Shown: positions 1 to 64,000 of the stretch, one piece after another
Position numbering within the stretch: position 1 is the first letter of the stretch
Layout of the letters: every line of letters starts with the position of its first letter
Source: an uncultured Actinomycetota bacterium
GTDB lineage: Bacteria > Actinomycetota > Actinomycetes > Streptosporangiales > Streptosporangiaceae
Assembly: GCA_963805805.1 (NCBI GenBank)
Contig: CAWDVS010000026.1
Coordinates: forward strand, 187,333-251,332
DNA length: 64,000 nucleotides
Reading direction: 5' to 3'
Translations under genes and position numbers: made by a program
Notes under the pieces: generated by a model
Told to the model about the DNA's origin: nothing
What the model saw: the letters and a program-made list of their open reading frames with translations, nothing else
Database searches by the model: none

Positions 1-2
1 CC

Positions 3-1118
3 CGCTGGCCCGACGCCGAACTCGTCGGCGACTTCTCGCAGGGCGTGCAGGAAGAGGTGATGCGCGAACTCGCCCGCTACTGGGGGACAGATTATGATTT
101 GCGGAGGTATGAGAAGAGGCTGAGCGCCCTGCCGAACTTCATCACCGAGATCGACGGGCTGGACATTCACTTCATCCACGTCCGGTCACCCCACGAGAAC
201 GCGCTGCCGGTCATCATCACGCACGGATGGCCCGGCTCGGTCATCGAGCTGCTGAACGTCATCGACCCGCTCACCGACCCGACTGCGCACGGCGGGAGCG
301 CGGCGGACGCCTTCGACGTGGTCATCCCGTCGATGCCGGGCTACGGGTTCTCTGGCAAGCCGCGAGATCTCGGCTGGGACCCCGACCATCTGGCCCGTGC
401 CTGGGACGTGCTGATGCACCGCCTCGGCTACACGCGGTATGTAGCGCAAGGCGGCGACTGGGGCGCGGTCATCACCGACCTCATGGGCGTGCAGGCACCT
501 CCCGGCCTGGTCGGCATCCACAGCAACATGGCGGGTGTCGTTCCGCCGGACGTTGCGACGGCGCTGGCGCAGAACGTTCTGGGCGCTGGCGGCCCGCCGC
601 CACCGGGGCTGTCGGAGGAGGAAAGCAGCACGTACGAACAGCTGAACACCTTCTACCTGAGTGGCCTCGGCTACGGGGTGCAGATGGGGACGCGGCCACA
701 GACGATGTACGGCGTAGCGGACTCGCCCGTCGGCCTGGCGGCCTGGATGATCAACCACGACGCGGACAGCTACCAGGACATCGCCGCTGCCTTCGCCGGG
801 CACCCTGTCGGCGACCTGACGCGAGACCAGGTGCTCGACAACGTCACGCTCACCTGGCTGACGAACACGGGGGTTTCTTCTGCCCGGCTGTACTGGGAAA
901 ACAAGGTCGGCTTCTTCGACGTCAAGAACGTGTCCGTCCCGGCGGCCGTGAGCACCTTCGCGCACGAGATCTACAAGGTTCCCCGCAGTTGGGCCGAGCG
1001 CGCGTATCCGAACCTCAACTACTTCAACGAACTCGACCGGGGCAACCACTTCGCCGCCTGGCAAGAGCCAGCTCTGTTCGCCGACGAGCTGCGCGCCGCG
1101 TTCCGGTCACTGCGGTAG
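3..1118 (+). CDS. epoxide hydrolase, alpha/beta-hydrolase fold (5' end outside window)
   Basis: The frame is open from the window edge (RWPDAELVGDFSQGV... lies upstream of the first Met at 45). It carries IDGLDIHFIHVRS, the HGWPGS oxyanion motif and a GGDWG Asp-nucleophile elbow. Confidence 0.85.
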   Translation, partial: RWPDAELVGDFSQGVQEEVMRELARYWGTDYDLRRYEKRLSALPNFITEIDGLDIHFIHVRSPHENALPVIITHGWPGSVIELLNVIDPLTDPTAHGGSAADAFDVVIPSMPGYGFSGKPRDLGWDPDHLARAWDVLMHRLGYTRYVAQGGDWGAVITDLMGVQAPPGLVGIHSNMAGVVPPDVATALAQNVLGAGGPPPPGLSEEESSTYEQLNTFYLSGLGYGVQMGTRPQTMYGVADSPVGLAAWMINHDADSYQDIAAAFAGHPVGDLTRDQVLDNVTLTWLTNTGVSSARLYWENKVGFFDVKNVSVPAAVSTFAHEIYKVPRSWAERAYPNLNYFNELDRGNHFAAWQEPALFADELRAAFRSLR

Positions 1119-1230
1119 CCCTGCGTACCTCCCTGTCCCGGCGGATCCGGGTGCCTTCAATCCGGGGCTCCCGGCCCGCCGGGCCGCACAGCGTTGTCCC
1201 GGAATCCGAGCTCTCCACGAGGGATCTGCC

Positions 1231-2248
1231 ATGACCGCACGCTCGCCGGCACCCGCCGGACTACACCCGTCGTCGGCCCCGCTCCCGGTCGAGGGCATGC
1301 TGCCGTCCTTCGACGGTGCGACCGGATGGCTCAACTCGCCGCCGCTAACCGCGGCCGGCCTGAACGGCAAGATCGTTCTCGTCAACTTCTGGACGTACAC
1401 GTGCGTCAACTGGCTCCGCCAGCTCCCCTATATCCGCGCCTGGGCCGACAAGTACGCCGATCACAGCCTGACCGTGATCGGGGTGCACACCCCCGAGTTC
1501 AGCTTCGAGCACGACGCCGGCAACGTCCGCCAGGCCGCGCGGGAGATGGGGATCACTTACCCGGTCGCGATCGACAACGACTACGCGGTGTGGCGGGCCT
1601 TCGACAACCACTACTGGCCCGCGCTCTACGTCGCCGACACACAGGGCCGTATCCGGCATCATCACTTCGGCGAGGGCGAATATCCGCAGTCGGAGCTGGT
1701 GATCCAGCAACTACTGGTCGAGGCAGGAACGACCGACCATGATCATGAGCTCGTGTCGGTCGACGCCGGCAGGCGTGGAGGCTCCGGCCGACTGGGCCAG
1801 CCTGCGGTCAGCGGAGAACTACACCGGCTACGAGCGCACCGAGGGCTTCGCGTCTCCCGGCGGTCCGGTGCGAGGCACGCAACATGCCTACGACGCCCCG
1901 CCGCGGCTCGCGCTCAATCAGTGGGCACTGTCGGGAGCGGCGACCATGGGGCGGGAGGCGACCACGCTCGGCGCGCCCGGGCAACTCAGCCACCGTTTCC
2001 ACGCCCGCGACCTCAACCTGGTGATGGGGCTGGCCGCACCACAGACTCCTGTGCGATTCCGCGTGGGAATCGACGGACAGCCACCCGGCGAGGCGCACGG
2101 GTCCGACACCGATGGCGACGGCAACGGCACGCTCACACAGCAGCGGGTGTACCAGCTCATCCGCCAGCCCGGCCCCGTCACCGACCGCACCTTCGAGATC
2201 ACCTTCCTCGATCCGGGCGCCCAGGTCTACTGCTTCACCTTCGGCTAG
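1231..2248 (+). pseudogene. thioredoxin-like/redoxin protein with DipZ-type C-terminal domain, frame-disrupted near 1770
   Basis: The redoxin domain is in frame 1 (KIVLVNFWTYTCVNWLRQLPY; the usual CxxC reads CVNW). The C-terminal domain continues in frame 2 (GVEAPADWASLRSAENYTGYERTEGF...YCFTFG*). The two frames join cleanly if one base is removed at about 1769-1772. Confidence 0.7.
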
Positions 2249-2291
2249 ACCGCAGCCTCGGGTGCCATCGGCCGGAAGCTGTGCGTGCACG

Positions 2292-2879
2292 TCAGGATCC
2301 GCAGAGCTCGACCAGCCTGCTGACCGTGATCCAGTTGCGCGCTGTTCCGGCCACGGCGGCCGACGTCGGTCCGCCCGTCCTGGCCAGCATGCGGCGCAAC
2401 TCGCTCTGCGGATATCCGTCCGGCGTGTGCAGGTAGACCGTCCGGCCGAGCACCATCGCCCCGTCCCGGCTGCCCTCAGCCCGCACGTGCCGCTCTGCGC
2501 GTGCGACCCAGGCGGCCATACCGGGTCCGGGTACCTCGGGCAGGAACACCGCGTGCAGCAGCTTGGGATTGCTCTCACCGGGATATGGATTGTCGCGGTA
2601 GCAGCGCGCCAGTTCCTGCCGGGAAAGCACTACGGCGCGGACGTGTACTCCAGTCCCGTCCGCGATGGCTCGCTCGAGGTCAGCGGCTAGCGCCGCAGCG
2701 TCTGTTCCAGGCGTCGAGCCGACTTCCAGATGAGGACTGAATAGCACGTTTCCGCTCTGGATATACGTCACCACCTCGGTATGGCCGAGGGAAGTCAGCA
2801 GCGCCCGGAGATCAGCCATCGCGACCTTCCTGCCGCCGAGGTTGTTGACTCCGCGCAGCAACAGGACGTGAGTCGGCAT
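2292..2879 (-). CDS. DUF1697 family protein
   Basis: The protein starts MPTHVLLLRGVNNLGGRKVAMADLRALL... and continues ...YIQSGNVLF, a typical DUF1697 N-terminus. The ATG is at 2879. The longer 263-aa ORF upstream has no protein-like character. Confidence 0.7.
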   Translation of the reverse strand: MPTHVLLLRGVNNLGGRKVAMADLRALLTSLGHTEVVTYIQSGNVLFSPHLEVGSTPGTDAAALAADLERAIADGTGVHVRAVVLSRQELARCYRDNPYPGESNPKLLHAVFLPEVPGPGMAAWVARAERHVRAEGSRDGAMVLGRTVYLHTPDGYPQSELRRMLARTGGPTSAAVAGTARNWITVSRLVELCGS

Positions 2880-2990
2880 GCCAGCATCATGTAAGCGGAA
2901 AACGAATCCCGCCTGATACTTCGGGCTTTCGATCGGGATCGGCGTCCCTTCAGGACGCGAGCCATGAGTCTCTGCCGATAGGAGAACGAG

Positions 2991-3584
2991 ATGCGAGTGG
3001 TGGCGAGCGAGTACGTCAGCCTCGACGGCGTGGTGCAGGCCCCCGGCGGCCAGCAGGAAGACACAAGCGGCGGGTTCCGGCACGGCGGCTGGTCGCTGCC
3101 CTTCTTCGATCCCGAGGTCATGGGCGCAGTCGTCGGCGAATTCGCGGAGCGGAGCGAGGCGCTGCTCCAGGGTCGGCGCACGTACCAGGTCTCGGCCACG
3201 GCGTGGCCAGAGCGCGGCGGTGACCGCTTCTCCGACTGGATCAACGCGGCTCAGAAGTACGTCGTCTCGGACACCCTGACGGAGGCGGAACTGACCTGGG
3301 GACCGGCGTCGCTGATCCGCGGGGCCGACCTGACCACGAGCATGGCAGAATTGCGCGACCGGCCCGGCGCAGACATCTTCGTCTACGGCAGCCTCTCAGT
3401 CGTCCGGGCGTTGCTGGCCGCCGGACTCGTCGACGAGCTGGTCCTGATGATCGAGCCGATCACGCTGGGCGGCGGCAAGACGCTCTTCCCGGCCGACGGT
3501 GAGGCGCGGCGGTTCAAGCTGATCTCCGCGGCGACGGCCGCTACCGGCGTGCAGGTCTGCCGGTACGGGCCAGTCCGAAGCTGA
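2991..3584 (+). CDS. dihydrofolate reductase family protein (RibD C-terminal domain type)
   Basis: The sequence MRVVASEYVSLDGVVQAPGG...FVYGSLSVVRALLAAGLVDELVLMIEPITLGGGKTLF matches this family. The ATG is preceded by GGAGAA. Confidence 0.75.
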   Translation: MRVVASEYVSLDGVVQAPGGQQEDTSGGFRHGGWSLPFFDPEVMGAVVGEFAERSEALLQGRRTYQVSATAWPERGGDRFSDWINAAQKYVVSDTLTEAELTWGPASLIRGADLTTSMAELRDRPGADIFVYGSLSVVRALLAAGLVDELVLMIEPITLGGGKTLFPADGEARRFKLISAATAATGVQVCRYGPVRS

Positions 3585-3595
3585 AACACGTACAG

Positions 3596-4543
3596 GTGGA
3601 ACTTGTGACAAACACTGGCACGATCGACTTCGTTACCGGCGCACCCACCAGCCCGGATCTCGATGTTCGCTGGATCCACGGCTCCCGGTCCGCGCGCCGC
3701 GGCACTGACCCGCCGATCCAGATCCACGCCTGCGACCCGCACACCTACATCCTGCGCCAGAGCAAGTCGGTCAATTTCGAGGCGCCGTTCCTCTACCTTT
3801 TCTTCGGCAACGACCACGCGCTGCTGCTCGACACCGGCGCGACCAGCGAGCCGGCGAAGTTCCCGCTGCGCGCCACCGTCGATGACCTGATGGGGCGATG
3901 GCTCACTGAGCACGATCGCCCCGGCTATGAACTAGTGGTTCTGCACACTCATGGCCACGGCGATCATGTCGCGGGTGACGCGCAGTTCGCCGGCCGGCCG
4001 GGTACCACGGTGGTGCCGCGCGACGTGGAAGCGGTGCAGGAATACCTTGCACTTCACCAGCTGGCCTGACAGGTAATTGAGCTCGATCTCGGCGGGCGGG
4101 TCCTCTCGGTTACCGGCATCCCCGGGCATCAGGCCGCGTCTATCGCGATCTACGACCCGTGGACCGGCTTCCTGCTCACCGGCGACACCGTCTATCCAGG
4201 CCGGCTGTATGTGAAAGAGATGGCCGAGTTCACCGCGAGCCTCGATCGCCTCGCGAGTCTGGCCGCGGCCCGGCCGGTCACGCACGTCATGGGCTGTCAC
4301 ATCGAGATGACGACCAAGGCGGGACGTGACTACCCGGTCGGAACTCGCTACCAGCCGGACGAGCCCCCGCTGCAGATGACCGTCGCCCAGCTGACCGCTG
4401 TGCGCGACGCCGCTGCCGACGTGGCGGCGCGGCCAGGCGCGTACTACTACGACGACTTCGCGATCTTCAACGGACCCTGCACCGGCGCGGTCCTGCGGCA
4501 GGTTGCGCGCCGCTTCGGGCGACGGCTCACCGGCCGGGCCTGA
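3596..4543 (+). pseudogene. MBL-fold metallo-hydrolase interrupted by an in-frame TGA at 4067-4069
   Basis: The THGHGDHVAG (HxHxDH) zinc motif lies in the 5' ORF. The same frame continues after the TGA with ELDLGGRVLSVTGIPGHQAAS...LLTGDTVYPG...MGCHIEM, which are later MBL motifs. Confidence 0.75.
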
Positions 4544-4597
4544 GCCCGCTTACCCGAGCGCACCGGGGTATCCCACACCGCGAGGATCCGCGGGCGG

Positions 4598-5473
4598 CTA
4601 GCGCGAGCGGCTGACGGACAGCACGCCGCAGCAGACCAGCGCGGCGCCGGCTAGCTGCAGCAGGTTCGGCCGCTGATGCAGGACCATCGCGGCCAGCACC
4701 AGCGCCACCGCGGGCTGCAGGAGCAGCAGCAGCGCCGAAAGGGACGCGGGCAGGCTGGGCAATGACGACGTGATCAGCAGCCAGCCGGCGACCTGGACGA
4801 TCAGCGCCAGCAGCAGCAGCCACCACACCGACCGCCACGGCAGCGCGAGGTGGAGGCCGCCGGACACCAGCCCGAACAACAGCGCGCCCGCGGCCGCTCC
4901 CGCCGTGACGTCGAAGAGCTGGCCGGCCACGTGCCCCGTCCCGCCGCCGGTCTGCCGGATCATCAGGAGGAAGCCGGCGTACGCGGCGCTGGCCGCCAGC
5001 GCGTAGGCGACGCCGCCGGCCGGATCAGGTCCGGTGCTGCTCCCGCCGAGAAGGCCCGAGACGAGCACGACGCCGGCCAGGACCACCGGGAGCGCGAGCA
5101 GGTAGCGGCGATCCGGCCGCTCGCGCAGCACGGTCCACGCCAGCACCGCGACGAACGGCAGGTACAGGCTGCCGATCACCGTCGAAACGCCGGCCCCGGC
5201 GTCGGTGATGACATGGTTGAACAGCACGAGATCCACCGACAGAAACAGCCCGGCGAGCACCGCGTAGCCACGGGTAGCGGCGGTCGGGCGGCCGCGGCGG
5301 CGCCGCTCGAAGAGCGCCAGCACGGCCAGGACCGGCAGCGCGAACACGCAACGGTAGACCGCGGTCGGCACCGGCCCGGAGTTCGCGAGCGCGACCAGGA
5401 TCGGCATCGGCGCGGTGCAGGCGGCGCCGAGGATCGCGTGCGCGGCCGGCCGCCGTGCCGGTGACTGCGCCAT
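4598..5473 (-). CDS. EamA/DMT family transporter (paralog of 9098-10090)
   Basis: The protein is polytopic and hydrophobic. It aligns block by block with the second EamA copy (YRCVFALPVLAVLA.../YAVLAGLFLSVDLVL.../LSALLLLLQPA). The start is taken at MAQSPARRPAA and is uncertain. Confidence 0.75.
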   Translation of the reverse strand: MAQSPARRPAAHAILGAACTAPMPILVALANSGPVPTAVYRCVFALPVLAVLALFERRRRGRPTAATRGYAVLAGLFLSVDLVLFNHVITDAGAGVSTVIGSLYLPFVAVLAWTVLRERPDRRYLLALPVVLAGVVLVSGLLGGSSTGPDPAGGVAYALAASAAYAGFLLMIRQTGGGTGHVAGQLFDVTAGAAAGALLFGLVSGGLHLALPWRSVWWLLLLALIVQVAGWLLITSSLPSLPASLSALLLLLQPAVALVLAAMVLHQRPNLLQLAGAALVCCGVLSVSRSR

Positions 5474-5729
5474 CGGAGCTGGCCGGGACTGCAGGGCCTG
5501 GCCGGGCACGCTTGCTGTCAGAGTCAACTCGCTTTCAGGTTCCGGCCCGCCCGTGAACGCATCAACGCACCAGCTCACCGGTGCGCCAGCCCACCGGTCC
5601 GCCAGGCCACCGGCTCGCCGCCGGCGGGCGACGGCTACCGAGTGACGCGCCGTTTCATGCTATATGTCACCAGCGTCCCCGTCGGATTCGTTCAAGACCC
5701 GCACCGCGAACGGCTGGCATGGTGGGGAC

Positions 5730-6150
5730 ATGGCCAGAGAATCCAGGCACATCGCGCAGTGGATCGAGCGACCCGCGGCCGACGGTCTACGCCTACGCGG
5801 CGGACCCCGCCAACCTGCCGGCATGGGCGCCCGGCCTCGGCAGTTCGGTCGAGAACGTCGCCGGGACGTGGTTCGTCGAGACGGATATGGGCCGCGTCGG
5901 CGTCGCCTTCGCTCCCGCCAACGTGTTCGGCATCCTCGATCACGACGTGACGCTGCCATCCGGAGAGGTGGTCAGCAACCCGGTGCGGGTGATCGCCGAC
6001 GGCGCCGACTGCGAGGTGGTCTTCACGCTCCGTCGTCCGCCGGGAATGAGCGACGCGGAGTTCGAGCGGGACGCGGCCGCCGTCAGCAGCGACCTGCGCA
6101 GGCTCGCGCAGATCCTGGAAGATCGCGCACAGCAGGCGGCCCGGACATGA
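5730..6150 (+). pseudogene. SRPBCC (START/polyketide-cyclase-like) family protein, frame-disrupted near 5784
   Basis: The N-terminus MARESRHIAQWIERPAAD is in frame 3. It continues as VYAYAADPANLPAWAPGLG... in frame 1. There is one extra base at the GAC-G-GTC junction. Confidence 0.6.
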
Positions 6151-6153
6151 TCA

Positions 6154-6185
6154 GGGCCGGGCCGGCGCATTCGCCGGCCCGGCCC
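6154..6185. terminator. GC-rich hairpin between convergent genes
   Basis: GGGCCGGGCCGGCG-catt-CGCCGGCCCGGCCC forms a perfect 14-bp stem. It lies between the stop at 6150 (+) and the stop at 6215 (-). Confidence 0.55.
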
Positions 6186-6214
6186 GATGACCAAGCGCTG
6201 AGGTCAGCCCGGTA

Positions 6215-7241
6215 TCAGAAGCCGGAATCCCAGAGCGCGTAGAACTGGCCGTCATGACGCGGGGCCACGACTGGGCACTGGTTGGGCGTGACCTGCAGCA
6301 GCGTTCCTGGTCGCTGCGTCTGGCCCACACAGTCGAGGTAATAGGAGTCGGTGTCGTCGTTCATCGAGATGTTGAAGACGGAACCGTTGAAGCCCTGGAT
6401 GCTGGACGAGACGCCGCCAGCGACCAGGTTGCCGCGGGTGAATCCGGTCGACGTGAAGTCGGCCAGCGGCAGGATCTGGACACCGAAGTCCGGCAGCGAC
6501 GGCCGGCCGCTCAATGATCCACTCAGCGCTCGAGTCGACGCAGGTGGTCGCCGCGCACGTCTGCGAGACCGAGAAGCTCTCCTGCGGGCGGGTGTGGTCG
6601 GTGAGCTTGAGGACGTAGTTGTTGTTGCCGCCGGTGCCCGGCGTGACCGTCACCGACGCGCTGACCCGGTCGCCCGGCTCGGGGCAGTTCACGTTGTTGT
6701 TGATGCACGCGGTCGTGCCTTCTTCGACCGTGCCGGCCGGGTACATCTCGTACCACACGTAGTAGTACTCAACGCCCTCGAAGCACTGGGTGGCAGTGCC
6801 GAGCTGTTCCACCGTGCCGTTGGTGAGGCCGTCGATGCCGACCCAGTTCGCGAGGAACGCATCCTGGTTCTGATACGGCCGCGGCAGGCACCGGACCGCC
6901 GGGATCGTCCAGTCACCGCTGGCGGAGGTGACTGTCTTGCCCGCCGTGGTCTCCGAGTCGGCGAAGCCGGACCAGTTCACGCTCGGCATCGAGGACACGG
7001 TGCCGTTCTTCGTCTTGACGGTCGTGGAGTGCTTGACGCCGGGCGAGACCCAGCCGCCCTTCTGCACCATTGTCGAGTGAGCGGACATGGTCTTCACGAA
7101 ATTGGATCTTGCCTGGGCGACGACCGCTGCGCTCGGCGCCCTGCCGCTGGCAGTGACACCCTGCGGGGCGCTTTGCACCACGACTGCGGCTAGCGAAAGC
7201 CCGAGTACCGCTACGCCAGATTTTGCAAGCAGGCCCTTCAT
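6215..7241 (-). pseudogene. secreted peptidase G1 (eqolisin/glutamic peptidase, Pfam Peptidase_A4-like), frame-disrupted near 6500
   Basis: It has a signal peptide (MKGLLAKSGVAVLGLSLAAVVV) and the family motifs NWSGFA, ANWVGIDG...VEQLGT and SAEWIIERP. The C-terminus (SLPDFGVQILPLADF...ALWDSGF*) is in another frame. Confidence 0.7.
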
Positions 7242-7625
7242 GCAATGTCCTTTCTTTTCGCTCGCTAACGACAATAGGCCAGTTAGCACGACCGCGTAGT
7301 GGAGTCATCTGACCGGTCAGGGAACGGGGCAGTTCGCCACCAGCCGTCGTCCGGGGGGCGGGTCCCAGCCCGTTCCCCGGTTCAGCCGCGAGCGACCGGG
7401 GCGGCGCGACACGCCGGTGCTGGTTTTGGTAAATCGAGCGCCACGACGGCCGAATCCGGTGCATCGTGAGTGGCGATAGCACCGAGCGTGCATGGTGTGT
7501 TACGAACAGTGACTCTCTTCGGACCCTGATCCCGTCCGGCACCGGCACGTGGCTGGTCGCGTCGTGCCGACCAGCACATGGTGATGGCCGCTGCGCCAAG
7601 GTAGCGCCCGATCCGAAGGCTCGCC

Positions 7626-8507
7626 GTGTCCAGAACCACTGGCCTGCACCGGAAGGCAACCGTCACTTCGCTCGCCGCACCGGGCGCGCATCGAACGAAC
7701 CGGTTACCAGGCCGACCGGGCACCCGCACCGCAGTCGCCAGGACCGTCGTCGGCGTAACCCTCGCCGTCGCGACGGCCGCCGCGGCGATCTCACTCCGCG
7801 GTTTCCTGCCCGCCCAGAGCGCACACGCGCAGACGGGCCCGGCGGCTGCGCGTGGCCCGGCGCCGCAGCCCGTGCGCTTTGACCTGGCTACCGCTCGGCC
7901 GAACGCAGGATCGGCGGGCCAGCCCGACCTCGCCGTGGGTGCCCGGCGCAGCCAGCCGCAGCGCAAGCAGCGCCGCCGGCCCCCGGTGTACCGCAACCCG
8001 CTGCGCGCGGTCTCCGGCCTCGTACTGGAGCGAGTCGACATGGGCGCGGACTTCGCTGGCTCCGGTCCCGTCTACGCGATCGGCCATGCGGTCATCACGA
8101 ACGCCTCGGCCGACAACGACGGCTGGCCCGGCGACGGCTGGATCACCTACGAGCTCACCGCGGGCCCGGCCCGCGGCCTGGAGGTCTACCTGGCCGAGGA
8201 CGTCAGGCCCGCGGTCCGGGTTGGCCAGCGCGTGACCTCGGCCACGATGATCGGCCGCATGTTCAATGGCGGTGACGGCATCGAAACCGGCTGGGCGATG
8301 CCGGACGGCCAGTCCGCCGAGTCGCAGCTGCCCGTCGCGGGCGGCATCAGCGGCGGCGGGCCGTTCCCCACCAGCGTCGGGCTGGACTTCGACCGGCTGC
8401 TGCAGGCGCTCGGGGTGCGACCCGCGCCCAACAGCGGCGAGCCGGGGTACGGCATCCTCCCGGCGTTCTATCCCAAGAACTGGGGCTCGGTCCGGGTCAC
8501 GAAGTAG
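7626..8507 (+). CDS. secreted/membrane-anchored protein with degenerate LytM (M23)-like domain
   Basis: It has a GTG start and a TM/signal segment (VVGVTLAVATAAAAISL). The region ERVDMGADFAGSGPVYAIGHAVITNA...VGQRVTSATMIGRM follows the M23 fold pattern, but the HxxxD and HxH metal ligands are not evident. Confidence 0.45.
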   Translation: MSRTTGLHRKATVTSLAAPGAHRTNRLPGRPGTRTAVARTVVGVTLAVATAAAAISLRGFLPAQSAHAQTGPAAARGPAPQPVRFDLATARPNAGSAGQPDLAVGARRSQPQRKQRRRPPVYRNPLRAVSGLVLERVDMGADFAGSGPVYAIGHAVITNASADNDGWPGDGWITYELTAGPARGLEVYLAEDVRPAVRVGQRVTSATMIGRMFNGGDGIETGWAMPDGQSAESQLPVAGGISGGGPFPTSVGLDFDRLLQALGVRPAPNSGEPGYGILPAFYPKNWGSVRVTK

Positions 8508-9099
8508 CGGCGGCCTGCTTGCGGGCCCGGTACGCGGCTACGTGCAGGCGGTTGCCGCAGGTCCGGCTGTCGCAGTACCGGCGCGACCGGTTCCTGGACA
8601 GGTCGACGAAGACGTCGTTGCAGGCCGGGGACTCGCAGCTGTGGACGCGCCCGGCCTGCCCGGCGACGACGAGCCAGGCCAGGCCCATAGCGAAGTGCGC
8701 CGCCATGCGGTTGGCGAGCGGCACGTCCAGCCTGGACACGTGGATGTGCGGACCGCGACCGTCGTGCGAGGCGATCTGCGGGCTCGCGCCGGTCTGGGCC
8801 AGCAGCGCGTTCAGCCGCTCGATGGCGGCGTCCAGATCGCCGGCCTCGCACGCGATGGCGATCTCGTTGAGCTGAGTGCGGTAGCGGCGCAGCAAGGTCA
8901 CGTCGCGTGGCCCGGCCGGCAACCCGGCGAACGCGTACCGGTCTGCGAACGACTGGATCGCCTCGACGTCGTCGAGCTGAGCGCCGTCAGCAGACCGGCC
9001 CGAGTTGATGAGTTCGGTGCACCCGGCCATGGCTTCGAGCTGGTCAGCATCAAAGAGCCTTTGACTACTGTCAGCCGGGCGGCCTAGAGTATTACTCAT
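8497..9099 (-). CDS. CGNR zinc-finger (ABATE domain) putative regulator
   Basis: The C-terminus reads CESPACNDVFVDLSRNRSRRYCDSRTCGNRLHVAAYRARK. The ATG at 9099 shares the tetranucleotide CATG with the divergent gene. Confidence 0.8.
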   Translation of the reverse strand: MSNTLGRPADSSQRLFDADQLEAMAGCTELINSGRSADGAQLDDVEAIQSFADRYAFAGLPAGPRDVTLLRRYRTQLNEIAIACEAGDLDAAIERLNALLAQTGASPQIASHDGRGPHIHVSRLDVPLANRMAAHFAMGLAWLVVAGQAGRVHSCESPACNDVFVDLSRNRSRRYCDSRTCGNRLHVAAYRARKQAAATS

Positions 9100-10090
9100 G
9101 TCAGTACCGTACGACGAAACAGTCCTGACATCCACTGCATCCGGCCCGCCGCCCGCGCGGGCCGCCGGGAGTCGCCCGGCGGTCCGCGCCGCGCTGGGCG
9201 CCGCGTGCATTTCCTCGTCGGCGATCCTGGTGACGCTGGCGCACGTCGGCCCCGCAACGACCGCGTTCTACCGGTGCGCGCTGGCGCTGCCCGCGCTGAT
9301 CCCGCTCGCGGTCGCCGAACAGCGCCGCCGCGGCAGCCGGCCGCTGGAGAACCGCCTCTATGCCGTGCTGGCGGGCCTGTTCCTGGCGGTTGACCTGGTG
9401 CTGTGGAATCACTCGATCGCCGATGTCGGCGCCGGGGTCGCGACCGTGCTCGGCAACCTGCAGGTGCTGTTCGTGGCGGTGCTGGCCTGGCTGGTCCTGA
9501 AGGAACGGCCGGCCCGCCGGTTCGTCACCATGCTGCCCGTTGTCTTCGTCGGCGTCGTCCTGGTGTCGGGGGCCGTCGGCGGCACGAAGGTCGGGCTGGA
9601 CCCGGCCGCTGGCATCGGATTCGGCCTCGCGACGTCCGCCACCTACGCGGTGTTCCTGCTGCTGATGCGGCAGAAGGCCGGACCCGGCGGGCACGTAGCC
9701 GGCCCGCTGGCGGACGCCACCGCGGGCTCAGCGGTCGGCGCGCTGGTGCTGGGCTTCGCGTTCGGCGGGTTCCAGTTCCACCTGCCGTGGGCGTCGTTCG
9801 GCTGGCTGCTCACGCTGGCCCTGCTCAGCCAGACCGGCGGCTGGTTGCTCATCACGTCGTCGCTGCCGAAACTGCCCGCCGCGCTGTCCTCGCTACTGCT
9901 GTTGCTGCAGCCGGCGGCGTCGATAGTGCTCGCCGCCGTCATCCTCGGCCAGCGGCCGACGTTGGTCCAGATCGCGGGCGCGGTCCTCGTGTGTGCCGGG
10001 GTACTGGCCGTGGCCTGGGTGCGGTCCGTGCGCGGCTCGCCGCCGGCTGACCGCATCCGGCCTCAGCCGGTCACCGCGAACAGGACGTAG
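9098..10090 (+). CDS. EamA/DMT family transporter
   Basis: The ten-TM-like hydrophobic profile is paralogous to 4598-5473. The start codon assignment is uncertain. Confidence 0.75.
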   Translation: MSVPYDETVLTSTASGPPPARAAGSRPAVRAALGAACISSSAILVTLAHVGPATTAFYRCALALPALIPLAVAEQRRRGSRPLENRLYAVLAGLFLAVDLVLWNHSIADVGAGVATVLGNLQVLFVAVLAWLVLKERPARRFVTMLPVVFVGVVLVSGAVGGTKVGLDPAAGIGFGLATSATYAVFLLLMRQKAGPGGHVAGPLADATAGSAVGALVLGFAFGGFQFHLPWASFGWLLTLALLSQTGGWLLITSSLPKLPAALSSLLLLLQPAASIVLAAVILGQRPTLVQIAGAVLVCAGVLAVAWVRSVRGSPPADRIRPQPVTANRT

Positions 10091-10824
10091 CCGTAGCTCA
10101 AGCCGGTGGCGGTCGGATGCCGGGCCAGCCAGGCGCCGGCCACCTCGGCCGGAAACTCGATGTGCAGCACCGCGGCGAGATCGGCGCGCGAGCCGAACCT
10201 CAGTTCCGACCGCACCTCGTGCCGGCTGGCGCCGCGCTCGGCCCACCACCGGTCGGTGCGCGCCGCGGTCTGATGCGGCGGCCGGGTCGCTGACGCGGCG
10301 AGCAGCCCGCTGAACTCGCCCCACCGGTAGTCGTTGTCGACCACGATCAGGCGGCCGCCCGGCCGCAGGACGCGGAGCGCCTCGGCCAGGCCCGCATCCG
10401 TGCCCGGCGGGAAGAAGTAAGCGAACCTGGCGTGCACGACATCCGCGCTGGCGTCCGGGAGCGGGAGGTGCTCGGCCGAGCCCGCGATCGTCTCCACCCG
10501 CGCCGTACTGGTCGTCCGCCGCCGGGCGCCGTCCAGCAGCACCTGGTCGGGCTCGACGCCGATAACGCTCGCCGCGTCTGCCGCGTACACCGGGAGCCAG
10601 AAGCCGCTGCCGCAGCCGAGGTCGACTATCGTGCGGCCGGCCCACGGCGCGAGTCCGCGCATCGCCGACAGCACGTGCCCCGCCCGGTGCAGCGCGCGAT
10701 TCTCCAGTTCGTAGACGGCCGGACGGCCGCCGAGATTGGGCGCGAACCGGAAATCGGGAAACGCCGAGCGCGGCCGCCCGGACCGCGCGGCGGTCGCCGA
10801 TCCGGCCGCTGCTGGCATGGTCAC
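10063..10824 (-). CDS. class I SAM-dependent methyltransferase
   Basis: It carries VDLGCGSGFW (motif I) and LRPGGRLIVVD (post-I/II region). Confidence 0.75.
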   Translation of the reverse strand: MTMPAAAGSATAARSGRPRSAFPDFRFAPNLGGRPAVYELENRALHRAGHVLSAMRGLAPWAGRTIVDLGCGSGFWLPVYAADAASVIGVEPDQVLLDGARRRTTSTARVETIAGSAEHLPLPDASADVVHARFAYFFPPGTDAGLAEALRVLRPGGRLIVVDNDYRWGEFSGLLAASATRPPHQTAARTDRWWAERGASRHEVRSELRFGSRADLAAVLHIEFPAEVAGAWLARHPTATGLSYGYVLFAVTG

Positions 10825-10860
10825 GCCGCACTATAGGCCGGCCCGGTCGCGGCGGGCGAA

Positions 10861-11730
10861 TCAGCCGCGCGCGATGTCGTGGTTGATCACCCGGGCGGCG
10901 GCCTGAATGGTGCCGATGCCGTAGCTCTCGGACCGGTTGCCGTCGGTCAGGATGACGATCTGGTAGCTGATGTCACGGCTGCGGTACGCGCCGAGGCTGC
11001 GGAACGCGCCGATGCTGTTGACGTGCCAGCGCCGCGTGAACGGGTCGGGCAGCCAGCCGTTCTTCACCGAGACGGTGACGTCGGCCGGCGCGCCGGCTGG
11101 CACGCCCCAGCGCTGGCTCGGGATGACCTTGGACATCAGCCACAAGACGTAGCCGCGCGAGGTGTCACTGAGCACGCTGCCGTGCGTGGTCAGCAGCGTG
11201 AGCAGCGTCAGTTCGTCCTGCGCCGTGAGCTGGCTGAGCCCCCACGCGGCGTCGTCCAGGACGGTGTGCCTCATGTGCGCGGCGTCCACGAAACGCTGCA
11301 TGCCGGCGTCGCCGACCTCGTCCCAGAGCGCGCTCGCGGCGGCGTTGTCCGACTGGGTGATCATGCGCCAGGCGAGCCCGTGCTGAGCCGCGGACAGGTG
11401 GCTCGGGCCGTGCACCTTGTAGAGCAGCGCGCTGATGATCGTCGGCTTGATCGCGCTAGCCGAGTCGAAGTGCGAGGTCCGGTGCAGCGCGCAGGACAGG
11501 CCCAGGTGCGGGTCCGCGACCGTGAGACCGACCCGCGAGACTCGGCCGGCCAGCGCCCGCTGGATGCCGCGCGACAGCCAGGCCGCGAACCGCGGCCTGC
11601 TGGCTGACCGGCAGATGGGCGCCGCGGCCGCCGCGCGGGCCCCGCCCGGCGCGGCGACGGCCCAGGCCGCGGACAGCGCGAGCGTGGTCACCAGGACGGC
11701 GGCGAACGGCCGGAGCCGGCCCGCCGTCAC
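10861..11730 (-). CDS. secreted serine hydrolase, class A beta-lactamase-related
   Basis: It has a signal peptide, an SxxK motif (SASAIK) and a KNG (KTG-like) triad. The GTG start overlaps the upstream stop (GTGA). Confidence 0.65.
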   Translation of the reverse strand: MTAGRLRPFAAVLVTTLALSAAWAVAAPGGARAAAAAPICRSASRPRFAAWLSRGIQRALAGRVSRVGLTVADPHLGLSCALHRTSHFDSASAIKPTIISALLYKVHGPSHLSAAQHGLAWRMITQSDNAAASALWDEVGDAGMQRFVDAAHMRHTVLDDAAWGLSQLTAQDELTLLTLLTTHGSVLSDTSRGYVLWLMSKVIPSQRWGVPAGAPADVTVSVKNGWLPDPFTRRWHVNSIGAFRSLGAYRSRDISYQIVILTDGNRSESYGIGTIQAAARVINHDIARG

Positions 11731-12542
11731 GCGGGCGCCCCGCCCCGTCCGGCTCCGCCGCGGAATCTGGCGATCCCCTCGAACACGCCAGGGTCGGTCA
11801 GCGTCGCCAGGCCGTGCCGGAACTCGTTCGCCATCGCCGCGCCGAATTCCAGCGACGCGCCCTCCAGCGCCGACGCGCGGTCACCGCGCAGGCAGACCTG
11901 CGGCAAGGCCGCGATCTGCCGGGCGAGCTGCTCGGCCGCCTGCCGGGCCTGGCCGACGGGCACAAGCTGCGTGACCAGTCCCATCTCGTAGGCCTCGCTG
12001 GCCGGGACGCCGCGCCCGGTCAGGATCATGTCCAGGGCCCGGCCCATGCCGACGATCTGCGGCAGCCGGACGGTGCCGCCGTCGATCAACGGCACCCCCC
12101 AGCGGCGGCAGAAGACGCCGAACACCGCGTCTTCTTCCACGACCCGCAGGTCGCACCAGAGCGCGAGTTCCAGGCCGCCGGCCACCGCGTGGCCGGAGAC
12201 GGCCGCGATGACGGGCTTGGACAGCCGCATCCGGGTCGGCCCCATCGGTCCGTTGCCGTCTTCAGTCGTCCGGTTGCCGCGATCCGTGCCCATGGCCTTC
12301 AGGTCGGCGCCGGCGCAGAACGTCCCGCCGGCGCCGAACAGGACCGCGACCGCCGCGTCGCCGTCAGCGTCGAAGTCGGCGAAGGCCTCCGCCAGGGCGG
12401 CAGCGGTCGGCGCGTCGACCGCGTTGCGGACGGCGGGCCGGTTCAGGATGACGGTGGTGACCGGCCCGGCCCGGTCGACCTGGACAGCCTTGTCCTGGGA
12501 GTCCGATCGCTTCAAGCCCGCCGGGGCGGTCTGCGCCGCCAC
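11727..12542 (-). CDS. enoyl-CoA hydratase/isomerase (crotonase) family
   Basis: The sequence VTTVILNRPAVRNAVD...AVLFGAGGTFCAGADLKAM...AAVSGHAVAGGLELALWCD matches the family. The start is placed at the in-frame GTG at 12542. The ORF is open to 12734 through a Gly-rich G-tract region. Confidence 0.7.
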   Translation of the reverse strand: MAAQTAPAGLKRSDSQDKAVQVDRAGPVTTVILNRPAVRNAVDAPTAAALAEAFADFDADGDAAVAVLFGAGGTFCAGADLKAMGTDRGNRTTEDGNGPMGPTRMRLSKPVIAAVSGHAVAGGLELALWCDLRVVEEDAVFGVFCRRWGVPLIDGGTVRLPQIVGMGRALDMILTGRGVPASEAYEMGLVTQLVPVGQARQAAEQLARQIAALPQVCLRGDRASALEGASLEFGAAMANEFRHGLATLTDPGVFEGIARFRGGAGRGGAPA

Positions 12543-12740
12543 CGACCCGTGCTGGCCATCAGCCGTACTACTGGCGGAGACGGTGCCCCCCGGGAACCCC
12601 AGACCCCGATGACCCAGTACCCCGGGGGCGACCCCCCGGTTCCCCCCCGTGGCAGCGTTCCGAGGGCTATCGCCCCCGGAACTGCCGCTCGTGCCTACCC
12701 GGGGGGCCGACCCCCCGGACCCCCCCGTGGCCACGCCCGC
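12543..12740 (-). repeat. G-tract-rich spacer (C-runs on + strand) with a 24/25-nt imperfect direct repeat
   Basis: Nine C-runs of 4-7 nt lie between 12586 and 12726. The unit CGACCCCCCGG(T/A)(T)CCCCCCCGTGGC occurs at 12629-12653 and at 12708-12732. Confidence 0.8.
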
Positions 12741-13811
12741 TTACCCGACTTGCCAGGTGTCGCTGCCCGCCAGCAGGTCCGCCAGATCTCCGTCGCCTTG
12801 CTTTTCCCTGGCCGACTCGATCTGGGCCGTCATCAGGTCGTCGTAACTGGCCCGCTCGACCGCGCGGAAAACGCCGATCGGCGTGTGCGCGAAGTCGATG
12901 CTGTCGAGCCGGGACAGCGCGAATGCGTAGGCCGGGTCGGCCCGGACGTCGTGCGTGAGCAGCGAGTCGTCGTCAGCGCCGTCGGCTTGCACCGCCTCCA
13001 GCGCGCCGTAGCGACCGAACCGCAGGCCCAGGCTGGCGTCGGCGCCGAACCGGATCGGCTGCCCGTCCTCCAGCCTGATCACCCGCTGCTCGCGCTGGCC
13101 CGGCTCGGTCACCGGGAGGAACGCGTCGTCGTTGAAGATCGGGCAGTTCTGGTAGATCTCCACGAACGCCGTGCCCTTGTGGTCGGCGGCCGCCCGCAGC
13201 ACGCTGGTCAGGTGCTTGCGGTCGGAGTCGATCGTCCTGGCCACGAAGCCGGCCTCGGCGCCGAGGGCGAGCGAGATCGGGTTGAACGGCGTGTCCAGCG
13301 AGCCGAACGGGGTGGACTTGGTGACCTTGCCCTGCTCCGAGGTCGGCGAGTACTGACCCTTGGTCAGACCGTAGATCCGGTTGTTGAACAGCAGGATCTT
13401 GATGTTGACGTTGCGGCGCAGCGAGTGGATCAGATGGTTGCCGCCGATTGACAGGGCGTCGCCGTCACCAGTGATCACCCAGACCGACAGGTCGGGACGC
13501 GACGCGGCCAGCCCCGTCGCGATGGCGGGTGCCCGGCCGTGGATCGAGTGCATGCCGTAGCTGTTCACGTAGTACGGCAGCCGGGACGAGCAGCCGATGC
13601 CGGAGACGATGACCAGATTCTCCCGGGGGATCTCCAGCTCGGGCAGGAAGCTCTGGAACGCGGCCAGGATGGCGTAGTCGCCGCAACCCGGGCACCAGCG
13701 GACCTCTTGGTCGGACTTGAAGTCCTTGGTCGACTGCTTCTCGTCCGCCTTCGGGACCAGGGTCAGCGAGCCGAACCGATGCTGCGGTTCCGGGAACTCG
13801 GTCTCAGACAT
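12741..13811 (-). CDS. korB: 2-oxoglutarate:ferredoxin oxidoreductase beta subunit (TPP-binding)
   Basis: It has WCPGCGDYAIL, GIGCSSRLPYY and the GDGDALSIGGNH TPP motif. It overlaps korA by 8 nt. Confidence 0.9.
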   Translation of the reverse strand: MSETEFPEPQHRFGSLTLVPKADEKQSTKDFKSDQEVRWCPGCGDYAILAAFQSFLPELEIPRENLVIVSGIGCSSRLPYYVNSYGMHSIHGRAPAIATGLAASRPDLSVWVITGDGDALSIGGNHLIHSLRRNVNIKILLFNNRIYGLTKGQYSPTSEQGKVTKSTPFGSLDTPFNPISLALGAEAGFVARTIDSDRKHLTSVLRAAADHKGTAFVEIYQNCPIFNDDAFLPVTEPGQREQRVIRLEDGQPIRFGADASLGLRFGRYGALEAVQADGADDDSLLTHDVRADPAYAFALSRLDSIDFAHTPIGVFRAVERASYDDLMTAQIESAREKQGDGDLADLLAGSDTWQVG

Positions 13812-15663
13812 TGGCGATCACATCCTGGATGACGTCGGCCAGTTCGGAGGCGCGGAACGGCAGCCCGCGGACCCGGTTGTACGAGACCACGTCGGCCTGG
13901 TACCGGCCGCGCAGCAGCAGTGCCAGCTGGCCGAGGTTGATCTCCGGTACCAGCACCTTGTCGTAAGCGCTCAGCACGTCCGCGATGTTGGCCGGGAACG
14001 GCGACAGGTGCCGCAGATGTGCCTGCGCGATCGAGCCGCCCGCGAGCCGGACCCGGCGCACGGCGGCGCCGATCGAGCCGTAGGTCGAGCCCCAGCCGAG
14101 CACCAGCACCCTGGCGTTGCCGTCCGGGTCGTCGACGTCGAGCGGGGCGATGTCGGCGGCGATGCCGTCGATCTTCGCCTGGCGCAGCCGCACCATCCGG
14201 TCGTGGTTGTCCGGATCGTAGGAGATGTCGCCGGTGCCGTCGGCCTTCTCGATGCCGCCGATCCGGTGCTCAAGGCCGGGCGTGCCGGGGATCGCCCACG
14301 GCCGGGCCAGCGTCGTCGCGTCCCGCTGGAACGGCTTGAACTCCTCGCCCTCGGTGAGGGACCGCGCACTGGCGAAGCTGAACTCGTCCCGCAGCCGGGC
14401 TAGCTTGTCCACGCTGGGCACCCGCCACGGTTCCGAGCCATTGGCCAGGTAGCCGTCCGAGAGGATGATCACCGGCGTCCGGTACTTGACGGCGATCCGC
14501 ACTGCCTCGATCGCTGTCTCGAAGCAGTCGGCCGGCGTCGAGGGGGCGAGCACCGCGACCGGAGACTCCCCGTTCCGGCCGTAAAGGGCCATGAGCAGGT
14601 CCGCCTGCTCGGTCTTGGTCGGCATGCCGGTGGAGGGGCCGGCCCGCTGGATGTCGCAGATGATCAGCGGCAGTTCGACGGAGACCGCGAGCCCGATCGT
14701 CTCGGCCTTCAGGCACATGCCGGGGCCGGAGGTGCTCGTGACACCGAGGCTGCCGCCGAAGGCCGCGCCCAGCGCGGCGCCGACGCCGCTGATCTCGTCT
14801 TCGGCCTGCATCGTCCGGACACCGAAGCGCTTCAGCTTGGACAGCTCGTGCAGGATGTCCGAGGCCGGGGTGATCGGGTACGAGCCGAGGAAGAGCGGCA
14901 GCCCGGACCGCCGGGACGCGGCGACCAGCCCGTAGGCCAGCGCGCTGTTGCCGGTGATGTTGCGGTAGAGGCCCGGCTCCAGCTTGGCGGGGGCGACCTC
15001 GTACTGGACCGAGAAGGCCTCGGTCGTCTCGCCGTAGTTCCAGCCGGCCTGGAAGGCCGCCTGGTTGGCGGCGAGGATCTCGGGCTTGCTGCCGAACTTG
15101 GTCTTGAGGAACTTCATGGTGCCCTCGACCGGCCGGTTGTACAGCCAGGACAGCAGGCCCAGGGCGAACATGTTCTTCGCCCGCTCGGCGTCCTTGCGGG
15201 TGATGTCGAAGGCCTCGAGCGCCTTCACCGTCACCGACGTGATCGGGATCGCGTGCAGCTGGTAGGCGTCGAGCGAGCCATCCTCCAGCGGGTTCGCCTG
15301 ATAGCCGACCTTGGACAGGTTCCGCTTGGTGAACTCGTCGGTGTTGGCGATGATGTCGGCGCCCCGCGGCACGTCATCCAGGTTGGCCTTGAGCGCGGCC
15401 GGGTTCATGGCCACGAGCACGTCCGGCGCGTCCCCCGGCGTCAGGATGTCGTGGTCGGCGAAGTGCAGCTGGAAGCTGGACACGCCGGGCAGCGTCCCGG
15501 CCGGCGCCCGGATCTCGGCCGGGAAGTTCGGCAGGGTGGACAGGTCGTTGCCGAAGGTCGCAGTCTCCTGGGTGAACCGGTCCCCGGCGAGCTGCATCCC
15601 GTCGCCGGAGTCCCCGGCGAACCTGATAATGACACGATCGAGTTGCTGGACCTGCTTGGTCAC
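13804..15663 (-). CDS. korA: 2-oxoglutarate:ferredoxin oxidoreductase alpha subunit
   Basis: The 619-aa protein has the pyruvate-flavodoxin/ferredoxin oxidoreductase N-terminal and gamma domains (IIRFAGDSGDGMQLAG...; GSYPITPASDILHEL). Confidence 0.9.
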   Translation of the reverse strand: MTKQVQQLDRVIIRFAGDSGDGMQLAGDRFTQETATFGNDLSTLPNFPAEIRAPAGTLPGVSSFQLHFADHDILTPGDAPDVLVAMNPAALKANLDDVPRGADIIANTDEFTKRNLSKVGYQANPLEDGSLDAYQLHAIPITSVTVKALEAFDITRKDAERAKNMFALGLLSWLYNRPVEGTMKFLKTKFGSKPEILAANQAAFQAGWNYGETTEAFSVQYEVAPAKLEPGLYRNITGNSALAYGLVAASRRSGLPLFLGSYPITPASDILHELSKLKRFGVRTMQAEDEISGVGAALGAAFGGSLGVTSTSGPGMCLKAETIGLAVSVELPLIICDIQRAGPSTGMPTKTEQADLLMALYGRNGESPVAVLAPSTPADCFETAIEAVRIAVKYRTPVIILSDGYLANGSEPWRVPSVDKLARLRDEFSFASARSLTEGEEFKPFQRDATTLARPWAIPGTPGLEHRIGGIEKADGTGDISYDPDNHDRMVRLRQAKIDGIAADIAPLDVDDPDGNARVLVLGWGSTYGSIGAAVRRVRLAGGSIAQAHLRHLSPFPANIADVLSAYDKVLVPEINLGQLALLLRGRYQADVVSYNRVRGLPFRASELADVIQDVIANV

Positions 15664-16120
15664 AGTCTCCCGGCCTCCTCCACGCGCCGAGGCCGGGTGT
15701 CAGACGCGGTGACGGCGTGCATGCTTATCGAGGGTTTCCTGACAGCCTTGCCGCCGGCTTCCCTTGCCGACGGCGTCGGTTGTCCCAGCCACCTTCGCGG
15801 TACCGCAGGTCAGGAACAGTCCGTGATGCGGCTAGAAACAAATTCTAGTACAGCTACGTGAATTCGCAGGCTCGCTCTGTATGACGCGGGCCTAGTCGGG
15901 GCGGTTCACCGCATTGGGGCACGGCCCGGCCCGGCGGCCATCGGTCGATTACGCACAGTGTTTGACTGACAGCGCCGTGTCAACCTGAGTGCACCCCCGC
16001 GCGTCTTACTCGCGGAGTCCTGCTATCACCCGCCGTCGGCAGTTCTGGCGGGTAGCTCGGGGGGCAGGGCCGCAGACCGGCAGCCGGACCACCGGGTCCG
16101 GACGAGGAGGCCACACGGTG

Positions 16121-16711
16121 ATGACAGATCCGGGGAACGGACGGGGTGCCCGCCAGCAGATGACCGTTCCCACGCCGTCCTGCATCCGGCCCCGGCGGAT
16201 TCCGGCCGAGCAGGCAGCATGCGGCCCAGCCGCGCCGTCCGCTGTACCGGCGATAAAGCTCGCATCCGGCCGGTCGGCCCGGGCGGCCGCCCGCGAGGAT
16301 CTCCAGTCGGCGCTGGCCGGGGTCGCGCTGGAGGGCCGCGACCGTCAGTTCCTGGCCAGGCTCGTCCAGTGGGACAAGCGGAACGCCGCGAGCGTGCTGT
16401 CACTGCTGCGGCGGGCCCGGCAGGCGGGCCGGGATGAGGTCGCGCTGACCCCGCGGCAGATGGAGACGGTGCTGGCCGCGCTTGGGGACGCGGCCAGATA
16501 CCGCAGCGCGGGGCTGGCGGCGGCCAACTGCTGGGACTGCGAGAACCTTCCGGGCGGCCGGTGCGCCGAGCACGCGAAGGACAACGACCGGGCGCGCGCG
16601 TACGCCGAGCTGGCGGCGACTCTGTCCGGGCCGTCAGCCGGCGCCGCGGACGGGCTGACCAGCCCGAGTGACATCGCCGGCTACCGGCGCCGCCGGCCGG
16701 TGGCGTCCTAG
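16121..16711 (+). CDS. hypothetical protein
   Basis: The ATG at 16121 lies 11 nt after GAGGAGG. The composition is protein-like (LARLVQWDKRNAASVLSLLRRARQAG...CWDCENLPGGRCAEHAKD). I recognise no domain. Confidence 0.5.
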   Translation: MTDPGNGRGARQQMTVPTPSCIRPRRIPAEQAACGPAAPSAVPAIKLASGRSARAAAREDLQSALAGVALEGRDRQFLARLVQWDKRNAASVLSLLRRARQAGRDEVALTPRQMETVLAALGDAARYRSAGLAAANCWDCENLPGGRCAEHAKDNDRARAYAELAATLSGPSAGAADGLTSPSDIAGYRRRRPVAS

Positions 16712-16715
16712 CTGG

Positions 16716-16741
16716 CCGGGCCCGGTGGGGGCCGGGCCCGG
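16716..16741. terminator. GC hairpin between convergent genes
   Basis: CCGGGCCCGG-tggggg-CCGGGCCCGG forms a 10-bp stem. A second, similar unit follows directly. Confidence 0.4.
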
Positions 16742-16790
16742 TGGGCCGGGCAGAGACTAGCGGGGCTCGCTGGCGGGACGAGGGGGCTCG

Positions 16791-17831
16791 CTAGCCAGCC
16801 CCGCTGGCCTCGGCGTTCATGTCCGTCACCAGGTCGATGAGCTGGGCGAGCGTGTCCAGCCGGGCGGTGGCGTCGCCCGTCAGCTTCGCCTGCAGGGTGC
16901 TGATGCCCGCATCCCGGTAGCGGCGCAGCCGCGCGGCGATGACGTCGGCCGGGCCGAGCAGGTTGGTCTGGCTGCCGATCGCGAGCGGGACGCGGTCGGC
17001 GGCCTCGTCCCGGCGGCCGGCCAGCCACAGTTCCTGCACGGCGCGGACGTCGTCGCCGAATCCTTGCCGGGTGAACGCGGCGTTGTAGAAATTCTGGTCC
17101 CGTGACCCCATCGCGCCGATGGTGAACGCGTAGCCGCGGGCGTGCCGCCTGGCTGCCGCCTCGGCGTCGTCGGTGAACTCCACGCTGACGGGGATGACCA
17201 GGTCCAGGTCGCAGACCTGCCGTCCGGCCGCCGCCGCGCCCGCCGCGATCCGGTCCAGGAAGACGGCGCTGTGCTCGGGCATGAACGCGTTCCCGATCCA
17301 GCCGTCGGCCAGCTGGCCGGTGAGCTCCAGGTTGCGCGGCCCGAGCGCCGCGACGTAGATGGGTACCGGCGACGGCGGCAGCATCGAGCGGAGCGCCCGG
17401 CCGGGCCCGCCCGGCAGCGGCAGCTGGTAGACCTCGCCGTCCAGGCTGAGCCGCTGGCCCGCGGTGACAGTGCGGATGACCTCGATCGTCTCCCTGGTCG
17501 CGGCCAGCGGCTTGCTGAACCTGACGCCGTGCCAGCCCTCCATGACCTGCGGTCCGCTGGTGCCGACGCCGAGCCGGAACCGGCCGCCGGACAGCAGTTG
17601 CAGCGACATCGCCGACATCGCGAGCATCGCCGGGGACCGGGCGCCGAGTTGCGCGATGGCCGACCCGAGGGCGATCCGCTCGGTCTGCGGCGCCAGGTAC
17701 GCCAGCGGTGTGAGTGCGTCCTGGCCCCACGCCTCCGCCACCCAGACCGACGTCGCGCCCAGCCGCTCCGCCGCCCGGACGAAGGCGGCGTCTTCCGGCC
17801 CGGTCACGGTCGCGCTGATGCCTACCTGCAT
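16791..17831 (-). CDS. LLM-class (luciferase-like) F420/flavin-dependent oxidoreductase
   Basis: The sequence MQVGISATVTG...LGATSVWVAEAWGQDALTPLAYLA...RFRLGVGTSGPQVMEGWHG matches the family. Confidence 0.8.
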   Translation of the reverse strand: MQVGISATVTGPEDAAFVRAAERLGATSVWVAEAWGQDALTPLAYLAPQTERIALGSAIAQLGARSPAMLAMSAMSLQLLSGGRFRLGVGTSGPQVMEGWHGVRFSKPLAATRETIEVIRTVTAGQRLSLDGEVYQLPLPGGPGRALRSMLPPSPVPIYVAALGPRNLELTGQLADGWIGNAFMPEHSAVFLDRIAAGAAAAGRQVCDLDLVIPVSVEFTDDAEAAARRHARGYAFTIGAMGSRDQNFYNAAFTRQGFGDDVRAVQELWLAGRRDEAADRVPLAIGSQTNLLGPADVIAARLRRYRDAGISTLQAKLTGDATARLDTLAQLIDLVTDMNAEASGAG

Positions 17832-17876
17832 GCGCTTTCCTCCACGTCAGGGCCGCTGCCAGCTACCCTGTCCATT

Positions 17877-18389
17877 GTGGAGGAGCCCGAGCTCAGGTAC
17901 GCGGACTGCCCGGCCACCGAGGCGACGCTGCGGGTGGCCGCGCCGGCGGCGGCGATCTGGCCGTTCGTCTGTGACATCGCGACGCCCGCGCGGTTCAGCA
18001 CGGAGTTCCAGGGCGGGGAGTTGCTCGGCGGTGCATCTGCGACCGCGCTCGGCGTCCAGTTCCGCGGGCACAATCACCACCCGGCCAGGGGCGAGTGGAG
18101 CACGGTGTCGACCGTCTGCGAGTTCGAGCCCGGCCGGGTGTTCGGCTGGGCGGTGGGCGACCCCGAGCTGCCGGCCGCGCAGTGGCGCTTCACGCTGACC
18201 CCCGACGACGACGGCACCGTGATCACCCAGTGGATGCAGATGGGCCCGGGCGAGAGCGGCATCAGCGAGTTGATCAAGCAGATGCCGGACAAGGAGTCCC
18301 GGATCCTGCGGCGGCGGCTGGCCGAGCACCACGCCAACATGGTCGCGACGCTTGCGGGCATCAAAGCCCTCGCCGAAGGCGCGGGCTAG
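17877..18389 (+). CDS. SRPBCC family protein
   Basis: It has a GTG start. The sequence AAPAAAIWPFVCDIATPARFSTEF...WRFTLTPDDDGTVITQWMQMGPG is typical of the family. The upstream part of the 415-aa ORF is antisense to the LLM gene. Confidence 0.65.
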   Translation: MEEPELRYADCPATEATLRVAAPAAAIWPFVCDIATPARFSTEFQGGELLGGASATALGVQFRGHNHHPARGEWSTVSTVCEFEPGRVFGWAVGDPELPAAQWRFTLTPDDDGTVITQWMQMGPGESGISELIKQMPDKESRILRRRLAEHHANMVATLAGIKALAEGAG

Positions 18390-18404
18390 CGCCCAGCCAG
18401 ATAA

Positions 18405-18445
18405 GCCGAAGAGTTAAGGCCCGCTGCGGGCCCAAACTCTTCGGC
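18405..18445. terminator. compound hairpin between convergent genes
   Basis: The arms GCCGAAGAGTT...AACTCTTCGGC enclose an inner stem GGCCCGC-t-GCGGGCC. Confidence 0.5.
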
Positions 18446-18481
18446 CTGATCCGGTCGGTGCCGGTTATCCACCGCGATCGG

Positions 18482-18700
18482 CTACCAGGCGGCGCTCAGC
18501 AGCTGCGCCGACCACGGGATCGGTGTGTACCGGCCGTCGTGCAGCAGCCCGGCGCTGTGGCCGTCGAGGAATCCGATCGCCAGGATCGTGCTGCCGTCGG
18601 GGCTGGACCACATCACCTGGGCCGGGCTGCCAAGGCCGGCCGTCGCGGGCGGAGTCCCGACAACCGCTTGCAGGGCGCCGGTTCGGGCCGAGTAGCGCAA
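18482..18700 (-). pseudogene. C-terminal remnant of an unidentified gene downstream of the sigma factor
   Basis: There is a protein-like tail (...SPDGSTILAIGFLDGHSAGLLHDGRYTPIPWSAQLLSAAW*). No credible N-terminus or start context is present. Confidence 0.35.
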
Positions 18701-18760
18701 CAGCTCCGGTGGCCTGGGCTGAGCGCTGCCCTGATCGCTGCCGCCCTGGGGGTTTGCGCG

Positions 18761-19276
18761 TCAACGATGATCGATCTGCCGTCCGGCGTTATTCATCAGC
18801 CTCGCTATCTCCTCGTCGGACACGTCGAGATAGAAGCGCAGGATCAGCGCCTCGCGCTGACGGCCAGGCAACCGGTCGACCGCCCGGATGACGTCGCCGC
18901 GCTCCTCGTGACCGAGCATCGCCGCCTCGGCCGAGCGCGACGGCAACTCGTACATCACCTTGCGAGCACGCACCGAGCGCCGCCGCAGCGCCGACCGGCA
19001 GCAGTTGATCACCGAAGTACGGACGTACTGGGCCAGCGCGTCGGTGTCCGCGAGCCGGTCGAAGCGCCGGTAGAGGTCGCAGAAGGCGTCCTGTACCACG
19101 TCCTCGGCTGCCTGCCGGTCGCTCAGGATGACGTAGGCCAGGCGGATCAGGCCGACCGCCGTCTGTTCATAAAGCTCGGTGACGGCCGCGGCCGCCGTGT
19201 CACTGCCGGCCGGCTCCGTCGCCGGGTGACCGGGCTGCCAGGCCATCGCCGCTCCGAGGGCTCCAGTTGGCTTCAC
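18761..19276 (-). CDS. ECF-type sigma-70 family factor, apparently truncated in region 4.2
   Basis: Region 2 (DVVQDAFCDLYRRFDR) and region 4.1 (LPGRQREALILRFYLDVSDEEIA) are present. The ORF stops 13 aa later (RLMNNAGRQIDHR*), before the recognition helix. Confidence 0.65.
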   Translation of the reverse strand: MKPTGALGAAMAWQPGHPATEPAGSDTAAAAVTELYEQTAVGLIRLAYVILSDRQAAEDVVQDAFCDLYRRFDRLADTDALAQYVRTSVINCCRSALRRRSVRARKVMYELPSRSAEAAMLGHEERGDVIRAVDRLPGRQREALILRFYLDVSDEEIARLMNNAGRQIDHR

Positions 19277-19369
19277 GCAAGAACACCCGCGCGAGCGGCG
19301 GGGATGCTGCTTCGCCGCACGCTGAGATTCTGCTCCGCGAACTGAGCCAGGCCGGACGGTCCGGGCGGG

Positions 19370-20179
19370 TCAGCGCAGGATGAACCGCTCGACCGCGTGC
19401 GCGAAGCCCTCGTCCTCGTTGGAGCTCGTGACCCGGCGAGCGGCCCGCTTGACCTCGTCGCTGGCGTTGCCCATCGCGATCGACAGCCCGGAGTGCGCGA
19501 ACATCAGCACGTCGTTGGGCATGTCGCCGATCGTCGCGATGTCGTCCGTAGCGAGCTTGTACTTCGCGGCCAGGTACTGCGCGACCGCGCCCTTGTTGGC
19601 CTTGGGGTGGGTGACGTCCAGGTAGTACGGCTGCGACGCCGCAGCGGTCACGTGGTCGCCGAACTTGTCGTGCACGGCCTGGGTGGCGCGCTGCACCGCG
19701 TCGTGGTCGTCGCTGACGCCGACCAGCTTGGCCACGCTGCCGGTCAGCCCGCTGACCCCGTCCTTCATGATCTCGGGCTGGAACTTCACCGTCCACGCCT
19801 CGCGGTCGACGTGCGGCCCGTCCGCCGTCGGCACGTACCAGTCGGCGCCGCTGTACAGCCAGACGTCCAGTGTGAAGGAGCCCATCATGTCCGTCACCGG
19901 GACCACCAGGTCTTCGGGCAGCACCCGCTGCTCGATGACGGACATGTCGGGGTTGACGATCACGCCGCCGTTGAACCCGGCGATCGGCAGCCGGATATCG
20001 AGCGGCTCGGTGAGCATGGCCATCCCGCGCGGCGGCCTGCCGCTGGTGACCGCGAACATGACCCCGGCGTCGTGCAGCTTGTGCACCGCGTCGATGGCCC
20101 GCGGCGTCAGCTCCTTCTGCTGGGTCACGAGCGTGCCGTCGACGTCGGCCAGCAGCAGTTTCACGGCCGGGCTGGCCAT
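19370..20179 (-). CDS. Cof-type HAD-IIB family hydrolase
   Basis: It has LLLADVDGTL (motif I), VTSGRP (motif II) and GDMPNDVLMF (motif IV). The ATG overlaps the upstream stop (TGATG). Confidence 0.8.
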   Translation of the reverse strand: MASPAVKLLLADVDGTLVTQQKELTPRAIDAVHKLHDAGVMFAVTSGRPPRGMAMLTEPLDIRLPIAGFNGGVIVNPDMSVIEQRVLPEDLVVPVTDMMGSFTLDVWLYSGADWYVPTADGPHVDREAWTVKFQPEIMKDGVSGLTGSVAKLVGVSDDHDAVQRATQAVHDKFGDHVTAAASQPYYLDVTHPKANKGAVAQYLAAKYKLATDDIATIGDMPNDVLMFAHSGLSIAMGNASDEVKRAARRVTSSNEDEGFAHAVERFILR

Positions 20180-21102
20180 CAGTGCACCCCCGCGGGCTCG
20201 GCGCCCTGATAGGCGTCGATGACGTCCCGGTAGCGCTGTGCGATCCGGTTTACCGCCTCCGTCCGGCTCGCCGTCCCGGCCAGGAAGTCCTTCAGCGCGT
20301 CCTGCCACAGGGTGCGGCCGACGGCGAACCCGTCGAACCCGTCGACGGAGGCGCCGATCTTGACCCACTCGATGACCTGGGCCTCGTCCGCGCCCCGGCC
20401 GAGGACGATGCACGGTACCCCGTCCCGGCCGCCGGACCGGGCCTGGGCCACGACGGCCTCGCACGCGGCCCGGTCATCCAGGCCCTCGATCTTCCAGACG
20501 TCCGGTTCCACGTCGGCTTCCTGCATCGCCTTGATGACGTCGACGACCAGCGAAGGCCGCAGTTCCCGGTCGTAGTCGCGCTGGTGGCCCTCGAACCGGT
20601 CGAGCTGCGCGGTCGTGGCGGGCACCAGCAGCTCGAACAGGAACTTCCGGTCATGCTTGCGCAGCCAGCGGCTGAGCGTGCCCAGCTGCGCCGTCTGCCG
20701 GCGGTTGACGGTCGGGTCGCCTTCCGGGTTGTACCGGACCAGCACCTTGGCGAACGTCGGGTCGAACTCCTCAATGTGCGCGCCGAAGTCCGCGCCGTAC
20801 TGAAACCCGAACTCGTCCTGGCCGGACTTCTCGACCGGCATGGCCAGCGGCACGCCCTCCTTGTTCGCCCGGCGGGCGACGCCGGCCCCGAACTCCTCGT
20901 CCACCAGCACGCCGCACGCGGTCGCGGGCGCGCCCGCCGCGAGGGCCTGCACATGCGCGTCGAAGATCAGTTCCTTGGCCGCCGTGATCTGGTCGTGCAC
21001 CTGCGCAGACACCGGCGGGGTGGCGCCGAACAGACCGTGCTCGAACGACCCGCGATGATCGAAGGCCATGAGGTACAGCGGCTTGTCGTACCCAAGTGGC
21101 AT
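20179..21102 (-). CDS. DUF2090 / 2-deoxy-5-keto-D-gluconate-6-phosphate aldolase-like protein
   Basis: The N-terminus MPLGYDKPLYLMAFDHRGSFEHGLFG and the overall length match stand-alone DUF2090 (IolC C-terminal-like) proteins. Confidence 0.55.
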   Translation of the reverse strand: MPLGYDKPLYLMAFDHRGSFEHGLFGATPPVSAQVHDQITAAKELIFDAHVQALAAGAPATACGVLVDEEFGAGVARRANKEGVPLAMPVEKSGQDEFGFQYGADFGAHIEEFDPTFAKVLVRYNPEGDPTVNRRQTAQLGTLSRWLRKHDRKFLFELLVPATTAQLDRFEGHQRDYDRELRPSLVVDVIKAMQEADVEPDVWKIEGLDDRAACEAVVAQARSGGRDGVPCIVLGRGADEAQVIEWVKIGASVDGFDGFAVGRTLWQDALKDFLAGTASRTEAVNRIAQRYRDVIDAYQGAEPAGVH

Positions 21103-21247
21103 GACGGTTCTCCTGAGACGGCACGTCAGCGGCAATCACCACAAGTGAGCATCCCGGGTAGCGACCGCACCCGGGGAGCACGGCGCGCGAAATCCAGTGG
21201 CCGCGTGCTGCCTTCTTCCCGCTGACGCGAGACCAAACCCGGCCGGG

Positions 21248-22444
21248 TCAGGGAACGGGGCTGAATTCCACCCGCAGTTCGCGCAGGGTGCGAGTGAAGT
21301 ATCCGGGCGCGAACCGCGGCCCTGTGCCCGCGGCCAGCCGGATGCCGGGGAGCCGGGCGAGCAGTTCCTCGAACAGCACCCGCAGTTCAAGCCGGGCGAG
21401 GTTCGCGCCCAGGCAGAAGTGCGTGCCGAAACCGAAGGCCACGTGGTGGTTGTGCGCGCGGGTGACGTCGAACCGGGCCGGCGCCTCGAACTCGCGGTCG
21501 TCGGAGTTGGCCGCGCCGTACATGAGCAGCACCTGGTCGCCCGCGCGCAGCGGCCGGCCGTGCAGTTCATGGTCGCGTGTCACGGTCCGGCGCATGTTCA
21601 GGACGGGCGTGGCGAACCGGATGAACTCCTCGACCGCGGTCGTGCGCAGCAGGCCCGGATCGGCCAGCAGGACCCGCCGCTGGTCGGGGAACCGGGCCAG
21701 GTTCCAGACCGTCTGCCCGATGACCGACCGGGTCGTCTCGGCGCCGCCGTCGAGCAGCAGCAGGCCCTCCTGGATCAGCTCCGGCAGGTCCAGCGGCTCG
21801 CCGTCGATGGTGCCGTGCACCCAGGCGGACACCAGGTCGTCCCGCGGGTCGGCCCGGCGGGCCGCCGCGAGCTCGCAGAAGGCCGCGACGAATTCCGCGA
21901 CCGCCTCCGCCGACCCGGCCGGCTGGCGCGGGTCGTCGTTGCGGAAACCGGCCGAGCTCATCGTCAGTTCCGACCACTCCCGGCACTTGGGCCAGAGCGC
22001 CGGATCGAATCCGAGCAGCTCGCCGATGACCATCGCCGGCAGCGGGGCGGCGAGAGCCTCGACCACGTCGACGGTCCCCTTCTCGGCCGCCGCCGCGACC
22101 AGCCCGCGGGCGAGGACGCGGATCCGGTCCTCGTGCCGGCGGACCGCGCGCGGGGAGAACCGCCGGGAGACCAGCTTGCGCTGCTGCTGGTGGCGCGGGT
22201 CGTCCCGGTTGATCATCGACGCGGTCATCTCGATGAGCGGCCGGCTGCCGCGGGCCGAGCTGTACCGGGCGGGGTCGCGCTCGATCGCCAGCACGTCCCG
22301 GTGCCGGGACACCGCCCAGATCTCGTTGACCGGATCCCAGTAGACGGGCGCCGCGTCCCGCAGCCACTGGTAGGCGGGGTACGGGTCGCCGGCGTACAGG
22401 ACCGGGTCGAGAACGTTGAGCTGCGCGCCGACGGTAGCGGTCAT
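21248..22444 (-). CDS. cytochrome P450
   Basis: It has the heme-binding loop FGFGTHFCLGANLA, an EEFIR (ExxR) motif and an I-helix LLLLDGGAETT. Confidence 0.9.
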   Translation of the reverse strand: MTATVGAQLNVLDPVLYAGDPYPAYQWLRDAAPVYWDPVNEIWAVSRHRDVLAIERDPARYSSARGSRPLIEMTASMINRDDPRHQQQRKLVSRRFSPRAVRRHEDRIRVLARGLVAAAAEKGTVDVVEALAAPLPAMVIGELLGFDPALWPKCREWSELTMSSAGFRNDDPRQPAGSAEAVAEFVAAFCELAAARRADPRDDLVSAWVHGTIDGEPLDLPELIQEGLLLLDGGAETTRSVIGQTVWNLARFPDQRRVLLADPGLLRTTAVEEFIRFATPVLNMRRTVTRDHELHGRPLRAGDQVLLMYGAANSDDREFEAPARFDVTRAHNHHVAFGFGTHFCLGANLARLELRVLFEELLARLPGIRLAAGTGPRFAPGYFTRTLRELRVEFSPVP

Positions 22445-22515
22445 GGATGCGGGCTCCGCTGCGGGATGTCTATCCGGCGATTTTTGCCGATCTTAGGACA
22501 CCGGGCCGGGCCCGG

Positions 22516-23781
22516 CTAGCGGCAGATTCTCAGCCAGTTTCGCTGGGCGCGGGCGCGGCCGGCCCCGGTGTCCGCGGTGCTGGCGGCGGTGTCCCGGCCC
22601 GCCGCCCTCGGTGCCCGCGGCCGGACGGCGCCGGCGAAGACCGCCGTCAGGCCGGTGATCACGACAAGCGTGCCCAGTGCGGACGGCAGGCCGACCGCTT
22701 CGGCCAGCCCGCCGATGAGGGCCGGCCCGGCGAGCATGCCCAGGTATCCGGTCGAGGTGACCAGCGCCAGGTTCGGGCCCGGCGTCCCGATCCGGGCCGC
22801 GGCGGTGAAGACGCTGGGCACGATCACGGACAAGCCGACGCCGAGCAGCGCGAAGCCGGCCAGTCCCGCGCCCACCCGCCCGGCGAGCAGGGCGGCCAGG
22901 AAGCTCACCGACGCGATCCCGGCGCAGCCGCGCACCAGCCGCGCCGGGCCGACCCGGTCGGTGAGCCGGTCGCCCGCCAGCCGGCCGGCCACCATGGCGA
23001 CGGAGAAGACGGTGTACCCGACCGCCGCGAGACCGGGCGCAGCGCCGAGCGAGCTGTGCAGGTACACGGCGCTCCAGTCGCTGGCGGCCCCTTCGGCGAG
23101 GAAGCTGCCGAACGCGATCAGCGCCAGGCACGCGAGCGGCCACGACCAGGCCGGCCACCGGCTCTGGCGCTGGTGCGGAATCCCAGATCCCGCGTGCCCG
23201 GCCGGGCGCGACGCGAACAACTGCGCGCACGCGATGCCGATGCCGAGAATGAGTGCCGACGCGATCGTGAAGTTGGCCCGCGCGGACAGCGCCGTGGCCG
23301 CCGCGACCGCCCCGGCTCCGGCGCCCGCGAGACCGCCGACGCTGTAGGCCGCGTGGAAGCTGGACATCGTGGTGCGGCCGAGGTGCTCCTGCACGGCGGC
23401 GGCCTCGGTGTTCATCGCGACGTCCATCGTGCCGATGCCCGCGCCCCAGCCCGCCAGCACCGCGAACAGCTGCCAGGCCGACCCGGCGAACGTGGTCAGC
23501 GGCAGCATCACGCTGATCGCCAGCACGCCGATCTGGACCAGCCGCCGCGGCGAGACGCTGGCCAGCAGCGCGCCCGTGACCGGCATCGTCAGCATCGAGC
23601 CGATCGCCGGACCGAGCAGGACAAGCCCGAGCGTCCCGGCCGACAGGTGCAGCCCGGCCTTGATCGCGGGGATGCGCGCCGCCCACGTGCCCGTGGTCGC
23701 GCCGAGCGCGAAGAAGACCGCGACGACGGCGGCCCGCGGCGCGACGGTGCGGCCGGGCGGATCGAGGCGCGCTTCAGGCAC
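22516..23781 (-). CDS. MFS transporter
   Basis: The 421-aa protein has about 12 hydrophobic segments. It overlaps the DeoR stop by 8 nt. Confidence 0.8.
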   Translation of the reverse strand: MPEARLDPPGRTVAPRAAVVAVFFALGATTGTWAARIPAIKAGLHLSAGTLGLVLLGPAIGSMLTMPVTGALLASVSPRRLVQIGVLAISVMLPLTTFAGSAWQLFAVLAGWGAGIGTMDVAMNTEAAAVQEHLGRTTMSSFHAAYSVGGLAGAGAGAVAAATALSARANFTIASALILGIGIACAQLFASRPAGHAGSGIPHQRQSRWPAWSWPLACLALIAFGSFLAEGAASDWSAVYLHSSLGAAPGLAAVGYTVFSVAMVAGRLAGDRLTDRVGPARLVRGCAGIASVSFLAALLAGRVGAGLAGFALLGVGLSVIVPSVFTAAARIGTPGPNLALVTSTGYLGMLAGPALIGGLAEAVGLPSALGTLVVITGLTAVFAGAVRPRAPRAAGRDTAASTADTGAGRARAQRNWLRICR

Positions 23782-24526
23782 GGGTCACCGCGAGGCCGTC
23801 CGCCTCCAGTTCGGCCGTTGCTTCGGGCGCTGCGTCCGTGACCAGGCACTCGACCGCGTCCAGCCCGCAGACGTGGCCGAACGTGACGACGCCGAGCTTG
23901 GACTCGTCCGCGATCACGACGGTCCGGCGGGCGGATCGCACCGCGGCCCGCTGCACCCTGGCGTCGGCCGGCAGGTGGGTCGTGACGCCATCCCGGCCGT
24001 CGATGCCGCAGCAGCCGAGCACGAACGTGTCGAACCGCAGCCGCTCGAACGCGACCTCGGCCAGGTCGCCGGTCACCGACAGCTCGCCGGGCCGGACCTC
24101 GCCGCCGGCCGCGATCAGCCGCACGGCGGGATCGTCGGCCAGCTCCAGCTGGGCGCGCAGGCCCAGGGACAGCACGGTGACGGACCGGCCGCGCAGCGCG
24201 CGCGCTACCTCCAGCGCCGTCGTTCCGCCGCCCAGGATCACCGTCTCGCCGTCTTCGATTAGCCCGGCCGCAGCCCGGCCGATCCGCTGCTTGGCGTCGG
24301 TCCCGGCTAGCGCGCGCAGCGCGTACGGCGGCTCGTCCATGCGCAGCAGCACCCGGACGGCCCCGCCGTGCACCCGCCGGACGGCGCCGTCGCGGGACAG
24401 CGCGTCCAGGTCGCGCCGGATGGTCATCTCCGAGCAGCCGAGGTCCTCAGCTAGCCGCCGGACCTGGATCTCGCCGTCCCGCTGCATCGCCTCGATCACG
24501 GCCTGGCGTCGTTCCCGCACATCCAC
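23774..24526 (-). CDS. DeoR/GlpR family transcriptional regulator
   Basis: It has an HTH (IQVRRLAEDLGCSEMTIRRDLDAL) plus a sugar-binding DeoR C-terminal domain. A GTG start is chosen, and a TTG at 24580 is also possible. Confidence 0.8.
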   Translation of the reverse strand: MDVRERRQAVIEAMQRDGEIQVRRLAEDLGCSEMTIRRDLDALSRDGAVRRVHGGAVRVLLRMDEPPYALRALAGTDAKQRIGRAAAGLIEDGETVILGGGTTALEVARALRGRSVTVLSLGLRAQLELADDPAVRLIAAGGEVRPGELSVTGDLAEVAFERLRFDTFVLGCCGIDGRDGVTTHLPADARVQRAAVRSARRTVVIADESKLGVVTFGHVCGLDAVECLVTDAAPEATAELEADGLAVTRA

Positions 24527-24607
24527 GCCGTCAGTTCTAACACATTCGGTGTTCGTTCGAACAGTCCGCGCGGGCGCCAATAGCCGCGCTACATCGCGCG
24601 TGAGGTC

Positions 24608-26065
24608 TCAGCCTGAGGTCGGCAGGTGCCACCGGAAGGGCTCGATGAGCTCGCTCACCGAGTCCGGGCCCCAGGAGCCCGGCGCGTACGGCTCGACCGG
24701 CGGCGGGTTCTGCAGCAGCGGCTCGGAGATCTCCCACAGCCGCTCGATGCCGGCCGATGAGGTGAACAGCGACTGGTCGCCGACCATCGCGTCCAGGATC
24801 AGCCGCTCGTAGCCCTCCAGCGCGTTCGCGGACGCGAACGAGTCGGAGTACTTGAACACCATGCTCGCGTCGCTCAGCGTCATCTCCGCGCCCGGCTCCT
24901 TGGCCAGGAACTTGGTCGAGATCGAGCCCGGGTCGGCGAAGTCGATGACGATCTCGTTCCGGCGGCCGTGCTGGACGCTCTTGCGGCGCGCCGTGAACAT
25001 CCGCAGCGGCGGCTCGTGGAAGCCGAGGGTGATCACCTGGCGGCCGGCCGCCAGTGCCTTGCCGGAGCGCAGGAAGAACGGCACCCCGTGCCAGCGCCAG
25101 TTGTCGACGTCGGCGCGCACGGCGACCATCGTCTCGGTCTGCGAGTCGGCCGCGACCCCGTCTTCTTTGCGGTAGCCCTCGTACTGACCGCGCACGACGT
25201 GCTTGACGTCGATCGGCTTGAGCGCGTCGAAGACCTTCTTCTTCTCGGCTCGCAACTGGTCGGCGGACAGCGCGGTCGGCGGCTCCATGGCCACGAACGC
25301 GAGCACCTGGAACAGGTGCGTCACGACCATGTCCCGGTAGGCGCCGGTCTTGTCATAGAACTCGGCCCGGCCGGCGATCGTCAGCGTCTCCGGCACGTCG
25401 ATCTCGACGTACCGGATGTGCTGCCGGTTCCACACGGGCTCGAACAAGCCGTTGGCGAACCGGAAGGCCAGGATGTTGTCGACGGACTCCTTGCCGAGGA
25501 AGTGGTCGATCCGGAAGATCTGCGACTCGTCGAAGACCGCTTGGACGGCCTTGTTGAGCTCGCGCGCGGACTCCAGGTCGGACCCGAACGGCTTCTCGAT
25601 GATCACCCTGGACCTATCGGTGGCCAGCCCGGACTCACCGAGCAGTCCGACGACCGAGGCGAAAGCCGCGGGCGGTATGGCCAGGTGGAACAGCCGTCGC
25701 GGGGAGCCGCCGATCTCTTTCTCCGCCTGCTTGATCGCCTCGACGAGCGGGGCGTAGTCGTCGGTGTCGGACGTGGCGAACGACAGGTGCTTGGAGAATT
25801 CTGCCCACGGCTCGCCGACTGGCTTGCTGATGCAGAAGTCCTGGCAGGCCTGCTTCGCGTGCGCCTGGAATTCCTCGTTGCTGATCGCGTACTTGGCCGG
25901 CGAGGTGCCGATGATGCGGAACTTGTGCGGCAGCAGCCCGGCCACGGCGAGGTGGAACAGGCCCGGCAGCAGCTTGCGCTTGGCCAGGTCACCGGTCGCG
26001 CCGAACAAGACGATGACGTGGTCGCCGGGGTGCTGCGACATGCCGTGCAAGTGCTCGGTCGTCAT
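24608..26065 (-). CDS. zwf: glucose-6-phosphate dehydrogenase
   Basis: It has the dinucleotide fold VLFGATGDLAKRKL and the active-site motif RIDHFLGKE. Confidence 0.9.
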   Translation of the reverse strand: MTTEHLHGMSQHPGDHVIVLFGATGDLAKRKLLPGLFHLAVAGLLPHKFRIIGTSPAKYAISNEEFQAHAKQACQDFCISKPVGEPWAEFSKHLSFATSDTDDYAPLVEAIKQAEKEIGGSPRRLFHLAIPPAAFASVVGLLGESGLATDRSRVIIEKPFGSDLESARELNKAVQAVFDESQIFRIDHFLGKESVDNILAFRFANGLFEPVWNRQHIRYVEIDVPETLTIAGRAEFYDKTGAYRDMVVTHLFQVLAFVAMEPPTALSADQLRAEKKKVFDALKPIDVKHVVRGQYEGYRKEDGVAADSQTETMVAVRADVDNWRWHGVPFFLRSGKALAAGRQVITLGFHEPPLRMFTARRKSVQHGRRNEIVIDFADPGSISTKFLAKEPGAEMTLSDASMVFKYSDSFASANALEGYERLILDAMVGDQSLFTSSAGIERLWEISEPLLQNPPPVEPYAPGSWGPDSVSELIEPFRWHLPTSG

Positions 26066-26098
26066 GGTGAGGTCCTCCAGGGTCGGAACACAGCCGGC

Positions 26099-26765
26099 TC
26101 AGGCCTGCCCGGCCGCCGCCGCGTCGGCGAGCACGAGAGAGCGGGTCGCAAGTACCCGGCCGGCGGGGATCGACTCGTCGCCGGCCAGCAGCTTGGCCAG
26201 CGCGTCCCGCTTGTCGTCGCCCGCGATCAGCCACATGATCTGGTCGGCTCTGGTCAGCGCCGGGTAGGTGAGCGTCATCCGCTGGTGGCCCTGGTACGGC
26301 TGGGTCACCGCGACTAGCGCGTCGGTGACGTCCAGCACCGGATCGCCGGGGACGAGCGAGGCGGTGTGCCCGTCCGGGCCCAGGCCGAGGTGCATCAGGT
26401 CGAATCGCTGCGGCAGCACGGTGGCGTAGGCCGCGGCCGCTTCGGCCAGGTCGGCGTCGGTGACCGGCATCGGGTGCACGCGCGCGGGCGCGGCCTTGAT
26501 GCTCGCCTGCAGGTTCGTCAGGTTGCGGTCCGGGTCGCCGTCCGGGCGCGACCCGCTCATCTACCTGGAACAGCTCGGTGTCCGCCCACGGCATGTCCTC
26601 GCCGCCGAGCTCGCCGAACATCGCCCATGGCGTCTTGCCGCCGCTGACGGCGAAGGTGAACCGGCCGCGCTCGGCCACCGCGGCGCGGGCGAGCCCGGCG
26701 ACGAGTACCGCCGCTCGCCTGGCCACCGCGGCGGCGTCGGGCGATACCTCCAGCTCGTGCTCCAC
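26099..26765 (-). pseudogene. pgl: 6-phosphogluconolactonase, frame-disrupted near 26544
   Basis: The N-terminus (RFTFAVSGGKTPWAMF...FQVDERVAP) and the C-terminus (DGDPDRNLTNL...HLGLGPDGHTASLVPGDP...) are in different frames. They join if one base is removed at CCC-G-GAC. Confidence 0.75.
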
Positions 26766-26769
26766 GTGC

Positions 26770-27804
26770 TCAGGCCTTCTTTTCCGCGTGCCCGCCGAAT
26801 TCCGAGCGCATCGCGGACAGCACCTTGTCGGTGAAGTCGCCGAGCCCGCGGGACTCGAACCGCTCGTACAGCGCGGCGGTGATGATCGACGCCGGCACAC
26901 CCTCCTCGACAGCGGCCAGTACCGTCCAGCGGCCCTCGCCGGAGTCGGACACCCGGCCCGCGAAGTTATCCAGGTTGGGATCCTTGGCGAACGCGTCGGC
27001 GATCAAGTCGATGAGCCAGGAACCGATCACCGAGCCCCGGCGCCAGACCTCGGCCACGTCGGCGACGTTGATGTCGTACTGGTAGGCCTCCGGGTCGCGC
27101 AGCGGTGCGGTCTCCGCGTCGGACTCCTCCTGCTCGTGCAGGCCTGCGTCGGCGTGCTTGATGATGCTCAGCCCCTCGCCGATCGCGGCCATCATGCCGT
27201 ACTCGATGCCGTTGTGGACCATCTTGACGAAGTGCCCGGCGCCGTTCGGTCCGCAGTGCAGGTAGCCGTGCACGGCGGTGGTGTCTTTCGCGGACCGGCC
27301 CGGCGTCGGCTCCGCGCTGCCCTCGCCCGGCGCGATCGTCTTGAAGATCGGGTCCAGGTGCTCCACCGGGCCCTGCTCGCCGCCGATCATCAGGCAGTAG
27401 CCGCGGTCCAGGCCCCACACGCCGCCGCTGGTGCCGCAGTCCACGTAGTGGATCCCGGCCGACTTGAGCTGCTTGGCCCGGTCGATGTCGTCGCGGTAGT
27501 AGGAGTTGCCGCCGTCGATCACGATGTCGCCCTCGGCCAGCAGCGGGCGCAGCTGGTCGATCGTGGCCTGCACGACGCCGGCCGGCACCATGATCCAGAT
27601 GGCCCGCGGCTGCTCCAGCTTCGCGACGAAGTCCGCAAGGCTGCTCGCGCCGGTGGCGCCATCGGACTCCAGCTGCTGCACCGCGTCGGCACTGCGGTCG
27701 TAGGCGACGCACCGATGGCCGTCGCGCATCAGGCGGCGCACGAGGTTGGCGCCCATCCGGCCGAGCCCGATCATGCCGAGCTGCATCGGCTTGTCAGTTG
27801 CCAT
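26770..27804 (-). CDS. gnd: 6-phosphogluconate dehydrogenase (decarboxylating), short Gnd/YqeC-like form
   Basis: The sequence MQLGMIGLGRMGANLVRRL...IDGGNSYYRDD...CGTSGGVWG matches the short form. Confidence 0.85.
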   Translation of the reverse strand: MATDKPMQLGMIGLGRMGANLVRRLMRDGHRCVAYDRSADAVQQLESDGATGASSLADFVAKLEQPRAIWIMVPAGVVQATIDQLRPLLAEGDIVIDGGNSYYRDDIDRAKQLKSAGIHYVDCGTSGGVWGLDRGYCLMIGGEQGPVEHLDPIFKTIAPGEGSAEPTPGRSAKDTTAVHGYLHCGPNGAGHFVKMVHNGIEYGMMAAIGEGLSIIKHADAGLHEQEESDAETAPLRDPEAYQYDINVADVAEVWRRGSVIGSWLIDLIADAFAKDPNLDNFAGRVSDSGEGRWTVLAAVEEGVPASIITAALYERFESRGLGDFTDKVLSAMRSEFGGHAEKKA

Positions 27805-27825
27805 TGTTCAGCCTTCCGTTGGTTG

Positions 27826-29454
27826 TCAGCCGCGCTTGAGTGACCGGTACCGGCGGATCAGCGCGTTGGTCGACGAGTCGTGGCTGAGCTCCGGCTCATC
27901 CGCGCTCTCCAGCTCCGGCGCGATCTGGTTGGCCAGGGCCTTGCCAAGCTCCACGCCCCACTGGTCGAAGGAGTCAATGTCCCAGATGGCCCCCTGGGTA
28001 AACACGCTGTGCTCGTAGAGCGCGACCAGCGTGCCGAGCAGCCGCGGGGTGAGGATCTGTGCCAGCAGCACGTTCGTCGGCCGGTTGCCCTCCATGACCC
28101 GGTGCGGCACCACGTGCTCGGCCGTCCCCTCGGCCCGTACCTCCGCCTCGGTCTTGCCGAAGGCCAGCGCCTGCGCCTGGGCGAACACGTTCGAGGACAG
28201 GATGTCGTGGTGGTTGCGCAGCGGGTTCAGTGACTGGCCGAATCCGATCAGGTCGACCGGGATCAGCTTGGTGCCCTGATGCAGCAGCTGGTAGAAGCTG
28301 TGCTGGCCGTTTGTGCCGGGCTCGCCCCAGTACACCGCGCCGGTCTGGTAGTCGACGTGCTGCCCTTCGAGCGTGACGTGCTTGCCGTTCGACTCCATCG
28401 TGAGCTGCTGGAGATAGGCGGGAAACCGCTTCAGGTACTGGTCATATGGCATGACGCCGATTGATTGCGCGTCGAAGAATTCCCCGTACCAGAAGGAAAG
28501 CAGTCCGAGGAGTACCGGCACGTTCCGGTCAAGGGGAGTGGTCCGGAAGTGCTCGTCCATGTCGTGGAACCCGGCCAGCAGCTCGGTAAAGTTCTCCGGG
28601 CCGATCGCCAGCATGGTGGACAGGCCGATCGCCGAGTCCATCGAGTACCGCCCGCCGACCCAGTCCCAGAAGCCGAACATGTTGGCCGTGTCGATGCCGA
28701 ACGCCGCGACCTTCTCGGCGTTGGTGGACACGGCGACGAAGTGCTTGGCCACGGCGTCCTCGGTGCCGAGCTGGCCGACTACCCAGTCGCGGGCCGAGGT
28801 GGCGTTGGTGAGCGTCTCCAGCGTGCCGAACGTTTTCGACGACACGATGAACAGCGTCTCGTCGGCCTGCAGGTCCCTGGTCGCCTCGACGAAGTCGGTG
28901 GAGTCGACGTTTGAGACGAAGCGGAACGTCAGGTCGCGGGCCGAGTAGTGGCGCAGCGCCTCGTACGCCATCACCGGGCCGAGGTCGGAGCCGCCGATGC
29001 CGATGTTGACCACGTTGCGGATGCGCTTGCCGGTGTGCCCGGTCCACTGACCGCTGCGGACCCGGTTGGCGAAGTCGGTCATCCGGTCGAGCACGTCATG
29101 CACCTCGCGTACGACGTCCGTCCCATCCACGACCAGCGACGCGCTGGCTGGCATCCGCAGCGCGACATGCAGGACCGCGCGGTCTTCCGACACGTTGATG
29201 TGCTCGCCGCGGAACATGGCGTCGCGGTGCTGCGGCACGCCCGATTCTGCCGCCAGGTCGACGAGCAGCCGGATTGTCTCTTCGGTGATCCGGTTCTTGG
29301 AATAGTCGAGGTAAAGGCCGGGCGCCTCGGCCGTCAGCCGTGCGCCGCGGCCGGGGTCCGCTGCGAACAGGTCACGCAGGTGACGATCGCCAATCTCCGC
29401 GTGATGGCGCCGGAGCGCCTGCCACGCCTTCCGGTCCCGAAGCGGCACGGCCAT
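27826..29454 (-). CDS. pgi: glucose-6-phosphate isomerase
   Basis: The 542-aa protein has [20 protein letters not shown] and other PGI signature regions. Confidence 0.9.
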
Positions 29455-29592
29455 GTGTCGTCTCCCTCATAGGTAGGCCGGTCCTATCCCAGCACGGCAG
29501 TCTGGCGGGTCGGCGCGCGGCCCGCCGGGGCCAAGTTCCCCGCTTGATGCTCCCAGCTGAAGGGGATACTCCCACGGTTGATTTGCTAGTTG

Positions 29593-30534
29593 ATGAACCA
29601 CCAGTTGACGGGGGGCGTGGTAACGGGCATGGACACAGCGAGAGGCTCGGGTGCGGGCATGCGGCTGCTGCTGCGGATCGCCGGAGCAGGGCTGCTAATT
29701 GCCACTGCGGCCATTCACCTGGACCTATATCTCACCGGATACCGAACAATTCCGACTATCGGCTGGCTTTTCCTGCTGCAGGTCATCACCGGATTCGGGC
29801 TCGGCTTGCTCGTGCTGGCGACCGGGGACCGGCTGATCGCGGCGGCGGGCGCCCTGTTCGCGGCGTCGACGCTGGGCGGGTATCTGATTTCCGTGCAATT
29901 CGGGCTGTTCGGCTTCAAGGAGGTCCGGACCACGGCCGGGATATGGGCCGGCATCTTCGAGGTGCTCGCGTTCATCGCGCTCGCGGTGCTGGCGGCCCTG
30001 CCCGGCAAGAGCGTGCTGCTGCGGACCGGGGCGGCTGGCGCCGGAGGAGGGCGCCAGCTGCCCCGGCAGGCCGAGCTCACCCGGTACGGCCTGCCCGCGA
30101 CGGGCGTCGTCGCCGTGGTCGCGGCGGTGCTACTCGGCGTGGTGCTGGCCGGGGCCGGCGGTTCGGCCTCGAGCGGGACAACGCCGGTAGCGGCCGGCGG
30201 TGCGACGCTCAGCACCCAGACGATCGGCGGGGTCAAGGTGCTGACGAACTCGAAGGGCCTAACCCTGTACACCTTCGCGCCGGACAAGGCGGGCAAGTCG
30301 ACCTGCTACGGGACCTGCGCGCAGTACTGGCCGCCGGTGGCCGGCCCAGCGCACGCTCCGGCCGGGGTCACCGGCACGCTCGGAACGACTCAGCGGACCG
30401 GCGGCGGCGTGCAGGTGACCTACAACGGCCGGCCGCTCTACACCTACGTCGGCGATAGCGGCCCTGGTCAGGCGCACGGCAACAACCTGAACCTGAACGG
30501 TGGCCTGTGGCACGAGGTGGTCGTCAGCCACTAG
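29593..30534 (+). CDS. membrane-anchored protein with C-terminal COG4315/PF03640-type secreted-repeat domain
   Basis: It has about 4 N-terminal TM segments. These are followed by two Y-x-F/Y-x-x-D units (LTLYTFAPDKAGKSTCYGTCAQYWPP; GRPLYTYVGDSGPGQAHG). Confidence 0.65.
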   Translation: MNHQLTGGVVTGMDTARGSGAGMRLLLRIAGAGLLIATAAIHLDLYLTGYRTIPTIGWLFLLQVITGFGLGLLVLATGDRLIAAAGALFAASTLGGYLISVQFGLFGFKEVRTTAGIWAGIFEVLAFIALAVLAALPGKSVLLRTGAAGAGGGRQLPRQAELTRYGLPATGVVAVVAAVLLGVVLAGAGGSASSGTTPVAAGGATLSTQTIGGVKVLTNSKGLTLYTFAPDKAGKSTCYGTCAQYWPPVAGPAHAPAGVTGTLGTTQRTGGGVQVTYNGRPLYTYVGDSGPGQAHGNNLNLNGGLWHEVVVSH

Positions 30535-30550
30535 CCGACGAGGCTCCCCA

Positions 30551-30603
30551 AAAGATCTTGGACACTTTGCGTTCTGCCAGAACGCAAAGTGTCCAAGATC
30601 TTT
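30551..30603. terminator. perfect 26-bp-arm inverted repeat, likely bidirectional terminator
   Basis: The arms are AAAGATCTTGGACACTTTGCGTTCTG-c-CAGAACGCAAAGTGTCCAAGATCTTT. The repeat lies between the stop at 30534 (+) and the stop at 30611 (-). Confidence 0.7.
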
Positions 30604-30610
30604 GGCTTGA

Positions 30611-31105
30611 TCAGCGGTAATTGACGAACTGGACGGCGAAGTCGAACTCCTTGCCCTTGATCAGGCCCTGCACGGTCTGGAGTTCGTCCTTCTTCTTGGA
30701 GAACACCCGCAGTTCGTCGCCCTGGACCTGGGCCCGGACGCCCTTGGGCCCTTCGTCCCGGATGATCTTGGAGATCTTCTTGGCGTCGTCCTGGGTGATG
30801 CCCTCCTTGAGCCCGACGTGGAGGCGGTACTCCTTGCCGGAGAGCTTGGGGTCATCGGCGTCCAGGACCTTGAGCGAGACGGCGCGCTTGACGAGCTTGT
30901 CCTTGAACACGTCGAGCACCGCCTTAGCGCGCTCCTCACTGTTCGCCTTGATCTCGACTGCCTGATCGCCGGACCAGGAGATGGAGGCGCCGACGCCGCG
31001 AAAGTCGAACCTGGTGCCGATCTCCTTGGCCGCCTGGTTCAGGGCGTTGTCCACTTCCTGATGGTTGATCTTGGACACGATGTCGAATGAGGATTCAGAT
31101 GCCAC
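30611..31105 (-). CDS. yajQ: YajQ family (UPF0234) nucleotide/c-di-GMP-binding protein
   Basis: The sequence [37 protein letters not shown] and the 164-aa length are typical. Confidence 0.85.
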
Positions 31106-31244
31106 GAGCCCAGGTTATCGCCGGTGCCGGTCATCCGGCGGTCATGGCGCGGCAGTCGGTATGGCGGGGTCGTGCCAGGCGGTGCTGAAGAACGGGCGCT
31201 CTTCCGCTATCCTTCACAGTGCCCGTTCTGTGGGACGGCGCCAA

Positions 31245-31329
31245 GGCAGGTTGCCCGAGTGGCCAAAGGGAGCGGTCTGTAAAACCGTCGGCTCAGCCTA
31301 CGTTGGTTCGAACCCAACACCTGCCACCA
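31245..31329 (+). tRNA. tRNA-Tyr: tRNA-Tyr (anticodon GTA), class II with long variable arm, encoded CCA
   Basis: I folded the cloverleaf by hand. The acceptor stem is GGCAGGT/ACCTGCC. The anticodon stem is GCGGT/ACCGT with loop CTGTAAA. The variable hairpin is GGCT-ca-AGCC. The T arm is GTTGG-TTCGAAC-CCAAC. The discriminator is A, followed by CCA. Confidence 0.9.
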
Positions 31330-31371
31330 TGTTGATCTCTCAACACATCGAGGACACCGCGAACCTGCGTT

Positions 31372-31760
31372 AGGTCGGCGGTGTTTTCGTATTCCTGGCG
31401 CCGGCCGGCCGGCCGGTGGCCTGGTAGGCGCGGTCGGGGTTGAGGGTGAGCTGGCGGAGGAGAGCTCGCCGGTGATTGCGTGGGTGATCCGGATGTTCAG
31501 GTCCTGGACGAGCAGCTGGACGAGTTGCCCGGCGGCGTCCAGCAGGGCCTGCAGGTCGGCGAGGGTGGCGGGCCGGGGTCCTGGGCGGCCAGCCATTTCA
31601 TCAGGGTCTGCCAGAACCGCTCCGCCTAGCTTGCGTCTGGGGGTGGTTCGGCTTCCCGTTCTTCCGCCGGACGCCCAGGCGGCGCAGCTCGTGCTCGAGG
31701 CCGTTTCGGCCGCCCTTCCCGCCGGCCAGCCGGGTGGTGAACACCATTCCGTTGAATATC
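31372..31760 (-). mobile_element. IS481-like (rve/DDE integrase-core) transposase remnant: C-terminal third only, multiply frameshifted and internally deleted
   Basis: Minus-strand pieces lie in three frames: NGMVFTTRLAGGKGGRNGLEHELRRLGVRRKNGKPNHPQTQ / ERFWQTLMKWLAAQ / PRPATLADLQALLDA...LLVQDLNIRITHAITGEL / LRQLTLNPDRAYQATGRPAG. No HTH or first DDE residues are present. Confidence 0.65.
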
Positions 31761-31908
31761 GGTCCAGGTTGCGGCTGGCGCGCCATGGGCTCCGCCGCAC
31801 CGCGACCGCCCGCCAGACCGCAATCGACGACCTCATCCGCGACGCCGGACTCGCCGCATAACCAACACCCAGCTGCAACTTGGCTCAATCAAACCGACCT
31901 CTTCGGAC

Positions 31909-31935
31909 CTAGCCGGGCTAGCCGGGCTAGCCGGC
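31909..31935. repeat. 3 x 9-bp tandem repeat (CTAGCCGGG) spanning the WS/DGAT stop codon
   Basis: The units are ctagccggg ctagccggg ctagccggc. On the minus strand this gives three in-frame TAG stops 9 nt apart. Confidence 0.85.
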
Positions 31936-33572
31936 GATCGGATGCCTCCCCGCCGGACCGGACGGAAATTGCTTGCCGCCGCGAGGCGTCGTTGCCGACT
32001 TTGCGGTCTTTGCCCCTTTCGAAGTCTTCGGGGCTTTAGCGCTCTTCGCGGGTTTCGAAGTCCCGTGGGCCGTCGGAGCCACCGCCGGCGCTGAGGCCGT
32101 CGCTCGCGGTGAAGCCTCGCCAGCCAGCCCAGCTGTCGATCCTTCTGCGTGCTCGTGCTCGCCCGCCTGCACATTCTGGGTGTAGTTCTCGGCAGCCTTG
32201 ACGAGCTCGGCGACGCCTTCCTCGATTGCAGCGGCCAGCACGGCTATGTCCGGGGTAGTGGTGTAGTCGCTGGTGATGCCGAAGGTGACCTGGCCGCAGT
32301 AGGTGAAGATAGAGATCCCGGTGCGCAGCGTAGTGGCGATGGGGACGTACGGGATGATTTCGACCAGCCGGCGGCCAAGCCCGTACAGCGGCTGCTGCGG
32401 CCCGGGGACGTTCGTGGTGACCGTGACGATCTCGCGCTGCGGAAGGCTGAAAGCGAGCCGGACGAACATCGACGCCAGGGCGAACGGCGCGTAGCGGCCG
32501 CAGGGAAACGATTGCCTCGCCGGCCTTAGCTTCGTTACTCTCTTTCAGGGCCGCCATCTGCGTCCTGATCGCGGCAAGGCGCTCCGACCGGATCGGCGAT
32601 ATCGACTGGAAGGTTAGCCACAAGGGCTGACACCCGGTTCTCGTAAATGCTCTCCTCGCCCTCGCTGCGAAGCGACACGGGAACCAGCGACGGGATCATG
32701 GACGGTGTCGGCTCTTCCCCGCGGGCCAGCAGCAGTGCGCGGAAGCCGCTGCTGATCGCGGCCAGGAAGACGTCGTTAACGGTGCCGCCAAGAATGTTCT
32801 TGATCATTTTTACGTCGGCGAGCGATGCCCTGGCCCACATGTACCGGCGCTGCCGGCCGATCGGACCACTCAGCGACGACCTGGCCGCCGGCGGCAGTGC
32901 CTGAGCCAGGCGCTCGACGCCACGCAACGTTTGGGTCGCCTGCCGGACGGCAGCCTGCGGGTTCGCCAGCGCGCGCTGGATCACGCCGCCATCTTGCAGT
33001 AGAAGCAGCGTCGAGCCCAGGGCCGCCCTCGCGGCCAGCTCAAGCCCTGTTGGCTCAGGCGGCACGGGCCGTTCCTGCACGTCGGGCAGCGGTGGTGGCT
33101 CAGGGGAAGCATCGAAGATCACGCGGTAGAGGTCAGTGGCCGACACGCCATCAACCATGCAATGGTGCACCTTGGATATCAGCGCCCACCGGCCCTGGTC
33201 GAGCCCCTCGACCAGCCAGTACTCCCACAGCGGGTAGTCACGGTCCAGGCGCTGCGTCATGACCCGCGCCATCAGCCGGCGAAGCTGCTGGTCACCGCCG
33301 GGCGCCGGCAGGGCGGTCTGCCGGACGTGGTAGCGGAGGTCGAAATTCGGGTCATCAACCCAAACTGGCGGGCCCAGATTGAACGGCACCTTGCGGAGCT
33401 TCCTGCGGTAGATCGGCACCAGCGGCAAGCGCCGGCGAATCGCCGCAAGGAACTCCTCGTACGAAGGTGCGGGTCCGTCGAAAACTGCGATCGAGGCAAT
33501 CGCGAACGAAGCGTTCCGGTCCTGGTCCTCCGCGTCAATGAAGGACGCATCCAACGAGTTCAGCACCTCCAT
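31927..33572 (-). pseudogene. wax ester synthase/diacylglycerol acyltransferase (WS/DGAT) with two frame disruptions (about 32585 and 32500) and a Lys/Ala-rich C-terminal tail
   Basis: The ATG at 33572 follows GGAGG. It has the HHCMVDG active-site motif (HHxxxDG). The middle part (PIRSERLAAIRTQMAALKESNEAKAGEAIVSL) and the C-terminal part (REIVTVTTNVPGPQQPLY) are in other frames. Confidence 0.8.
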
Positions 33573-33756
33573 GACCCAACCTCCATGACACCACATCGAA
33601 ATTTCGGTCGACCGCCGCAACGCACCGGCTGTCGCCATTTCGGGGTTATCGTAGGCACGGCTCAGCCGCGCCCGGTATGGCCGATGGTCCCGACCTGGGA
33701 GACTTTCGGCTCCGCGGGACCTTCGGCCCTGCTGCCATGCGGCCGGCGGGCGCACC

Positions 33757-35560
33757 ATGGACTTTCGCGTGCTCGCGGACGGGGTGAGGGCGATGGGTGG
33801 ATCCACTGGTTCGCAGGACTATGACGTGCTGGTAATCGGCTCGGGCTTCGGTGGCTCGGTGACTGCTCTACGGCTCGCTGAGAAGGGCTACCGAGTGGGC
33901 GTGCTGGAGGCAGGGCGCAGGTTTGAGGACGCTGACTTCCCCAGCACCTCCTGGGATGTCCGCCGGTTCCTGTGGGCGCCGAAGTTCGGCTGCTTGGGTA
34001 TCCAGCGGATCCATGTGTTGCGGAATGTGATCATCCTGGCTGGCGCGGGAGTTGGCGGCGGGTCGCTGGTATACGCGAACACGCTGTATCGACCGACGTC
34101 GGACGCCTTTTACGGTGATCGCCAGTGGGCACACATCACCGACTGGCGGGCTGAGCTGGCGCCGTATTACGACCAGGCAGAGCGCATGCTGGGTGTGATC
34201 CAGAACCCGACGATGACGCCGGCAGATGAGGTCATGCAGGCGGTAGCCGCCGAGATGGGGGTAGGCGCCACGTTCAGCATGGCGCCGGTAGGGGTGTTCT
34301 TCGGCCGGGAAGGCCAAAAGGAGCCCGGTGTCGAGGCCGCCGACCCGTTCTTCGGGGGTGCGGGCCCCAGCCGCCGAGGCTGCCTGGAGGTCGGGGAGTG
34401 CATGACTGGCTGCCGGCACAACGCAAAGAACACGCTGGTAAAGAACTACTTGTACCTGGCCGAGAAGGCCGGCGCGACAGTGCATTCCGAGACCACGGCG
34501 GTCGCGGTGCGCCCGCTGGACGATCTCGGGTACGAGGTGCGCGCAGTGCGTACTGGCACCTGGCGAGCCGCGCGGACAGCACGCTCATTCACAGCCGGAC
34601 AGGTGGTGTTCGCGGCCGGGACATGGGGCACGCAGCAGCTGCTGCACAGGATGAAGGCTTCCGGCTCGCTGCCGGAGACCTCCGCGATGCTAGGCGTTTT
34701 GACCCGCACGAACTCCGAGGCTCTCGGCGGCGCCCTGACGAAAATGCGCGACCGGAAGGAACAGGACTTCACCCAGCGGAGTGGCCATCACTTCGTCGAT
34801 CCACCCGGACGAGTACACCCACATCGAACCTGTCCGTTACGGCAAGGGCTCGAACGCGATGGGACTGCTCAGCACGATTATGACCGACGGGGGAGGGCAG
34901 GTCCCCCGCTGGCTGAAGTGGCTTGCGCAGGCGACGCGTCACCCAGGGCAGCTTGCGTCGCTCTACGCCGGACTCGGCCACTGGTCCGAGCGTGCCGTGA
35001 TCGGGCTTACGATGCAGACGCTCGACAACTCGATCACGGTTTACCCGAAACGCACTCGGCTCGGCCGGGTCAAGCTTGCTTCGAGGCAAGGGCACGGCGT
35101 TCCGAGCCCGACGTGGATTCCCGTCGCCAACGACGCGATGCGCCGGGTCGCTGCCCGACTCGGCGGCTTCCCCCTCAACAGCGTCGGCGAGATGGTCAAT
35201 ATCCCGATGACGGCGCACTTGCTCGGCGGCTGCGTCATCGGCGACTCACCGGAGAGCGGCGTAGTCGACCCCTATCATCGCGTCTACGGGCATCCCGGGC
35301 TGCACATCGCAGATGGCTCTGCCGTCTCGGCGAACTTGGGCGTCAACCCGGCACTGACGATCACGGCCCAGGCCGAGCGGGCGATGGCGCTGTGGCCGAA
35401 CAAAGGCCAACCGGACCCCCGGCCTCCACTGGGCAGCTCCTACCAGCGCGTGGCGCCCACGGCGCCGCAGAGCCCAGCCGTGTCGCCGTCGGCGCCCGCA
35501 GCGCTCAGGCTGCCGATAGTGAGATCCGTTAGCCCACCGTCCTCACCGAAACCGCCATAG
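33757..35560 (+). pseudogene. GMC family oxidoreductase (cholesterol-oxidase-like), frame-disrupted at about 34777
   Basis: It has the FAD fold DVLVIGSGFGGSVTALRLAEKGYRVGVLEAG. The junction DFTQ|GVAITSSIHPDE needs removal of one base. The C-terminus reads HLLGGCVIG...VVDPYHRVYGHPGLHIADGS. Confidence 0.8.
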
Positions 35561-35593
35561 AACAGTCGCGGGCTGAAGTGCATCGGGTCGCGC

Positions 35594-37986
35594 TCATAGA
35601 GGTGATACGTCCATGCCACGAGGCAGCCGCTTGATCACGACTGGAGCGCCTGGGCTCAGCAGGTGCGGCTCGTCGCGGACGGTGACTTCTAGCGGGTCGC
35701 CATCGTCAACGACGTAGCGCTCCTCGTCGTGGGTGAGCTGAACCCGGATCTGCCGGTCGCAGAAGCGCAGTGAGAAGGCTAGTTCGTTCCAGCGCTGCGG
35801 GAGCCTGGGCGCGAAGGACAGGTGGCCGTCAAAGTCCCGGACGCCGCCAAACCCGAATACCAGAGATGACCATACGCCCGCGGCAGAGGCGATGTGGACT
35901 CCGTCCGAGGCGTTTCCCGCGACGTCGGCCAGATCCATGAGCAGCGCGTAGTCGAAGTACTCGAGAGCCTGGCGCTCTTCGCCTATCTCTGCGGCGATGA
36001 TGCTCTGCACGCACGCCGACAGGGACGAATCGCCGGTAGTGATGGGATCGTAGTACTCGAAGTTCCGGCGCTTTTGTTCCGCGGAGAACTCGTCGCCAAG
36101 CAGGAACATCGCGAGCACGATGTCGGCCTGCTTGAGCACCTGATGCCGGTAGATCACCAGCGGATGGTAGTGCAACAGCAGCGGGAACTTGTCGCGAGGC
36201 GTGCTGTTAAGGTCCCACAGTTCTCGGCTGAGGAACGCGTCATCCTGGGGGTGAATGCCGCGCTCCTGGTCGAATGGCACGTGCATGGCTGCCGCCGCGC
36301 GCTCCCACGACTCCACGTCGCCGGGCTGCAGCGTCACTGCGCGGACGAGCGCGGCGTAGTCAGCCGGTCGCTGGTCACGCAGCTCGCGCACGGTGGAGGC
36401 GGCGAATTTGAGGTTCAGCCGTGCCATGAGGTTGGTGAAAGTGTTGTCGTTGACCACGGTGGTGTACTCGTCGGGTCCGGTCACGCCGTGAATGTGGAAC
36501 CGGCCGTCGGTGTCGTAGAAGCCGAGGTCCTCCCAGAGTCGGGCGGTCTCGACGAGAACCTCAGCGCCGATCTCGGCGAGCACGCGTGCGTCGCCGCATA
36601 CGGCGCTGTAGCGCCTGATCGCATATGCGATATCGGCGTTGATGTGGTACTGGGCGGTGCCCTGCTGGAAATTGGGCGACGCCTCCTCGCCGTTGATAGT
36701 CCGCCAGGGGAAGAGCGCGCCACGCTGATTCAACTCGCGCGCCCGGTCCCGCGCGCGATCGAGCATGCTGTGGCGGAAACGCAGGAGGTTACGGGCGATT
36801 CTCGGTTGGGTGTAGGACAAGAATGGCAGCACGTAGATCTCGACGTCCCAGAAGTAGTGCCCCTCGTAGGCATGCCCGGTCAGCCCCTTCGCGGGAACGC
36901 CGCTGCCCTCGGCTCGCCATGTCGCCTGCGCGATCTGGTAGAGGTTCCACCGGATCGCCTGCTGCTGCCGCACAGGATTGAGCGGGGCCTGAACGCGCAC
37001 GTCGGCGCGGTCCCAGAACCGGTCGAGATTCTCGCGCTGGCTTGTGACGAGCGCGTTGAATCCGTCGCGGACCGTACGGTCCAGCGTGCGGCGGCACCGG
37101 GCGACGAGCTCGGGCGCGGGAGCGTGTCGGGACGACTGGTAGGTCGCGTACTTGGTGATCCGGATCGGCACACCGGGCAACGCGTCCGCCGTGACGGTGA
37201 TCTCGGCCAGATCATCGTGGAGAGAACCCACCGCGCGGAACGAGCAGTCGGTTTCGATGACGTGATCGACTCCGACGCCGAGCGTCATCAGGCTGCTGGT
37301 TGTCTGGTAGCCGAGCAGGATGCGTTGCTCGGCCAACTCGACGGCCTGCGCGTTGAGCACGCGGTGCGGCAGCACCGTCGCGAGGCGGGGATCGCGCGGC
37401 CGGTGCCAGGGTAGTGTTGTCCGGGGAGTCGGCTGTCCTGGCGGTTGAGAACCAGGGACGAGATGGCGACTGGCGCCGGCCCGTCGAGCAGCGTCACCTC
37501 GTACGTAATCGCGAGCAGATGGCGGTGCTCGAGCGAGACCATCCGGCACGAGCGGACCCGCACGTGCTTCCCTGCAGCGGTGGCCCACACGAGGTCACGC
37601 GTTAGCGTCCCGGCGCGCATGTCGAGGACCCGCGCATAGCTGAGTAGGTTCGCAGTCTGCACGAGCAGCGGCTCGTCATCCACGTAGAGCTGCAGTATTG
37701 TCGCGTCGGGCACGTTCACGATCGTCTGGCCCTTGCGTGCCAGCGCGGCAGCCTCTTCCGCGTGCACGATCGGCCACGTCTCGTGAAAGCCGTTGACGAA
37801 CGTTCCAGGGGAAAACGCCGGACGCCCCTCCTCGAAGCTGCCGCGGACGCCGACGAAACCGTTGCCGAGCGAAAAGACAGTTTCTGCGCGAGCGGCAAAG
37901 TCGTCCGAGTATCGCGCCTCGGTGACGCACCACTCGTCAGGCGGATACATCTGCTCTGGCGGCAAGACGATCTCGCGCTTAAGCAT
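35594..37986 (-). pseudogene. glycoside hydrolase family 65 (kojibiose/trehalose/maltose phosphorylase-like), frame-disrupted at about 37400-37440
   Basis: The N-terminal domain (FSLGNGFVGVRGSFEEG...) is in one frame. The catalytic (alpha/alpha)6 domain (YEGHYFWDVEIYVLPF..., ...TGDSSLSACVQS...) is in another. The change looks like a 1-nt deletion. Confidence 0.8.
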
Positions 37987-38212
37987 GATTCGACGGTAAT
38001 CCGGCGCGCGAGATAGTAACAGAGAACGCCGATCACGTTTTTGCCGGTGATCCTCTGGCTCGCTCCATAACGACGCCAGGATGAGCGGGCGCGCGTCGGA
38101 TGCCGTGCAAGTGTTCCGGGACCAATGGCTCTTAAATTCAGCGGGCGAGCGATACAGCATGGGTGTCTAGGGCGGGCCGGTCCAGCTCGCCATAACTGGC
38201 AGGCGGGCGACA

Positions 38213-39326
38213 GTGATGGCTGGAATGTCGGCAAGCTGGACGGTGGATGACCTCGGCCCGGCGAAGGTTGTCTTCCTGCGCCTCCCTGCGGGGGTGAACG
38301 CGGTCGTTGTCATCGACAACGTCGCGCTGGGCCCGGCGATTGGCGGCGTGCGGATGAGGCCCGGTGTCACAGCCACCGAGGTAGCACGGCTAGCGCGTGC
38401 CATGACAGTCAAGAACGCTGTGGTGGGGCTGCCGCATGGTGGCGGGAAGTCCGGCATAGCGGCACCGCCGGACTTGGCACCGGCCGATCACGAGCGGGTG
38501 ATCCGTTCTTTTGCCCGGGCGATCGAGCAGCTCACGGATTACATTCCGGGGCCGGACATGGGTACGACAGAGACCTCGATGGCTTACGTGCACGACGAGA
38601 TCTGCCGGGCGGTGGGCCTGCCCAGTGTGCTCGGGGGAATACCGCTGGATGAGCTCGGTGCGACCGGATTCGGCCTGGCGGTATGCGCCGAAGTCTTAGC
38701 CGAAGCCAAGGCGCTTGATCTTGGCGGGGCACGCGTCGTCGTCCAAGGTTTTGGCGCGGTCGGCAGCAACGCCGCGCGCGCAATCGGCGAGCGCGGCGCC
38801 ACCGTGATCGCCGTCTCGGACATCCTAGGTGCCACTTGGAACCCGGACGGGCTCGATATCGCGGCCGTCGCGGCGTACAAGCAGGCCACGGGCTCGGTCA
38901 CCGGATTCGCCGGCGGTACGATCTGTGCCACGAGATGACATCCTCGGCTTCGACTGCGACATCCTCGTTCCCGCCGCGCAGCCCGACGTCGTGACAACGG
39001 ACAATGCCGGCAAGATCAACGCCCGGGTGATCCTTGAAGGAGCCAACATTCCCGTTACCCGCGAGGCCGAGGCCGAACTGGCCGAGCGCGGCGTGCTCTG
39101 CGTCCCTGACGTGGTGGCGAACGCAGGCGGTGTCATCTGTGCAGCGGCCGAGTTCCGCGGGGCCGGCCACATCGAGGCATTCGCTGAAATCGAGGAGAAG
39201 ATCCGTGAAGCAACGAGCGAACTGCTGGACCGCACCGGCCGCGGCTCGCTGACTCCGCGCGCGGCGGCTGAACAGATGGCGGAGGCACGGCTGAGCAGGG
39301 CAGTTGCCCTGCGCCGAAGGTTCTGA
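38213..39326 (+). pseudogene. Glu/Leu/Phe/Val dehydrogenase family protein, frame-disrupted at about 38927
   Basis: It has the GLPHGGGKSGI catalytic-Lys motif and the VVVQGFGAVGSNAA Rossmann motif. The continuation PRDDILGFDCDILVPAA...ILEGANIPVT is in the +1 frame. Confidence 0.8.
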
Positions 39327-39391
39327 CGTGCTGACGTCGTGGCTCGCGCGTGCTGAGTGCAAGCTGCCCGGCGGAGTCGGGTGGCTAACGG

Positions 39392-40072
39392 ATGGCCGAG
39401 CGCCGCCACGCGGAGGGCATGCGTTATACCAAGCGCCGCATGGACTTCCTGCTCAACCGCTGGACCCTCAAGCTGGCCGTGAGCCGTGTGCTCGGCTGGC
39501 CCGACGATGACGCCGTGCTGGCGCGGATAGAAGGACGCACGGCCCGCGACGGCGCACCCGAGCTTTTCGTTGGCGGGCAGCCTGCTGCCCGCGGCATCTC
39601 GCTTACTGACCGGGCAGGCTGCGCTGCCTGCCTGGTTGCGGACGGGCCTGCCGCGATCGGATGCGATCTGGAACTCGTGGAAGCGCGCAGCGACGCGTTC
39701 GTGCATGACTACCTGACGGAGTCCGAGCGCGATCTGGTCGCAGCCGCTGGCCCGGCTCGCGACGTCGCCGCCAACCTCATCTGGTCAGCCAAGGAGAGCG
39801 CGCTGAAAGTGCTCCGCACCGGCCTGCGCCGGGATACCAGGTCGGTCGAGGTGACCGTGGAAGACCTGACGCCACCGGAGCGGGCCTGGTCTCCGCTCCA
39901 GGTCCGTGCCGTCGAGGGCCTCACTTTCGGCGGCTGGTGGCGGCGGAGCGGATCGTTCGTGCTTACCGCATGCGCATCCGGACAACTCCTGCCGCCGGCG
40001 GCGCTGGAGGGAATCTCGCCGCTGGACGAGCTGTCTCCCTCGCATACCTGGCTGCACCGGCCGCTGGCATAG
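39392..40072 (+). CDS. Sfp-type 4'-phosphopantetheinyl transferase (N-terminus probably extends to about 39316 in another frame)
   Basis: It has GCDLELVE (Mg-binding D..E) and WSAKESALK (W/FxxKE(A/S)xxK). The upstream frame encodes VLTSWLARAECKLPGGVGWLTDG, which reads into ERRHAEGMRYTKRRMDFLLNRWTLK. Confidence 0.8.
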   Translation: MAERRHAEGMRYTKRRMDFLLNRWTLKLAVSRVLGWPDDDAVLARIEGRTARDGAPELFVGGQPAARGISLTDRAGCAACLVADGPAAIGCDLELVEARSDAFVHDYLTESERDLVAAAGPARDVAANLIWSAKESALKVLRTGLRRDTRSVEVTVEDLTPPERAWSPLQVRAVEGLTFGGWWRRSGSFVLTACASGQLLPPAALEGISPLDELSPSHTWLHRPLA

Positions 40073-43000
40073 CTTTGCCGCCATTGCCCTAGCTGGTATG
40101 TCGCTGCGGAGTGCGGCCGCGCCGGGCGCTAGTGCAGGCGGTCGCTCTGGTGTCGGCGCGAGCCGCCGCTCAAGCGCTTCGATGATGAATGGACGCAGCT
40201 CAGCGGCCGGGATGATGTCATCGACCGAACCCACCCGCCTGGCCCGCTGGACGTCGTGAATGCTGTCGAACTCATCGGCGACTTGCTTGAGCTTCTCGGC
40301 CCGAACTACCTGAGTGAGGACGGTCAGCTCATGCCGCAGGTCTGCGCGGGCGTCGGCCAGACCAGCTGCGAGCTTCTCGCGCCCGGTCACGATTCGCGGA
40401 TCATTGTCAGTCCTGGCGCTAACCTCGCGCGCAAAGACCACCGCGGCGGCTGGTCCGCCGCCGATCACCGACGCGTAAGAGCCGGCCACCGCAGCAGTCA
40501 CCATGCCGTCGTGCAGTCGCTTGGAAAACACTACGAAGGCGCCGCCGTGGTAGCGCGAAACCACCACGAAGATTATCGGGCCCCGGAAGTTAGTCACCGC
40601 GCGGCCGATCTCCGCGCCATACTCCAGTTGCCACTTGCGCATGCTCTCCGGTGAGCCGTCGAATCCGCTGAGGTTCGCCAGGACTACCAGGGGGCGGTTG
40701 CCGCTCGCGGCGTTCACGGCGCGGGCGATCTTGCGCGAGGACTGCGGGAAGAGCGTGCCGGATGTCCACGATGGCGGACCGTCGGCCGGGACGAATCCGG
40801 TGCGGGGAAGGGTCTGTGATTCGAGGCCGATGAGGCAGACCGGGAACCCGCCGACGTGCGCTTCCCAGACGATGGCGTTCTCGGCGTCGCGCCACCTCAT
40901 CCAGCGCTCGAACGGCTCATGATCAGTGTCGGTGACGGCGCGCATTACTGATCGCATGTCGAAAGGCTTCTTGCGCTCGCCATTCAGCTCGGCGGAGAAG
41001 ATATCCCCGATGCGCTGAAAATCCGACCCGGCAACGGTCTCGTGCGGCGACAGGCATACGTCCCGGTCAAATGGGTCGCTGGTGGGCGCCCGCCTCGGGC
41101 AGTCCTCACCCGGGACGATGTACGTGTGCTCGTAGTGCCGGAGCAACAGGGCGCATGCGTCGGCCAGGGTGGGGGCCCAGTACTGTCCTTGTCCGTTCGG
41201 GCCCATGATCCGGTCGAATCCGCCGATCCCGAAGTTGTCCTCGGCCGACACTCCGCCCGAGTAGTCCAGTGAGCTCTTGCCCGTCAGCACCATCGCGCTG
41301 TTCGGCGTCATCACGAGGATTCCGCGCGTATGCATGAGCATGGTGGCCTCGGCGTTCCAGTAGGGCTGCGCACCAACGTTGATCCCGGTGACCACGACGT
41401 TGATCTCACCGCCTGACTGCGTGAACTCGATCAGGCGCCGCAGCACCGCGGCTATCCAGTCCATGTTCTCGGTACCGCTGTCCCAGGCGATGCGGGCGCC
41501 CGAGGAGAGCGCGAACCACTCGACGGGAACCCTCATCCGACGGGCAAGTGCCAGCGCCCCGAGAATGCGGCGGCATTCCGGCTCGGCGAGGTTTCCCAGG
41601 CCCGAGGTCGGGTCGCCGAGAATTGCTACGCGACACATGCCCTCAGGTACCAGCGGGGTGTAGTTACTGATCACCCCGACCACGATGCCGGCGACGTTGC
41701 GGCCGTAGGGCCGGTCGACCGGCATTAGCTCGTCGCTGCTGTCGTCGAGGTCGTACTCGGTGAACGCGCCAGCAGGGAAGTCGGCGGGCGCGTTCAGCGG
41801 TGGAGTGAGCGTCCGGATGAGCTCATACGGATAGGGAAACCCGAGGCGCTGCGATCGCAGCAGCTTCTGCTTGTACTCAGTCAGTGGCCTGATTGGCCGG
41901 TCGGCAACTGGCCGGACTCGTACGCTGACCGCGCTGTCGGCGACGTTCTCTACGTCGAGGACAGCGTCATGGCCTTCCCCGGTGGCCGCATCCACCGTCC
42001 GGATCCTCACCGTGATCTTCTCAATGCCAAGGCCCGCGGCCATCGGTGCCAGCCTGTGGGCCACGCCACGCCAGGTCCCTTGTGCGATGTCCCAGGTCGG
42101 GCGCACGTAGAGGATGATCCGGTTGGTCAGCGGCCGCTGCTTCTGGGGCCGGCGGCTGAGCGCGTGACGGATGTCGGCAAGCGCCTGAGCAAGAACTCCC
42201 TCCAACTGCGGGAAGCCGATTGCCCGGCCGCCCGAGTCTCTGGCGGCGGTGAGGTCGCGAATCTCGGCGATTGCGATCAGGCGCTCGTCCTTCGGGTTCT
42301 CGCGGGCGACCGCGTGGAACAGGTAGATGTCCTCGGCGCTGGACATCCGCTGGAGAGTGAAGTTTGATAGCCGCCACAGCTCGAGACGCTCGGCGATCAT
42401 GGGATGCAAATTGCGGTAGAGCGGGTCCTCGGTGAACCCCGCATCGTCCTGGCGGAAGGTGAAGTGCAGGGTGCGCAGGTGCTCCTCGGGCTCTGCCTCC
42501 GGATCGGGGCCGCTCTCAGTGGTGACCGTGATGTCGAGACGGTGCAGCATATGACCGAAGTCAGTTCGCTGAAGCAAAGAGGCCAGCTCGGCGGCCATCT
42601 GCTCGGCATCCATCCACTCGCCGCTCCGCCAGGACTCGATATCCAGGACGACATGCTGGTCCGGGGGCAGGGTGGCGAGAAACGCCCGCAGCTCAGTGGC
42701 GAATCCGGCAAGGTCCGCGATGGACACATACCCGGTGACCAACTGCACGTCCCGCCCATCCTCGGTGTAGTTGGCGAGGCAGATCAGGTGCGGGCCGAAT
42801 GCGTGGCATCTCATCTGAGCAAGCTCGTGGATCCGGTAGTACCGGAGGGTCCGTGCCTGTAGCAGCCGTATCCTCGTGGTGGCATCCGCGTCGCGGTACC
42901 TTTCCCGCAGCAGCGCGCGCATTGGCTGCGGGCACCACATGAGGCGATCGGTGAGCTGGCGGAGACGTTCTCCGGAGGGATGTGCGGCGAGTTCGTCGAT

Positions 43001-45712
43001 GCACCGCTCCATCTCCGCATGCACTTGGTGGCGCTGGCGCCCTAGCGTCGGCGCATCGACGTAGCTGCGGCGCACCTCAAGTGCCAGGTCGCAGACTTCA
43101 TGATGACGTCCCTGCGTTGCGGCGACGAGACGGTCGAGGACCGCGAGCCGCTCGTCGGTCATCAGAGCCACCAGCGCGTCGCGCCGGTGCAGCCACTGGT
43201 CCAGGAGCGCCATGATGACCGGCGCGGTGACGTGGACTCGCGCAAGAGACCGGTACATGCGCAGCAGCGCGTGCTCAAGTTCCGGCGTGCGCCGCAGCGA
43301 CGTGACGCCGTAGCGCGCCAGCGCCCGGCGCAGCGGGCTGAGGAAGCGCGCCGGCAGCGCGCTGCGCTCTGGATCGAGAACGGCCAGGTAGGTGAACAGG
43401 TAGTCCTCGGCGCTGTGGGCGTGCTCATCCTCGGCCTCGTCCGGCTCACGCCGTGCCAGCGTGGCGATGTCGGCGAATATGTCGAGAAGTTCTTGCTGCT
43501 GGCCGACTAGGCCCGGGTCGGCCGGGCCGGCAGCTGTATTCATCGCCTCCTGCCTGATGCTCAGCGCCCGCGCGGCATCCTGGTCGACGTCATAGCCGAG
43601 CAAGTAGCCGCGAAGAGTAGCAGGATCGCCATGGCCGTCGGGGTTGTGTCCGTCCGCGCCGAAACCGGTTGCCAGTGCAGCCAGATCGAACCGCTGCCCG
43701 GCCGTGGCATGACGGTCCGGCTGATCCGGTGGCAGCAGCTGCACCAATGACGCGCCGGCCTCCACCTGTGTGTTGACGCGGGCGAGCACGGCGTGGACCG
43801 TACCTGGAAGAGGAGCCGTGATGGAGGTCTCCATTTTCATGCTCTCGACCACGATGAGCGGATCGCCGGCCCTGACCGTATCGCCAGGGGCGACGAGGAC
43901 CTGGACAACGAACGCGGGGGCCGGGGCGCGGACGTGACCTCCGTCGTCGCGGGTGATGACGTGGGGTATGCCGCCTACTTCAATGATGATCCTCGGCCCT
44001 TGTACATCGGCGACGACACGAAGGCGCTGCCCGAGGCAGGTCACGGCGCGCTCGTAGCGGCTGAGGCGCTGGACATTCACGTCTATGACACCCTCGCCGG
44101 TGTCGACTCGGTAGTCACCGCGCTCTAGGCAGTAAACGTGCATTCGGTAGGTGTTGCCGCGCAGGCTCAGCTCGACCGCGTGCCCAACCTTGTCCGGCAA
44201 TTCCGGCCGCCCGCGAGCCGCGGCCGCAAAGAAGTTGGCCTGGACGGCGGCCTGATCCACGTCGGCCGCCTCGATGGCCGCCGCCAGCAGCGCAACGGGG
44301 TTCTGCTGCGGAAGATGCTGCCCGGCGGCGGTAAGCCGGTCGAGCCATTGGTTGTCGTAGCTGCCCGCACGCATCTCAGACCGGTCAACCAGGGCGAGCA
44401 GGAAGGCCTTGTTGGTGGTCCCGCCGTCAACGACGACGACCGATTGCGCAAGGGCGCGGTGCAGCCTGCTCAGTGCCTCGGGCCGGTCCTGGCCCAACGC
44501 GACGACTTTGGCGATCATCGAGTCGAACTCGGGCGCGATCTCGTCGCCCTCCGCGAGGCCGGCGTCGACGCGGATACCCGGGCCGCACGGCGCCCGCAGC
44601 GCGGACACCCGGCCAGGTGCCGGGGCGAAAGCGTGCTCTGGGTCCTCGGCGTTGAGGCGAGCTTCGATGGCGTGCCCGCGGATCAGCGGCGGGCTCCCCT
44701 CCAGCCGCCCACCTTGCGCGATGTGGAGCTGCAGTTTGACCAGATCGAGTCCGGTGGTCAGTTCGGTGACCGGGTGCTCGACCTGGAGCCGGGTGTTGAC
44801 CTCCATGAACAGGGATTTCCGGGTCGCCGGATCGACGAGGAACTCGACCGTGCCGGTGCTCTTATAGCCCGCCGCGGCGCATAGCCGGACAGCCGCGTCG
44901 CGCAGCGCATTCTCTGCGGACTTGTCGAGCAGGGTGCAGGCCGACTCCTCGATGACCTTCTGGTTGCGCCGCTGAACGCTGCAGTCGCGGACGCCGACCG
45001 CCCACACCGCGCCATGGCCATCGGCCACCACCTGAACTTCCACGTGGCGCGCGGCATCCTGCCTGCGCTCGATGAAGACAGTGCGGTCACCGAACGCGTG
45101 GTCCGCCTCGGCCTGGGCGGTAGCGAACGCGTCGCGCATGCGATCGGCGGATTCCACCGCTCTGATGCCCCGGCCTCCCCCTCCAGCAGCTGCCTTCACA
45201 AGTACCGGATAGCCCAGCATTCCCGCGGCGAGCAGCGCGCTGTCGGCGTCATGGACGGGACCTCCGCTCCATGGCACGACGGGGACACCGACGCTCTCAG
45301 CAAGCCGCTTGGCATTCACCTTGTCGCCGAGGAGCCGGATGGTCTCACTGGACGGGCCGACGAAGGTGATACCCGCGCGCTCGCAGCGTTGGGCGAATTC
45401 GGCCGACTCGGCGACAAAGCCCCAGCCCACCCAGACAGCGTCGGCGCGCGCCTCTGCAAGCGCTGTCATCAGCCGGTCGAGATCGAGGTAGGTGCTCTTG
45501 CGGCGGCCGTCAGGGTCGGCGAAGGTCGCCGGGCCGAGCAGCACGGCCTCGCTGGCTTCCCGGACGAACCACGCTGCTGAGTCCGGCTGCGTGTACAGGG
45601 CGATCGTGGCGATAGGGTCGCTGGAGTCCGAGTTGAGCTCCGCGACCGCGGCGATGCAGCGCATCGCCGCTTCTCCGCGGTTGACAATGGCGAGTCTGCG
45701 AATGGTGGTCAC
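39785..45712 (-). CDS. fused multidomain acyl/acetyl-CoA carboxylase (biotin carboxylase - BCCP - central region - carboxyltransferase); 3' ~300 nt of the ORF is doubtful
   Basis: The GTG start follows GGGAG. The BC ATP-grasp domain starts IAIVNRGEAAMRCI.... The biotinyl motif VVESMKMET has its Lys codon at 43835-43837. The C-terminus is a CT domain (...GGAFVVFS...). The last ~95 aa are Arg-rich and antisense to the PPTase gene. Confidence 0.85.
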   Translation of the reverse strand: MTTIRRLAIVNRGEAAMRCIAAVAELNSDSSDPIATIALYTQPDSAAWFVREASEAVLLGPATFADPDGRRKSTYLDLDRLMTALAEARADAVWVGWGFVAESAEFAQRCERAGITFVGPSSETIRLLGDKVNAKRLAESVGVPVVPWSGGPVHDADSALLAAGMLGYPVLVKAAAGGGGRGIRAVESADRMRDAFATAQAEADHAFGDRTVFIERRQDAARHVEVQVVADGHGAVWAVGVRDCSVQRRNQKVIEESACTLLDKSAENALRDAAVRLCAAAGYKSTGTVEFLVDPATRKSLFMEVNTRLQVEHPVTELTTGLDLVKLQLHIAQGGRLEGSPPLIRGHAIEARLNAEDPEHAFAPAPGRVSALRAPCGPGIRVDAGLAEGDEIAPEFDSMIAKVVALGQDRPEALSRLHRALAQSVVVVDGGTTNKAFLLALVDRSEMRAGSYDNQWLDRLTAAGQHLPQQNPVALLAAAIEAADVDQAAVQANFFAAAARGRPELPDKVGHAVELSLRGNTYRMHVYCLERGDYRVDTGEGVIDVNVQRLSRYERAVTCLGQRLRVVADVQGPRIIIEVGGIPHVITRDDGGHVRAPAPAFVVQVLVAPGDTVRAGDPLIVVESMKMETSITAPLPGTVHAVLARVNTQVEAGASLVQLLPPDQPDRHATAGQRFDLAALATGFGADGHNPDGHGDPATLRGYLLGYDVDQDAARALSIRQEAMNTAAGPADPGLVGQQQELLDIFADIATLARREPDEAEDEHAHSAEDYLFTYLAVLDPERSALPARFLSPLRRALARYGVTSLRRTPELEHALLRMYRSLARVHVTAPVIMALLDQWLHRRDALVALMTDERLAVLDRLVAATQGRHHEVCDLALEVRRSYVDAPTLGRQRHQVHAEMERCIDELAAHPSGERLRQLTDRLMWCPQPMRALLRERYRDADATTRIRLLQARTLRYYRIHELAQMRCHAFGPHLICLANYTEDGRDVQLVTGYVSIADLAGFATELRAFLATLPPDQHVVLDIESWRSGEWMDAEQMAAELASLLQRTDFGHMLHRLDITVTTESGPDPEAEPEEHLRTLHFTFRQDDAGFTEDPLYRNLHPMIAERLELWRLSNFTLQRMSSAEDIYLFHAVARENPKDERLIAIAEIRDLTAARDSGGRAIGFPQLEGVLAQALADIRHALSRRPQKQRPLTNRIILYVRPTWDIAQGTWRGVAHRLAPMAAGLGIEKITVRIRTVDAATGEGHDAVLDVENVADSAVSVRVRPVADRPIRPLTEYKQKLLRSQRLGFPYPYELIRTLTPPLNAPADFPAGAFTEYDLDDSSDELMPVDRPYGRNVAGIVVGVISNYTPLVPEGMCRVAILGDPTSGLGNLAEPECRRILGALALARRMRVPVEWFALSSGARIAWDSGTENMDWIAAVLRRLIEFTQSGGEINVVVTGINVGAQPYWNAEATMLMHTRGILVMTPNSAMVLTGKSSLDYSGGVSAEDNFGIGGFDRIMGPNGQGQYWAPTLADACALLLRHYEHTYIVPGEDCPRRAPTSDPFDRDVCLSPHETVAGSDFQRIGDIFSAELNGERKKPFDMRSVMRAVTDTDHEPFERWMRWRDAENAIVWEAHVGGFPVCLIGLESQTLPRTGFVPADGPPSWTSGTLFPQSSRKIARAVNAASGNRPLVVLANLSGFDGSPESMRKWQLEYGAEIGRAVTNFRGPIIFVVVSRYHGGAFVVFSKRLHDGMVTAAVAGSYASVIGGGPAAAVVFAREVSARTDNDPRIVTGREKLAAGLADARADLRHELTVLTQVVRAEKLKQVADEFDSIHDVQRARRVGSVDDIIPAAELRPFIIEALERRLAPTPERPPALAPGAAALRSDIPARAMAAKLCQRPVQPGMRGRQLVQRRDSLQRRRRQELSGCACGKHERSAPPPPAAESEALDGTDLERRPGPLRWRQVFHGHLDRPGIPAQAGAEHFQRALLG

Positions 45713-45745
45713 GCCGGCTCCCGTAGCCGCGAGTAACTCACGTCA

Positions 45746-46545
45746 GCCCCGCATAGCTGCACGTATCGGGCGCTGGAGCTCGTCCGCAATCGCACCGGGC
45801 AGCGCCATGGAACGGTACCCGTCGATGCGGACGAGCACGTCGCCGGCCGAGTCCACGACGCGGCAGTCGAAACTGCCGTCGCTCACCGGATGAACGAGAG
45901 CGAGCAGGGGCCCGTTGCCACGTGGCTTGTGCAATGTCCGGATCAGGTCGGCATGCCAGGGCAGCGCCAGCCGCCCCGCCTGGCCGATGTCCCACAGACC
46001 GACCGTCTGGAAGCACAGCTCGGCCAGCAGTGGCTCGGTCGTCGTCGGATCTCCCGATGGCAGGTGGTCGGGGGGCAGGTGCTCGGCTAGTCGGCCGACG
46101 ACGTGACCGTTGCAGCGCCACGCCTCGTCGAGCACCTGGTAGGCGGGGCCATGGGGGAACACGCGGTAAATGTCGGCATGGCCGACACGCGCGGCAGTAG
46201 CACTGGTGGGGGAGTCATCAATCTCCGGGCGCAGCGCCTGCGTAGTGAGCCGGACGCTGCCGGTGAAATGCGTTGTCCAGCGCGGTGCCTCGTCCCCCTT
46301 GATCATCCTGCTGCAGAGCCATCGCGCAGTCCGCCACGAGGTCGGAGCCATCCCTGCGGACCACCGCCCGAACCGTCACCGTCCGCGGCTCATCGCGGTA
46401 GAACTTCACTGGCGCCATGAAGTCCATTCGCTCAACGCCCGCCACGTTCAGGTCCGGAGCTGCGAGGCTCGCGACTGCGGCGAAGGCCTCGGCGCCCATG
46501 ACCCCGGGGAGCACCGTGATGGATTCGATCTTGTGATCATGCAGG
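45746..46545 (-). other. PKS domain DH (polyketide-type double hot-dog dehydratase)
   Basis: It has FLHDHKIESITVLPGVMGAEAF (HxxxGxxxxP) and a second motif region LLAELCFQTVGLW. A frame break lies at about 46310-46330. Confidence 0.75.
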
Positions 46546-46564
46546 AACGGCTGTGCTAGCTGGG

Positions 46565-48140
46565 TCCAGTGTCGTCTCGACCGTCAGCCCTGAGTAGACG
46601 CCCATGCAGGTAACGGATCCGGCCATCGGTCTGGCCCCGGTCCTGACGGCGGCGATGTCGAGGCCGCCGGCGGGGTCAAGCTCGCGCAGCATCATGCCGA
46701 GCTCTCCAGCGACGACGACCTCACCGCGGAACGGGCCAGCTGTCAGCTCCCGCCTAATCCAGGCGATTCCTGCCTCGGGAGGCAGCATCTCTATCCCGGC
46801 CATCTCCATGATCTTCGGGATGGATCCGCGCGTGGCCATGCCGAGGCCGGCCCACGCGGTCCAGTCGAGGACGATCCCGCGGGTGCCCGGCCGGGTCCGG
46901 CGGAAGCTCGACGTGATCTTGCACAGCAGATCGTTAGCCGCGCTGTAGTCGGTCTGGCCGGCATTGCCGAACCGGGCTGCCACCGAGCTGAAAGCCACGG
47001 TCGCGCCGATCGGCAGGTCGCCGGCCGCATGCAGGAGGTTGAACCAGCCATCGCTCTTCACATCGAATACGAGGTCATATTCGCGGCGGTCCTTGTCGGC
47101 GATCCCGCGGCTGATCTCGATCCCGGCCGCGTGCAGCAGTACGTCGATGCGCCCGTGCCGTTCGCTGATGTCCGTGACAACCCGTGCGACTGCCTCGGCG
47201 TCGGTCAGGTCTAGTGCGTGGTAATGAGCTTCGCCCCCTGCCGCGCGTACGGCTTGTATCGCGGTGAGCGCGGACTGGAGCCGCTCGTAGCGGGAGAGCT
47301 CACGCTCGACCAGCACGGGCGTTGGCCGTTGTCCGCCTGCCTTGAGCCGCTCGCTGATCGTTGCTTTGAACGCATCCCGGTCGGTTGCGAACTGAACCAG
47401 ATCCACGTCGGCAGGATCAGGCTCAGGACTCAGATCGAGCAGGTGGAAGGTGCCGCCGCTGGCGGCAGCCAGGTCTGCGACGATCGCTGACACGATGCTG
47501 CCGGCCGCCCCGGTGACGACGAACACGCTCTCGCTCCAAGGGTTAGCCCGCCAGCTCCGTCGCCGAACGCGACCTCGCGCAGGCCCACGGTCCAACGGCG
47601 GCCGTCTGCCCGGCCGACCTCTACTGCTCCCGGGTCACGCCGGGTCTCCTCGATGAGCGCGTCAGCGAGCGACGCGGTCTTCCTGCTGACGGGGAAGTCC
47701 ACGGCCTTGACGAGTACTTCAGCCCGCTCACGGTGGTAGGCCTTGGTGAAGCCGGTCACGGCACCGCCGAGAGGTGCAATGGCGCCCGTTTCGTCATAGC
47801 CGTGGTAGCCACCGAGGCGGGTGGCCGAGACCAGGAACGTGCCCCGAGGTCCGAGCTGACCCTCGCGATCCAGGCGCCGCACCACCGAATGCAGGTTCTT
47901 CACCCGGCTGGCCAATGCATCGCGCCAGCCGGCCAGGTCGAGTTCCTCAATGGGCGGCTCGGCATCAAGCGCCGCAAGCCAGTACAGGCCGTGCACAGGA
48001 CCGTCCGCGAGCCACGTCCCCATCCGCGCGTCGATTGCGTCGGCTGCGGATCCGGCTTCCAGGACAAGAGCGGTCACGCCAAGCGCACCAAGGCGCCTGA
48101 CGAGCGCGGCCGCGACGCCACCCTTGTCTGCCATCACGAT
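46565..48140 (-). other. PKS domain KR (structural + catalytic subdomains)
   Basis: It has VIVMADKGGVAAALVRRL (pseudo-Rossmann), VFVVTGAAGSIVSAI (Rossmann), and VAFSSVAARFGNAGQTDYSAAN (catalytic Tyr). Confidence 0.8.
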
Positions 48141-48343
48141 GACGCGTTTGGTGTCGTCCAGGGTCACGCCGGTGAGGGAGCACCACTCGATCGGAGGCCG
48201 CAGCACCGGAATCGGAATCCGGCGCGGCAGCGCTTCGGCTGCGGCGATGTCTCCTGTGAACGCGGGCGTGCTCCGAAACGCCGGCGGTGCCTCCTGGGCC
48301 GTCGGGGAGTTGTGGCCAGCCGGGCCGCTGCGAGCTGTGCCCG

Positions 48344-48585
48344 GTCGCGGGCGAAGCCGATGACGTGGGCGAGGGTGGGGAAGTCGCGCAGCCTGAGGTT
48401 CTCATCGCGCGGGATGCCGAACCGTTCCCGCACGGCCGCGAACACCTCGGCCTGCTTGACGGTGTCGACGCCGAGGTCGGCTTCGAGGTCAAGATCGAGG
48501 TCGAGCAGCTCGGCCGGGTAGCCGGTCATCTCGCTGACGATCTGCACGATCTGACTGGTGACCGCGTCAGCGGCTGGCTCGGCTG
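48344..48585. repeat. ACP-encoding tandem repeat copy A (period 344 bp)
   Basis: By eye it is identical to 48688-48929 except for one mismatch (accgcg versus acggcg). Confidence 0.9.
48350..48571 (-). other. ACP3 (PP-binding) with DT in place of DS
   Basis: The core is identical to ACP2. The Thr codon ACC is at 48461-48463. Confidence 0.8.
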
Positions 48586-48687
48586 GTGCTTGCGCGGCCG
48601 GCTCTGCCGGGACTTCGGCGCGGCGGCCGCCCGGTGCCACCGTCGCGGCATGCTGCGCGGCGGTGGCGGGTTGTGTCACCTGTCCGC

Positions 48688-48929
48688 GTCGCGGGCGAAG
48701 CCGATGACGTGGGCGAGGGTGGGGAAGTCGCGCAGCCTGAGGTTCTCATCGCGCGGGATGCCGAACCGTTCCCGCACGGCCGCGAACACCTCGGCCTGCT
48801 TGACGGTGTCGACGCCGAGGTCGGCTTCGAGGTCAAGATCGAGGTCGAGCAGCTCGGCCGGGTAGCCGGTCATCTCGCTGACGATCTGCACGATCTGACT
48901 GGTGACGGCGTCAGCGGCTGGCTCGGCTG
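48688..48929. repeat. ACP-encoding tandem repeat copy B
   Basis: See copy A. Confidence 0.9.
48694..48915 (-). other. ACP2 (PP-binding) with DT in place of DS
   Basis: The core is identical to ACP3. The Thr codon ACC is at 48805-48807. Confidence 0.8.
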
Positions 48930-49018
48930 CGGCGGCGGCGGCCGGCTCGCCCGGTGTCACCGGTGGCAGGCTGCCCGTGCGCTCCGGAGCCGAGCCGTTC
49001 GGTGCGTCGGTCACCTGC

Positions 49019-49246
49019 CCGCTCACGGACGAAGCCGATGACGTGGGCGAGGGTGGGGAAGTCGCGCAGCCTGAGGTTCTCATCGCGCGGGATGCCGAAC
49101 CGTTCCCGCACGGCCGCGAACACCTCGGCCTGCTTGACGGTATCGACGCCAAGGTCGGCTTCGAGGTCGAGGTCCGGCTCCAGCAGGTCTCGTGAATAAC
49201 CGGTCAGGCCCTCAACGATGTCGAGCACGGTTTGCTCGACCAGGTC
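49019..49246 (-). other. ACP1 (PP-binding) with DT in place of DS
   Basis: The sequence is [45 protein letters not shown]. The Thr codon ACC is at 49139-49141. Confidence 0.8.
49031..49172. repeat. ACP-encoding tandem repeat copy C (partial, few mismatches, then diverges)
   Basis: It shares gaagccgatgacgtgggcgagggtggggaagtcgcgcagcctgaggttctcatcgcgcggg... with copies A and B, at an offset of 334 bp from B. Confidence 0.85.
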
Positions 49247-49633
49247 TGCCGGAGACACTGCGGGCACACTCAGAGCAGGCGCCGGAACTGCTGGCGCCGG
49301 CGGTGCTGCCTGCGCCATGGTCGGCACTGGTTCTGCCGCGGGTGCCCGGCCGTTCGCCACCTGGCCGTTCGCCGCGGCGACAACCGCGACGTCGGTAGCT
49401 GCGGTAGCAGGTGATTGCGCGGCTGCGGGCACTACCGCGGGATCGGCAGGGGCCGCGGGTACCTGGACAGGACCATCATCGGTGACGCGCAGGCGGTGCT
49501 GCACGACCTCAAGCCGAGCATCCGGACGACCACTCACCCGCGCCAGCCACGAGCGCCATGTCACGTCGTCGACCACGCGATAGGCGAAGCCCAGGTCGGT
49601 CGGCGCCTGACGCCGGCCATCGGCTGGCGCGGT

Positions 49634-51140
49634 CCAGCGCAGCAGCATCATCGCTATCTGCGAGCCGAAGCCCGCGGCGAGACGAAGCGCATAGGTGACG
49701 GGATAGGCACCGCCGCGCGACAGGTTCAGCTGGCCCAGCTCAGGATCGATCTCGCGGAAATTTGCGACCGGCGGGACGATGCCGGTTTCAAGGGCCTTGA
49801 CGGCCACGACCTCCTCGATGCCCGCGCCCATAGCGTGACCGGTGAAGCCCTTTGTGTTCGTGATGACGACCGAGTCGGCGGCTGAACCGAAAACCCGCCG
49901 CAATGCGTTGATCTCAGCCGCCGCGCTGCCGCCCCGTGCGGGGGTGTATGTCTCATGAGAGACGAACACCGTCTGGCCCGCGATCGCGAGGCGGTCGATG
50001 CCCCGCCGCTCGGCCTGCCGGATGAGATTCTCCATAACCTGGCCGATGTGCTCGACGTCGAGCCGGGTGCCGTGGAACGCGCTGTTGGCGGCCACCACAG
50101 CGAGCACCTCGCAGATCGGGCGGATGCCGCGCTCCCGTGCCGCCGCCGCGGACTCGACGACCAGCGCTGCGGCACCAGATCCGATAATCATCCCGTGCCG
50201 ACGCCGATCGAATGGCAGCGCCGCGTCCTCCACGACGTCGTCGGTCGCCGCCGCGCCGCTAGCCAGGAAACCCGACCCAGTCCAGGGCAGCAACGCGTCG
50301 GAGGCTGCGCTGTCCGCCGACACGACGATCACCCGGCGGCAGCGGCCAGCGCGGATCCAGTCCTCGGCGACCGATACCGCCACGGCTGTGCTGGCGCAGG
50401 CCGAGTTCACCTGAGTGTTAGGGCCACGAGCGCCGATTAGCTCGGCGAACTGCGAGTGCCCCATCGCCAGCACCCTGAACAGGAAGCGGCGGTCGAATGC
50501 GAACGGATGGGTCTCCAGTTCGTGCCGCAGCCCGGCGATGCGCCGGTCCACCTCGGCGGCCGCTTGGTCCGCCGTGTTCATCCGGGCGCGCACATCCGTG
50601 AGCGTCGCCAGCTCGCGTCCGGCGCGAACGGTCCTCCTGGTAACAGTTGATATCGTGCGCGAACGACTCGTAGCCAGGGAACGCCGAGGCGAAAACCACG
50701 CCCGTGTCGTCTCGCAATTCATCGGGCAGGCCCCAGGGGCCGGGCAGCTGAGTCCCCAGCGTGGTGGTGTGGTAATGCCGGACTAGCGGGATGCCCGCGT
50801 CGCGCAGTGCGTCGATGCCGGCGCCGATCGCGAGCCGGGTGCAGGAATCGAGCGCAGCATCGCGGTCGGGATCGAGGCCGAACTCCTCAACCGCATCGAG
50901 AGGGCCGAAACGGCCCGCCAGCTTGATGACGTCGTCCTCGCCCTTGATCATGTCGAAGACCGGGCCGCCGCGGTCGCTCTTTACCAGCCGGGTGATGTGC
51001 TTGTCGACCATCTCACGGCGTATCTGGCGTGGTATCACATCGATGAACTGCTGGCCGGACAGGATTCGGGCGACGTTCTCATCGTCGAAGACGTGCCCCA
51101 CGCCGGGCAGACCGAGCGCGGCCCCGGTAATGACGACCGG
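49634..51140 (-). other. PKS domain KS2: divergent second thiolase-fold ketosynthase with long N-terminal/helical insertion
   Basis: It starts PVVITGAALGLPG. It has NSACAST (Cys codon at 50396-50398), [12 protein letters not shown] (His) and [13 protein letters not shown] (His). A frame break lies at about 50620-50640. Confidence 0.7.
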
Positions 51141-51494
51141 CTCCACGGGTTCAGACGGGTACCGCGACAATGCAGGTGCCGCGTCCACGGCGGGCAACGG
51201 TCCGTCAGCGTCGGCGAGGATGTGACGGCTCCGCTCGAGCAAGTCCGCCAGCAGGTGGCCGAGTTCGGAATAACGATCAGGAGCCACCACTGCCTCGGCG
51301 GCAGGGGGTGCGGGGAGGTTCGGAACGGCACGGGCCGCCTCCGGCCTGGCGGCAGCGGTCGCGGCTGGTGTCGCACCGGGATAGCCGAAGCCGGCCGCGT
51401 ACAGACCGCAGAGGGCGGCGTTGAACGAAGACAGGTCCCCGTTCTTAGGATGGTTGGTGAACAGGGTGACGACATCGTCGTGCTTTGCGCCGAG

Positions 51495-52391
51495 CACGTC
51501 CTCGGCGAATCCAGCCAGCGCACGCTTCGGGCCGACCTCGACGAACACGCGGGCACCGGCCTCGTAGAGGGTGTTGAGGCCCTTCACGAACTGGACCGGA
51601 GAGGCGACCTGCCGGCCCAGAACGTCGAGCATTCGTCCTTCCGCGTCCGGGCCCTCTGCCAGGTAGAACTCCCCGTCGACGTTGGCCACGATCGGCAGCG
51701 TGGGAGCGTGCAGATGCAGCCGTGCCAGCGTCCGCCGGAGCGGCTCGCTGACCGGTGCCACGATGGATGTGTGGAACGCGTGGCTGACCGGAATGCGCAC
51801 GGCCGTCAGGCCCGCCTCCTGGAACGCCAGCATCGCCCGCTCGACGGCCGCAGTGGCGCCGCCGATGACGGCCTGATGAGTGCTGTTTACGTTAGCGACC
51901 ACCACGTAGCCGTCGACCGAGGCCACGATCCGCTCGATCTCCTCCAGCGGGGCCGTGACGGCAGCCATCGCTCCGCGGTCGGCGATCTCCAGGCTGGCCA
52001 TCTCGCGGCCGCGCGCGCTGACTGCCTCGAGCGCCGCGGCGAAGGACAAGGCGCCTGCTGTCACTAGCGCTCCGTATTCACCGAGGCTGTGACCCATCAC
52101 CATGTCGGGCTCGATGCCATAGGCGCGCATTAGCCGGGTGAGGGCAATGTCGGCGGTCAGCACGGCGGGCTGGGTGATCTCGGTCCGCATCAACTGCTGC
52201 TCGAGCTCCGCGACCGCTGACGGGTCATTGCGGTCTACGAATATGTAGTCGGTGAGCGGCCTGCCGAGCAACGGTGTCATCACGCGGTCGGCCTCGGCGA
52301 ACGTCTGCGCCACAATCGGCTCTCTCGCGCGCAGCTCTTCGAGCATGTTGGCGTACTGCGAGCCCTGGCCCGTATAGAGGAAGGCGACCTT
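51495..52391 (-). other. PKS domain AT (malonyl-type acyltransferase)
   Basis: It has FLYTGQGSQY, GHSLGE (Ser codon at 52086-52088) and VSHAFHT. Confidence 0.85.
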
Positions 52392-52856
52392 GGGCGCAGG
52401 GCCGTGGCCAACGAAGATGCCGCGCGCGCGCAACATCTTCCGCATCGCGGCGGTCCCGCTGGTCAGCGCCTGCACGGCCATCGCCGCTTTGTCCGCGAGC
52501 TCGGCAGCGCCGTCGTAATCGATGGCGGCCCGGACGCTGGCCCCGACCAGGGCCGGATCCGGCGGCTGCGGTGGCGGAGCCTCGCCGAGGGCAGCCCGTC
52601 CACGCACATGTGCTAGTTGCGCGGCCACGTCCGCATACGTTTCACCGCCCACCACGAGGGCGCCACGCAGCGGGGCCTTGACCCCTTCACTCGCCGGCGT
52701 GCCTGCGTCCGCTGCGGCCGGGCCGCCGGAGCCCTCAGTCGAGCCAGGGCGAGGATAGGCGGATGCGAGCACCGGAATCCCGGCGCCAACAGTGGCGTGC
52801 AGGTCAGCGCGTGCTGACATCTGCCGCCCTGTTTCGTCGAGCCGGCCAGGTATGTA

Positions 52857-54245
52857 CTCCTCCAGCACGGCGTGGAAGTTGGTGCCGCCGAAGCCGAACG
52901 CGCTGACACCGCCCCGCCGCACTCCCGATGGCGGCATCCGCCACTCGCGAAGCTCTGTGTTCACCCGGAATGGCGAGGCCGGCCAGTCGACGTTCGGGTT
53001 AGGGTCGCGGAAGTTCAGGCTTGGCGGCAGTACCTTCTCATGTAGCGCCATGGTCATTTTGAACAATCCGGCCGCGCCCGCGGCGCTCTTCAGATGGCCT
53101 ACGTTCGACTTCACCGAGCCGAGCGCGATCGAGCCGGGGACGACGTCGGCCCCGCCGAAGACGGCATTGAGGCTTTCGAGCTCGGAGGCGTCACCGACGC
53201 GAGTTGACGTGCCATGTGCCTCGACTGCGGACGCGGTTGAGGGCTCGACCCCGGCGTTGCGCCAGGCACGCTCGATCGCCAGGCGCTGCCCGGCCGGATT
53301 AGGGGCCGTGATCCCCTTGCCCTTCCCGTCGCTCGATCCCGCGATGCCAAGCAGGACCGCATAGATGCGGTCGCCGTCGCGCTCGGCGTCGGCGAGCCGC
53401 TTCAGGACGAACAGCGCCGCGCCCTCAGCCATCACGAAACCGTCTGCGCCTGCATCGAACGGACGTGTCCCCGTCGCGGAGAGCGCTCCGATCTTGCAGA
53501 ATTTCACGAATGCGGCGACATTCATATTGCGGTCCACACCGCCGGCAATCGCGGCATCGAATTGCCCGTCGACGAGCCCCTCTGCGGCGGCGTTGACGGC
53601 GGCCAGGGCGGAGGCACACGCCGCGTCGGTGGTGAAGCTGGGCCCGTGGAAGTTGAAGAGGTTGGCGATCCGGCCTGCCAGGATGCTCGCCAGCTCGCCC
53701 GGCATCGTGTCCTCGTTGATCTCGGGGAACTGGCTCCCGAACGACCGCGAGGTCTCGGCGGTGATCAGCTCGCGGATGTCGGCGGGCAGCCCTGCGAACG
53801 CTGGTGACCTGGCGAGCTCTCTGGTGAATTCGGGAAGCTGGATGCGGAGGTTGCTCGCGTAATGCTTTTCGCCGCCGATCGCGTTGCCGATCACTACGGC
53901 GACCCGCGCCGGGTCGACCTTCCAGGTCGGCCAGCCCGCGTCCAGGAGTGCCGTGCGGGCCGCCGAGACTGCCCATTTCTGGCTGTCATCCATCTGGTCG
54001 CCGACCTTCGGCGGAATCGGTAGCCGCCAGGCGATCGGATCCCACGGGAATTCGCCGACCCACCCGCCGATGCGCGAGTAGGTCTTGTCGGGTGCCCGCG
54101 GGTCAGGGTCGTAGTACAGATCCGGGTCCCACCGGTCCTTTGGGACATCGGTGATGCTGTAGCGGCCTTCGGTGAGGTTGTGCCAGAACACCTCCGCATT
54201 AGGTGCCTGCGGCATGATGGCCCCCATACCGACGATGGCGACCGG
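52857..54245 (-). other. PKS domain KS1 (PUFA-synthase-type ketosynthase)
   Basis: It has VAIVGMG, DRWDPDLYYDPDPRAPDKTYSRIGGW, TTDAACAS (Cys codon at 53616-53618), EAHGTST and SNVGHLK. Confidence 0.85.
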
Positions 54246-54280
54246 CTGCGGCTGGCGTGGAGCGGGCTTGCTTGCAGAGC

Positions 54281-56002
54281 TCATGACGATCGATTCTGTG
54301 TCGGGGGCGGCGATCTGGGTGGCCCGTAGAGGGCGTCAGCGACGCTGTCCATGTCGGCTAGCAGTCCGGCCTGGGCGGCGCGTATGGCGTCCAGGCGCAG
54401 GCCGGTTTCGAAGCCCGCCGTGTCGGCGCCCTGGCTGGCGCCGATCACCCAGCGCAGCCCTTCATGGGCCACTTTGTATGCGGCATTCCGTGCGAACACC
54501 CGGCTCATTGCCGCGAGGGCAGCCGGGTCGAACCGGTGGTCGGCCTTGGCCGGGAGGGCGCCATCGAGGGCCGAAGCGGCGCGTGCAGCGAAGGTGGCGG
54601 CGCACTCCGCGTGGGCGATCAGCTCACCGAGCCGAAGTAGCACGTGCTGGCTCCGAGTGAGGCGGCCGACGCGGCAGGCTTCGAGCACGCCGGCGAGTGC
54701 CTCGCTGGCCAGTGCCGCCGTTCCGGCGCCAACGTCGGCGCGGCGCGCGTGCAGCGCGCGGAGCTCGGCTGCGATCTCGTTGTAGTAGTGCCCGGCGGAC
54801 TTCAGGTGCTGCTGCCAGCGGTCGCGCGCGATCGTCATCTCCATGATCTCGGATGTGCCTTCATAGATCGTGGTGATGCGGACGTCGCGCTTGATCTTCT
54901 CGACCAGGTAGTCCCGGGTGTATCCGTAACCGCCATGCGCCTGAATGGCCGCGTCCGCGGCCAGGTTGCCTGCCTCGGTCGCAAGGTACTTGGCGATGGC
55001 TCCCTCGGTGTTCAGGGCGCCGTTCTCGCCCTGACCCGCGTCAATCCGCGCGGCCGTGTACTCGATGTAGGAGCGGGCGGCCTCTAGCAGGACAGCATGC
55101 GGGACGATGAGCTTGTGCGTGTAACCCTGCTTCTGTGACAGCGGCGCACCGGCCTGGATGCGCGTAGTCGAATAGGCGATGGCGCGGTCGAGCGCCGACC
55201 AGCCGCCGCCGAGACCGAAGGCCGCGACCGTAAGGCGCGTGAAGCCGAACACCATCTGTGCCTGCACGAGTCCCTGCCCCTCGACCCCGCCGACGAGGTT
55301 CTCCGCAGGCACGAAAGCGCCATCGAGGAACAACGCCGCGGTGTTGGACAGGCGGATGCCGTGCTTGTCCTCGGGCCGGTTCTGGGTGAAGCCATCCGTG
55401 CCGCGCTCGAGAACGAACCATGATGGACCGCCCGGGGCCCTGGCCAGGATGGTGTACATGTCGGCGATGCCGCCGTTGCTGATCCACTGCTTGCGGCCGG
55501 TCAGCCGGTATCCGATGGTCTGCCCGTCTTCGACCACAGGTGTCGCGGTGGTCTTCAGCGCGCCGAGGTCGCTGCCTGCCTCCGGTTCGGTGGCGCCGTA
55601 CGCATAGAGGAGTCCGTGCTTGGCGATATCGGCCAGCCACCTGCTCTTCTGTTCTGGGGTCGCGCCCACGAAAATCGGATCGCTGCCCAGAGACGTGGCA
55701 AACACGCTCGTGGCCAGACCGAGATCAAGGCGAGCCATCTGCTCGCAGATCCGGTAGACATCGACGGTGTCACAGCCCATCCCGCCGTATTCCTCGGGAA
55801 TGAACAGCAGGTGCACGCCGAGCTCATCACTGCACATCGCTCGGACCAAATCTTCCGGGCACGCGTCATCGTGGTCGAGCTCTAACTGGCGCTCCTCCGG
55901 CATCGCTTTGGTCACGAATTCCTTTATCGTGTCCAGCGTCATTTTGAGGGTCTCGGCGTCGATACCAGTATCGGCGCGCTCTGTCACGGCGGGCGTCAGC
56001 AC
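54281..56002 (-). CDS. acyl-CoA dehydrogenase family protein with ~190-aa C-terminal extension
   Basis: It has [23 protein letters not shown] and [10 protein letters not shown] motifs. The GTG start lies 9 nt after GAGGAG. The stop overlaps the PKS ATG (ATGA at 54281-54284). Confidence 0.85.
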
Positions 56003-56711
56003 GAAAAATCACTCCTCGGCATCGAACGTATCGCTATCAATCGCAGCCAACAGGGCCATTGGTCCTTCGTATTGGCCTCGGCATTTTCGTGATCTTGGGG
56101 GGTTGGCGGCCTGAAGTTGCGGCTGGCCGGCGTTTTCGGCCGCCGATTGTGTCTGGTGGCCCGGCTGTCGGCGGCGGAGAACAACCGCAGCCGCAGCTTG
56201 CGTGGTCCCAGCGGCGGGCGGTGCCGGGCAGGGCGAGCATCGCGATCCAGGCCAGCAGCCACGCGCCAGCGCGACGATCTCGCCCGGAGCTGGTTCTGGT
56301 CGAAGCCGTGCAGCGGCAGGCTGCACCCGACCGCGACTCAGCTTCCGCAGTTCAGCAGCGACTTCCCGGCAGTATTCGCCGTGCTGGCGCCGGAGCCGGC
56401 GAGTCCGAGCCATGACTGCGTTGGCAGTTGCGAGTACCGCGGCTCGCGAAGAGTCCGTTCCGCGCTGCGGAATCCGCCCGCGAAATTGCCGATAGACCCC
56501 CGAAAACGATTCACGCCGGGGCGCGAAGATCATTTGACAATACTGTCTTGCCTGGCCGATGGAGCCCCTTACGGAATCAAACCGTAGATCTTCTCCCTTA
56601 CCATGGGACTCTGGCCGTCTCTATTATCGCAGGCAGCACTCTCAACAGCGAGAGCGCGAGCACGTCCTGGCACTGTAAGTCTCAGACAGCCTGTTACGAG
56701 GGAGGAGGCTC

Positions 56712-57248
56712 ATGCGCGAGATCACTTACGCGGTACAAGGATTTCTGACAGTCCGCAGGGACTCCTTGCGCGTGCCTGTGAGCGGGTCGCTAGCAGTCCA
56801 GGCTGACCCGGACTCGGGCCTCTTCACGGGCGACCTCGTCCTCGACCAGTCCACGATCAGCCGGATAGTCCTTGGCGCCAGCCTGTACAGCGCTACCGTC
56901 CAGATTGTGCCCGACTCTCCCGTCATCGGCAGAGTCGACCACGAGGGCCAGCTCTTCGCGACAGTCACGGTCGACGCGGTCATAGCTGCTGTCCACGTCG
57001 CCGGGCGGACGTTGCTCGGTGGCGCCTCATGCCGGACCGCCACTCACGCCGTCGTGCCGTTGCGCTCCAAGCCCGGCTTCCACCTGGAGCAGGGCGGCCG
57101 CCTGGCCGGCCGGTACCACCGGCCGCCCTTTACTGGCTGCGGGTGGAGCACTCCGCTTATCAACCTGCTTGTCGCCGGCCCGGGGAACGCCGTTGTCATT
57201 GACCTCGTCCCGGCCGCAGGGTGTCCCGCAACGCCTCAAGCGCAGTGA
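56712..57248 (+). CDS. hypothetical protein (178 aa, no recognised domain)
   Basis: The ATG is preceded by a strong SD (GAGGGAGGAGG). The composition is protein-like and beta-rich. The 3' end overlaps the convergent SDR gene by ~50 nt. Confidence 0.55.
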   Translation: MREITYAVQGFLTVRRDSLRVPVSGSLAVQADPDSGLFTGDLVLDQSTISRIVLGASLYSATVQIVPDSPVIGRVDHEGQLFATVTVDAVIAAVHVAGRTLLGGASCRTATHAVVPLRSKPGFHLEQGGRLAGRYHRPPFTGCGWSTPLINLLVAGPGNAVVIDLVPAAGCPATPQAQ

Positions 57249-58251
57249 AGCGGGGTGCCCAGCCCAGTTCGCGCTTCGCCCGGGTAGTGTCCATGATCGC
57301 CGGATGGCTGGCCGCCTCCACCCACTGCGCGATGGGCGGAAGGAACGGCAGGGCGGCGAACGCCCGGGCCGTGAACTGGGCCGGGCCCACGGGCAGGGGC
57401 AGCGGGAGCATGCCGAGTTCACGGGCGATGTCGGCGGCGGTGACGATCCCGTCGGCGGCGATGTTGTAGGCACCGGGCGGTCCGGCCGCGACGACACACC
57501 GCAGCAGTGCCTGCCCCGTGTCTTCCTCGTGGACCAGCTGCAGCGGCAGCGCCGGCACCAGCACCGGCAGTGGAATCTGGCCAGCCAGCCTGCCCAGACG
57601 GCGGGCCAGCGGAGCCAGCGGCCCGGGCAGCTGGTCCTTCGCGCCCACAGCGTGCGGGCCCACCACGATTGACGGACGCAGCAGGTAAAGGGCTGGTCTG
57701 GGCCCTGACCCAGCAGCGGTCTCGTCCCGCAACAGGGTCTCGAGCTCAGCCTTTTCCTGGGCGTAGAACAGCCGGGCGGCGGGCCGCACCGGCCAGTCTT
57801 CGGTCATGCCCACAGGGTTATCGGGGTGGAAGCCGTAGGCCGCCACTGAGGACGAATAGACAAAACGGCGGGCCCCGGCCGCGGCCGCGGCACGGAATGC
57901 GTTCAGCGTGCCTTCGACGTTGACCGACCGGATCGCCTCACGTGACGCGGCGCCGGTAACCAAGAACGCCAGATGCACCACCACGTCGGCATCGCCGAAC
58001 GCGGCACGCAGGGCGCCGGGGTCGCGGACATCCCCGCGGTGGTACACCATCTTCGTCCAGCCGTATGCGACCGGGTCGAACGGGCGCCGGGCAATGCCCA
58101 CGATTCGCGCCACGCGGTCGTCTGCCTGGAGCAGGGGCATCAAGCCGAAGCCGAACGTACCGGTCGGACCGGTTACCGCGACTGTAAGATCCGTCTCTCT
58201 GGCAGGCACCGAATCGGCTACCTCCCTGGCCCTAGTTGTCTGGCACAGCAT
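57196..58251 (-). CDS. extended SDR, NAD-dependent epimerase/dehydratase / 3beta-HSD-like family
   Basis: It has VAVTGPTGTFG (GxxGxxG) and a YAQEK (YxxxK) catalytic pair. The start is taken at the ATG at 58251. Confidence 0.8.
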   Translation of the reverse strand: MLCQTTRAREVADSVPARETDLTVAVTGPTGTFGFGLMPLLQADDRVARIVGIARRPFDPVAYGWTKMVYHRGDVRDPGALRAAFGDADVVVHLAFLVTGAASREAIRSVNVEGTLNAFRAAAAAGARRFVYSSSVAAYGFHPDNPVGMTEDWPVRPAARLFYAQEKAELETLLRDETAAGSGPRPALYLLRPSIVVGPHAVGAKDQLPGPLAPLARRLGRLAGQIPLPVLVPALPLQLVHEEDTGQALLRCVVAAGPPGAYNIAADGIVTAADIARELGMLPLPLPVGPAQFTARAFAALPFLPPIAQWVEAASHPAIMDTTRAKRELGWAPRFTALEALRDTLRPGRGQ

Positions 58252-58472
58252 GACACCGTGCCCGCCGGTGCTGCAGGGTCGAAGGTCCTGGCAGCTACTA
58301 CCAGGAGCGAAAGCTCCTGCCGCTAACCCGGCGTGAGGGGCCGCCTCCGCCGCGCCGTGTGGAGCGAGGGCGGATGCGCGAGCTGGTACCTGGACGCCGA
58401 TGGCGTAATCGTGCACTATGGCCGGGATTCAGCACGCACTCGGCGCCCGCGCCGCGGCGATTACGTGATCCG

Positions 58473-59363
58473 CTAACGATCCTGGGCGCCCGCCATCAGG
58501 TCCGGGTCATGCGCTTCGCTGTCCGCCCAGACGCGGTCCAGGAACTCGCTGATCTCGGCGGTCAGCCGGGCAGGCCGCAGCCACAGCTCAGCGAACGTGC
58601 GGGTGCGGATCAGCCGGGCGTCAGGAAGCTGCCGCGCCAGGTTTCTCGCATCACTGAATGAGTGGATCAGGTCGATCCCGTGTCCCAGCACCAGCGCCGG
58701 AACGGTGATCGACCGGCGCTGGTCGGTGGTCGGGGCGATGGGACCGAGCAGAACACCGTGCAGCACGGCGGCGATTTCGTCGGGATCCGACCTGGCCGCA
58801 CTGATGAACGAGCCGAACGGGCCGAACGGGGATAGCGGCAGGAGAGAGGCGGCCCGGGATACCACTCGCAGCGGGACACGGGCGTAGTGGACGCCGAGCA
58901 GGAGCGGCAGGAACACGAGCGCTGCCGCGGGGACGGCCCACTCCAGCACCGGCATTTCGAGAATCAGGCCGCGGACCCTCTCGGGTGCCTGCACGGCGGT
59001 TAGCAGGCTCACATTGGTGCCCAGAGAAACACCCCCGAGCACCACCTGATCTACGCCGAGTTCGTCCAGCAGGCACAGCACCTGCCCGGCGTACAGGTCC
59101 ATCCGGTGGGCTCCCGCATGGCGGGGCTTGTCGCTGCGGCCATGGCCCAGCAAGTCGAGCAGCACGACCCGGTTGCCCTGCGCCGCCAGGGTCCTGGCCA
59201 GGCCCCGGCTGAGGTTAGCGTCCAGCAGCAAACCGTGCAGCCACACGATCACCCGGTCGCCCGAGCCGTAGACCTCGTAGCCCAGCTGGTACTGACCGTA
59301 GGACAACGAATGCTTGGCACCCTCGGGAGCTTGTTCTGGATTGTGCTCCTTATCCAAGCTCAT
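58473..59363 (-). CDS. alpha/beta-fold serine hydrolase (possible thioesterase/lipase)
   Basis: It has VWLHGLLLD (oxyanion region), a GVSLG nucleophile elbow and a late HGIDLIH. The remainder of the 753-aa ORF is antisense to the KASIII gene. Confidence 0.8.
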   Translation of the reverse strand: MSLDKEHNPEQAPEGAKHSLSYGQYQLGYEVYGSGDRVIVWLHGLLLDANLSRGLARTLAAQGNRVVLLDLLGHGRSDKPRHAGAHRMDLYAGQVLCLLDELGVDQVVLGGVSLGTNVSLLTAVQAPERVRGLILEMPVLEWAVPAAALVFLPLLLGVHYARVPLRVVSRAASLLPLSPFGPFGSFISAARSDPDEIAAVLHGVLLGPIAPTTDQRRSITVPALVLGHGIDLIHSFSDARNLARQLPDARLIRTRTFAELWLRPARLTAEISEFLDRVWADSEAHDPDLMAGAQDR

Positions 59364-59495
59364 GGCGGTATCGACAGGTCGGATAGCCGTCTGGGAGTGA
59401 CGTTCGCCCCTATCGCCAGGCACCCGGAGCCGGAAAACTCTCATCCCTAACGATAACGCCAAGCGCGCGCCGCGATCGGTGCACGAGGGGGACCA

Positions 59496-60629
59496 ATGGC
59501 CGGAACCCGCGGCACCCAGGCGAGCCATTGGCTGGCGCTCGAGTCGCGCGATTCTGCTGGCATCTGGGGCTGCCGGATCGAGAGCGTCGGCGTCAAACTG
59601 CCCGCAGGGAAGCTGACGACCAAGAATTTGATGAACCAGACCAAGCACCGCACCAAGATCCAGCTCGAGCGGCTGACGGGCATCCATGAGCGTTATGTCG
59701 TAGGGCCGGGCGAGAACTCCTTGACCCTGGCCGCCGGGGCGGCGCGCGACTGCCTGGCTCATTCGCAGCATCAGGCGCCCGACATCGAGATGCTGATCAG
59801 CACCAGCATCACCCGCTCTACGCCCCGGTCCTGGCAATCCTTCGAGCCCCCGCTCAGCCTGCAGGTCAAGCAGGCGATCGGCGCCACGCAGGCCGTGAAC
59901 TTCGATCTGTCCAACGCGTGTGCGGGCATGCTGACCGGGGTGTTCGTCCTTCAGGACCTCATCGCCCGAGGCGAGATCAGCTGCGGCATGGTGGTTTCCG
60001 GCGAGTACATCTCCCACCTGAGCTGGAACGCGGCGAAGCAGATCCGCTCGCTGTTCAGCAAGCAACTGGCATCGCTCACGCTCGGTGACGCGGGTGCCGC
60101 CGTGATCGTGGAACGGGCACCCGTTGGCGGACCGGGCATCGATGTCATCGGCTTCACTACTCTCGCCGAGCACAGCCGCCTGTGCCTCGCATTCCCCAGC
60201 ACCGCGGGGCCGGGCGCCCAGATGTACACCAAGTCCAGGGAACTGCAGAAGGTGGCCATAGAGGACATGGCGCCGCTGGTCGCCGAGGTGATCGGCGAGG
60301 CCGGCATAGCCCTGGATGACATCGACTACCTGATCCCGCATCAGACCTCGGCCAGGGCCATCCGCCAGGGCGCGCAGGAATTCGCCCGGCGCCTCGGGGC
60401 CAAGCCGAAGCACATAGTTGTCAACCTGGAGGAGTACGGCAACACGTCCTCGACAACGTTGTTCGTGGCTCTCCACAAGTACCTCGTGGAGCAGCGAATG
60501 CACAAGGGAGACAAGGTGATGCTGCTGGCACTCGCCTCCGGCATCGAGATCGTCATCGCGGTTTTTACCGTCGAAAGCCAGGTGGACCACTATGGGCGCA
60601 CGGATTGTCGCCGCCAGCGCGCTGACTAG
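59496..60629 (+). CDS. KASIII (FabH-like) condensing enzyme with complete Cys-His-Asn triad
   Basis: It has FDLSNACAG (Cys), YLIPHQTS (His) and EEYGNTSSTT (Asn). The ATG lies 5 nt after GAGGGGGA. Confidence 0.85.
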   Translation: MAGTRGTQASHWLALESRDSAGIWGCRIESVGVKLPAGKLTTKNLMNQTKHRTKIQLERLTGIHERYVVGPGENSLTLAAGAARDCLAHSQHQAPDIEMLISTSITRSTPRSWQSFEPPLSLQVKQAIGATQAVNFDLSNACAGMLTGVFVLQDLIARGEISCGMVVSGEYISHLSWNAAKQIRSLFSKQLASLTLGDAGAAVIVERAPVGGPGIDVIGFTTLAEHSRLCLAFPSTAGPGAQMYTKSRELQKVAIEDMAPLVAEVIGEAGIALDDIDYLIPHQTSARAIRQGAQEFARRLGAKPKHIVVNLEEYGNTSSTTLFVALHKYLVEQRMHKGDKVMLLALASGIEIVIAVFTVESQVDHYGRTDCRRQRAD

Positions 60630-61515
60630 CCGCGGGCTGCGCATGCCAACTGCGCGGCGCCTCGCAGATGCGGCCGCCGTTGCCTGCCTTGCGCATGCGG
60701 GAAAAGACCCCGGAGATGTCGACATGCTGATCAACGCCGGCGTCTACCGGGAAGACAATATGGGCGAGCCCGCGCTCGCTGCCCTCGTGCAGGAGGACAT
60801 CGGGGCCAACCGGGGCCAGCCGCCTGTCAATGGACACGGCACGTTCTCGTTCGACCTCATCAATGGCACCTGCGGCGTGATCAGCGCCATCCAGCTTGAG
60901 GCTGGCTTGCTGCGTTCCGGCGTCATCCAGCTTGGCGCGATCGTGACGAGCGATGTTCATCCGCAGCTGACAGATCCGCGATCTGCTCCCTTCCGGCCGA
61001 CGGGCGGCGCCATGCTCCTCGGCTGGGATGACAGCATCGCCGGCTTCAGCGACTTCTACGCGGAGACGTTTCCCGAGTACCAAGATCTGTTCGCCAGCGG
61101 GCTCGTGTGGCAGGAGCGACGCGGGCTTCGCGTGCCGCTGCGGGCAGGAGGCAAGAGCCACATGGTCATTGACGAGAAACCTGGTTACCATGCCCGCCTG
61201 GCCGATTGCGCTGAGGAGGCAACGCGTCGCTTCCTGCACCGCCTGGGCATGGGCGTGAGCGATATCGACCTGCTAGTCCCGGCCCCTTCCGCCGCAGGAT
61301 TCCTTGACACCTTGATCGCCAGACTCGGTCTTCCGGGCGACCGGGTCGCCTATGTGCCAGAAGACCTTGAGGCTGCCTACACCACCGGGCCCATCGCCGC
61401 CGTGCAGGCGGCCATCAGGTCTGGCCGGCTCGATGAGGCCCGGACCACTCTTGTGCTCGCAGCCGGGGCAGGCATCACTGTGGCCCTCGCCCTGTATCGC
61501 CAGACACCGTCCTGA
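60592..61515 (+). CDS. KASIII-like partner protein retaining Cys but lacking the His/Asn positions
   Basis: It has FDLINGTCGV (Cys kept). LLVPAPSAAG replaces PHQ(A/T)N, and EAAYTTGP replaces GNTS. It overlaps the upstream KASIII gene by 38 nt. Confidence 0.75.
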   Translation: MGARIVAASALTSRGLRMPTARRLADAAAVACLAHAGKDPGDVDMLINAGVYREDNMGEPALAALVQEDIGANRGQPPVNGHGTFSFDLINGTCGVISAIQLEAGLLRSGVIQLGAIVTSDVHPQLTDPRSAPFRPTGGAMLLGWDDSIAGFSDFYAETFPEYQDLFASGLVWQERRGLRVPLRAGGKSHMVIDEKPGYHARLADCAEEATRRFLHRLGMGVSDIDLLVPAPSAAGFLDTLIARLGLPGDRVAYVPEDLEAAYTTGPIAAVQAAIRSGRLDEARTTLVLAAGAGITVALALYRQTPS

Positions 61516-62091
61516 CCGTGGCGCGCCGATAGCGCTACCCGTGCGCGGCGCACGGCAGTGTCATGCTCGAAGACCGATGTCAACAGGCTGGTGCCAAGTT
61601 CTGATGACCACGCACAATCGTCGGTGCTGACGGGCAGCTCGGCGCCCAAGAACTCGAAGCTGTATGTGGCGTTCGCAGATGGCAAGCGCTATGAGCGGAT
61701 GCCGCTGCCGTGGGTACGCGAGCTGGACTGGCCGAAGATAGGTGGCGAGATGGGCCGGTGCGCCAGGGCCGCTCGGCTGCCGTCCTATGGTGCTCTCGGG
61801 GTTCTGACATTGCCACCAGCGCGCTGTGTTGCCGTGCTGCCACTAGCCGATGCGCGCCGTCGGCGGCTGGCCTGATCATTCGGCTGCGGGTCCGTGTGAG
61901 GGCCAGCTAAGGGCCGCGGTCGGCCGGACGCAGCACCTGTACCGCCCCGATGGGCGGGACATCCCAGGCGGAGCGCGCGGCGTGACGTCAATCGTGCTTG
62001 CGGATCATCCTCGGCATAGCTTCAGGATCTGCTCTTATGCTGGTAAGACAACCTGTTCTCTGCGTGGAGCAAATGGATCGCGAGCCTGCTG

Positions 62092-62880
62092 GTGTGCACG
62101 GACACCGACCCGCGCCCGGCGGCTACCCGCGGCCCGCGTCGTCCGCGTGCGGCCGTCCTCGCGGTCACGGTTGTCCTGGTCGCGGTGCTCGCCATCCTCA
62201 CGGTGCTCGCGACCCGCCGCGGCGCGGCCAGTGCCGCCAGTCCCGCCGCAACGCCGAAACCCACGTCGACCGCGAGCCCGTCGGTGTCGGCCATCTATCA
62301 GCGAGTCAGGCCGTCGGTGGTCGTCGTCCGTACCAACGACGCGCTCGGCTCCGGTGTGATCGTCGCCGATGACGGCACGATCGTCACCGCGAACCACGTC
62401 ATCGCCGGCGCCACCAAGATCACGGTCACCTTCTACGACGGCACCACGACGTCGGCGGCCGTCGTCTCGGCCAATCCCAAGGTGGACGTCGCGGTGCTCA
62501 GCCCGGCGGCGCTGCCGCAGGTCATCGTGCCGGCGGCCCTCGGCGGTGGTGCCAGCGTCGGGGCGCCGGTAGTCGCGGTCGGCAACCCGCTCGGCCTCGC
62601 CGACAGCGTGTCCGCCGGCGTGGTCTCCGGCCTCGACCGGACCGCGCAGACTGCCGAGGGCACCTACTCCGGGCTCATCCAGTTCGATGCGTCGGTCAAC
62701 CCCGGAAGCTCCGGCGGCCCGCTGCTCGACGCGCGAGGCCTGGTCATCGGCATCGTCGTCTCGATCGCCAACCCGGCCCACGAGGACGCCTTCGCCGGTA
62801 TCGGGTTCGCGGTGCCCATCGGCTCCGCGCTCGGCGGCAAGGACCGCAAGGGCGGCACGGGACCCGGACCTCAGCTATGA
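62092..62880 (+). CDS. trypsin-like serine protease, S1C (HtrA-like) without PDZ domain
   Basis: It has an N-terminal TM segment. The catalytic triad sits in TANHVI (His), DVAVL (Asp) and NPGSSGGPL (Ser). Confidence 0.8.
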   Translation: MCTDTDPRPAATRGPRRPRAAVLAVTVVLVAVLAILTVLATRRGAASAASPAATPKPTSTASPSVSAIYQRVRPSVVVVRTNDALGSGVIVADDGTIVTANHVIAGATKITVTFYDGTTTSAAVVSANPKVDVAVLSPAALPQVIVPAALGGGASVGAPVVAVGNPLGLADSVSAGVVSGLDRTAQTAEGTYSGLIQFDASVNPGSSGGPLLDARGLVIGIVVSIANPAHEDAFAGIGFAVPIGSALGGKDRKGGTGPGPQL

Positions 62881-62905
62881 CCGCCGAACCACCCGGAGGG
62901 GACAG

Positions 62906-63882
62906 ATGAGTACGGCCAGTTCTGCGAACCCGCTCGAGAGCGTGCTGTTCGAGGTCAAGCGCACCATCGTCGGCCAGGACGTGCTGCTGGAACGGATGGC
63001 GGTCGCGCTGCTGTCCGGCGGGCATCTGCTCGTGGAGGGAGTGCCGGGCCTGGCCAAGACGCTCGCGGTGAAGTCACTGGCCGCAGCGGTCGGCGGGCAG
63101 TTCCAGCGCATCCAGTTCACCCCGGATCTGATGCCCGCCGACCTGACCGGGACGCGCGTCTACCACCAGCACAACGGTGAGTTCGAGACCCAGCTCGGCC
63201 CGGTCTTCGCGAATCTGCTGCTGGCCGACGAGATCAACCGCGCTCCGGCCAAGGTACAGAGCGCGCTGCTCGAGGTCATGCAGGAGCACCAGGTCACGAT
63301 CGGCCGCGAGACCTTCCGGGTGCCCGAGCCGTTCCTGGTCATGGCGACGCAGAACCCGATCGAGTCGGAGGGCACCTACCCGCTGCCGGAGGCGCAGGTC
63401 GACCGCTTCATGATGAAGGTCCTCGTGAGCTACCCCAGCTCGCCCGAGGAGCACGCGATTGTCGACCGCGCGCTGCGCCCGGCTGAGCCGATCCGGTCGA
63501 TGCTGACACCCGAGGACCTGATCAAGATGCAGGAGCGCGTGCAGCAGCTCTACGTCGACCCCGCCATCACCGACTACGCCGTCCGGCTGGTGACCGCGAC
63601 CCGCCGGCCCTGGCCGGGCTGGACGAGATGAAGCGCTACCTGACCTACGGCGTCAGCCCGCGCGCCTCCATCGCGCTGGTCGTCGGCGGGCGGGCGCTCG
63701 CGTTCCTGCGCGGCCGCGACTACGTGCTGCCGTACGACGTCAGCGATCTGGCCGCGGACGTGCTGCGGCACCGCGTCGTGTTGTCGTACGAGGCGCTTGC
63801 TGACGACATCAGCGCCGACGACATCATCAGCCGGGTGCTGGATGCCGTGCCCGAACCCGAGGTCGTCCTGCAGAGCCGGTGA
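62906..63882 (+). pseudogene. MoxR family AAA+ ATPase, frame-disrupted near 63608
   Basis: It has Walker A LVEGVPGLAKT, Walker B LLADEINRA, and VMATQNPIESEGTYPLPEAQVDRF. The C-terminus (LAGLDEMKRYLTYGVSPRASIAL...) is in the -1 frame and looks like a 1-nt deletion. Confidence 0.8.
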
Positions 63883-63886
63883 TCCC

Positions 63887-64000
63887 ATGCGCAGCGTGCC
63901 CGAACGTCTCCTGCTCCGCCTGGAATGGCGGGTTGTCCGCCGCCTGGAGGGACGGGTGCAGGGCGGCTTCCGGACCGCGCACCGCGGGCCCGGAATCGAC
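63887..64000 (+). CDS. DUF58 domain protein (5' part only, runs off window)
   Basis: The sequence is MRSVPERLLLRLEWRVVRRLEGRVQGGFRTAHRGPGID. It sits in the canonical position after moxR. Confidence 0.7.
   Translation, partial: MRSVPERLLLRLEWRVVRRLEGRVQGGFRTAHRGPGID

What the first reader, a model, noticed from the sequence alone, without database searches (positions are those of the whole stretch)
39316..61515. Uncharacterised lipid/polyketide gene cluster: Pfa-like megasynthase + fused ACC + ACAD + PPTase + KASIII pair/SDR/hydrolase
**Layout.**
- One minus-strand operon runs ACAD (54281-56002), then PKS (45743-54284), then a multidomain acetyl-CoA carboxylase (to 45712). The ACAD-PKS junction is an ATGA overlap and the PKS-ACC gap is 30 nt.
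- An Sfp-type PPTase converges on the operon.
- Upstream lie a hypothetical gene, an extended SDR, a Ser hydrolase and two KASIII-type genes, arranged as divergent units.

**Why it does not fit known systems.**
- Canonical pfaABCDE would also need a PfaB AT, a PfaC KS-CLF-DH2 and a PfaD FMN enoyl reductase, and none of these is present.
- An enediyne PKSE has a single ACP and an integrated PPTase.
- oleABCD would need an OleC ligase.

A dedicated malonyl-CoA supply gene sitting next to an iterative PKS also suggests a high-flux lipid product.
Basis: partly seen in the sequence, partly recalled or inferred. Interest (0 to 1): 0.85.

Follow-up and report, generated by a model that had tools for sequence, protein, structure and literature searches.

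The report
Widespread uncharacterised PfaA-like lipid synthase operon
The genes are real, but they form one copy of a widespread, still uncharacterised soil-bacterial lipid-synthase operon (flavin dehydrogenase, giant synthase, acetyl-CoA carboxylase, activating enzyme) whose carrier domains always have threonine where every known carrier protein has serine, and the neighbouring KASIII/reductase/hydrolase genes are a separate module.

Summary
**Observation: confirmed.** HMM searches confirm every gene call, the ATGA overlap and the 30-nt gap.

**Interpretation: partly supported.**
- The PKS reads KS-AT(malonyl)-KS2-3×ACP-KR-DH, but only after seven frame corrections.
- The frameshifts are most likely assembly errors:
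  - two 97%-identical assemblies carry one 2,958-aa gene;
  - other window genes are split too;
  - dN/dS is 0.08-0.43.
- The locus is not an orphan. More than 592 species-level genomes carry it, in Actinomycetota, Acidobacteriota and a few other phyla.
- In related loci the order is strict: ACAD upstream in 67/67, ACC downstream in 56/56, PPTase after ACC in 24/26.
- This matches the catalogued but uncharacterised "Type R" secondary-lipid synthase of Shulse & Allen 2011.
- The KASIII pair, SDR and hydrolase are a separate conserved module. It is usually found elsewhere, next to a WS/DGAT gene.

**New family-level features.**
- All 237 ACP motifs examined read DLG[VI]DTVK, with Thr at the phosphopantetheine site and never Ser.
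- The ACAD has a rare, family-specific C-terminal domain.
- About a third of related loci place etfB-etfA-etfD directly upstream of the ACAD.

**Best reading.** A self-contained iterative lipid synthase in which the ACAD, working with ETF, supplies the flavin redox step. That step is probably enoyl reduction. The product is unknown.

The parts
39392..40072 (+). Sfp-type 4'-phosphopantetheinyl transferase, convergent on the operon
   Evidence: Pfam ACPS hit, E 3.5e-14. A homologue follows the ACC in 24/26 related loci that extend far enough.
40142..45712 (-). Single-chain, eukaryote-type acetyl-CoA carboxylase (BC, BCCP with MKM biotin site, central region, CT). The ORF continues to 39785, past the end of homology.
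   Evidence: Pfam hits to Biotin_carb_N, CPSase_L_D2, Biotin_carb_C, Biotin_lipoyl, ACC_central and Carboxyl_trans. The best solved-structure matches for the CT region are eukaryotic ACC CT domains. Collinear with the 1879-aa L002 ACC over residues 9-1874. Lies next to the PKS in 56/56 loci.
45743..54284 (-). PfaA-like iterative type I synthase. After seven frame corrections it is 2847 aa: KS1-AT-KS2-ACP×3-KR-DH.
   Evidence: tblastn against intact homologues, rebuilt protein and Pfam on the rebuilt protein. NCBIfam PfaA model TIGR02813 scores 587 bits on the KS-AT part, below its cutoff of 1010.
52845..54248 (-). KS1 domain (DAACAS Cys, HGT His, GH His)
   Evidence: Pfam ketoacyl-synt and Ketoacyl-synt_C at aa 13-425. 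Motifs read from the sequence.
51489..52382 (-). Acyltransferase domain with GHSLGE and HAFH motifs (malonyl-type)
   Evidence: Pfam Acyl_transf_1 at aa 635-932. NCBIfam FabD E 1e-56. Motifs read from the sequence.
49634..51143 (-). KS2, a second in-line ketosynthase that keeps Cys-His-His (NSACAS, SHETYT, GFTGH). It is not a Cys-less chain-length factor. Frameshift 1 (an extra base at 50615) lies inside it.
   Evidence: Pfam and NCBIfam FabF-like hits. C251, H398 and H438 are invariant in alignment A1. The extra base is absent from L001, L083 and L084.
48344..49246 (-). Three tandem ACP domains (49013-49246, 48688-48906, 48344-48562), each with [10 protein letters not shown]. The Thr codons are at 49139-49141, 48805-48807 and 48461-48463. 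Frameshifts 2-4 lie in the linkers.
   Evidence: tblastn; Pfam PP-binding ×3. The Thr aligns with the Ppant Ser of solved ACPs.
46849..48335 (-). KR domain (structural plus catalytic halves). Frameshift 5 is at 47534.
   Evidence: Pfam KR and adh_short; tblastn; indel against L001.
45746..46553 (-). PKS-type double-hotdog dehydratase. Frameshifts 6 and 7 are at 46558 and 46317.
   Evidence: Pfam PKS_DH_N and PS-DH; indels against L001.
54281..56002 (-). Bcd-like acyl-CoA dehydrogenase (catalytic YEG Glu present) with a family-specific C-terminal extension of about 175 aa. Translationally coupled to the PKS through an ATGA overlap.
   Evidence: Pfam ACAD N, M and C domains. Best solved-structure matches are 5lnx, 5ol2_C and 1buc, over aa 25-392 only. 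The C-terminal extension has 287 hits among 1.84 billion representatives. Lies upstream of the PKS in 67/67 loci.
56712..57248 (+). Conserved hypothetical gene (178 aa). Belongs to the neighbouring KASIII module, not to the core.
   Evidence: No Pfam hit. The same gene is called in L084, and a hypothetical gene of 170-182 aa holds the same place, overlapping the SDR gene, in L085-L089 (not compared by sequence).
57196..58416 (-). Extended SDR (3β-HSD/epimerase family). Neighbouring module, not core. Probably about 351 aa.
   Evidence: Pfam Epimerase and 3Beta_HSD. OleD models score only 39-42 bits against a cutoff of 580. Gene called as 351 aa in L083 and L084.
58473..59402 (-). Alpha/beta hydrolase (GVSLG serine motif). 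Neighbouring module.
   Evidence: Pfam Abhydrolase_1 and Hydrolase_4. 309-aa gene in L084.
59496..60629 (+). KASIII (FabH-like) with an intact Cys-His-Asn triad. Neighbouring module.
   Evidence: Pfam ACP_syn_III and ACP_syn_III_C. Alignment with E. coli FabH. Homologues are 82-98% identical.
60592..61515 (+). KASIII-like partner lacking the His and Asn of the triad. Neighbouring module.
   Evidence: Pfam ACP_syn_III_C only. Alignment with FabH. Always follows the first KASIII gene.

Best explanation
**What it is**
The core is a four-gene operon: ACAD, PKS, ACC, and a convergent PPTase. It encodes a self-contained, iterative, PUFA-synthase-like 'secondary lipid' synthase of the catalogued but uncharacterised Type R kind.

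**Proposed steps (all inferred unless marked as shown)**
1. The dedicated Sfp-type PPTase activates the tandem carrier domains. Their attachment residue is Thr rather than Ser.
2. The eukaryote-type single-chain ACC makes malonyl-CoA on site.
3. The malonyl-type AT loads the ACPs. Two active ketosynthases, KS1 and KS2, extend the chain. The KR and DH domains give an enoyl thioester.
4. The Bcd-like FAD enzyme (ACAD) is always translationally coupled to the synthase (shown by synteny) and carries a family-specific C-terminal domain (shown). It supplies the only missing redox step.
   - Most likely it reduces the enoyl intermediate with electrons from ETF.
   - Many relatives link ETF to the menaquinone pool through a co-encoded EtfD.
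5. No thioesterase is present. Release is probably by acyl transfer, and WS/DGAT acyltransferases sit next to the cluster in some relatives.

**Other points**
- The product is a long-chain fatty-acyl lipid of unknown structure.
- The seven frameshifts in this copy are most likely long-read assembly errors, not gene decay.
- The KASIII pair, SDR and hydrolase next door are a separate lipid module.
For: **Anatomy**
- Domain calls and intact catalytic motifs.
- The best family model for the KS-AT part is PfaA.
- The ACC CT region is most similar to eukaryotic ACC CT domains.

**Synteny**
- ACAD upstream in 67/67 loci, ACC downstream in 56/56, PPTase after ACC in 24/26, across several phyla.
- An ACAD-PKS fusion protein exists (P0084).
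- The PKS is an intact single ORF of 2560-2920 aa in five cultured isolates and two acidobacterial MAGs.

**ACAD and its redox partners**
- The ACAD C-terminal domain is nearly confined to this family.
- The nearest ACAD relatives are Bcd, AcrC and CarC enzymes. These work with ETF as enoyl-CoA reductases (the physiological role is established knowledge).
- etfB-etfA-etfD lies directly upstream of the ACAD in 18-21 loci.
- The FeS-CCG protein matches solved EtfD at E 1e-238.

**Carrier domains**
- Thr sits at the Ppant site in 237/237 motifs, with synonymous codon turnover.

**Frameshifts as artefacts**
-.

**Literature**
- The Type R architecture is described in PMC3098273.
Against: - No biochemical or genetic data exist for any member, as far as I could find.
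- The direction of the ACAD reaction is not known. EtfD normally takes electrons from ACADs to menaquinone, which is the oxidative direction (PMC8593149, listed).
- Seven related loci carry an NMO/FabK-like flavoenzyme directly upstream of the ACAD. It could be the true enoyl reductase there, which would leave the ACAD another role.
- Whether Thr is phosphopantetheinylated is untested.
- The release step and the product are guesses.
- The PKS has a higher frameshift density (7 in 8.5 kb) than the ACAD plus ACC (0-1 in 7.6 kb).
Confidence: 0.55

Rival explanations
1. One reading: one biosynthetic cluster in which the PKS product is passed to the KASIII pair, SDR and hydrolase. An example would be an Ole-like head-to-head condensation giving a branched or very long lipid.
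For: - The two gene sets are adjacent here and in the 97%-identical L083 and L084.
- Parts of the module also lie just upstream of the ACAD in L033, L080, L007, L003 and L020, in different orientations.
- In L088 the KASIII pair is followed by a FadD/OleC-like ligase and flanked by an alpha/beta hydrolase and an SDR, which gives an Ole-like set.
- From established knowledge, Shewanella feeds Pfa products into OleABCD.
Against: - The module is absent from the upstream flank in most of the 67 loci, including the 90%-identical L001.
- It stands alone with WS/DGAT and no PKS in L085-L089.
- KAS3a matches FabH models and no OleA model. The SDR scores 39-42 bits on OleD models whose cutoff is 580.
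- No OleC-type ligase turned up among the window ORFs scanned.
Confidence: 0.2
2. The synthase makes a conjugated polyene or other unsaturated chain with no enoyl reduction, as KS-AT-ACP-KR-DH enediyne-type PKSs do. The ACAD acts oxidatively and passes electrons through ETF and EtfD to menaquinone. It might desaturate a fatty-acyl starter or introduce an extra double bond.
For: - The synthase has no ER domain.
- EtfD and ETF normally oxidise ACADs (PMC8593149, listed).
- FadD-like ligases, which could activate a fatty-acid starter, lie next to the cluster in 5 loci.
- In the NMO/FabK-containing subclade the ACAD is kept alongside a candidate ER.
Against: - None of the enediyne hallmarks is present: no fused PPTase domain, no single ACP, no thioesterase cassette.
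- Tandem ACPs and a dedicated ACC point to high-flux fatty-acyl synthesis. The link between tandem ACPs and throughput is stated in PMC3098273.
- The closest ACAD relatives include reductive Bcd, AcrC and CarC enzymes.
Confidence: 0.2
3. In this genome the PKS is a decaying pseudogene, and the cluster is a relic.
For: - The PKS has seven frame disruptions, while the ACAD has none and the ACC has none or one.
- The indels are not in long homopolymers.
Against: - Two 97.4%-identical assemblies carry a single 2,958-aa gene.
- The extra base at 50615 is private to the window.
- GH65, GDH, GMC-oxidoreductase and MoxR genes in the window are also split.
- L001 and L083 each have their own private indels.
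- dN/dS of the PKS segments against L001 is 0.08-0.43, similar to the ACAD at 0.15 and the ACC at 0.21.
- Three of the seven shifts lie in the repetitive ACP linkers.
Confidence: 0.1

Closest known systems
'Type R' secondary-lipid synthase gene clusters (Shulse & Allen 2011, PMC3098273): Koribacter, Solibacter, Roseiflexus, Elusimicrobium
   Same: - One PfaA homologue with KS-MAT-'CLF'-ACP(3-6)-KR, followed by a PPTase gene. In Koribacter an ACC gene lies between them.
- The window protein has the same order.
- Homologues with 59-71% identity occur in Terriglobales and Bryobacteraceae MAGs, the lineages of Koribacter and Solibacter.
- The product is unknown in both cases.
   Different: - The paper does not report the upstream ACAD, the terminal DH, the ETF/EtfD linkage or the Thr in the ACPs.
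- Its 'CLF' is here a full KS with Cys-His-His.
- I could not place the window KS in their phylogeny, because no reference sequences were available.
Canonical PUFA synthase PfaABCDE (EPA/DHA synthases)
   Same: - PfaA-like KS-MAT-tandem ACP-KR-DH.
- A dedicated Sfp-type PPTase.
- An iterative mechanism using malonyl-CoA.
- PfaA is the best-scoring NCBIfam model (TIGR02813, 587 bits).
   Different: - The score is below the model's cutoff of 1010.
- There is no PfaB, no PfaC (KS-CLF plus two FabA-type DH domains) and no PfaD.
- Instead there is an in-line second KS, an obligatory ACAD and a dedicated single-chain ACC.
- The carrier domains have Thr, not Ser.
Enediyne PKSE (e.g. SgcE, CalE8)
   Same: KS-AT-ACP-KR-DH without an ER domain, working iteratively.
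   Different: - PKSE has a single ACP and a fused C-terminal PPTase domain. It is accompanied by a thioesterase and the enediyne cassette.
- None of these is present here.
Bcd/EtfAB, acryloyl-CoA reductase and caffeyl-CoA reductase systems, and mycobacterial ACAD-EtfBA-EtfD beta-oxidation
   Same: - The ACAD core is most similar to Bcd-type enzymes (5ol2_C, 1buc, 6fah_C) and to the NCBIfam AcrC model.
- Relatives co-encode EtfB, EtfA and an EtfD orthologue.
   Different: - Here the ACAD is welded to a megasynthase operon.
- It carries an extra C-terminal domain that is rare elsewhere.
- Its substrate is probably ACP-bound, and its direction is unknown.
OleABCD olefin / beta-lactone pathway
   Same: The neighbouring module has a thiolase-superfamily condensing enzyme, an alpha/beta hydrolase and a 3β-HSD-type SDR. 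A relative (L088) adds an AMP-ligase.
   Different: - The condensing enzyme is a FabH-like heterodimer, not OleA.
- The OleD models score far below cutoff.
- No OleC turned up among the window ORFs scanned.
- The module is independent of the PKS in most genomes.
Eukaryotic-type single-chain acetyl-CoA carboxylase
   Same: - BC, BCCP, central region and CT on one chain.
- The best solved-structure matches for the CT region are fungal and human ACC CT domains.
   Different: - It is bacterial and shorter, at about 1857 aa against 2200-2400.
- It is dedicated to one synthase operon.

Membership tests
Type R secondary-lipid synthase cluster (Shulse & Allen 2011) | Single PfaA homologue with the order KS-MAT-second KS-like ('CLF') domain-tandem ACPs-KR | tested here: met
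   Pfam on the frame-corrected protein gives KS, AT, KS, 3×PP-binding, KR and DH in that order.
Type R secondary-lipid synthase cluster (Shulse & Allen 2011) | PPTase gene downstream, with an ACC gene in between in the Koribacter version | tested here: met
   ACC at 40142-45712 and PPTase at 39392-40072. The same order holds in 56/56 and 24/26 loci.
Type R secondary-lipid synthase cluster (Shulse & Allen 2011) | The proximal KS groups phylogenetically with the Type R reference sequences | not tested
   The reference sequences (Koribacter, Solibacter, Roseiflexus, Elusimicrobium) were not available. The only indirect support is 59-71% identity to Terriglobales and Bryobacteraceae MAG homologues.
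Canonical PUFA synthase (pfaABCDE) | PfaA family membership by the curated model TIGR02813 | tested here: not met
   The KS-AT part scores 586.7 bits against a cutoff of 1010.1. Only this fragment and the KS2-ACP1 fragment were scored, not the whole rebuilt protein.
Canonical PUFA synthase (pfaABCDE) | PfaC (KS-CLF with two FabA-type dehydratases) and a PfaB acyltransferase | tested here: not met
   No such genes turned up among the window ORFs scanned. KS2 is in line and keeps its Cys. The rest of the genome was not available.
Canonical PUFA synthase (pfaABCDE) | PfaD, an FMN-dependent enoyl reductase of the NMO family | tested here: not met
   No window ORF that was scanned hit the NMO family. 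A weak NMO/FabK-like gene occurs upstream of the ACAD in 7 related loci only.
Canonical PUFA synthase (pfaABCDE) | Tandem ACPs with a phosphopantetheinylated Ser in LGxDS | tested here: not met
   Tandem ACPs are present, but the residue is Thr in 3/3 window motifs and 237/237 family motifs.
Enediyne PKSE | Single ACP, a fused C-terminal PPTase domain, and the accompanying thioesterase / E3-E5 cassette | tested here: not met
   There are three ACPs, the PPTase is a separate convergent gene, and no thioesterase or cassette genes were found.
OleABCD | OleA condensing enzyme, OleC beta-lactone synthetase, OleD reductase, OleB decarboxylase | tested here: not met
   KAS3a matches FabH models only. 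The SDR scores 39-42 bits on OleD models whose cutoff is 580. The hydrolase gives only generic hits. No AMP-ligase turned up among the window ORFs scanned.
Single-chain (eukaryote-type) acetyl-CoA carboxylase | BC, BCCP with a biotinyl-Lys motif, central region and CT on one polypeptide | tested here: met
   Pfam gives all domains in order. The SMKM motif can be read in the sequence. The best CT matches are eukaryotic ACC structures. Substrate specificity cannot be tested here.
Acyl-CoA dehydrogenase (Bcd / short-medium chain clade) | Three ACAD domains and a catalytic Glu in the YEG motif | tested here: met
   Pfam N, M and C domains. IYEGTSEI can be read in the sequence. Best solved-structure matches are 5lnx, 5ol2_C and 1buc. 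Substrate and direction cannot be tested here.
Acyl carrier protein (PP-binding) | Conserved Ser as the 4'-phosphopantetheine attachment site | tested here: not met
   The fold-family match holds (PP-binding ×3). The Ser position is Thr in every copy. Whether the Thr is modified cannot be tested with these tools.

The most novel reading that the evidence does not exclude
The family uses threonine as the prosthetic-group attachment site of its tandem carrier domains, giving O-phosphopantetheinyl-threonine. Thr is kept by strong selection: 237/237 motifs, with synonymous codon turnover and never Ser. The co-encoded PPTase would serve these domains and form a carrier/PPTase pair insulated from the housekeeping fatty-acid system. 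The synthase would also use an ACAD-type flavoenzyme with a private docking domain. That enzyme is wired through ETF and EtfD to the menaquinone pool, in place of the usual NAD(P)H- or FMN-dependent enoyl reductase. Together these would define a third design of bacterial fatty-acid/polyketide megasynthase, present in hundreds of soil species.
Probability: 0.3. Interest if true: 0.8.

Novelty: new variant of a known kind. Interest (0 to 1): 0.6.

Why it matters
**Scale of the unknown**
- Hundreds of soil Actinomycetota and Acidobacteriota species, and a few from other phyla, devote about 17 kb to this operon. That includes a private acetyl-CoA carboxylase.
- Its product is still unknown 15 years after the architecture was first catalogued.

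**What this analysis adds**
- It defines the true conserved core: ACAD, PKS, ACC and PPTase.
- It separates that core from a neighbouring KASIII lipid module.
- It names cultured strains with intact copies that could be used for experiments.

**Two features an enzymologist would not expect**
- The phosphopantetheine serine is replaced by threonine in every copy.
- An acyl-CoA-dehydrogenase subunit is obligatory and is often linked to ETF and EtfD.

If the Thr is really modified, that widens what PPTases and carrier proteins are known to do. It could also provide an orthogonal carrier/PPTase pair for engineering.

Tried and rejected
1. **Long-chain acyl-CoA carboxylase idea.** I first guessed that the ACC was the mycobacterial 'long-chain acyl-CoA carboxylase' (MapLCC type) and that the window came from the M. 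avium group. Both ideas were rejected.
   - The solved-structure searches listed no long-chain acyl-CoA carboxylase.
   - The CT region is closest to eukaryotic ACC.
   - The closest genomes are uncultured Actinomycetota and Streptosporangiales MAGs.
2. **Simple GC-phase frame plot.** It was too noisy to use. I replaced it with a codon-usage Viterbi model.
3. **Homopolymer test.** I checked whether the frameshifts lie in homopolymers. They do not, so this gave no verdict.
4. **Rfam scan of 38-64 kb.** It found no RNA family, including in the roughly 790-nt non-coding stretch upstream of the ACAD.
5. **Literature searches.** Searches for threonine phosphopantetheinylation, for ETF- or ACAD-linked PUFA-like synthases, and for follow-ups on Type R found nothing relevant. 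One search was badly posed and wasted.
6. **Last homologue search.** A search with the KR fragment was meant to retrieve the intact 2,958-aa conspecific protein. It returned only fragments. Frameshifts 2-7 could therefore be compared only with the 90%-identical L001, not with a 97% reference.
7. **NCBIfam.** It has no family-specific model for the ACAD, ACC or PPTase.
8. **Upstream flavoenzyme in seven relatives.** The PfaD family model does not match it. It gives only weak FabK and NMO hits.
9. **Structure prediction.** A single-sequence model of the ACAD tail would have been unreliable.

Full report
**1. The observation**

ORF listing and HMM searches confirm every element at the stated coordinates.

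| Element | Coordinates | Note |
|---|---|---|
| ACAD | 54281-56002(-) | 573 aa |
| PKS region | 45743-54284(-) | overlaps the ACAD stop by ATGA |
| ACC | starts at 45712(-) | 30 nt after the PKS; BC, BCCP, ACC_central, CT |
| PPTase | 39392-40072(+) | Sfp-type, convergent |
| Extended SDR | 57196-58416(-) | upstream |
| Alpha/beta hydrolase | 58473-59402(-) | upstream |
| KASIII-type genes | 59496-60629(+), 60592-61515(+) | upstream |

- The ORF at 56009-56533 has no family hit and no homologue in any related locus.
- A codon-usage model scores 56005-56793 as non-coding.

**2. State of the PKS**

tblastn with intact homologues shows the PKS spread over eight frame segments, which means seven frameshifts. 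Nucleotide alignment to the 90%-identical locus L001 pins four of them to single-base indels at 50615, 47534, 46558 and 46317. The other three lie in the ACP linkers. Seven edits give a stop-free 2847-aa protein.

Several results argue that these are assembly errors.
- Two independent assemblies that are 97.4% identical to the window (L083, L084) carry the same neighbourhood with one 2,958-aa PKS gene.
- The extra base at 50615 is absent from L083, L084 and L001.
- L001 and L083 each have their own private indels in other genes.
- GH65, glutamate dehydrogenase, a GMC oxidoreductase and MoxR in the window are also split between frames.
- dN/dS against L001 is 0.08-0.43 for the PKS segments, 0.15 for the ACAD and 0.21 for the ACC.
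- Five cultured isolates and two acidobacterial MAGs have one intact ORF of 2560-2920 aa.

The related loci include many 'MFD' long-read MAGs, which fits an error-prone consensus. Real decay cannot be excluded without the reads. The PKS does carry more shifts per kb than the ACAD and ACC.

The ACC ORF runs about 120 codons beyond the end of homology, into the PPTase gene. This is probably the same kind of artefact.

**3. Anatomy of the synthase**

The corrected protein reads KS1, AT, KS2, ACP×3, KR, DH.

| Domain | Motifs or Pfam calls |
|---|---|
| KS1 | DAACAS, HGT, GH |
| AT | GHSLGE, HAFH (malonyl type) |
| KS2 | NSACAS, SHETYT, GFTGH |
| ACP ×3 | [10 protein letters not shown] |
| KR | KR, adh_short |
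| DH | PKS_DH_N, PS-DH |

- KS2 keeps Cys-His-His, and all three residues are invariant in a ten-sequence alignment across phyla. It is a real ketosynthase, not a Cys-less chain-length factor.
- The best curated family model is PfaA. It scores 587 bits on the KS-AT part, below its cutoff of 1010.
- No ER or thioesterase domain is present.

**4. The carrier domains**

All three ACPs read [10 protein letters not shown].
- phmmer alignments to solved ACPs place this Thr exactly on the phosphopantetheinylated Ser. Examples are PigH (LGVDSI) and the S. coelicolor ACP (LDVDSL).
- In 120 homologous proteins, 100/100 motifs have Thr.
- In 69 genomic loci from several phyla, 237/237 motifs have Thr.
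- The codon varies: ACC 119, ACG 114, ACT 6, ACA 2. No copy has Ser, although Ser is one base change away. Thr itself is therefore under selection.
- I found no paper that mentions this.
- These tools cannot show whether the Thr carries the prosthetic group.

**5. Comparative genomics of the core**

Of these, 592 were confirmed as relatives.
- They include Actinomycetota such as Mycobacterium spp., Kineosporia, Paractinoplanes, Planobispora, Spirillospora, Trebonia and Nostocoides.
- They also include Ilumatobacteraceae, Thermoleophilaceae and several Acidobacteriota, plus single Gemmatimonadota and Burkholderiaceae MAG contigs.

Among the 80 loci kept:

| Feature | Loci |
|---|---|
| ACAD directly upstream, same strand | 67/67 |
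| ACC directly after the DH | 56/56 |
| PPTase after the ACC | 24/26 |

- An ACAD-PKS fusion protein exists (P0084).
- The ACAD core is Bcd-like. Its best solved-structure matches are 5lnx, 5ol2_C and 1buc, and its best NCBIfam model is acryloyl-CoA reductase AcrC.
- Its C-terminal extension of about 175 aa matches no solved structure. It has only 287 hits among 1.84 billion representative proteins. The full-length hits are ACADs of about 556-559 aa. It looks like a family-specific adaptor domain.
- The ACC CT region is closest to eukaryotic ACC CT domains.

**6. Variable partners**

Unbiased clustering of flanking ORFs gave three recurring groups.
- **etfB-etfA plus an FeS/CCG gene.** These lie directly upstream of the ACAD in 18-21 loci. 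Acidobacteriota have them too, in a different gene order.
  - The FeS/CCG protein has five N-terminal hydrophobic segments.
  - It matches the solved 'iron-sulfur-binding reductase' 9ojn_A at E 1e-238. I take that structure to be mycobacterial EtfD, the membrane oxidoreductase that couples ACADs to the respiratory chain through ETF (PMC8593149 and PMC13083937, listed).
- **An NMO/FabK-like flavoenzyme.** One subclade of seven loci has this gene directly upstream of the ACAD and has no ETF genes there.
- **Tailoring enzymes.** WS/DGAT acyltransferases occur in 7 loci and FadD-like ligases in 5.

**7. The KASIII module**

- KAS3a keeps the FabH Cys-His-Asn triad. KAS3b lacks the His and Asn.
- KAS3a homologues are 82-98% identical across many metagenomes.
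- In L085-L089 the pair sits in its own module, with no ACAD-PKS nearby. That module holds a hypothetical gene of about 180 aa, the SDR, WS/DGAT, KAS3a, KAS3b and an alpha/beta hydrolase. L088 adds a FadD-like ligase, an FMO-like monooxygenase and a MerR regulator.
- L088 comes from the same sample as L001 but lies on another contig.
- Parts of the module are adjacent to the core only in the window lineage and in L033, L080, L007, L003 and L020.
- It is therefore an independent lipid module. A functional hand-over from the synthase is possible but not supported as a rule.

**8. Comparison with known systems**

- Shulse & Allen (PMC3098273) catalogued a 'Type R' cluster: KS-MAT-CLF-ACP(3-6)-KR plus a PPTase, with an ACC gene in between in Koribacter and an unknown product. 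This is the closest match.
- The locus is not a canonical pfaABCDE system, because it lacks PfaB, PfaC and PfaD.
- It is not an enediyne PKSE, and it is not oleABCD (see the membership table).
- I found no characterised product in the searchable literature. A MIBiG or antiSMASH comparison could not be run.

**9. Mechanism**

- **Shown:** domain content, catalytic motifs, strict synteny, the family-specific ACAD tail, the EtfD orthology and the Thr invariance.
- **Inferred:**
  - The ACC supplies malonyl-CoA and the AT loads it.
  - KS1 and KS2 elongate the chain, and KR and DH process it.
  - The ACAD performs the remaining Cα-Cβ redox step, exchanging electrons with ETF.
- **Direction of the ACAD step.**
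  - I favour enoyl reduction. It is the only missing FAS activity, and the nearest relatives are reductive ACADs.
  - With menaquinol at about -74 mV and enoyl/acyl-CoA at about -10 mV (values from general knowledge), the reaction would be feasible.
  - The oxidative direction remains a live rival. In that case the ACAD would desaturate a starter or add a double bond.
  - The FabK-like gene in one subclade weakens the simple 'ACAD = ER' reading.
- **Release and product:** both are unknown. Neighbouring WS/DGAT genes in some loci hint at esterification into neutral lipids.

**10. Verdict**

The locus is a new, probably intact member of a catalogued but uncharacterised variant of PUFA-synthase-like systems. 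The family has unreported features that deserve experiments.

Noticed in passing
window 49139-49141, 48805-48807, 48461-48463 (minus strand); 69 related loci: Every tandem ACP in this family has Thr where the phosphopantetheine Ser should be (DLG[VI]DTVKQAE). This holds for 237/237 motifs. The Thr codons vary synonymously but are never Ser.
   Followed up: yes
window 56712-61515; L085-L089: The KASIII pair belongs to its own conserved module: a hypothetical gene of about 180 aa, the SDR, WS/DGAT, KAS3a, KAS3b and an alpha/beta hydrolase. In L088 the module also has a FadD/OleC-like ligase, an FMO-like monooxygenase and a MerR regulator. The gene set looks Ole-like but uses a FabH-like heterodimer. 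KAS3a is unusually conserved, at 82-98% identity across many metagenomes.
   Followed up: partly
window 33757-35560, 35594-38160, 38213-39326, about 63604; also 32535-33806: Several genes outside the cluster are split between reading frames: a GMC oxidoreductase, a GH65 phosphorylase, glutamate dehydrogenase and the MoxR tail. A WS/DGAT ORF lacks its C-terminal domain. The window appears to come from an indel-prone long-read assembly.
   Followed up: partly
L040, L041, L043, L046, L055, L056, L067 (about 3.4-5.1 kb in each locus): One actinobacterial subclade has a roughly 490-aa NMO/FabK-like flavoenzyme directly upstream of the ACAD. None of the seven loci has etfBA or etfD in the sequenced flank. 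A DUF2505 gene lies further upstream in five of them.
   Followed up: partly
L002 4264-8298; L012, L015, L024, L044, L062 and others: etfB-etfA-etfD lies immediately upstream of the ACAD-PKS operon. The order is B-A-D in Actinomycetota and D-B-A in Acidobacteriota. The EtfD orthologue matches PDB 9ojn_A at E 1e-238.
   Followed up: yes
window 54284-54820 (ACAD C-terminal 179 aa): The extension has only 287 detectable relatives among 1.84 billion representative proteins. A few of these sit at the N-terminus of much larger proteins, which suggests ACAD-PKS fusions such as P0084.
   Followed up: partly
L001 24016-24267: An ISL3-family transposase fragment lies between the ACC and the PPTase in the 90%-identical relative.
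   Followed up: no
window 56005-56793: About 790 nt upstream of the ACAD has no coding signal and no Rfam match. It carries several indels relative to the 97%-identical assemblies. It is presumably the promoter or regulatory region of the operon.
   Followed up: partly
window 62092-64000; L084 12375-17121: Downstream of the KASIII pair lie a trypsin-like protease and a MoxR-DUF58-VWA-VWA/BatA operon. These look unrelated to lipid synthesis.
   Followed up: no
L073 (Nostocoides australiense Ben110): The locus is interrupted by nine 100-N gaps, so only the KS2 region could be matched. Many database proteins of this family are 'partial' and stop in the ACP repeats, which suggests that short-read assemblies break there.
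   Followed up: no

Follow-up and report, generated by a model that had tools for sequence, protein, structure and literature searches.

A FabF-like second ketosynthase domain in the PfaA-like synthase of an actinobacterial four-gene cassette

The closest described counterpart of the locus studied here is the 'Type R' secondary-lipid synthase catalogued by Shulse & Allen in 2011, which consists of one pfaA homologue with the layout KS-MAT-CLF-ACP(3-6)-KR and a downstream PPTase gene, the two being separated in Koribacter by an ACC gene (PMC3098273). The window, the whole 64,000-nucleotide stretch of DNA that we analysed, belongs to an actinobacterium near Streptosporangiaceae metagenome bins. 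Judging from the identical domain order, the identical neighbouring genes and 60–63% identity to Terriglobia loci, its cassette appears to correspond to Type R. Like the systems of Koribacter versatilis, Solibacter usitatus, Roseiflexus spp. and Elusimicrobium minutum, it has a single pfaA homologue and lacks pfaB, pfaC and pfaD, has a KS-like domain after the AT and ahead of the tandem ACPs, with the KR following these, and is accompanied by a downstream PPTase gene, with a carboxylase gene in between as in Koribacter. A preliminary description of this DNA had called the architecture unusual and not assignable to any described synthase. Neither judgement holds, because the layout is that of Type R (PMC3098273) and recurs in at least 543 genomes at species level and in 691 clusters formed at 50% identity. 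The two-ketosynthase layout is thus not new, and it is found in hundreds of soil bacteria. Hosts of the cassette include Actinomycetota, Acidobacteriota, Gemmatimonadota and one betaproteobacterial bin; whereas the 2011 list contains no Actinobacteria, these are the main hosts among our top 80 loci. The same paper terms the middle domain a CLF and is silent on its intact Cys-His-His set, as well as on the acyl-CoA dehydrogenase encoded upstream, the DH at the C-terminus and the threonine carrier sites described below (PMC3098273).

The synthase gene (45743–54284, minus strand, as are all features below unless stated) encodes a PfaA-like iterative type I enzyme of about 2,840 amino acids after frame correction. 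The domain order given in the preliminary description, KS1-AT-KS2-ACP x3-KR-DH, was confirmed by the Pfam search that it had proposed, which matched KS1, AT, KS2, three PP-binding domains, KR and PS-DH; every motif it quoted is present in the translations. KS1 (52845–54248; Cys codon 53618, His codons 53216 and 53096) is of the PfaA type, with the motifs DRWDPDLYYDPD...DKTY, DAACAS, EAHGTST and SNVGHLK, strong Pfam matches (PF00109 6.6e-65, PF02801 5.8e-36) and 413 bits to the PfaA model TIGR02813 over model positions 7–467; its PDB matches are KS domains of type I PKS. The acyltransferase (51489–52382; PF00698 2.8e-45) carries GHSLGE (Ser codon 52088) and HAFHT (HAFH at 51782), which are malonyl-type motifs, and the AT of an orthologue matches TIGR00128 FabD. 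The ketoreductase (46850–48224; PF08659 2.5e-24) comprises a structural subdomain (~47536–48224) and a catalytic one (46850–47523) in which the K...S...Y..N residues are seen. The C-terminal PKS-type double-hotdog dehydratase (45746–46650) has the motif HDHKIESITVLPG and a PS-DH match of 3e-10; intact orthologues match both PKS_DH_N and PS-DH.

The three carrier domains ACP1 (49037–49234; PF00550), ACP2 (48709–48897) and ACP3 (48365–48553) form a tandem array with a 344-bp period and 2.5 copies. Each reads DLGVDTVKQ, with threonine at the phosphopantetheine position. This substitution for serine occurs in all 202 carrier domains in the loci, and family-wide the sites comprise 275 T and 9 S; it has apparently not been reported before. 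By the textbook rule, a carrier with Thr in place of Ser could not be armed, and the threonine sites count against the arming step by the PPTase that we propose below.

KS2 (49631–51143; Cys codon 50398, His codons 49957 and 49837) lies in the interval between AT and ACP1. Its translation contains PVVITGAALGLPG, DKHITRLVKSDRGGPVF, the segment [13 protein letters not shown]...ETHPF, NSACAS, SHETYT and TGHAMG, and it is a weaker KS match than KS1 (PF00109 1.8e-11, PF02801 4.2e-08). The AlphaFold model that had been suggested as a check is confident (pLDDT mostly above 90 over residues 1–560) and shows KS2 to be a full domain of the FabF-like thiolase fold into which some 100 amino acids are inserted. 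The top Foldseek match is FabF 8qer_B from P. aeruginosa (E 1.6e-25, TM 0.87 across the entire 413-aa target), with which KS2 shares the full thiolase fold, the Cys-His-His residues, the catalytic lysine and the GFG loop. In contrast to FabF, which is free-standing, KS2 is embedded in a megasynthase. It is only ~22% identical to FabF, and although FabF is its best NCBIfam model and its best PDB hit, its score of 144 bits falls below the model's cut-off of 494. Its ~100 extra residues include a 55-residue helical hairpin, and it bears in addition a C-terminal subdomain of ~55 residues. The long helical insertion anticipated from the sequence is thus seen in the model, as helices at 159–188 and 196–212, encoded at roughly 50480–50660. 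The claim that KS2 is not a strict chain-length factor likewise stands: all 79 of 79 relatives have the Cys, the two His and the Lys, and the set is retained in nearly all of 103 diverse representatives. Counted over representatives, the Cys is present in 223 of 225 and the second His in 211 of 211.

Like the CLF (KS-beta) of type II PKS and of PfaC, KS2 is a divergent KS-like domain accompanying a conventional KS in an iterative synthase. However, CLFs lack the active-site cysteine (usually Gln is present) and adjoin or heterodimerise with their KS, whereas KS2 lacks no residue of the catalytic set and has the AT between itself and KS1. The term CLF is a misnomer for this domain. The synthase resembles canonical PfaA (TIGR02813; KS-MAT-ACPn-KR-DH) in its PfaA-type KS1, malonyl-type AT, tandem ACPs, KR and PKS-type DH, but its whole-protein score of 850 bits falls below the family cut-off of 1,010. 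Like the PUFA synthase system, the cassette follows an iterative logic, has its own Sfp-type PPTase and probably comprises two catalytic KS activities in all. It differs in that its second KS is FabF-like and sits in cis in the AT-ACP interval rather than in a PfaC KS-CLF pair, in its Thr rather than Ser carrier sites, and in an acyl-CoA dehydrogenase taking the place of PfaD. FabA-type DH/isomerase domains are absent as well, and there is therefore no obvious route to cis double bonds.

The first gene of the cassette (54281–56002) encodes a 573-aa acyl-CoA dehydrogenase-family flavoprotein (Pfam Acyl-CoA_dh_N/M/1) with a C-terminal extension of ~180 aa that gives it a VLCAD-like length; in the PDB it best matches ACADs of the Bcd/MCAD type. 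The stop of the gene shares an ATGA overlap with the start codon of the synthase, directly upstream of which the gene lies in 70 of 78 loci, the others having no upstream flank. On the opposite side, a single-chain acetyl/acyl-CoA carboxylase (39785–45712; BC-BCCP-central-CT by Pfam) is immediately 3' of the synthase in 61 loci. The window's carboxylase ORF is ~130 aa longer than in isolates (orthologues, 1,844–1,847 aa), and its tail contains indels relative to the nearest contig, L001 (40096–40453). This tail is probably read-through after an indel, and the true stop is therefore likely to lie near 40170. The Sfp-type 4'-phosphopantetheinyl transferase (39392–40072, plus strand; 226 aa; PF01648 3.5e-14) is convergent with the carboxylase gene; it follows the carboxylase in 33 loci, a count limited by flank length, and ~27 of 103 distant relatives have it as a C-terminal fusion to the synthase.

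Pfam found no ER domain in the synthase polypeptide, and a tblastn search of the window and of 81 loci found no PfaD/NMO-type ER homologue. The earlier statement that an ER is lacking is therefore correct for the polypeptide, but not for the locus, where the conserved acyl-CoA dehydrogenase probably stands in for an enoyl reductase, as its distribution suggests. In two distant relatives, P0216 and P0256, an NMO-type ER is fused to the synthase and no dehydrogenase gene adjoins it; a third, P0128, lacks the ER and has the dehydrogenase gene directly upstream. The two replace each other in the four distant loci with context read, only two ER-fused loci having readable upstream DNA; this replacement has apparently not been described before. 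Acyl-CoA dehydrogenases normally oxidise, and reductive use usually needs an electron-transfer flavoprotein. The cassette contains no gene for one, which counts against the dehydrogenase as reductase.

In the window, the synthase is not a single ORF but falls, across three frames, into seven or eight pieces free of stops, as the preliminary description had cautioned. The seven frame changes lie at ~50615 (an extra C, ACG-C-GAG, inside KS2 and not at a domain boundary), 48900–49036 (in the linker preceding ACP2), 48688 (before ACP3), 48309–48321 (after ACP3), 47535 (a 1-bp deletion in the KR), and 46559 and 46318 (1-bp insertions in the DH). A GH65 gene in the window (35594–38160) is likewise split. 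Were the breaks genuine, the synthase would be a decaying pseudogene or be made as several separate proteins. Their density (seven within the 4.3 kb from 50615 to 46318), the absence of breaks from the gene's first 3.7 kb and from the whole dehydrogenase gene, and the position of several indels outside homopolymers fit such a reading, which we nevertheless regard as highly improbable. Each piece is stop-free in its own frame and 63–92% identical to the intact protein of L003, with neither in-frame stops nor deletions. Differences from L001, which is 96% identical, are isolated 1-bp indels, and that contig is broken at other positions, its carboxylase gene included. Moreover, the GH65 gene and the carboxylase tail of the same window are also split, the closest relatives are long-read metagenome bins, and the period of the ACP repeats is not divisible by three, which is typical of repeat consensus errors. 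The frame is unbroken at the 50615 site in P0001 (96% identity), L002 (95%) and L003 (92%), most of the 80 loci have continuous synthase ORFs (2,500–3,500 aa), and three isolates have uninterrupted ones of 2,611 (L017), 2,623 (L034) and 2,499 aa (L050), placing KS2 on the same polypeptide as KS1. Because 92–95% identical relatives and cultured isolates have a single intact ORF of 2,500–2,620 aa, indel errors in the assembly are the most likely cause of the breaks. KS1-AT-KS2-ACPn-KR-DH is a single polypeptide; since a 1,288-aa ORF (50418–54284) runs from the AT into KS2 and includes the N-terminal third of the latter, the AT-KS2 fusion is seen within the window itself.

KS2 is probably an active second condensing domain, judging from its conserved residues and modelled fold. 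Alternatively, it could be a structural, chain-length-setting or malonyl-ACP-decarboxylating (priming) partner, with all condensations carried out by KS1. Its divergence, far above that of KS1 (PF00109 1.8e-11 versus 6.6e-65), its low FabF score (144 bits against 494), its large insertions and its annotation as CLF by Shulse & Allen (PMC3098273) would suit such a role. So would variant P0256, whose extra KS-like domain adjoining KS1 indicates that KS-like domains are flexibly used in this family. Yet across the family, at 35–96% identity, the active-site Cys that known CLF and KSQ domains no longer have is kept together with the two His, the Lys and the Phe of GFG, a conservation not easily accounted for if the domain were not catalytic. 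The best sequence and fold matches are FabF and KS-alpha rather than CLF chains, and the AT stands between KS1 and KS2, unlike in tandem KS-CLF pairs. We therefore consider a non-condensing KS2 unlikely. A further alternative concerns the product, which might be a conjugated polyene or other unsaturated polyketide formed by KR-DH without ER, as in enediyne PKSE, with the dehydrogenase acting as a tailoring desaturase or in an unrelated role. The polypeptide does lack an ER domain, and PKSE enzymes have KS-AT-ACP-KR-DH in common with it and a PfaA-like KS. Some acyl-CoA dehydrogenase family members oxidise carrier-bound substrates; the PDB matches of the dehydrogenase include the prolyl-ACP dehydrogenase (4irn), and RedW/PigA models are among the NCBIfam matches. 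However, distant family members with a fused PfaD-type enoyl reductase are without the dehydrogenase gene, which argues for a reduction as part of the pathway. High-flux lipid synthesis is characteristically marked by a carboxylase of its own and by several ACPs in tandem, and no conserved enediyne or polyene accessory genes surround the cassette loci. We rate this possibility as quite unlikely.

The window thus likely carries an unexceptional example of the widespread Type R cassette of four genes, in which KS1 and KS2 both condense and the dehydrogenase serves as reductase. In this model, the carboxylase would supply malonyl-CoA, the PPTase would arm the tandem carrier domains and the AT would load malonyl units. 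PUFA synthases divide labour between their KS domains (PMC13291983). By analogy with their KS-A and KS-C, the PfaA-type KS1 and the FabF-type KS2 would both perform decarboxylative condensations and may share the iterative cycles, either by chain length or as initiation versus elongation. Each beta-keto group would be processed by KR and DH, and the enoyl intermediate would be reduced by the upstream-encoded flavoprotein, replacing the PfaD-type reductase fused in distant relatives. Such a system would be expected to make a long acyl chain that is for the most part saturated.

The synthase gene occupies window 45743–54284 on the reverse strand, where it appears as stop-free pieces in three frames instead of a single ORF. 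One piece (50418–54284, −) encodes KS1 and the acyltransferase (Pfam PF00109, 6.6e-65; PF02801, 5.8e-36; AT, 2.8e-45), and another (48911–50722, −) encodes KS2 and ACP1, with lower-scoring ketosynthase matches (PF00109, 1.8e-11; PF02801, 4.2e-08) and a short match to ACP_syn_III. Two more pieces on the same strand carry one PP-binding domain apiece, and Pfam also identified the KR (2.5e-24) and PS-DH (3e-10) domains on this strand. Across the window pieces and the intact orthologues, the Pfam order is KS, AT, a weak KS, three PP-binding domains, KR and DH. The domains proposed in the preliminary description (KS, AT, a second KS, PP-binding, KR and PS-DH) were all recovered, and every motif quoted there was found in the window translations. 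The catalytic Lys, Ser, Tyr and Asn of the KR are visible in the translation, and the AT motifs (GHSLGE/HAFH) are of the malonyl type. KS2 comprises approximately 500 residues and sits between the AT and ACP1; in sequence, the AT separates it from KS1. Its N-terminal third, which starts EPVVITGAALGLPG at nucleotide 51143, shares a 1,288-aa ORF with the AT, and the AT–KS2 fusion is therefore seen in the window itself. ACP–linker units form a 344-bp tandem repeat at window 48338–49168 (2.5 copies, 91% matches). Because 344 is not divisible by three, the frame shifts with each repeat unit. The true number of ACPs may differ from three, given that relatives carry 1 to 6.

The frame changes were located by aligning the window with the uninterrupted synthase protein of L003, a relative of 92% identity. 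There are seven, at ~50615, 48900–49036, 48688, 48309–48321, 47535, 46559 and 46318; the first is an extra C at 50615, within KS2. Compared with a 96%-identical contig (L001), the breaks outside the ACP linkers (50615, 47535, 46559 and 46318) are isolated 1-bp indels. L001 is itself broken at other positions, its carboxylase gene included, while L003 and a 95%-identical relative (L002) are uninterrupted across the breaks of the window. In three cultured isolates, the synthase is a single ORF of 2,611, 2,623 or 2,499 aa with an identical Pfam order, which bears out the earlier proposal that KS2 lies on the same chain as KS1. The closest relatives come from metagenome bins built from long reads. 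Breaks are not confined to the synthase. A GH65 glycoside phosphorylase (35594–38160, −) is split into two overlapping ORFs, one holding the N domain (37288–38160) and the other the central and C domains (35594–37588), and the carboxylase ORF overruns its expected end by ~130 aa (39785–40200, −), across the opposite-strand PPTase gene. Both look like further single-base indel errors, which would make the window consensus error-prone in general. Given the different breaks in L001, the intact genes of relatives and isolates, the other split genes, the 344-bp period and the long-read origin of the bins, the frame breaks of the synthase most likely stem from consensus indel errors in the assembly, not from biology. 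We regard recent decay into a pseudogene as a minor and improbable alternative. Programmed frameshifting or a genuinely split gene was rejected in view of the read-through in close relatives and of break sets that are specific to each assembly.

The active-site cysteine of a chain-length factor (CLF, KS-beta) is replaced, typically by glutamine, so that no acyl-enzyme can form, and the protein forms a heterodimer with the adjacent KS-alpha. KS2 had been described as a second Cys-His-His ketosynthase distinct from a CLF, and this description stands: the cysteine (N[AS]ACAST), both histidines (FVSHETY, FTGHAMG) and the lysine (NTKGF) are invariant in 79 of 79 loci. These residues remain near-invariant in representatives down to ~35% identity, with the cysteine kept in 223 of 225 aligned domains. 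Only the C-terminal ~290 residues of KS2 align by sequence to known enzymes, and the best PDB match is FabF (1j3n, 1e-24). The best NCBIfam model is likewise FabF/KAS II (TIGR03150), at 143.7 bits over model positions 140–406 only, below the curated cut-off of 493.75 bits; no PfaA, PKS or CLF model of NCBIfam matches KS2. Judged by this score, KS2 is predicted to be FabF-like yet to fall outside the FabF/KAS II family. We also examined an AlphaFold single-chain model of KS2 from P0001, a 96%-identical relative, built with 63 sequences. Its pLDDT is mostly >90 over residues 1–560, and the helical insertion anticipated in the preliminary description appears as a long helical hairpin (residues 159–188 and 196–212). 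Foldseek superposed the model on the whole FabF chain 8qer_B (E 1.6e-25; TM 0.87 over 413 residues; 22% identity), and the actinorhodin KS-alpha chain was also among the matches. According to the model, KS2 is a complete FabF-like condensing fold with approximately 100 inserted residues; with its catalytic set kept, it lacks the defining trait of a CLF. Its thiolase fold is complete, and it has the GFG loop of FabF alongside the Cys-His-His triad and the lysine.

Other assignments of KS2 fare poorly. Chains of PfaC-type KS or CLF proteins were not top-ranked in either the sequence or the fold searches. The PDB chain 6riw_A (labelled ‘ORF10’) matches KS1 and is absent from the 60 best sequence matches of KS2. 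A KAS III or OleA-like identity was rejected because the ACP_syn_III match covers only ~37 residues around the cysteine and the triad is Cys-His-His, not Cys-His-Asn. KS1 is of the PfaA type, with 413 bits to TIGR02813, and its PDB matches are KS domains of type I PKSs. Following KS2, a confidently predicted helix-plus-hairpin subdomain (P0001 residues ~505–560; window ~49466–49630) with conserved RTLRV/W motifs precedes the low-complexity linker to ACP1; in the model, it could be a docking or dimerization element.

All three window ACPs (49037–49234, 48709–48897 and 48365–48553, −) carry a threonine, and not the canonical serine, at the phosphopantetheine position. The residue lies in the motif LG[VI]DTVKQAE and aligns with Ser36 of Escherichia coli ACP and with D-S in the nearest carriers of solved structure, PigH and Streptomyces coelicolor ACP. 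The family thus differs from PF00550 carrier proteins, in which a conserved serine marks the start of helix II. Threonine is also seen across loci L002–L081 and family proteins P0127–P0266, and it occupies all 202 carrier motif instances of the fetched loci. Among 103 diverse representatives, 275 sites have Thr and 9 have Ser, the latter clustered in three proteins; Gln and Val occur once each. Ser-to-Thr mutants of E. coli ACP are not known to be modified, and our search of the literature on Thr carrier sites and S36T found no report of a natural Thr attachment site. The conservation of the threonine, its occasional exchange for serine and its co-inheritance with a dedicated or fused PPTase make it look like a working, if putative, attachment site.

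The synthase is embedded in a compact cassette. Upstream, the stop codon of an acyl-CoA dehydrogenase-family gene (54281–56002, −) overlaps the synthase start (ATGA). A single-chain BC-BCCP-central-CT carboxylase (39785–45712, −) starts 30 nt downstream of the synthase and is followed by a convergent gene for an Sfp-type PPTase (39392–40072, +). At least 543 species genomes gave matches, and in the loci fetched from them this order recurs: 70 contain the dehydrogenase, 61 the carboxylase and 33 the PPTase; genes missing from some loci are explained by short flanks. The hosts are chiefly Actinomycetota and also include Acidobacteriota/Terriglobia, Gemmatimonadota and one betaproteobacterial bin. 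Acidobacteriota loci with the same synteny share 60–63% identity over KS1–AT, and two Terriglobia loci (L079 and L080) have the carboxylase-then-PPTase order of the window. An exhaustive profile search (E ≤ 1e-30) returned 691 clusters at 50% identity, in which KS2 is usually found at residues ~1,000–1,600 of proteins of 2,500–3,600 aa. Many distant family members have a PPTase fused C-terminally. In L084 (20133–27321), a distant ER-fused relative, genes for a biotin-protein ligase, a fused carboxylase of 1,941 aa and the biotin transporter BioY come after the synthase, which indicates an old, conserved tie of these synthases to a dedicated biotin-dependent carboxylase.

Upstream of the cassette lie a 174-aa ORF (56009–56533) with no Pfam match and no counterpart in the 81 loci, an SDR of the NAD-dependent epimerase/‘male sterility’ reductase type (57196–58416), a 753-aa protein (58473–60734) whose C-terminal part is an alpha/beta-hydrolase domain and a KAS III-like ORF (60592–61515, +). 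The ORFs in 56009–61515 are all lipid-related on paper. We do not count them as part of the system, as only 2 of 81 loci pair the cassette with the reductase, and likewise only 2 with the hydrolase-domain protein.

Shulse and Allen (2011, PMC3098273) sorted Pfa-like gene clusters into Types A–T. Their Type R has one pfaA homologue with the layout KS-MAT-‘CLF’-ACP(3–6)-KR and a PPTase gene downstream; the two flank an ACC gene in Koribacter versatilis (PMC3098273). The clusters came from Acidobacteria, Chloroflexi and Elusimicrobia, with an uncharacterized product (PMC3098273). The window synthase has this domain order, it is followed by a carboxylase and then a PPTase as in Koribacter, and its cluster lacks homologues of pfaB, pfaC and pfaD. 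Neither the window nor 81 loci yielded an NMO/PfaD-like sequence, and the window ORFs include no additional KS-CLF-DH2 gene. By domain order, neighbouring genes and the identically syntenic Terriglobia loci, the cassette appears to have the Type R arrangement. The preliminary description had considered the architecture unusual and not assignable to a described synthase. Neither point survives, since the Type R layout was published in 2011 (PMC3098273) and is present in at least 543 species genomes; the synthase appears to be a further member of a known, uncharacterized kind. The published ‘CLF’ label, on the other hand, is misleading, as KS2 shows all the features expected of a FabF-like enzyme that is active in condensation.

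Other known systems agree less well. In canonical PfaA the ACPs directly follow the AT, whereas here KS2 intervenes, and the PfaC (KS-CLF-DH2) and PfaD (ER) partners of canonical PUFA synthases are absent. The intact orthologue of one isolate (L034) reaches 850.3 bits against PfaA (TIGR02813), in three stretches and below the cut-off of 1,010.1 bits. A myxobacterial-type pfa operon (Pfa1 ER, Pfa2, Pfa3) was rejected on the identity of the neighbours, since genes for an acyl-CoA dehydrogenase and a fused carboxylase flank the synthase in place of PfaD or PfaC, and an enediyne PKSE was considered and set aside. Literature searches found no later functional work on Type R-like synthases, and nothing relevant on KS-AT-KS or KS-AT-CLF architectures or on hglE-KS with a carboxylase and a dehydrogenase. 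In a 2023 survey, >92% of metagenomic PfaA-type KS domains fell outside clades with known products (PMC10308959).

As read from its genes, the cassette would hold everything for de novo chain synthesis. The carboxylase would supply malonyl-CoA, the PPTase would activate the carrier domains, the malonyl-type AT would load them and the two Cys-His-His ketosynthases would condense, with the KR and the PKS-type DH completing the set. KS-A and KS-C share iterative cycles in PUFA synthases (PMC13291983), and KS1 and KS2 would most plausibly split the cycles in the same manner. The cassette lacks a FabA-type dehydratase/isomerase, and cis double bonds are accordingly not expected. For enoyl reduction, we propose that the dehydrogenase-family flavoprotein takes the place of a PfaD-type reductase: the ER-fused relatives with readable upstream DNA lack an adjacent dehydrogenase gene, a distant ER-less one (P0128) has a 553-aa dehydrogenase directly upstream, and neither the window nor any of the 81 loci contains PfaD. 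ER-fused architectures include P0157, which is NMO(PfaD-type ER)-KS-AT-KS2-ACP2-KR-DH-PPTase in a single chain, and P0256, which is NMO-KS-KS-AT-KS2-ACP6-KR-DH. No dehydrogenase gene adjoins P0256 or P0216, the ER-fused members whose upstream DNA could be read. A dehydrogenase gene and a fused N-terminal PfaD/NMO-type ER are mutually exclusive in the four distant loci read (sites: window 54281–56002, −; L083 6307–7968; L084; L085; P0157; P0256). This pattern suggests that the reductase has been exchanged by non-orthologous replacement. The window dehydrogenase is of VLCAD-like length, and its best PDB matches are of the Bcd and MCAD types.

Because the layout was already published in 2011 and is widespread among soil Actinomycetota and Acidobacteriota, the question of a new architecture is immaterial; the interest lies at the level of the family. 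We tentatively propose, as a joint reading that we hold to be possible though somewhat short of probable, that the family is a self-contained de novo lipid synthase combining Thr-armed carriers, two competent ketosynthases and interchangeable enoyl reducers. Under this proposal, which would cover the whole family of several hundred 50%-identity clusters in many phyla, phosphopantetheine would be carried on threonine with the PPTase co-inherited and often fused, a PfaA-type and a FabF-type ketosynthase of different ancestry would work in one chain, and enoyl reduction would be done either in trans, by a flavoprotein of the acyl-CoA dehydrogenase family, or in cis, by a PfaD-type enzyme. Intact orthologues occur in cultured strains (for example, Paractinoplanes durhamensis NBRC 14914, Planobispora spp., Spirillospora sp., Kineosporia sp. 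and Mycobacterium sp. Marseille-P9652), which makes these questions directly testable. The finding points to a large, wholly uncharacterized lipid-synthase family, whose cassette comes with a PPTase, a proposed reductase and a malonyl-CoA supply of its own and has spread across phyla. Its product is probably an ecologically important lipid, and the Thr carrier sites, if truly modified, would widen what PPTases are thought to do.

Follow-up and report, generated by a model that had tools for sequence, protein, structure and literature searches.

A threonine at the phosphopantetheine attachment position of the acyl carrier domains in a PfaA-like megasynthase family found in several bacterial phyla

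The window, by which we mean the whole stretch of 64,000 nucleotides that was analysed, carries a PfaA-like megasynthase gene together with genes for an acyl-CoA-dehydrogenase-family protein (ACAD), a single-chain multidomain biotin carboxylase and an Sfp-type phosphopantetheinyl transferase (PPTase). Pfam matches on the open reading frame (ORF) pieces, combined with a frame map, give the megasynthase the domain order KS1-AT-KS2-ACP x3-KR-DH (Table 1). The carboxylase is presumably an acetyl-CoA carboxylase (ACC). Its tblastn alignment in the orthologous locus L003 covers 1857 amino acids, and the final 118 or so codons of the ORF in the window, which cross the 3' end of the PPTase gene, are probably an over-extension. 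The order ACAD, megasynthase, carboxylase, PPTase is conserved among related loci, the ACAD being present in 79 of 82, the carboxylase in 65 and the PPTase in 61, and the loci that do not show the PPTase of the module are mostly cut by contig ends.

Table 1. Coordinates in the window of the megasynthase, its domains and the neighbouring genes.
Feature	Position	Strand	Basis and details
Sfp-type PPTase	39392..40072	+	PF01648 53.2 bits (cut-off 25); convergent with the ACC gene
Single-chain multidomain biotin carboxylase (BC-BCCP-ACC_central-CT)	39785..45712	-	1975-codon ORF; Pfam and NCBIfam; downstream of the megasynthase
PfaA-like 'Type R' megasynthase	45743..54284	-	Pfam domains on ORF pieces; collinear tblastn with the L003 orthologue
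PKS-type dehydratase, DH (PKS_DH_N + PS-DH)	45743..46560	-	PF14765 in a window piece; two frameshifts inside
Ketoreductase, KR	46849..47523	-	PF08659, E 2.5e-24
ACP3	48344..48568	-	Thr36 codon ACC 48461-48463; PF00550 27.8 bits
ACP2	48688..48912	-	Thr36 codon ACC 48805-48807; PF00550 28.0 bits
ACP1	49022..49246	-	Thr36 codon ACC 49139-49141; PF00550 21.4 bits
KS2, divergent second ketosynthase	49480..51180	-	Cys in NSACAST, His in SHETYTPAR and His in NTKGFTGH kept
Acyltransferase, AT	51489..52382	-	PF00698, E 2.8e-45; GHSLG and HAFH by motif scan
KS1 ketosynthase	53010..54248	-	PF00109, E 6.6e-65; PF02801, E 5.8e-36; active-site Cys in DAACAS
ACAD-family protein	54281..56002	-	573 aa; Pfam and NCBIfam; directly upstream, overlapping the megasynthase start

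Judged by these motifs, the machinery of the synthase looks catalytically competent, with the active-site Cys of KS1, the Cys/His/His set of KS2 and both signatures of the AT present; of the latter, HAFH is the signature of malonyl-type acyltransferases. The KS2 residues (C109, H256 and H296) are invariant in our family alignment A2, which rules out a reading of this domain as a chain-length factor. At the carboxy-terminal end, the DH region of the L003 orthologue is matched by both PF21089 and PF14765.

In the window the megasynthase is broken into at least eight frame segments separated by indels of 1-2 nt. When aligned by tblastn with the intact 2997-aa L003 orthologue, the frame changes fall at about 50616, 49022, 48688, 48322, 47535, 46561 and 46320; the first of these interrupts KS2, and ACP1 and ACP3 share a reading frame while ACP2 lies in another. 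An earlier note on this DNA, made from the letters and their ORFs, had overlooked these frameshifts. An ENA metagenome contig (L001) that shares 98% identity with the window lacks these indels and carries different ones, and further genes of the window are split as well (a Glu/Leu/Phe/Val dehydrogenase and a GH65 gene). The frameshifts are thus most likely long-read assembly errors and the organism itself probably carries an intact gene, a reading that the same two observations make more likely than a pseudogene confined to the megasynthase. The related contigs have names in the style of long-read assemblers and belong to the MFD soil MAG series, and most relatives carry the gene as a single intact ORF of 2750-3390 aa. 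The broken gene retains about 80% amino acid identity to its L003 orthologue, which is the level of its intact neighbours (80.5% for the ACC and 86.5% for the ACAD). On the other side, the carboxylase ORF next door stays open over 5.9 kb while the megasynthase has some seven frameshifts, which leaves a real pseudogene in this strain as the less likely reading.

Carrier proteins are by convention defined by a conserved Ser to which phosphopantetheine is attached, and annotation patterns have this rule built in. The three tandem ACP domains of the window, each of about 75 residues, score slightly over the PF00550 (PP-binding) gathering cut-off of 20.8 bits, and in intact orthologues the summed PF00550 scores range from 59.9 to 102.9 bits. 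Where the canonical acceptor would read D-S-[LIV], all three copies have Thr, in the motif GVDTVKQAE. The earlier note had placed this Thr at the phosphopantetheine-Ser position and had read an ACC codon in every copy; the codon positions were confirmed, and translation, alignment to solved ACPs and a structural model agree on the placement. In phmmer alignments the Thr falls on the phosphopantetheinylated Ser of solved ACPs (dlgvdSialae in PigH and dldvdSlsmve in a Streptomyces FAS ACP). The AF2 model of ACP2 (pLDDT 92) is a helical bundle with helices at residues 2-15, 36-50 and 66-74, in which Thr36 is the first residue of helix II, and Foldseek superposes it on solved AcpP-type ACPs, including E. 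coli AcpP, with TM scores of 0.84-0.89 and an rmsd of 1.4-1.6 Å. By alignment and predicted fold, then, Thr occupies the canonical phosphopantetheinyl-Ser position. The possibility that a nearby Ser is the residue modified, which the earlier note had kept in view, does not survive translation of the window ACPs, since there is no Ser near the attachment site and the sole Ser residues of the domain, S5 and S12, both lie in helix I.

The three ACC codons had also been taken as an argument against an isolated read error. That argument is weak, because the ACP copies are near-identical DNA repeats (a single nucleotide out of 225 separates ACP2 from ACP3, and over its final 140 or so nucleotides ACP1 almost matches both), so that the three codons amount to essentially one observation. 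The conclusion itself was right, and it is the relatives that establish it. Two related contigs, L001 at 98% identity and L002 at 89%, have a Thr codon in each copy, one of these codons being ACG; L001 has four ACP copies against the three of the window. In the 120 best protein homologues, Thr is found in 215 of 215 motifs of the form LG[VI]DTVKQA[ED]. At the DNA level, we found it in 283 of 283 ACP motifs from 81 loci (80 from the genome scan, with L067 left out and L001 and L002 added), a count that is partly circular since the genome-scan pattern itself contained DTVKQAE; its codons are ACC (137), ACG (121), ACA (13) and ACT (12). These loci span Actinomycetota, Acidobacteriota, Calditrichota, Gemmatimonadales and Rhodothermales, include isolates (Amycolatopsis sp. 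NPDC021455 and Nostocoides sp. F2B08 carry the family) as well as short-read MAGs, and hold between one and seven ACP motifs each, most commonly three or four. No Ser-type ACP was found on either strand of the 81 loci, and the earlier note's claim thus passes the check for Ser codons in relatives that it had named as a way to overturn it.

A second sample was drawn through KS2, blind to the ACP motif, in order to remove this bias. A KS2 query of 377 residues was run against 1.84 billion representative proteins, and in the best 150 representatives at 50% identity we counted 309 ACP motifs, of which 298 have Thr and 11 have Ser. Read error is therefore ruled out as the source of the Thr by L001 and L002, by the 81 loci and by the KS2-drawn motifs together. 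The family is present in at least 592 confirmed stretches of species-representative genomes from Acidobacteriota, Actinomycetota, Calditrichota, Chloroflexota, Gemmatimonadota, Rhodothermales and others. The ACP domain is itself under strong constraint: of its 76 columns, 15 are invariant and 14 nearly so. From these comparisons Thr is a family-wide, strongly selected and near-universal feature, and the earlier note's suggestion of a little-studied, family-specific variant is borne out by a DTVKQAE motif that is essentially invariant across many phyla. In the openly searchable full-text literature we found no report of Thr as an attachment site or of the motifs DTVKQAE and DTVKQ, nor any previous description of a carrier protein that naturally bears O-phosphopantetheinyl-threonine. 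For the gene family as such, full-text searches gave only the cluster survey of Shulse & Allen (2011), which uses neither the word serine nor the word threonine and leaves the attachment residue unmentioned (PMC3098273). The Thr hallmark of the family has apparently gone unreported.

The Ser-type motifs are informative in their own right. They occupy the same alignment column as the Thr and, in a neighbour-joining KS2 tree without support values, belong to three lineages nested separately among Thr lineages, namely P0176 with five Ser motifs, a marine clade (P0232 and loci between L086 and L104), and P0218 and P0256, each of which has a mixed Ser-Thr-Ser series. A metagenome scan for LG[VI]D-S-VKQAE, covering TCN but not AGY codons, returned 25 loci, ten of them marine and with the architecture of the family (L086, L087, L089, L090, L092, L093, L097, L100, L103 and L104). 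This marine lineage resembles the window in its KS-AT-KS2-ACP2-KR-DH order, at about 45% identity, and in having a PPTase gene directly downstream (in L092 and others). It differs in its ACP motif, ELGVDSVKQAE, in which the site is Ser, and in a FabI-type enoyl reductase (L100) that stands in the position of the ACAD; neither ACAD nor carboxylase was found in those marine Ser loci whose flanks were examined. Because the ACAD sits where the Ser clade has this reductase, it may be an enoyl reductase or a desaturase for an ACP-bound chain. The marine Ser contigs are AT-rich, and one of them has a TBP-like ORF. From the distribution on the tree, Thr looks like the default state of the KS2-bearing synthases and is probably ancestral, and Ser looks to have taken its place at this column on several occasions. 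A repeated exchange of Ser and Thr at one column is what would be expected if both residues do the same job.

The PPTase that accompanies these synthases belongs to the Sfp type (group II) by its PF01648 match and by its conserved catalytic motifs. In the window these read GCDLE and WSAKESALK, and the patterns GxDxE and WxxKE[AS]xxK are invariant both in our PPTase alignment (A3) and in the 82 Thr-associated PPTases; the N-terminus of the window protein is about 25 aa shorter than those of its homologues, and the version in L003 (20895-21650) is full-length. A single-sequence search of the PDB with the PPTase gave no PPTase match, and a profile was needed to reach AcpS, EntD (7bcz), Sfp (1qr0/4mrt) and human AASDHPPT (2cg5). 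The NCBIfam model TIGR00556 likewise scores under its cut-off. In more distant relatives the PPTase is not a neighbour but a part of the synthase, a C-terminal PPTase domain being fused to the megasynthase in at least 33 of the 150 representatives of the KS2 sample; of these 33, 31 have Thr in all the ACP motifs detected, and in the other two no ACP motif was detected. When the 82 Thr-associated enzymes were compared with 7 Ser-associated ones, the catalytic motifs proved identical in both groups and no convincing residue for Thr specificity appeared. The sole consistent difference is in the P1a motif, G-x-P with Thr and [RK]-A-P with Ser. It was set aside as a specificity determinant because just two independent lineages supply the Ser-type enzymes and the departure from the canonical motif is on the Ser side.

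Since 61 of 82 loci have the PPTase gene alongside the synthase, and at least 31 representatives join a PPTase domain to a megasynthase whose detected ACP motifs are all of the Thr type, we favour a Thr-accepting PPTase, which the earlier note had listed among three options with the adjacent gene as candidate. We infer it from comparison of sequences; it is a plausible mechanism with substantial comparative support, and the best supported of those considered. The three domains would be functional acyl carriers in a PfaA-like synthase of the iterative kind that makes a lipid or polyketide. The dedicated PPTase, encoded in trans in the window and carried as a C-terminal fusion in distant relatives, would move phosphopantetheine from CoA to the Thr hydroxyl by means of its ordinary Mg-dependent catalytic residues (GxDxE and WxxKExxK). 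The resulting holo-ACPs would shuttle malonyl and acyl thioesters among AT, KS1/KS2, KR, DH and probably the ACAD-like protein, with the adjacent single-chain carboxylase supplying malonyl-CoA and a lipid as the presumed product. We consider it probable, on the strength of these comparisons, that the ACPs of the window are working carriers whose Thr hydroxyl is phosphopantetheinylated by a dedicated PPTase. The wider proposal, that throughout a broad megasynthase family Thr is the natural 4'-phosphopantetheine site and that the Sfp-type PPTases modifying it form a clade of their own, able to use Thr and perhaps preferring it, is one on which we find the balance even.

A Thr acceptor is not trivially tolerated by PPTases, as the S36T form of E. 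coli ACP is not phosphopantetheinylated and does not support growth (PMC3340395). This result is the strongest reason to ask whether the Thr-ACPs might go without phosphopantetheine altogether and serve as structural or regulatory pseudo-carriers, the synthase then using a carrier encoded elsewhere or CoA thioesters. PF00550 scores barely over the threshold would fit such domains, as would the CoA-utilising enzymes of the module (the ACAD-family protein and the carboxylase). We nevertheless judge this unlikely, and with it the inactive carrier domains that the earlier note had offered as one of its options. The ACPs rank with the most conserved regions of the protein, they have been tandemly amplified as in PUFA synthases, and with no Ser-type ACP in the 81 loci they are the only carriers of a synthase that is otherwise catalytically intact. 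Moreover, a PPTase with intact motifs is co-conserved with the synthase, or fused to it, even where all ACPs are of the Thr type, and would there have no substrate; the nested lineages in which Ser takes the exact column of the Thr also argue against such pseudo-carriers.

Less probable still, and in our view quite improbable, is that the Thr hydroxyl bears some other group. This could be an acyl or malonyl chain esterified directly to the oxygen, or a different prosthetic group held by a phosphodiester link, such as a relative of the ribosyl-dephospho-CoA found on CitD and MdcC, and the donor specificity of the PPTase homologue would then have changed. A strict preference for Thr could reflect a different chemistry, though nothing direct speaks for it, and the PPTases are divergent enough to escape both the single-sequence PDB search and the TIGR00556 cut-off. 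Against this, their profile matches AcpS, EntD, Sfp and AASDHPPT, with metal and base residues conserved, the KS, AT, KR and DH domains are of ordinary thioester-dependent types, and the Ser-type sister lineages share the same architecture and orthologous PPTases. As for the view that the Thr codons have no biological meaning and stem from errors of sequencing or assembly, or from a gene decayed in the window only, it could draw on the frameshifts and on near-identical ACP repeats that an assembler might have homogenised, yet it is refuted already for the Thr codons by their presence in each copy of L001 and L002, in isolates and short-read MAGs and in the motif-independent sample. The identity of the broken gene to the L003 orthologue, no lower than that of its intact neighbours, also speaks against this view, which has hardly any probability left.

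If phosphopantetheinylation of Thr by the dedicated PPTase is true, PPTase chemistry would be broader than is now recognised, and the poor scores of Thr-ACPs in standard models would have an explanation. Such a modification would also be a warning to genome mining against calling carriers without Ser inactive, and would offer a possible PPTase/carrier pair, orthogonal to AcpS/Sfp-Ser systems, for tagging in biotechnology. The S-to-T mutant serves as a 'dead' control in E. coli (PMC3340395), yet Thr is the near-invariant state in this Type R-like family. Acidobacteriota and Actinomycetota from soil often carry the family, which, with carboxylase, synthase, ACAD and PPTase, forms a self-contained module and so points to an abundant uncharacterised lipid pathway. 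Its cultured carriers include the Amycolatopsis and Nostocoides isolates found here and, according to the 2011 survey, Koribacter versatilis (PMC3098273).

The known system that the window resembles most in layout is the 'Type R' secondary lipid synthase described by Shulse & Allen as KS-MAT-'CLF'-ACP(3-6)-KR with a PPTase downstream and a product unknown, and reported in Acidobacteria, Chloroflexi and Elusimicrobia (PMC3098273). Domain order and downstream PPTase are shared, and the ACC gene lies between synthase and PPTase as it does in Koribacter versatilis, so that the window gene and its relatives in Acidobacteriota and Actinomycetota fit the Type R family, a match made by architecture and taxa only. 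In contrast to that description, the second KS, there called a chain-length factor, keeps its Cys/His/His here, and the DH domain and the co-conserved ACAD gene are absent from it.

Among NCBIfam models the best-scoring one is that of PfaA (TIGR02813), and the synthase shares with PfaA the tandem ACPs, the KS-AT...KR-DH order and a dedicated Sfp-type PPTase (PfaE). The core motif of PfaA ACPs, LGIDSIKRVE, is clearly homologous to that of the window. However, the L003 orthologue reaches 837 bits against a TIGR02813 cut-off of 1010.1, the window synthase has an extra KS2 between AT and ACPs, its partners are an ACAD and a carboxylase, and its site is Thr and not Ser; no PfaB, PfaC or PfaD partner was found among the flanking ORFs examined. 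The score, the extra KS2 and the missing partners speak against an identity as PfaA. Enediyne-type iterative PKSs (PKSE) are organised as KS-AT-ACP-KR-DH-PPTase, and the distant relatives of the window gene that have a C-terminal PPTase after KR-DH recall them in architecture, whereas in the window the PPTase is in trans and KS2 and several ACPs are present. With canonical ACPs (PF00550; Ser36 in E. coli AcpP), finally, the domains of the window share the helical bundle and a DLGxD-x-hydrophobic motif at the start of helix II. They differ in the nucleophile, and the Thr that abolishes both modification and function when it replaces Ser36 of AcpP (PMC3340395) is the residue found in all three carriers of the window.

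The single-chain multidomain carboxylase, which is eukaryote-like, is kept together with the megasynthase in 65 of the 82 loci counted, and these loci come from several phyla. The genes upstream of the ACAD-family gene (56455-61515, encoding epimerase/3-beta-HSD, hydrolase and KAS III-like products) also occur in contig L001, which is 98% identical to the window, and we found no conservation of them in other loci. A Ser-type sister clade of the megasynthase occurs in marine loci (L100:3511-4326, L092:6673-7446 and relatives among L086-L104), where a FabI-type enoyl reductase occupies the exact position held by the ACAD-family gene in the Thr clade, and where the flanks examined contain no carboxylase. 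These marine contigs are AT-rich and, because one of them carries a TBP-like ORF, an archaeal host is possible.

When the megasynthase was compared with L001 and with the intact orthologue of locus L003, we found that about seven indels of 1-2 nt break its frame, none of which sits in a homopolymer, and that L001 has indels of its own at other places. The split in the dehydrogenase gene and the apparent one in the GH65 gene are probable additional assembly frameshifts. Past the point where its homology ends, the ORF of the carboxylase continues for about 118 codons (39785-40140) and crosses the 3′ end of the PPTase gene, which is convergent with it and whose product has an N-terminus about 25 residues shorter than in homologues; both the overrun and the short N-terminus are probably indel artefacts. 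Of these two near-identical strains or assemblies, the window has three ACP copies and L001 four, a difference that could be due to repeat collapse in assembly or to real variation; across relatives, the number of ACP motifs counted ranges from 1 to 7.

Coordinates of features in the window and in related sequences
Feature	Position	Strand	Remark
GH65 glycoside hydrolase	35594-38160	-	N-terminal part seemingly separate ORF, 37288-38160
Glu/Leu/Phe/Val dehydrogenase	38213-38938 and 38829-39326	+	two overlapping ORFs for one gene
PPTase	39392-40072	+
Carboxylase	39785-45712	-	BC-BCCP-ACC_central-CT, about 1860 aa
Megasynthase	45743-54284	-
Megasynthase indels	~50616, 49022, 48688, 48322, 47535, 46561, 46320
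ACP repeats	48344-49246	-
ACP repeats, L001	11208-12500
NAD-dependent epimerase/3-beta-HSD family	57196-58416		upstream of ACAD
Alpha/beta hydrolase	within 58473-60734		upstream of ACAD
KAS III-like	60592-61515		upstream of ACAD
TBP-like ORF	L100:1989-2543		184 aa
P0218 ACP attachment motifs	residues ~1126, 1232, 1343

Ser-type and Thr-type ACPs also occur in tandem within single proteins, as in P0218 and P0256, where the motifs read, in order, DSIKAAE, DTVKQAE and DSIKIAE. A fused PPTase, represented by its N-terminal part, lies at the C-terminal end of P0218. Such proteins are a natural test case, as one PPTase would have to serve both Ser and Thr. At least 33 of the best 150 KS2-search representatives (50% identity), all distant relatives (P0150-P0263), carry a C-terminal PPTase fusion after KR-DH, and in the 31 fusion proteins with detected ACP motifs every motif is Thr-type. 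In enediyne PKSE-type synthases the PPTase is likewise C-terminal, following KR-DH, an architecture that these distant relatives of the megasynthase resemble.

Follow-up and report, generated by a model that had tools for sequence, protein, structure and literature searches.

Results

The window analyzed here, a 64-kb stretch of DNA, contains two intact genes of the KASIII type, KAS1 (59496-60629, forward strand, 377 aa) and KAS2 (60592-61515, forward strand, 307 aa), which run in the same direction and overlap by 38 nt, as an earlier sequence-only reading of this DNA had described. The KAS1 stop codon lies at 60627-60629, and the ATG of KAS2 at 60592 is preceded by a Shine-Dalgarno-like sequence (AGGTGGA). 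Divergent from KAS1, on the reverse strand, is an intact gene for a Ser alpha/beta-hydrolase (58473-59363), which starts at ATG 59363 or at an alternative GTG at 59423. The same strand carries an intact gene for an extended-SDR NAD(P)-dependent oxidoreductase (57196-58251, 351 aa) with TGxxGxxG and YxxxK motifs, a candidate ketoreductase. Convergent with it, on the forward strand, is the gene of a lineage-specific hypothetical protein of 178 aa that is predicted to be all-beta (56712-57248). An acyl-CoA dehydrogenase (ACAD; 54281-56002, reverse strand; Pfam) and a PfaA-like type I PKS (45743-54284, reverse strand) with KS-AT, KS-like-ACP, KR and DH regions, fragmented by frameshifts, are facultative neighbours. 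Approximately 24 kb from the KAS pair, two adjacent frameshifted ORFs encode a WS/DGAT acyltransferase with WS_DGAT_cat and WS_DGAT_C domains (31927-33806, reverse strand; Pfam), beside a cholesterol-oxidase-like GMC oxidoreductase gene with one frameshift (33757-35532, forward strand).

KAS1 contains the Pfam domains ACP_syn_III and ACP_syn_III_C. A joint alignment that included verified OleA and the FabH of E. coli placed its C142, H282 and N316 in the catalytic columns, which upholds the earlier claim that the first gene encodes a full Cys/His/Asn triad. Adjacent KASIII pairs in which the first member has the triad are likewise found in NltA/NltB (nocardiolactone, Nocardia brasiliensis) and LstA/LstB (lipstatin, Streptomyces toxytricini). 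KAS1 E117 falls in the column of the OleA Glu, where E. coli FabH has no Glu. The protein shares 38% identity with NltA (209 bits), a value that is approximate because NltA, NltB and NltD had to be reconstructed from supplementary DNA read by OCR, which contains frameshifts, 26% with OleA (87 bits) and 25% with FabH (80 bits). FabH enzymes were its top matches among solved structures (89 bits); PqsC/PqsD scored 39-45 bits (PqsC alone 39-43), and PqsB was absent from these matches. KAS1 fell under the cutoff of all FabH NCBIfam models, including TIGR00747 (128.9 bits, cutoff 292.1) and PRK09352 (147 bits, cutoff 249), and on these scores and the OleA-type Glu we rejected its assignment as a FabH. 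It is best described as a putative catalytic subunit of the LstA/NltA type.

KAS2 matches only ACP_syn_III_C in Pfam, and its AF2 model (pLDDT 88, pTM 0.89) has a KASIII fold, with TM scores of 0.77-0.80 to FabH. The columns of the catalytic Cys, His and Asn hold Thr, Ala and Ala in the joint alignment; those of NltB hold Ala, Ser and Asp. The loss of His and Asn that had been noted earlier was therefore borne out, but the catalytic Cys thought to be retained was not: Thr93 occupies the nucleophile column and Cys94 of the NGTCG motif sits one residue on. Cys is frequent at this latter position, yet other members of the KAS2 family have Arg, Ala, Ser, Ile or Val there, and NltB has Ala-Thr at Thr93-Cys94. 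Among 42 diverse homologues (29-71% identity), Glu59-Pro60 is invariant while the Cys/His/Asn positions are lost. Glu59 aligns with NltB E57, LstB E60 and OleA E117, so that the search for an OleA-type trans-acting Glu, which the sequence-only reading had recommended, gave a positive answer. KAS2 scored 82 bits against NltB and at most 30 bits against FabH and OleA, and its length of approximately 300 aa, the missing triad and a Glu at approximately position 57-60 are features shared with NltB and LstB. Both of these have been described as truncated partner subunits without a catalytic triad. Their Glu residues are essential, the NltB E57A and E57Q variants being inactive (Fig. S5, bioRxiv 10.1101/856955) and LstB E60 being required (PMC12141560). 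We consider KAS2 a predicted non-catalytic partner of the LstB/NltB type, in which Glu59 would be the counterpart of OleA E117, the base for a non-decarboxylative Claisen condensation.

Phylogenetic analysis (NJ tree) grouped KAS1 with NltA (95% bootstrap) and KAS2 with NltB (98%), and neither with FabH, OleA or PqsBC. The KAS1 and KAS2 proteins form their own clade (99% bootstrap) at roughly 32-38% identity to NltA/B, and their subtrees are congruent. We surveyed 86 related loci in several phyla, including 47 non-redundant close loci, 15 from Solirubrobacterales and 19 that are more distant. KAS1 and KAS2 were adjacent in all 86, with a median overlap of approximately 31 nt, and homologues at 66-98% identity had unchanged lengths, which together indicate that the pair is no chance feature. 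Natural KAS1::KAS2 fusions were also found, as was one NRPS::KAS1::KAS2 fusion. Phylogeny, the invariant trans-Glu, a truncated partner without the triad, adjacency at every locus and the natural fusions place the pair among the heterodimeric head-to-head condensing thiolases of the OleA type, in the family of LstA/LstB and NltA/NltB, the kinship that had first been proposed for it. The single-chain fusions and the congruent subtrees are indirect evidence that KAS1 and KAS2 probably form a heterodimer.

The conserved partners of the pair are a WS/DGAT, the SDR, the Ser alpha/beta-hydrolase and the lineage-specific beta-rich protein, sometimes joined by a PfaA-like PKS. A WS/DGAT gene occurs near the pair in 32 of the 47 close loci and in 9 of the 15 Solirubrobacterales loci. 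The WS/DGAT of the window shares 64-65% identity, in three frame-shifted HSPs, with the one that adjoins the pair in a related locus (L006), and the GMC oxidoreductase is 81-83% identical to the GMC gene of L006; its orthologues lie near the pair in 16/47 close loci. The GMC scored 567 bits against the NCBIfam model CholsOxChoxAB (cutoff 850). One KAS2::WS/DGAT fusion was found, with the tail of KAS1 just upstream, on a single 2.4-kb contig that may be an assembly artefact. In the 19 distant loci (Myxococcota, Proteobacteria and others) the pair occurs almost without WS/DGAT or SDR genes, which suggests that downstream chemistry is lineage-specific. Myxococcales loci have a Baeyer-Villiger-type FMO and an SDR beside the pair.

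The PKS, whose top NCBIfam match is the PfaA subfamily (586 bits), is a single gene of 2958 aa in a 98%-identical relative. ACAD and PKS genes are co-directional with KAS1-KAS2-WS/DGAT in L033, L068, L071 and L073; the L068 operon reads acyl-CoA ligase-KAS1-KAS2-WS/DGAT-ACAD-PKS. A link to pfa-type synthesis had been suggested earlier, and a PfaA-like PKS does adjoin the pair here. That linkage was overstated, as the PKS is near the pair in only 2/47 close relatives and in an operon with it in some Solirubrobacterales.

The hydrolase gene adjoins the KAS pair in 38 of the 47 non-redundant close loci. Its product matches Abhydrolase_1 (75.7 bits) and also Hydrolase_4 in Pfam, and its closest PDB relatives are generic esterases (at most 46 bits). 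Haloalkane-dehalogenase models aligned to its N-terminal region only (at most 46 bits, cutoffs 241-466). We rejected an assignment as OleB, since the elbow motif GVSLG supplies a Ser and there is no Asp nucleophile; on this point the sequence-only reading was accurate. Its description of the SDR as OleD/LstD/NltD-like did not hold up, the kinship being at the level of the extended-SDR superfamily only. The SDR matched Epimerase (71 bits) and 3Beta_HSD (57.5 bits) in Pfam, scored 40-42 bits against the NCBIfam OleD equivalogs (cutoff 580) and aligned with the rebuilt NltD over the Rossmann region only (28.5 bits, BLASTP), and we discarded it as an OleD/NltD orthologue. SDR orthologues were present in 31/47 close loci; 5/15 Solirubrobacterales loci have one as well, with 64-67% identity.

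No ANL gene, whether of the OleC/NltC type or another, was found in the 64-kb window, and no OleC/NltC-like gene occurs within 10 kb of the pair in any of the 86 loci, in agreement with the absence reported for this region before. NltC fragments used as queries gave weak, generic ANL matches (27-38%). The ANL genes near the pair in relatives match acyl-CoA ligase models; two types were scanned with one example each: that of L006 scores as FadD11-like and that of L068 as a PRK06187 acyl-CoA ligase.

Discussion

The KAS pair has the hallmarks of a head-to-head condensing enzyme, in a genomic context that differs from those described. OleA of Xanthomonas campestris carries out the non-decarboxylative head-to-head Claisen condensation that we infer for the pair, and its E117, C143, H285 and N315 correspond to E117, C142, H282 and N316 of KAS1. 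In the OleA homodimer, every subunit contributes the Glu and holds the triad, whereas here these roles appear to be split over two proteins. KAS1 shares the low identity to OleA given above, and none of OleB, OleC and OleD accompanies the pair as in OleABCD. PqsB/PqsC (Pseudomonas quinolone signal) likewise pairs a catalytic FabH-like subunit with a degenerate one in a heterodimer; however, similarity to it is weak, KAS1 keeps the Asn and the OleA-type Glu, and the genomic context is another. Compared with the Nlt and Lst systems, the locus is without the beta-lactone synthetase NltC/LstC and without an NltD/LstD orthologue, and the pair is instead accompanied by WS/DGAT, a different extended SDR, the Ser hydrolase, the beta-rich protein and acyl-CoA ligases. 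Lacking OleC/NltC/LstC, an OleD/NltD-type reductase and the OleB Asp hydrolase, it was rejected as an ole/nlt/lst beta-lactone (olefin) cluster.

A module without a beta-lactone synthetase and with an SDR, a WS/DGAT and a hydrolase would most likely make an ester-linked neutral lipid. We think it fairly probable that KAS1/KAS2 is a heterodimeric thiolase of the LstAB/NltAB type whose head-to-head condensation leads to such a lipid, with an alpha-branched, mycolic-acid-like chain. Cys142 of KAS1 would be acylated by one long-chain acyl-CoA, and the Glu59 loop of KAS2 would enter the KAS1 active site and deprotonate the C-alpha of a second acyl thioester. The carbanion would attack the first acyl group to give a 2-alkyl-3-keto acyl compound, the 3-keto group of which could be reduced to a 3-hydroxy group by the extended SDR. 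The WS/DGAT could act as the acyl-CoA-dependent O-acyltransferase wired to the module, to which the Ser hydrolase and the small beta-rich protein may also belong. Acyl-CoA ligases could supply the substrates, with a possible contribution from the PfaA-like PKS in certain lineages, that of this window among them. That ester-forming lipid genes accompany the pair, both in this window and in numerous Actinobacteria from soil, points towards a branched lipid that has yet to be described.

In Mycobacteriales, the mycolic-acid condensation route of Pks13 and CmrA has two long acyl chains coupled in a Claisen reaction, followed by 3-keto reduction and ester transfer. The logic resembles that of the proposed pathway by analogy only: Pks13 is a type I PKS and one of its substrates is carboxylated, whereas here the enzyme would be a KASIII pair and carboxylation is not expected. 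Within the window, it is the neighbouring PKS that gives the top NCBIfam match to Pks13, and not KAS1 or KAS2.

WS/DGAT enzymes classically take primary alcohols or DAG. This bears on a second outcome of the same condensation, in which the 2-alkyl-3-keto acid would decarboxylate, spontaneously or aided by the hydrolase, giving a long-chain ketone with a mid-chain carbonyl. This ketone and the secondary alcohol would be interconverted by the SDR, or by the GMC in reverse, and the WS/DGAT would esterify the alcohol to secondary-alcohol wax esters. Secondary alcohols are not the classic substrates of WS/DGAT enzymes, and the hydrolase resembles a generic Ser esterase in which no decarboxylase signature was found, so that we hold this route to be rather unlikely. 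It gains from the 3beta-HSD-type SDR and the nearby cholesterol-oxidase-like GMC, classes that act on secondary alcohols and ketones, and from the FMO and SDR beside the pair in Myxococcales loci. Furthermore, the products of OleA and NltAB readily decarboxylate to ketones in vitro (bioRxiv 10.1101/856955), and spontaneous decarboxylation has been proposed for NocG-type head-to-head products (PMC9486936).

A conventional beta-lactone or olefin pathway of the ole/nlt type, with the OleC/NltC gene elsewhere in the genome, would fit an NltAB-like pair with an adjacent extended SDR, and the part of the genome inspected is 64 kb. We regard it as improbable in view of the survey across several phyla, where no OleC-like gene came within 10 kb of the pair at any of the 86 loci and nearby ANLs match acyl-CoA ligase models, of an SDR that is not an OleD/NltD orthologue and a hydrolase nucleophile that is Ser where OleB has Asp, and of described nlt clusters, in which NltC is flanked by NltABD. 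That the pair is a starter-unit KASIII for the PfaA-like PKS, or a spare FabH with KAS2 as its decaying duplicate, is very improbable: a PKS-ACAD-ACC cluster does lie immediately upstream in the window and the top structure matches of KAS1 are FabH enzymes, but the PKS is rarely near the pair in close relatives, KAS1 has sub-cutoff FabH scores, an OleA-type Glu and a place beside NltA, and KAS2 retains its length, an invariant Glu-Pro, a confidently modelled fold and a subtree congruent with that of KAS1.

The WS/DGAT acyltransferase and the hypothetical protein at 56712-57248, the most consistent partners of the pair, had been missed by the sequence-only reading. The hypothetical protein has no Pfam or NCBIfam match, and its 611 homologues are every one annotated as hypothetical. 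Its AF2 model is beta-rich (pLDDT 84), with DynF as the sole, weak structural lead (E 0.03, TM 0.44), and its gene lies beside the SDR, the hydrolase or KAS1 in 37 related loci.

Results

The 56.7-61.5 kb region of the window (G+C content ~68%) holds five intact genes, with all core genes full-length, and the overlapping ketosynthase pair with its SDR and hydrolase genes is as a sequence-only reading had described it. KAS1, the catalytic KASIII-type gene (59496-60629, + strand), encodes a 377-aa protein with both ACP_syn_III domains, and its partner KAS2 (60592-61515, + strand) encodes a 307-aa protein that has just the C-terminal one of the two. An AGGTGGA site precedes the KAS2 ATG, and the two genes share 38 nt at the end of KAS1.

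Active-site residues were compared in a joint alignment with X. campestris OleA (checked against PDB 3ROW) and E. coli FabH (checked against 1HN9). E117, C142, H282 and N316 of KAS1 share columns with OleA E117, C143, H285 and N315, which agrees with the full Cys/His/Asn triad claimed for KAS1; FabH has no Glu at the OleA E117 position. In KAS2 the Glu column is occupied by Glu59, but those of Cys, His and Asn hold Thr93, Ala and Ala. The reported loss of His and Asn from KAS2 was thereby confirmed, but the reported retention of a catalytic Cys was not, as Cys94 (in the NGTCG motif) lies one position past the nucleophile column. Of 42 homologues (29-71% identity), some have Arg, Ala, Ser or Ile in place of this Cys, and only M1, E59, P60, F87 and G294 are invariant among them; KAS2 has the OleA-type Glu at a fully conserved position. 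Because a confident AF2 model of KAS2 (pLDDT 88, pTM 0.89) superposes on FabH and OleA (TM 0.75-0.80), we regard KAS2 as a folded, triad-less KASIII.

For the lipstatin enzymes, the literature (PMC12141560) gives the LstA triad as C128/H271/N305, describes LstB E60 as essential and either protein alone as insoluble, and states that LstB counterparts always co-cluster with LstA. In the nocardiolactone system, NltB is truncated and without the triad, NltAB activity requires co-expression (bioRxiv 10.1101/856955), and the NltB variants E57A and E57Q are inactive (bioRxiv 10.1101/856955, supplement). The codon-optimised DNA in that supplement served to rebuild NltA, NltB, NltC and NltD; because the OCR-derived text carries frameshifts, we stitched the sequences by frame. 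The OCR-derived NltB reads NAGVFRDSNTVEPAVSALIQK, and its E57 aligns with NAGVYREDNMGEPALAALVQE of KAS2.

KAS1 shares 38% identity (209 bits) with the OCR-derived NltA, compared with 26% (87 bits) for OleA, 25% (80 bits) for FabH and only 39-45 bits for PqsC and PqsD, and it scores below the cutoff of each curated FabH model. KAS2 shares 32% identity (82 bits) with the OCR-derived NltB and reaches at most 30 bits against FabH or OleA. In a neighbour-joining (NJ) tree built on 303 columns with 100 bootstraps, NltA was joined by the KAS1-type proteins (95%) and NltB by the KAS2-type proteins (98%), OleA and FabH fell outside, and the KAS1 and KAS2 subtrees were congruent. Tree and bit scores both uphold the proposed kinship with LstA/LstB and NltA/NltB, and clustering with FabH or PqsBC-type enzymes was not seen.

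Homologues of KAS1 (2910) and KAS2 (861) are plentiful in soil metagenomes and Streptosporangiaceae MAGs, and the clade comprises hundreds of 90%-identity protein clusters that are widespread in soil metagenomes. Our locus search was built on an alignment of closer homologues, the 42-sequence alignment being too divergent for patterns. The resulting 86 loci cover Streptosporangiaceae and ‘Microflora Danica’ MAGs, Solirubrobacterales, Acidimicrobiales, Myxococcota and Proteobacteria, and include one from a cultured carrier, Trebonia kvetii 15TR583 (locus L040). An exact-sequence search gave no record of the window's KAS2; the nearest relative (98% identical) comes from ENA long-read soil assemblies. 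KAS1 lies directly upstream of KAS2 in 86/86 loci, mostly with overlapping genes. Among representatives of 50% clustering, P0378 and P0390 are single-chain KAS1::KAS2 fusions, and P0357, a metagenomic protein of 1790 aa, joins an NRPS C-A-T module to KAS1-like and KAS2-like halves in one polypeptide, reminiscent of lipstatin-type amino-acid decoration linked directly to the head-to-head thiolase. A further protein, P0300, encoded on a single 2.4-kb contig, combines KAS2 and WS/DGAT in a KAS2::WS/DGAT fusion, and the C-terminus of a KAS1 is encoded right before it.

Neighbouring genes were counted in non-redundant loci: 47 of the Streptosporangiales/Trebonia type, 15 from Solirubrobacterales and 19 more distant ones. 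In the first group, the pair is accompanied by a Ser hydrolase (38/47), a WS/DGAT (32/47), the extended SDR (31/47), a cholesterol-oxidase-like GMC protein (16/47), a FadD11-like acyl-CoA ligase (15/47), an acyl-CoA dehydrogenase (ACAD, 3/47) and a PfaA-like PKS (2/47). Solirubrobacterales loci carry the WS/DGAT (9/15), the SDR (5/15, 64-67% identical), the PKS (4/15) and the ACAD (3/15); the hydrolase, GMC and FadD11-like genes were not found in these 15. The distant loci yielded one WS/DGAT (1/19) and none of the other six genes. Some Solirubrobacterales have ACAD and PKS genes in one operon with the pair, as in the tight acyl-CoA ligase-KAS1-KAS2-WS/DGAT-ACAD-PKS operon of locus L068.

The extended SDR gene (57196-58251, - strand) matches Pfam Epimerase (71 bits) and 3Beta_HSD (57.5 bits). 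It had been likened to OleD/LstD, and we rejected orthology to OleD/NltD: its scores for OleD models (40-42 bits) stay below the cutoff of 580, the 28.5-bit match to NltD covers the Rossmann fold only, and among PDB entries its closest relatives are generic epimerases. The alpha/beta-hydrolase (58473-59363, - strand) does have the GVSLG Ser elbow ascribed to it and is a generic Ser esterase-type enzyme. The remaining gene (56712-57248, + strand) encodes a lineage-specific 178-aa hypothetical protein with an invariant GCGW motif and a predicted all-beta fold (AF2 pLDDT 84), found with the module in 37/86 loci before redundancy filtering. Family searches gave no match and a structure search nothing significant for this protein, the best structural match being a weak one (E 0.03, TM 0.44) to DynF, an enediyne-pathway protein.

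The WS/DGAT orthologue (31927-33806, split into two ORF pieces) and the GMC orthologue (33757-35532, one frameshift) lie ~24 kb from the KAS pair. Between them and the pair are GH65 (35594-38160, two pieces), a truncated Glu/Leu dehydrogenase gene (38171-38938) and a lipid/polyketide cluster (39785-56002, - strand) of ACAD, PfaA-like type I PKS and multidomain acetyl-CoA carboxylase (ACC) genes. The PKS (45743-54284, at least four pieces) comprises KS-AT, KS-like/CLF-like plus ACP, KR and PS-DH parts, and the ACC is a eukaryote-style single chain of 1975 aa (BC-BCCP-central-CT). Because the 98%-identical relative carries the PKS, fragmented in the window, as one gene of 2958 aa, the frameshifts suggest long-read assembly indels rather than true pseudogenes. 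Downstream of the pair, genes for a trypsin-like serine protease and then a MoxR AAA+ ATPase (62092-64000, + strand) appear to be unrelated to the lipid module and to mark its boundary; in a close relative the MoxR gene is followed by DUF58 and by three VWA/BatA genes in a Bat-like operon.

Discussion

Homology gives good support to the prediction that KAS1 and KAS2 form a heterodimer that performs a non-decarboxylative head-to-head Claisen condensation, with KAS2 Glu59 as the base. Judging from the gene neighbourhoods, the condensation product would be reduced by the SDR and converted to an ester by the WS/DGAT. The hydrolase may have an accessory role, possibly in release or editing, and the beta-rich 178-aa protein may likewise be accessory, possibly binding lipid.

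As a tentative and rather doubtful proposal, the cassette could constitute a Pks13-independent route to mycolic-acid-like lipids in its Streptosporangiaceae/Trebonia and Solirubrobacterales carriers, in which alpha-alkyl, beta-hydroxy very-long-chain acyl groups are esterified by a dedicated WS/DGAT into neutral or envelope lipids, with the PfaA-like PKS feeding the pathway in some lineages. A serious alternative is that the product enters a ketone and secondary-alcohol wax-ester route. In a Myxococcales MAG (L060, 11365-13959), the pair adjoins a Baeyer-Villiger-type FMO and an adh_short SDR without a WS/DGAT, which suggests that the condensation product meets another fate there, one of ketone processing.

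It is quite improbable that this is an ordinary ole/nlt-type pathway with its OleC encoded elsewhere in the genome, unlinked to the pair. The claim that the beta-lactone synthetase OleC/NltC is missing was borne out within the 64-kb window: NltC fragments and a FadD11-like query detected no ANL gene, and Pfam scans of large ORFs at 1-30 kb returned only central-metabolism, transport and similar genes (PFOR, PGI, G6PD, P450, MFS). Every ANL gene tested near the pair in relatives fits an acyl-CoA ligase model, including that of L068 (PRK06187, 494 bits, above the cutoff). The pair is unlikely to be a priming KASIII for a PKS, a role we rejected on synteny (PKS in only two of the 47 Streptosporangiales/Trebonia-type loci) and on the NltA/NltB grouping in the NJ phylogeny.

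To our knowledge, the LstAB/NltAB-type thiolases described so far all serve as the first step towards either beta-lactone drugs (the orlistat precursor) or nocardiolactone, whereas the KAS1/KAS2 clade is widespread in soil, lacks a lactone synthetase and is tied to wax-ester/TAG-type acyltransferases. The wide spread of LstAB-like cassettes has been noted previously (PMC12141560); a link between LstAB/NltAB and WS/DGAT was not found in the literature searched, with subscription journals mostly outside it. If the proposed pathway holds, the carriers, which are abundant and poorly cultured soil Actinobacteria (Streptosporangiaceae/Trebonia, Solirubrobacterales), would produce alpha-branched ester lipids of a family not yet described, with bearing on cell-envelope and storage-lipid biology, soil lipid biomarkers and biocatalytic routes to branched long-chain esters. 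Mycolic-acid-like products, if real, would be a new lipid class and a potential biomarker.

A separate observation concerns three Streptosporangiales-type MAG contigs (L001-L003), where the flanks of the module carry genes for universal stress proteins, Rv1733c-like and CBS/BON proteins and an acetyltransferase-CoA-ligase fusion. This set is similar to the dormancy (DosR) regulon of mycobacteria, where a WS/DGAT gene, tgs1, is also found.
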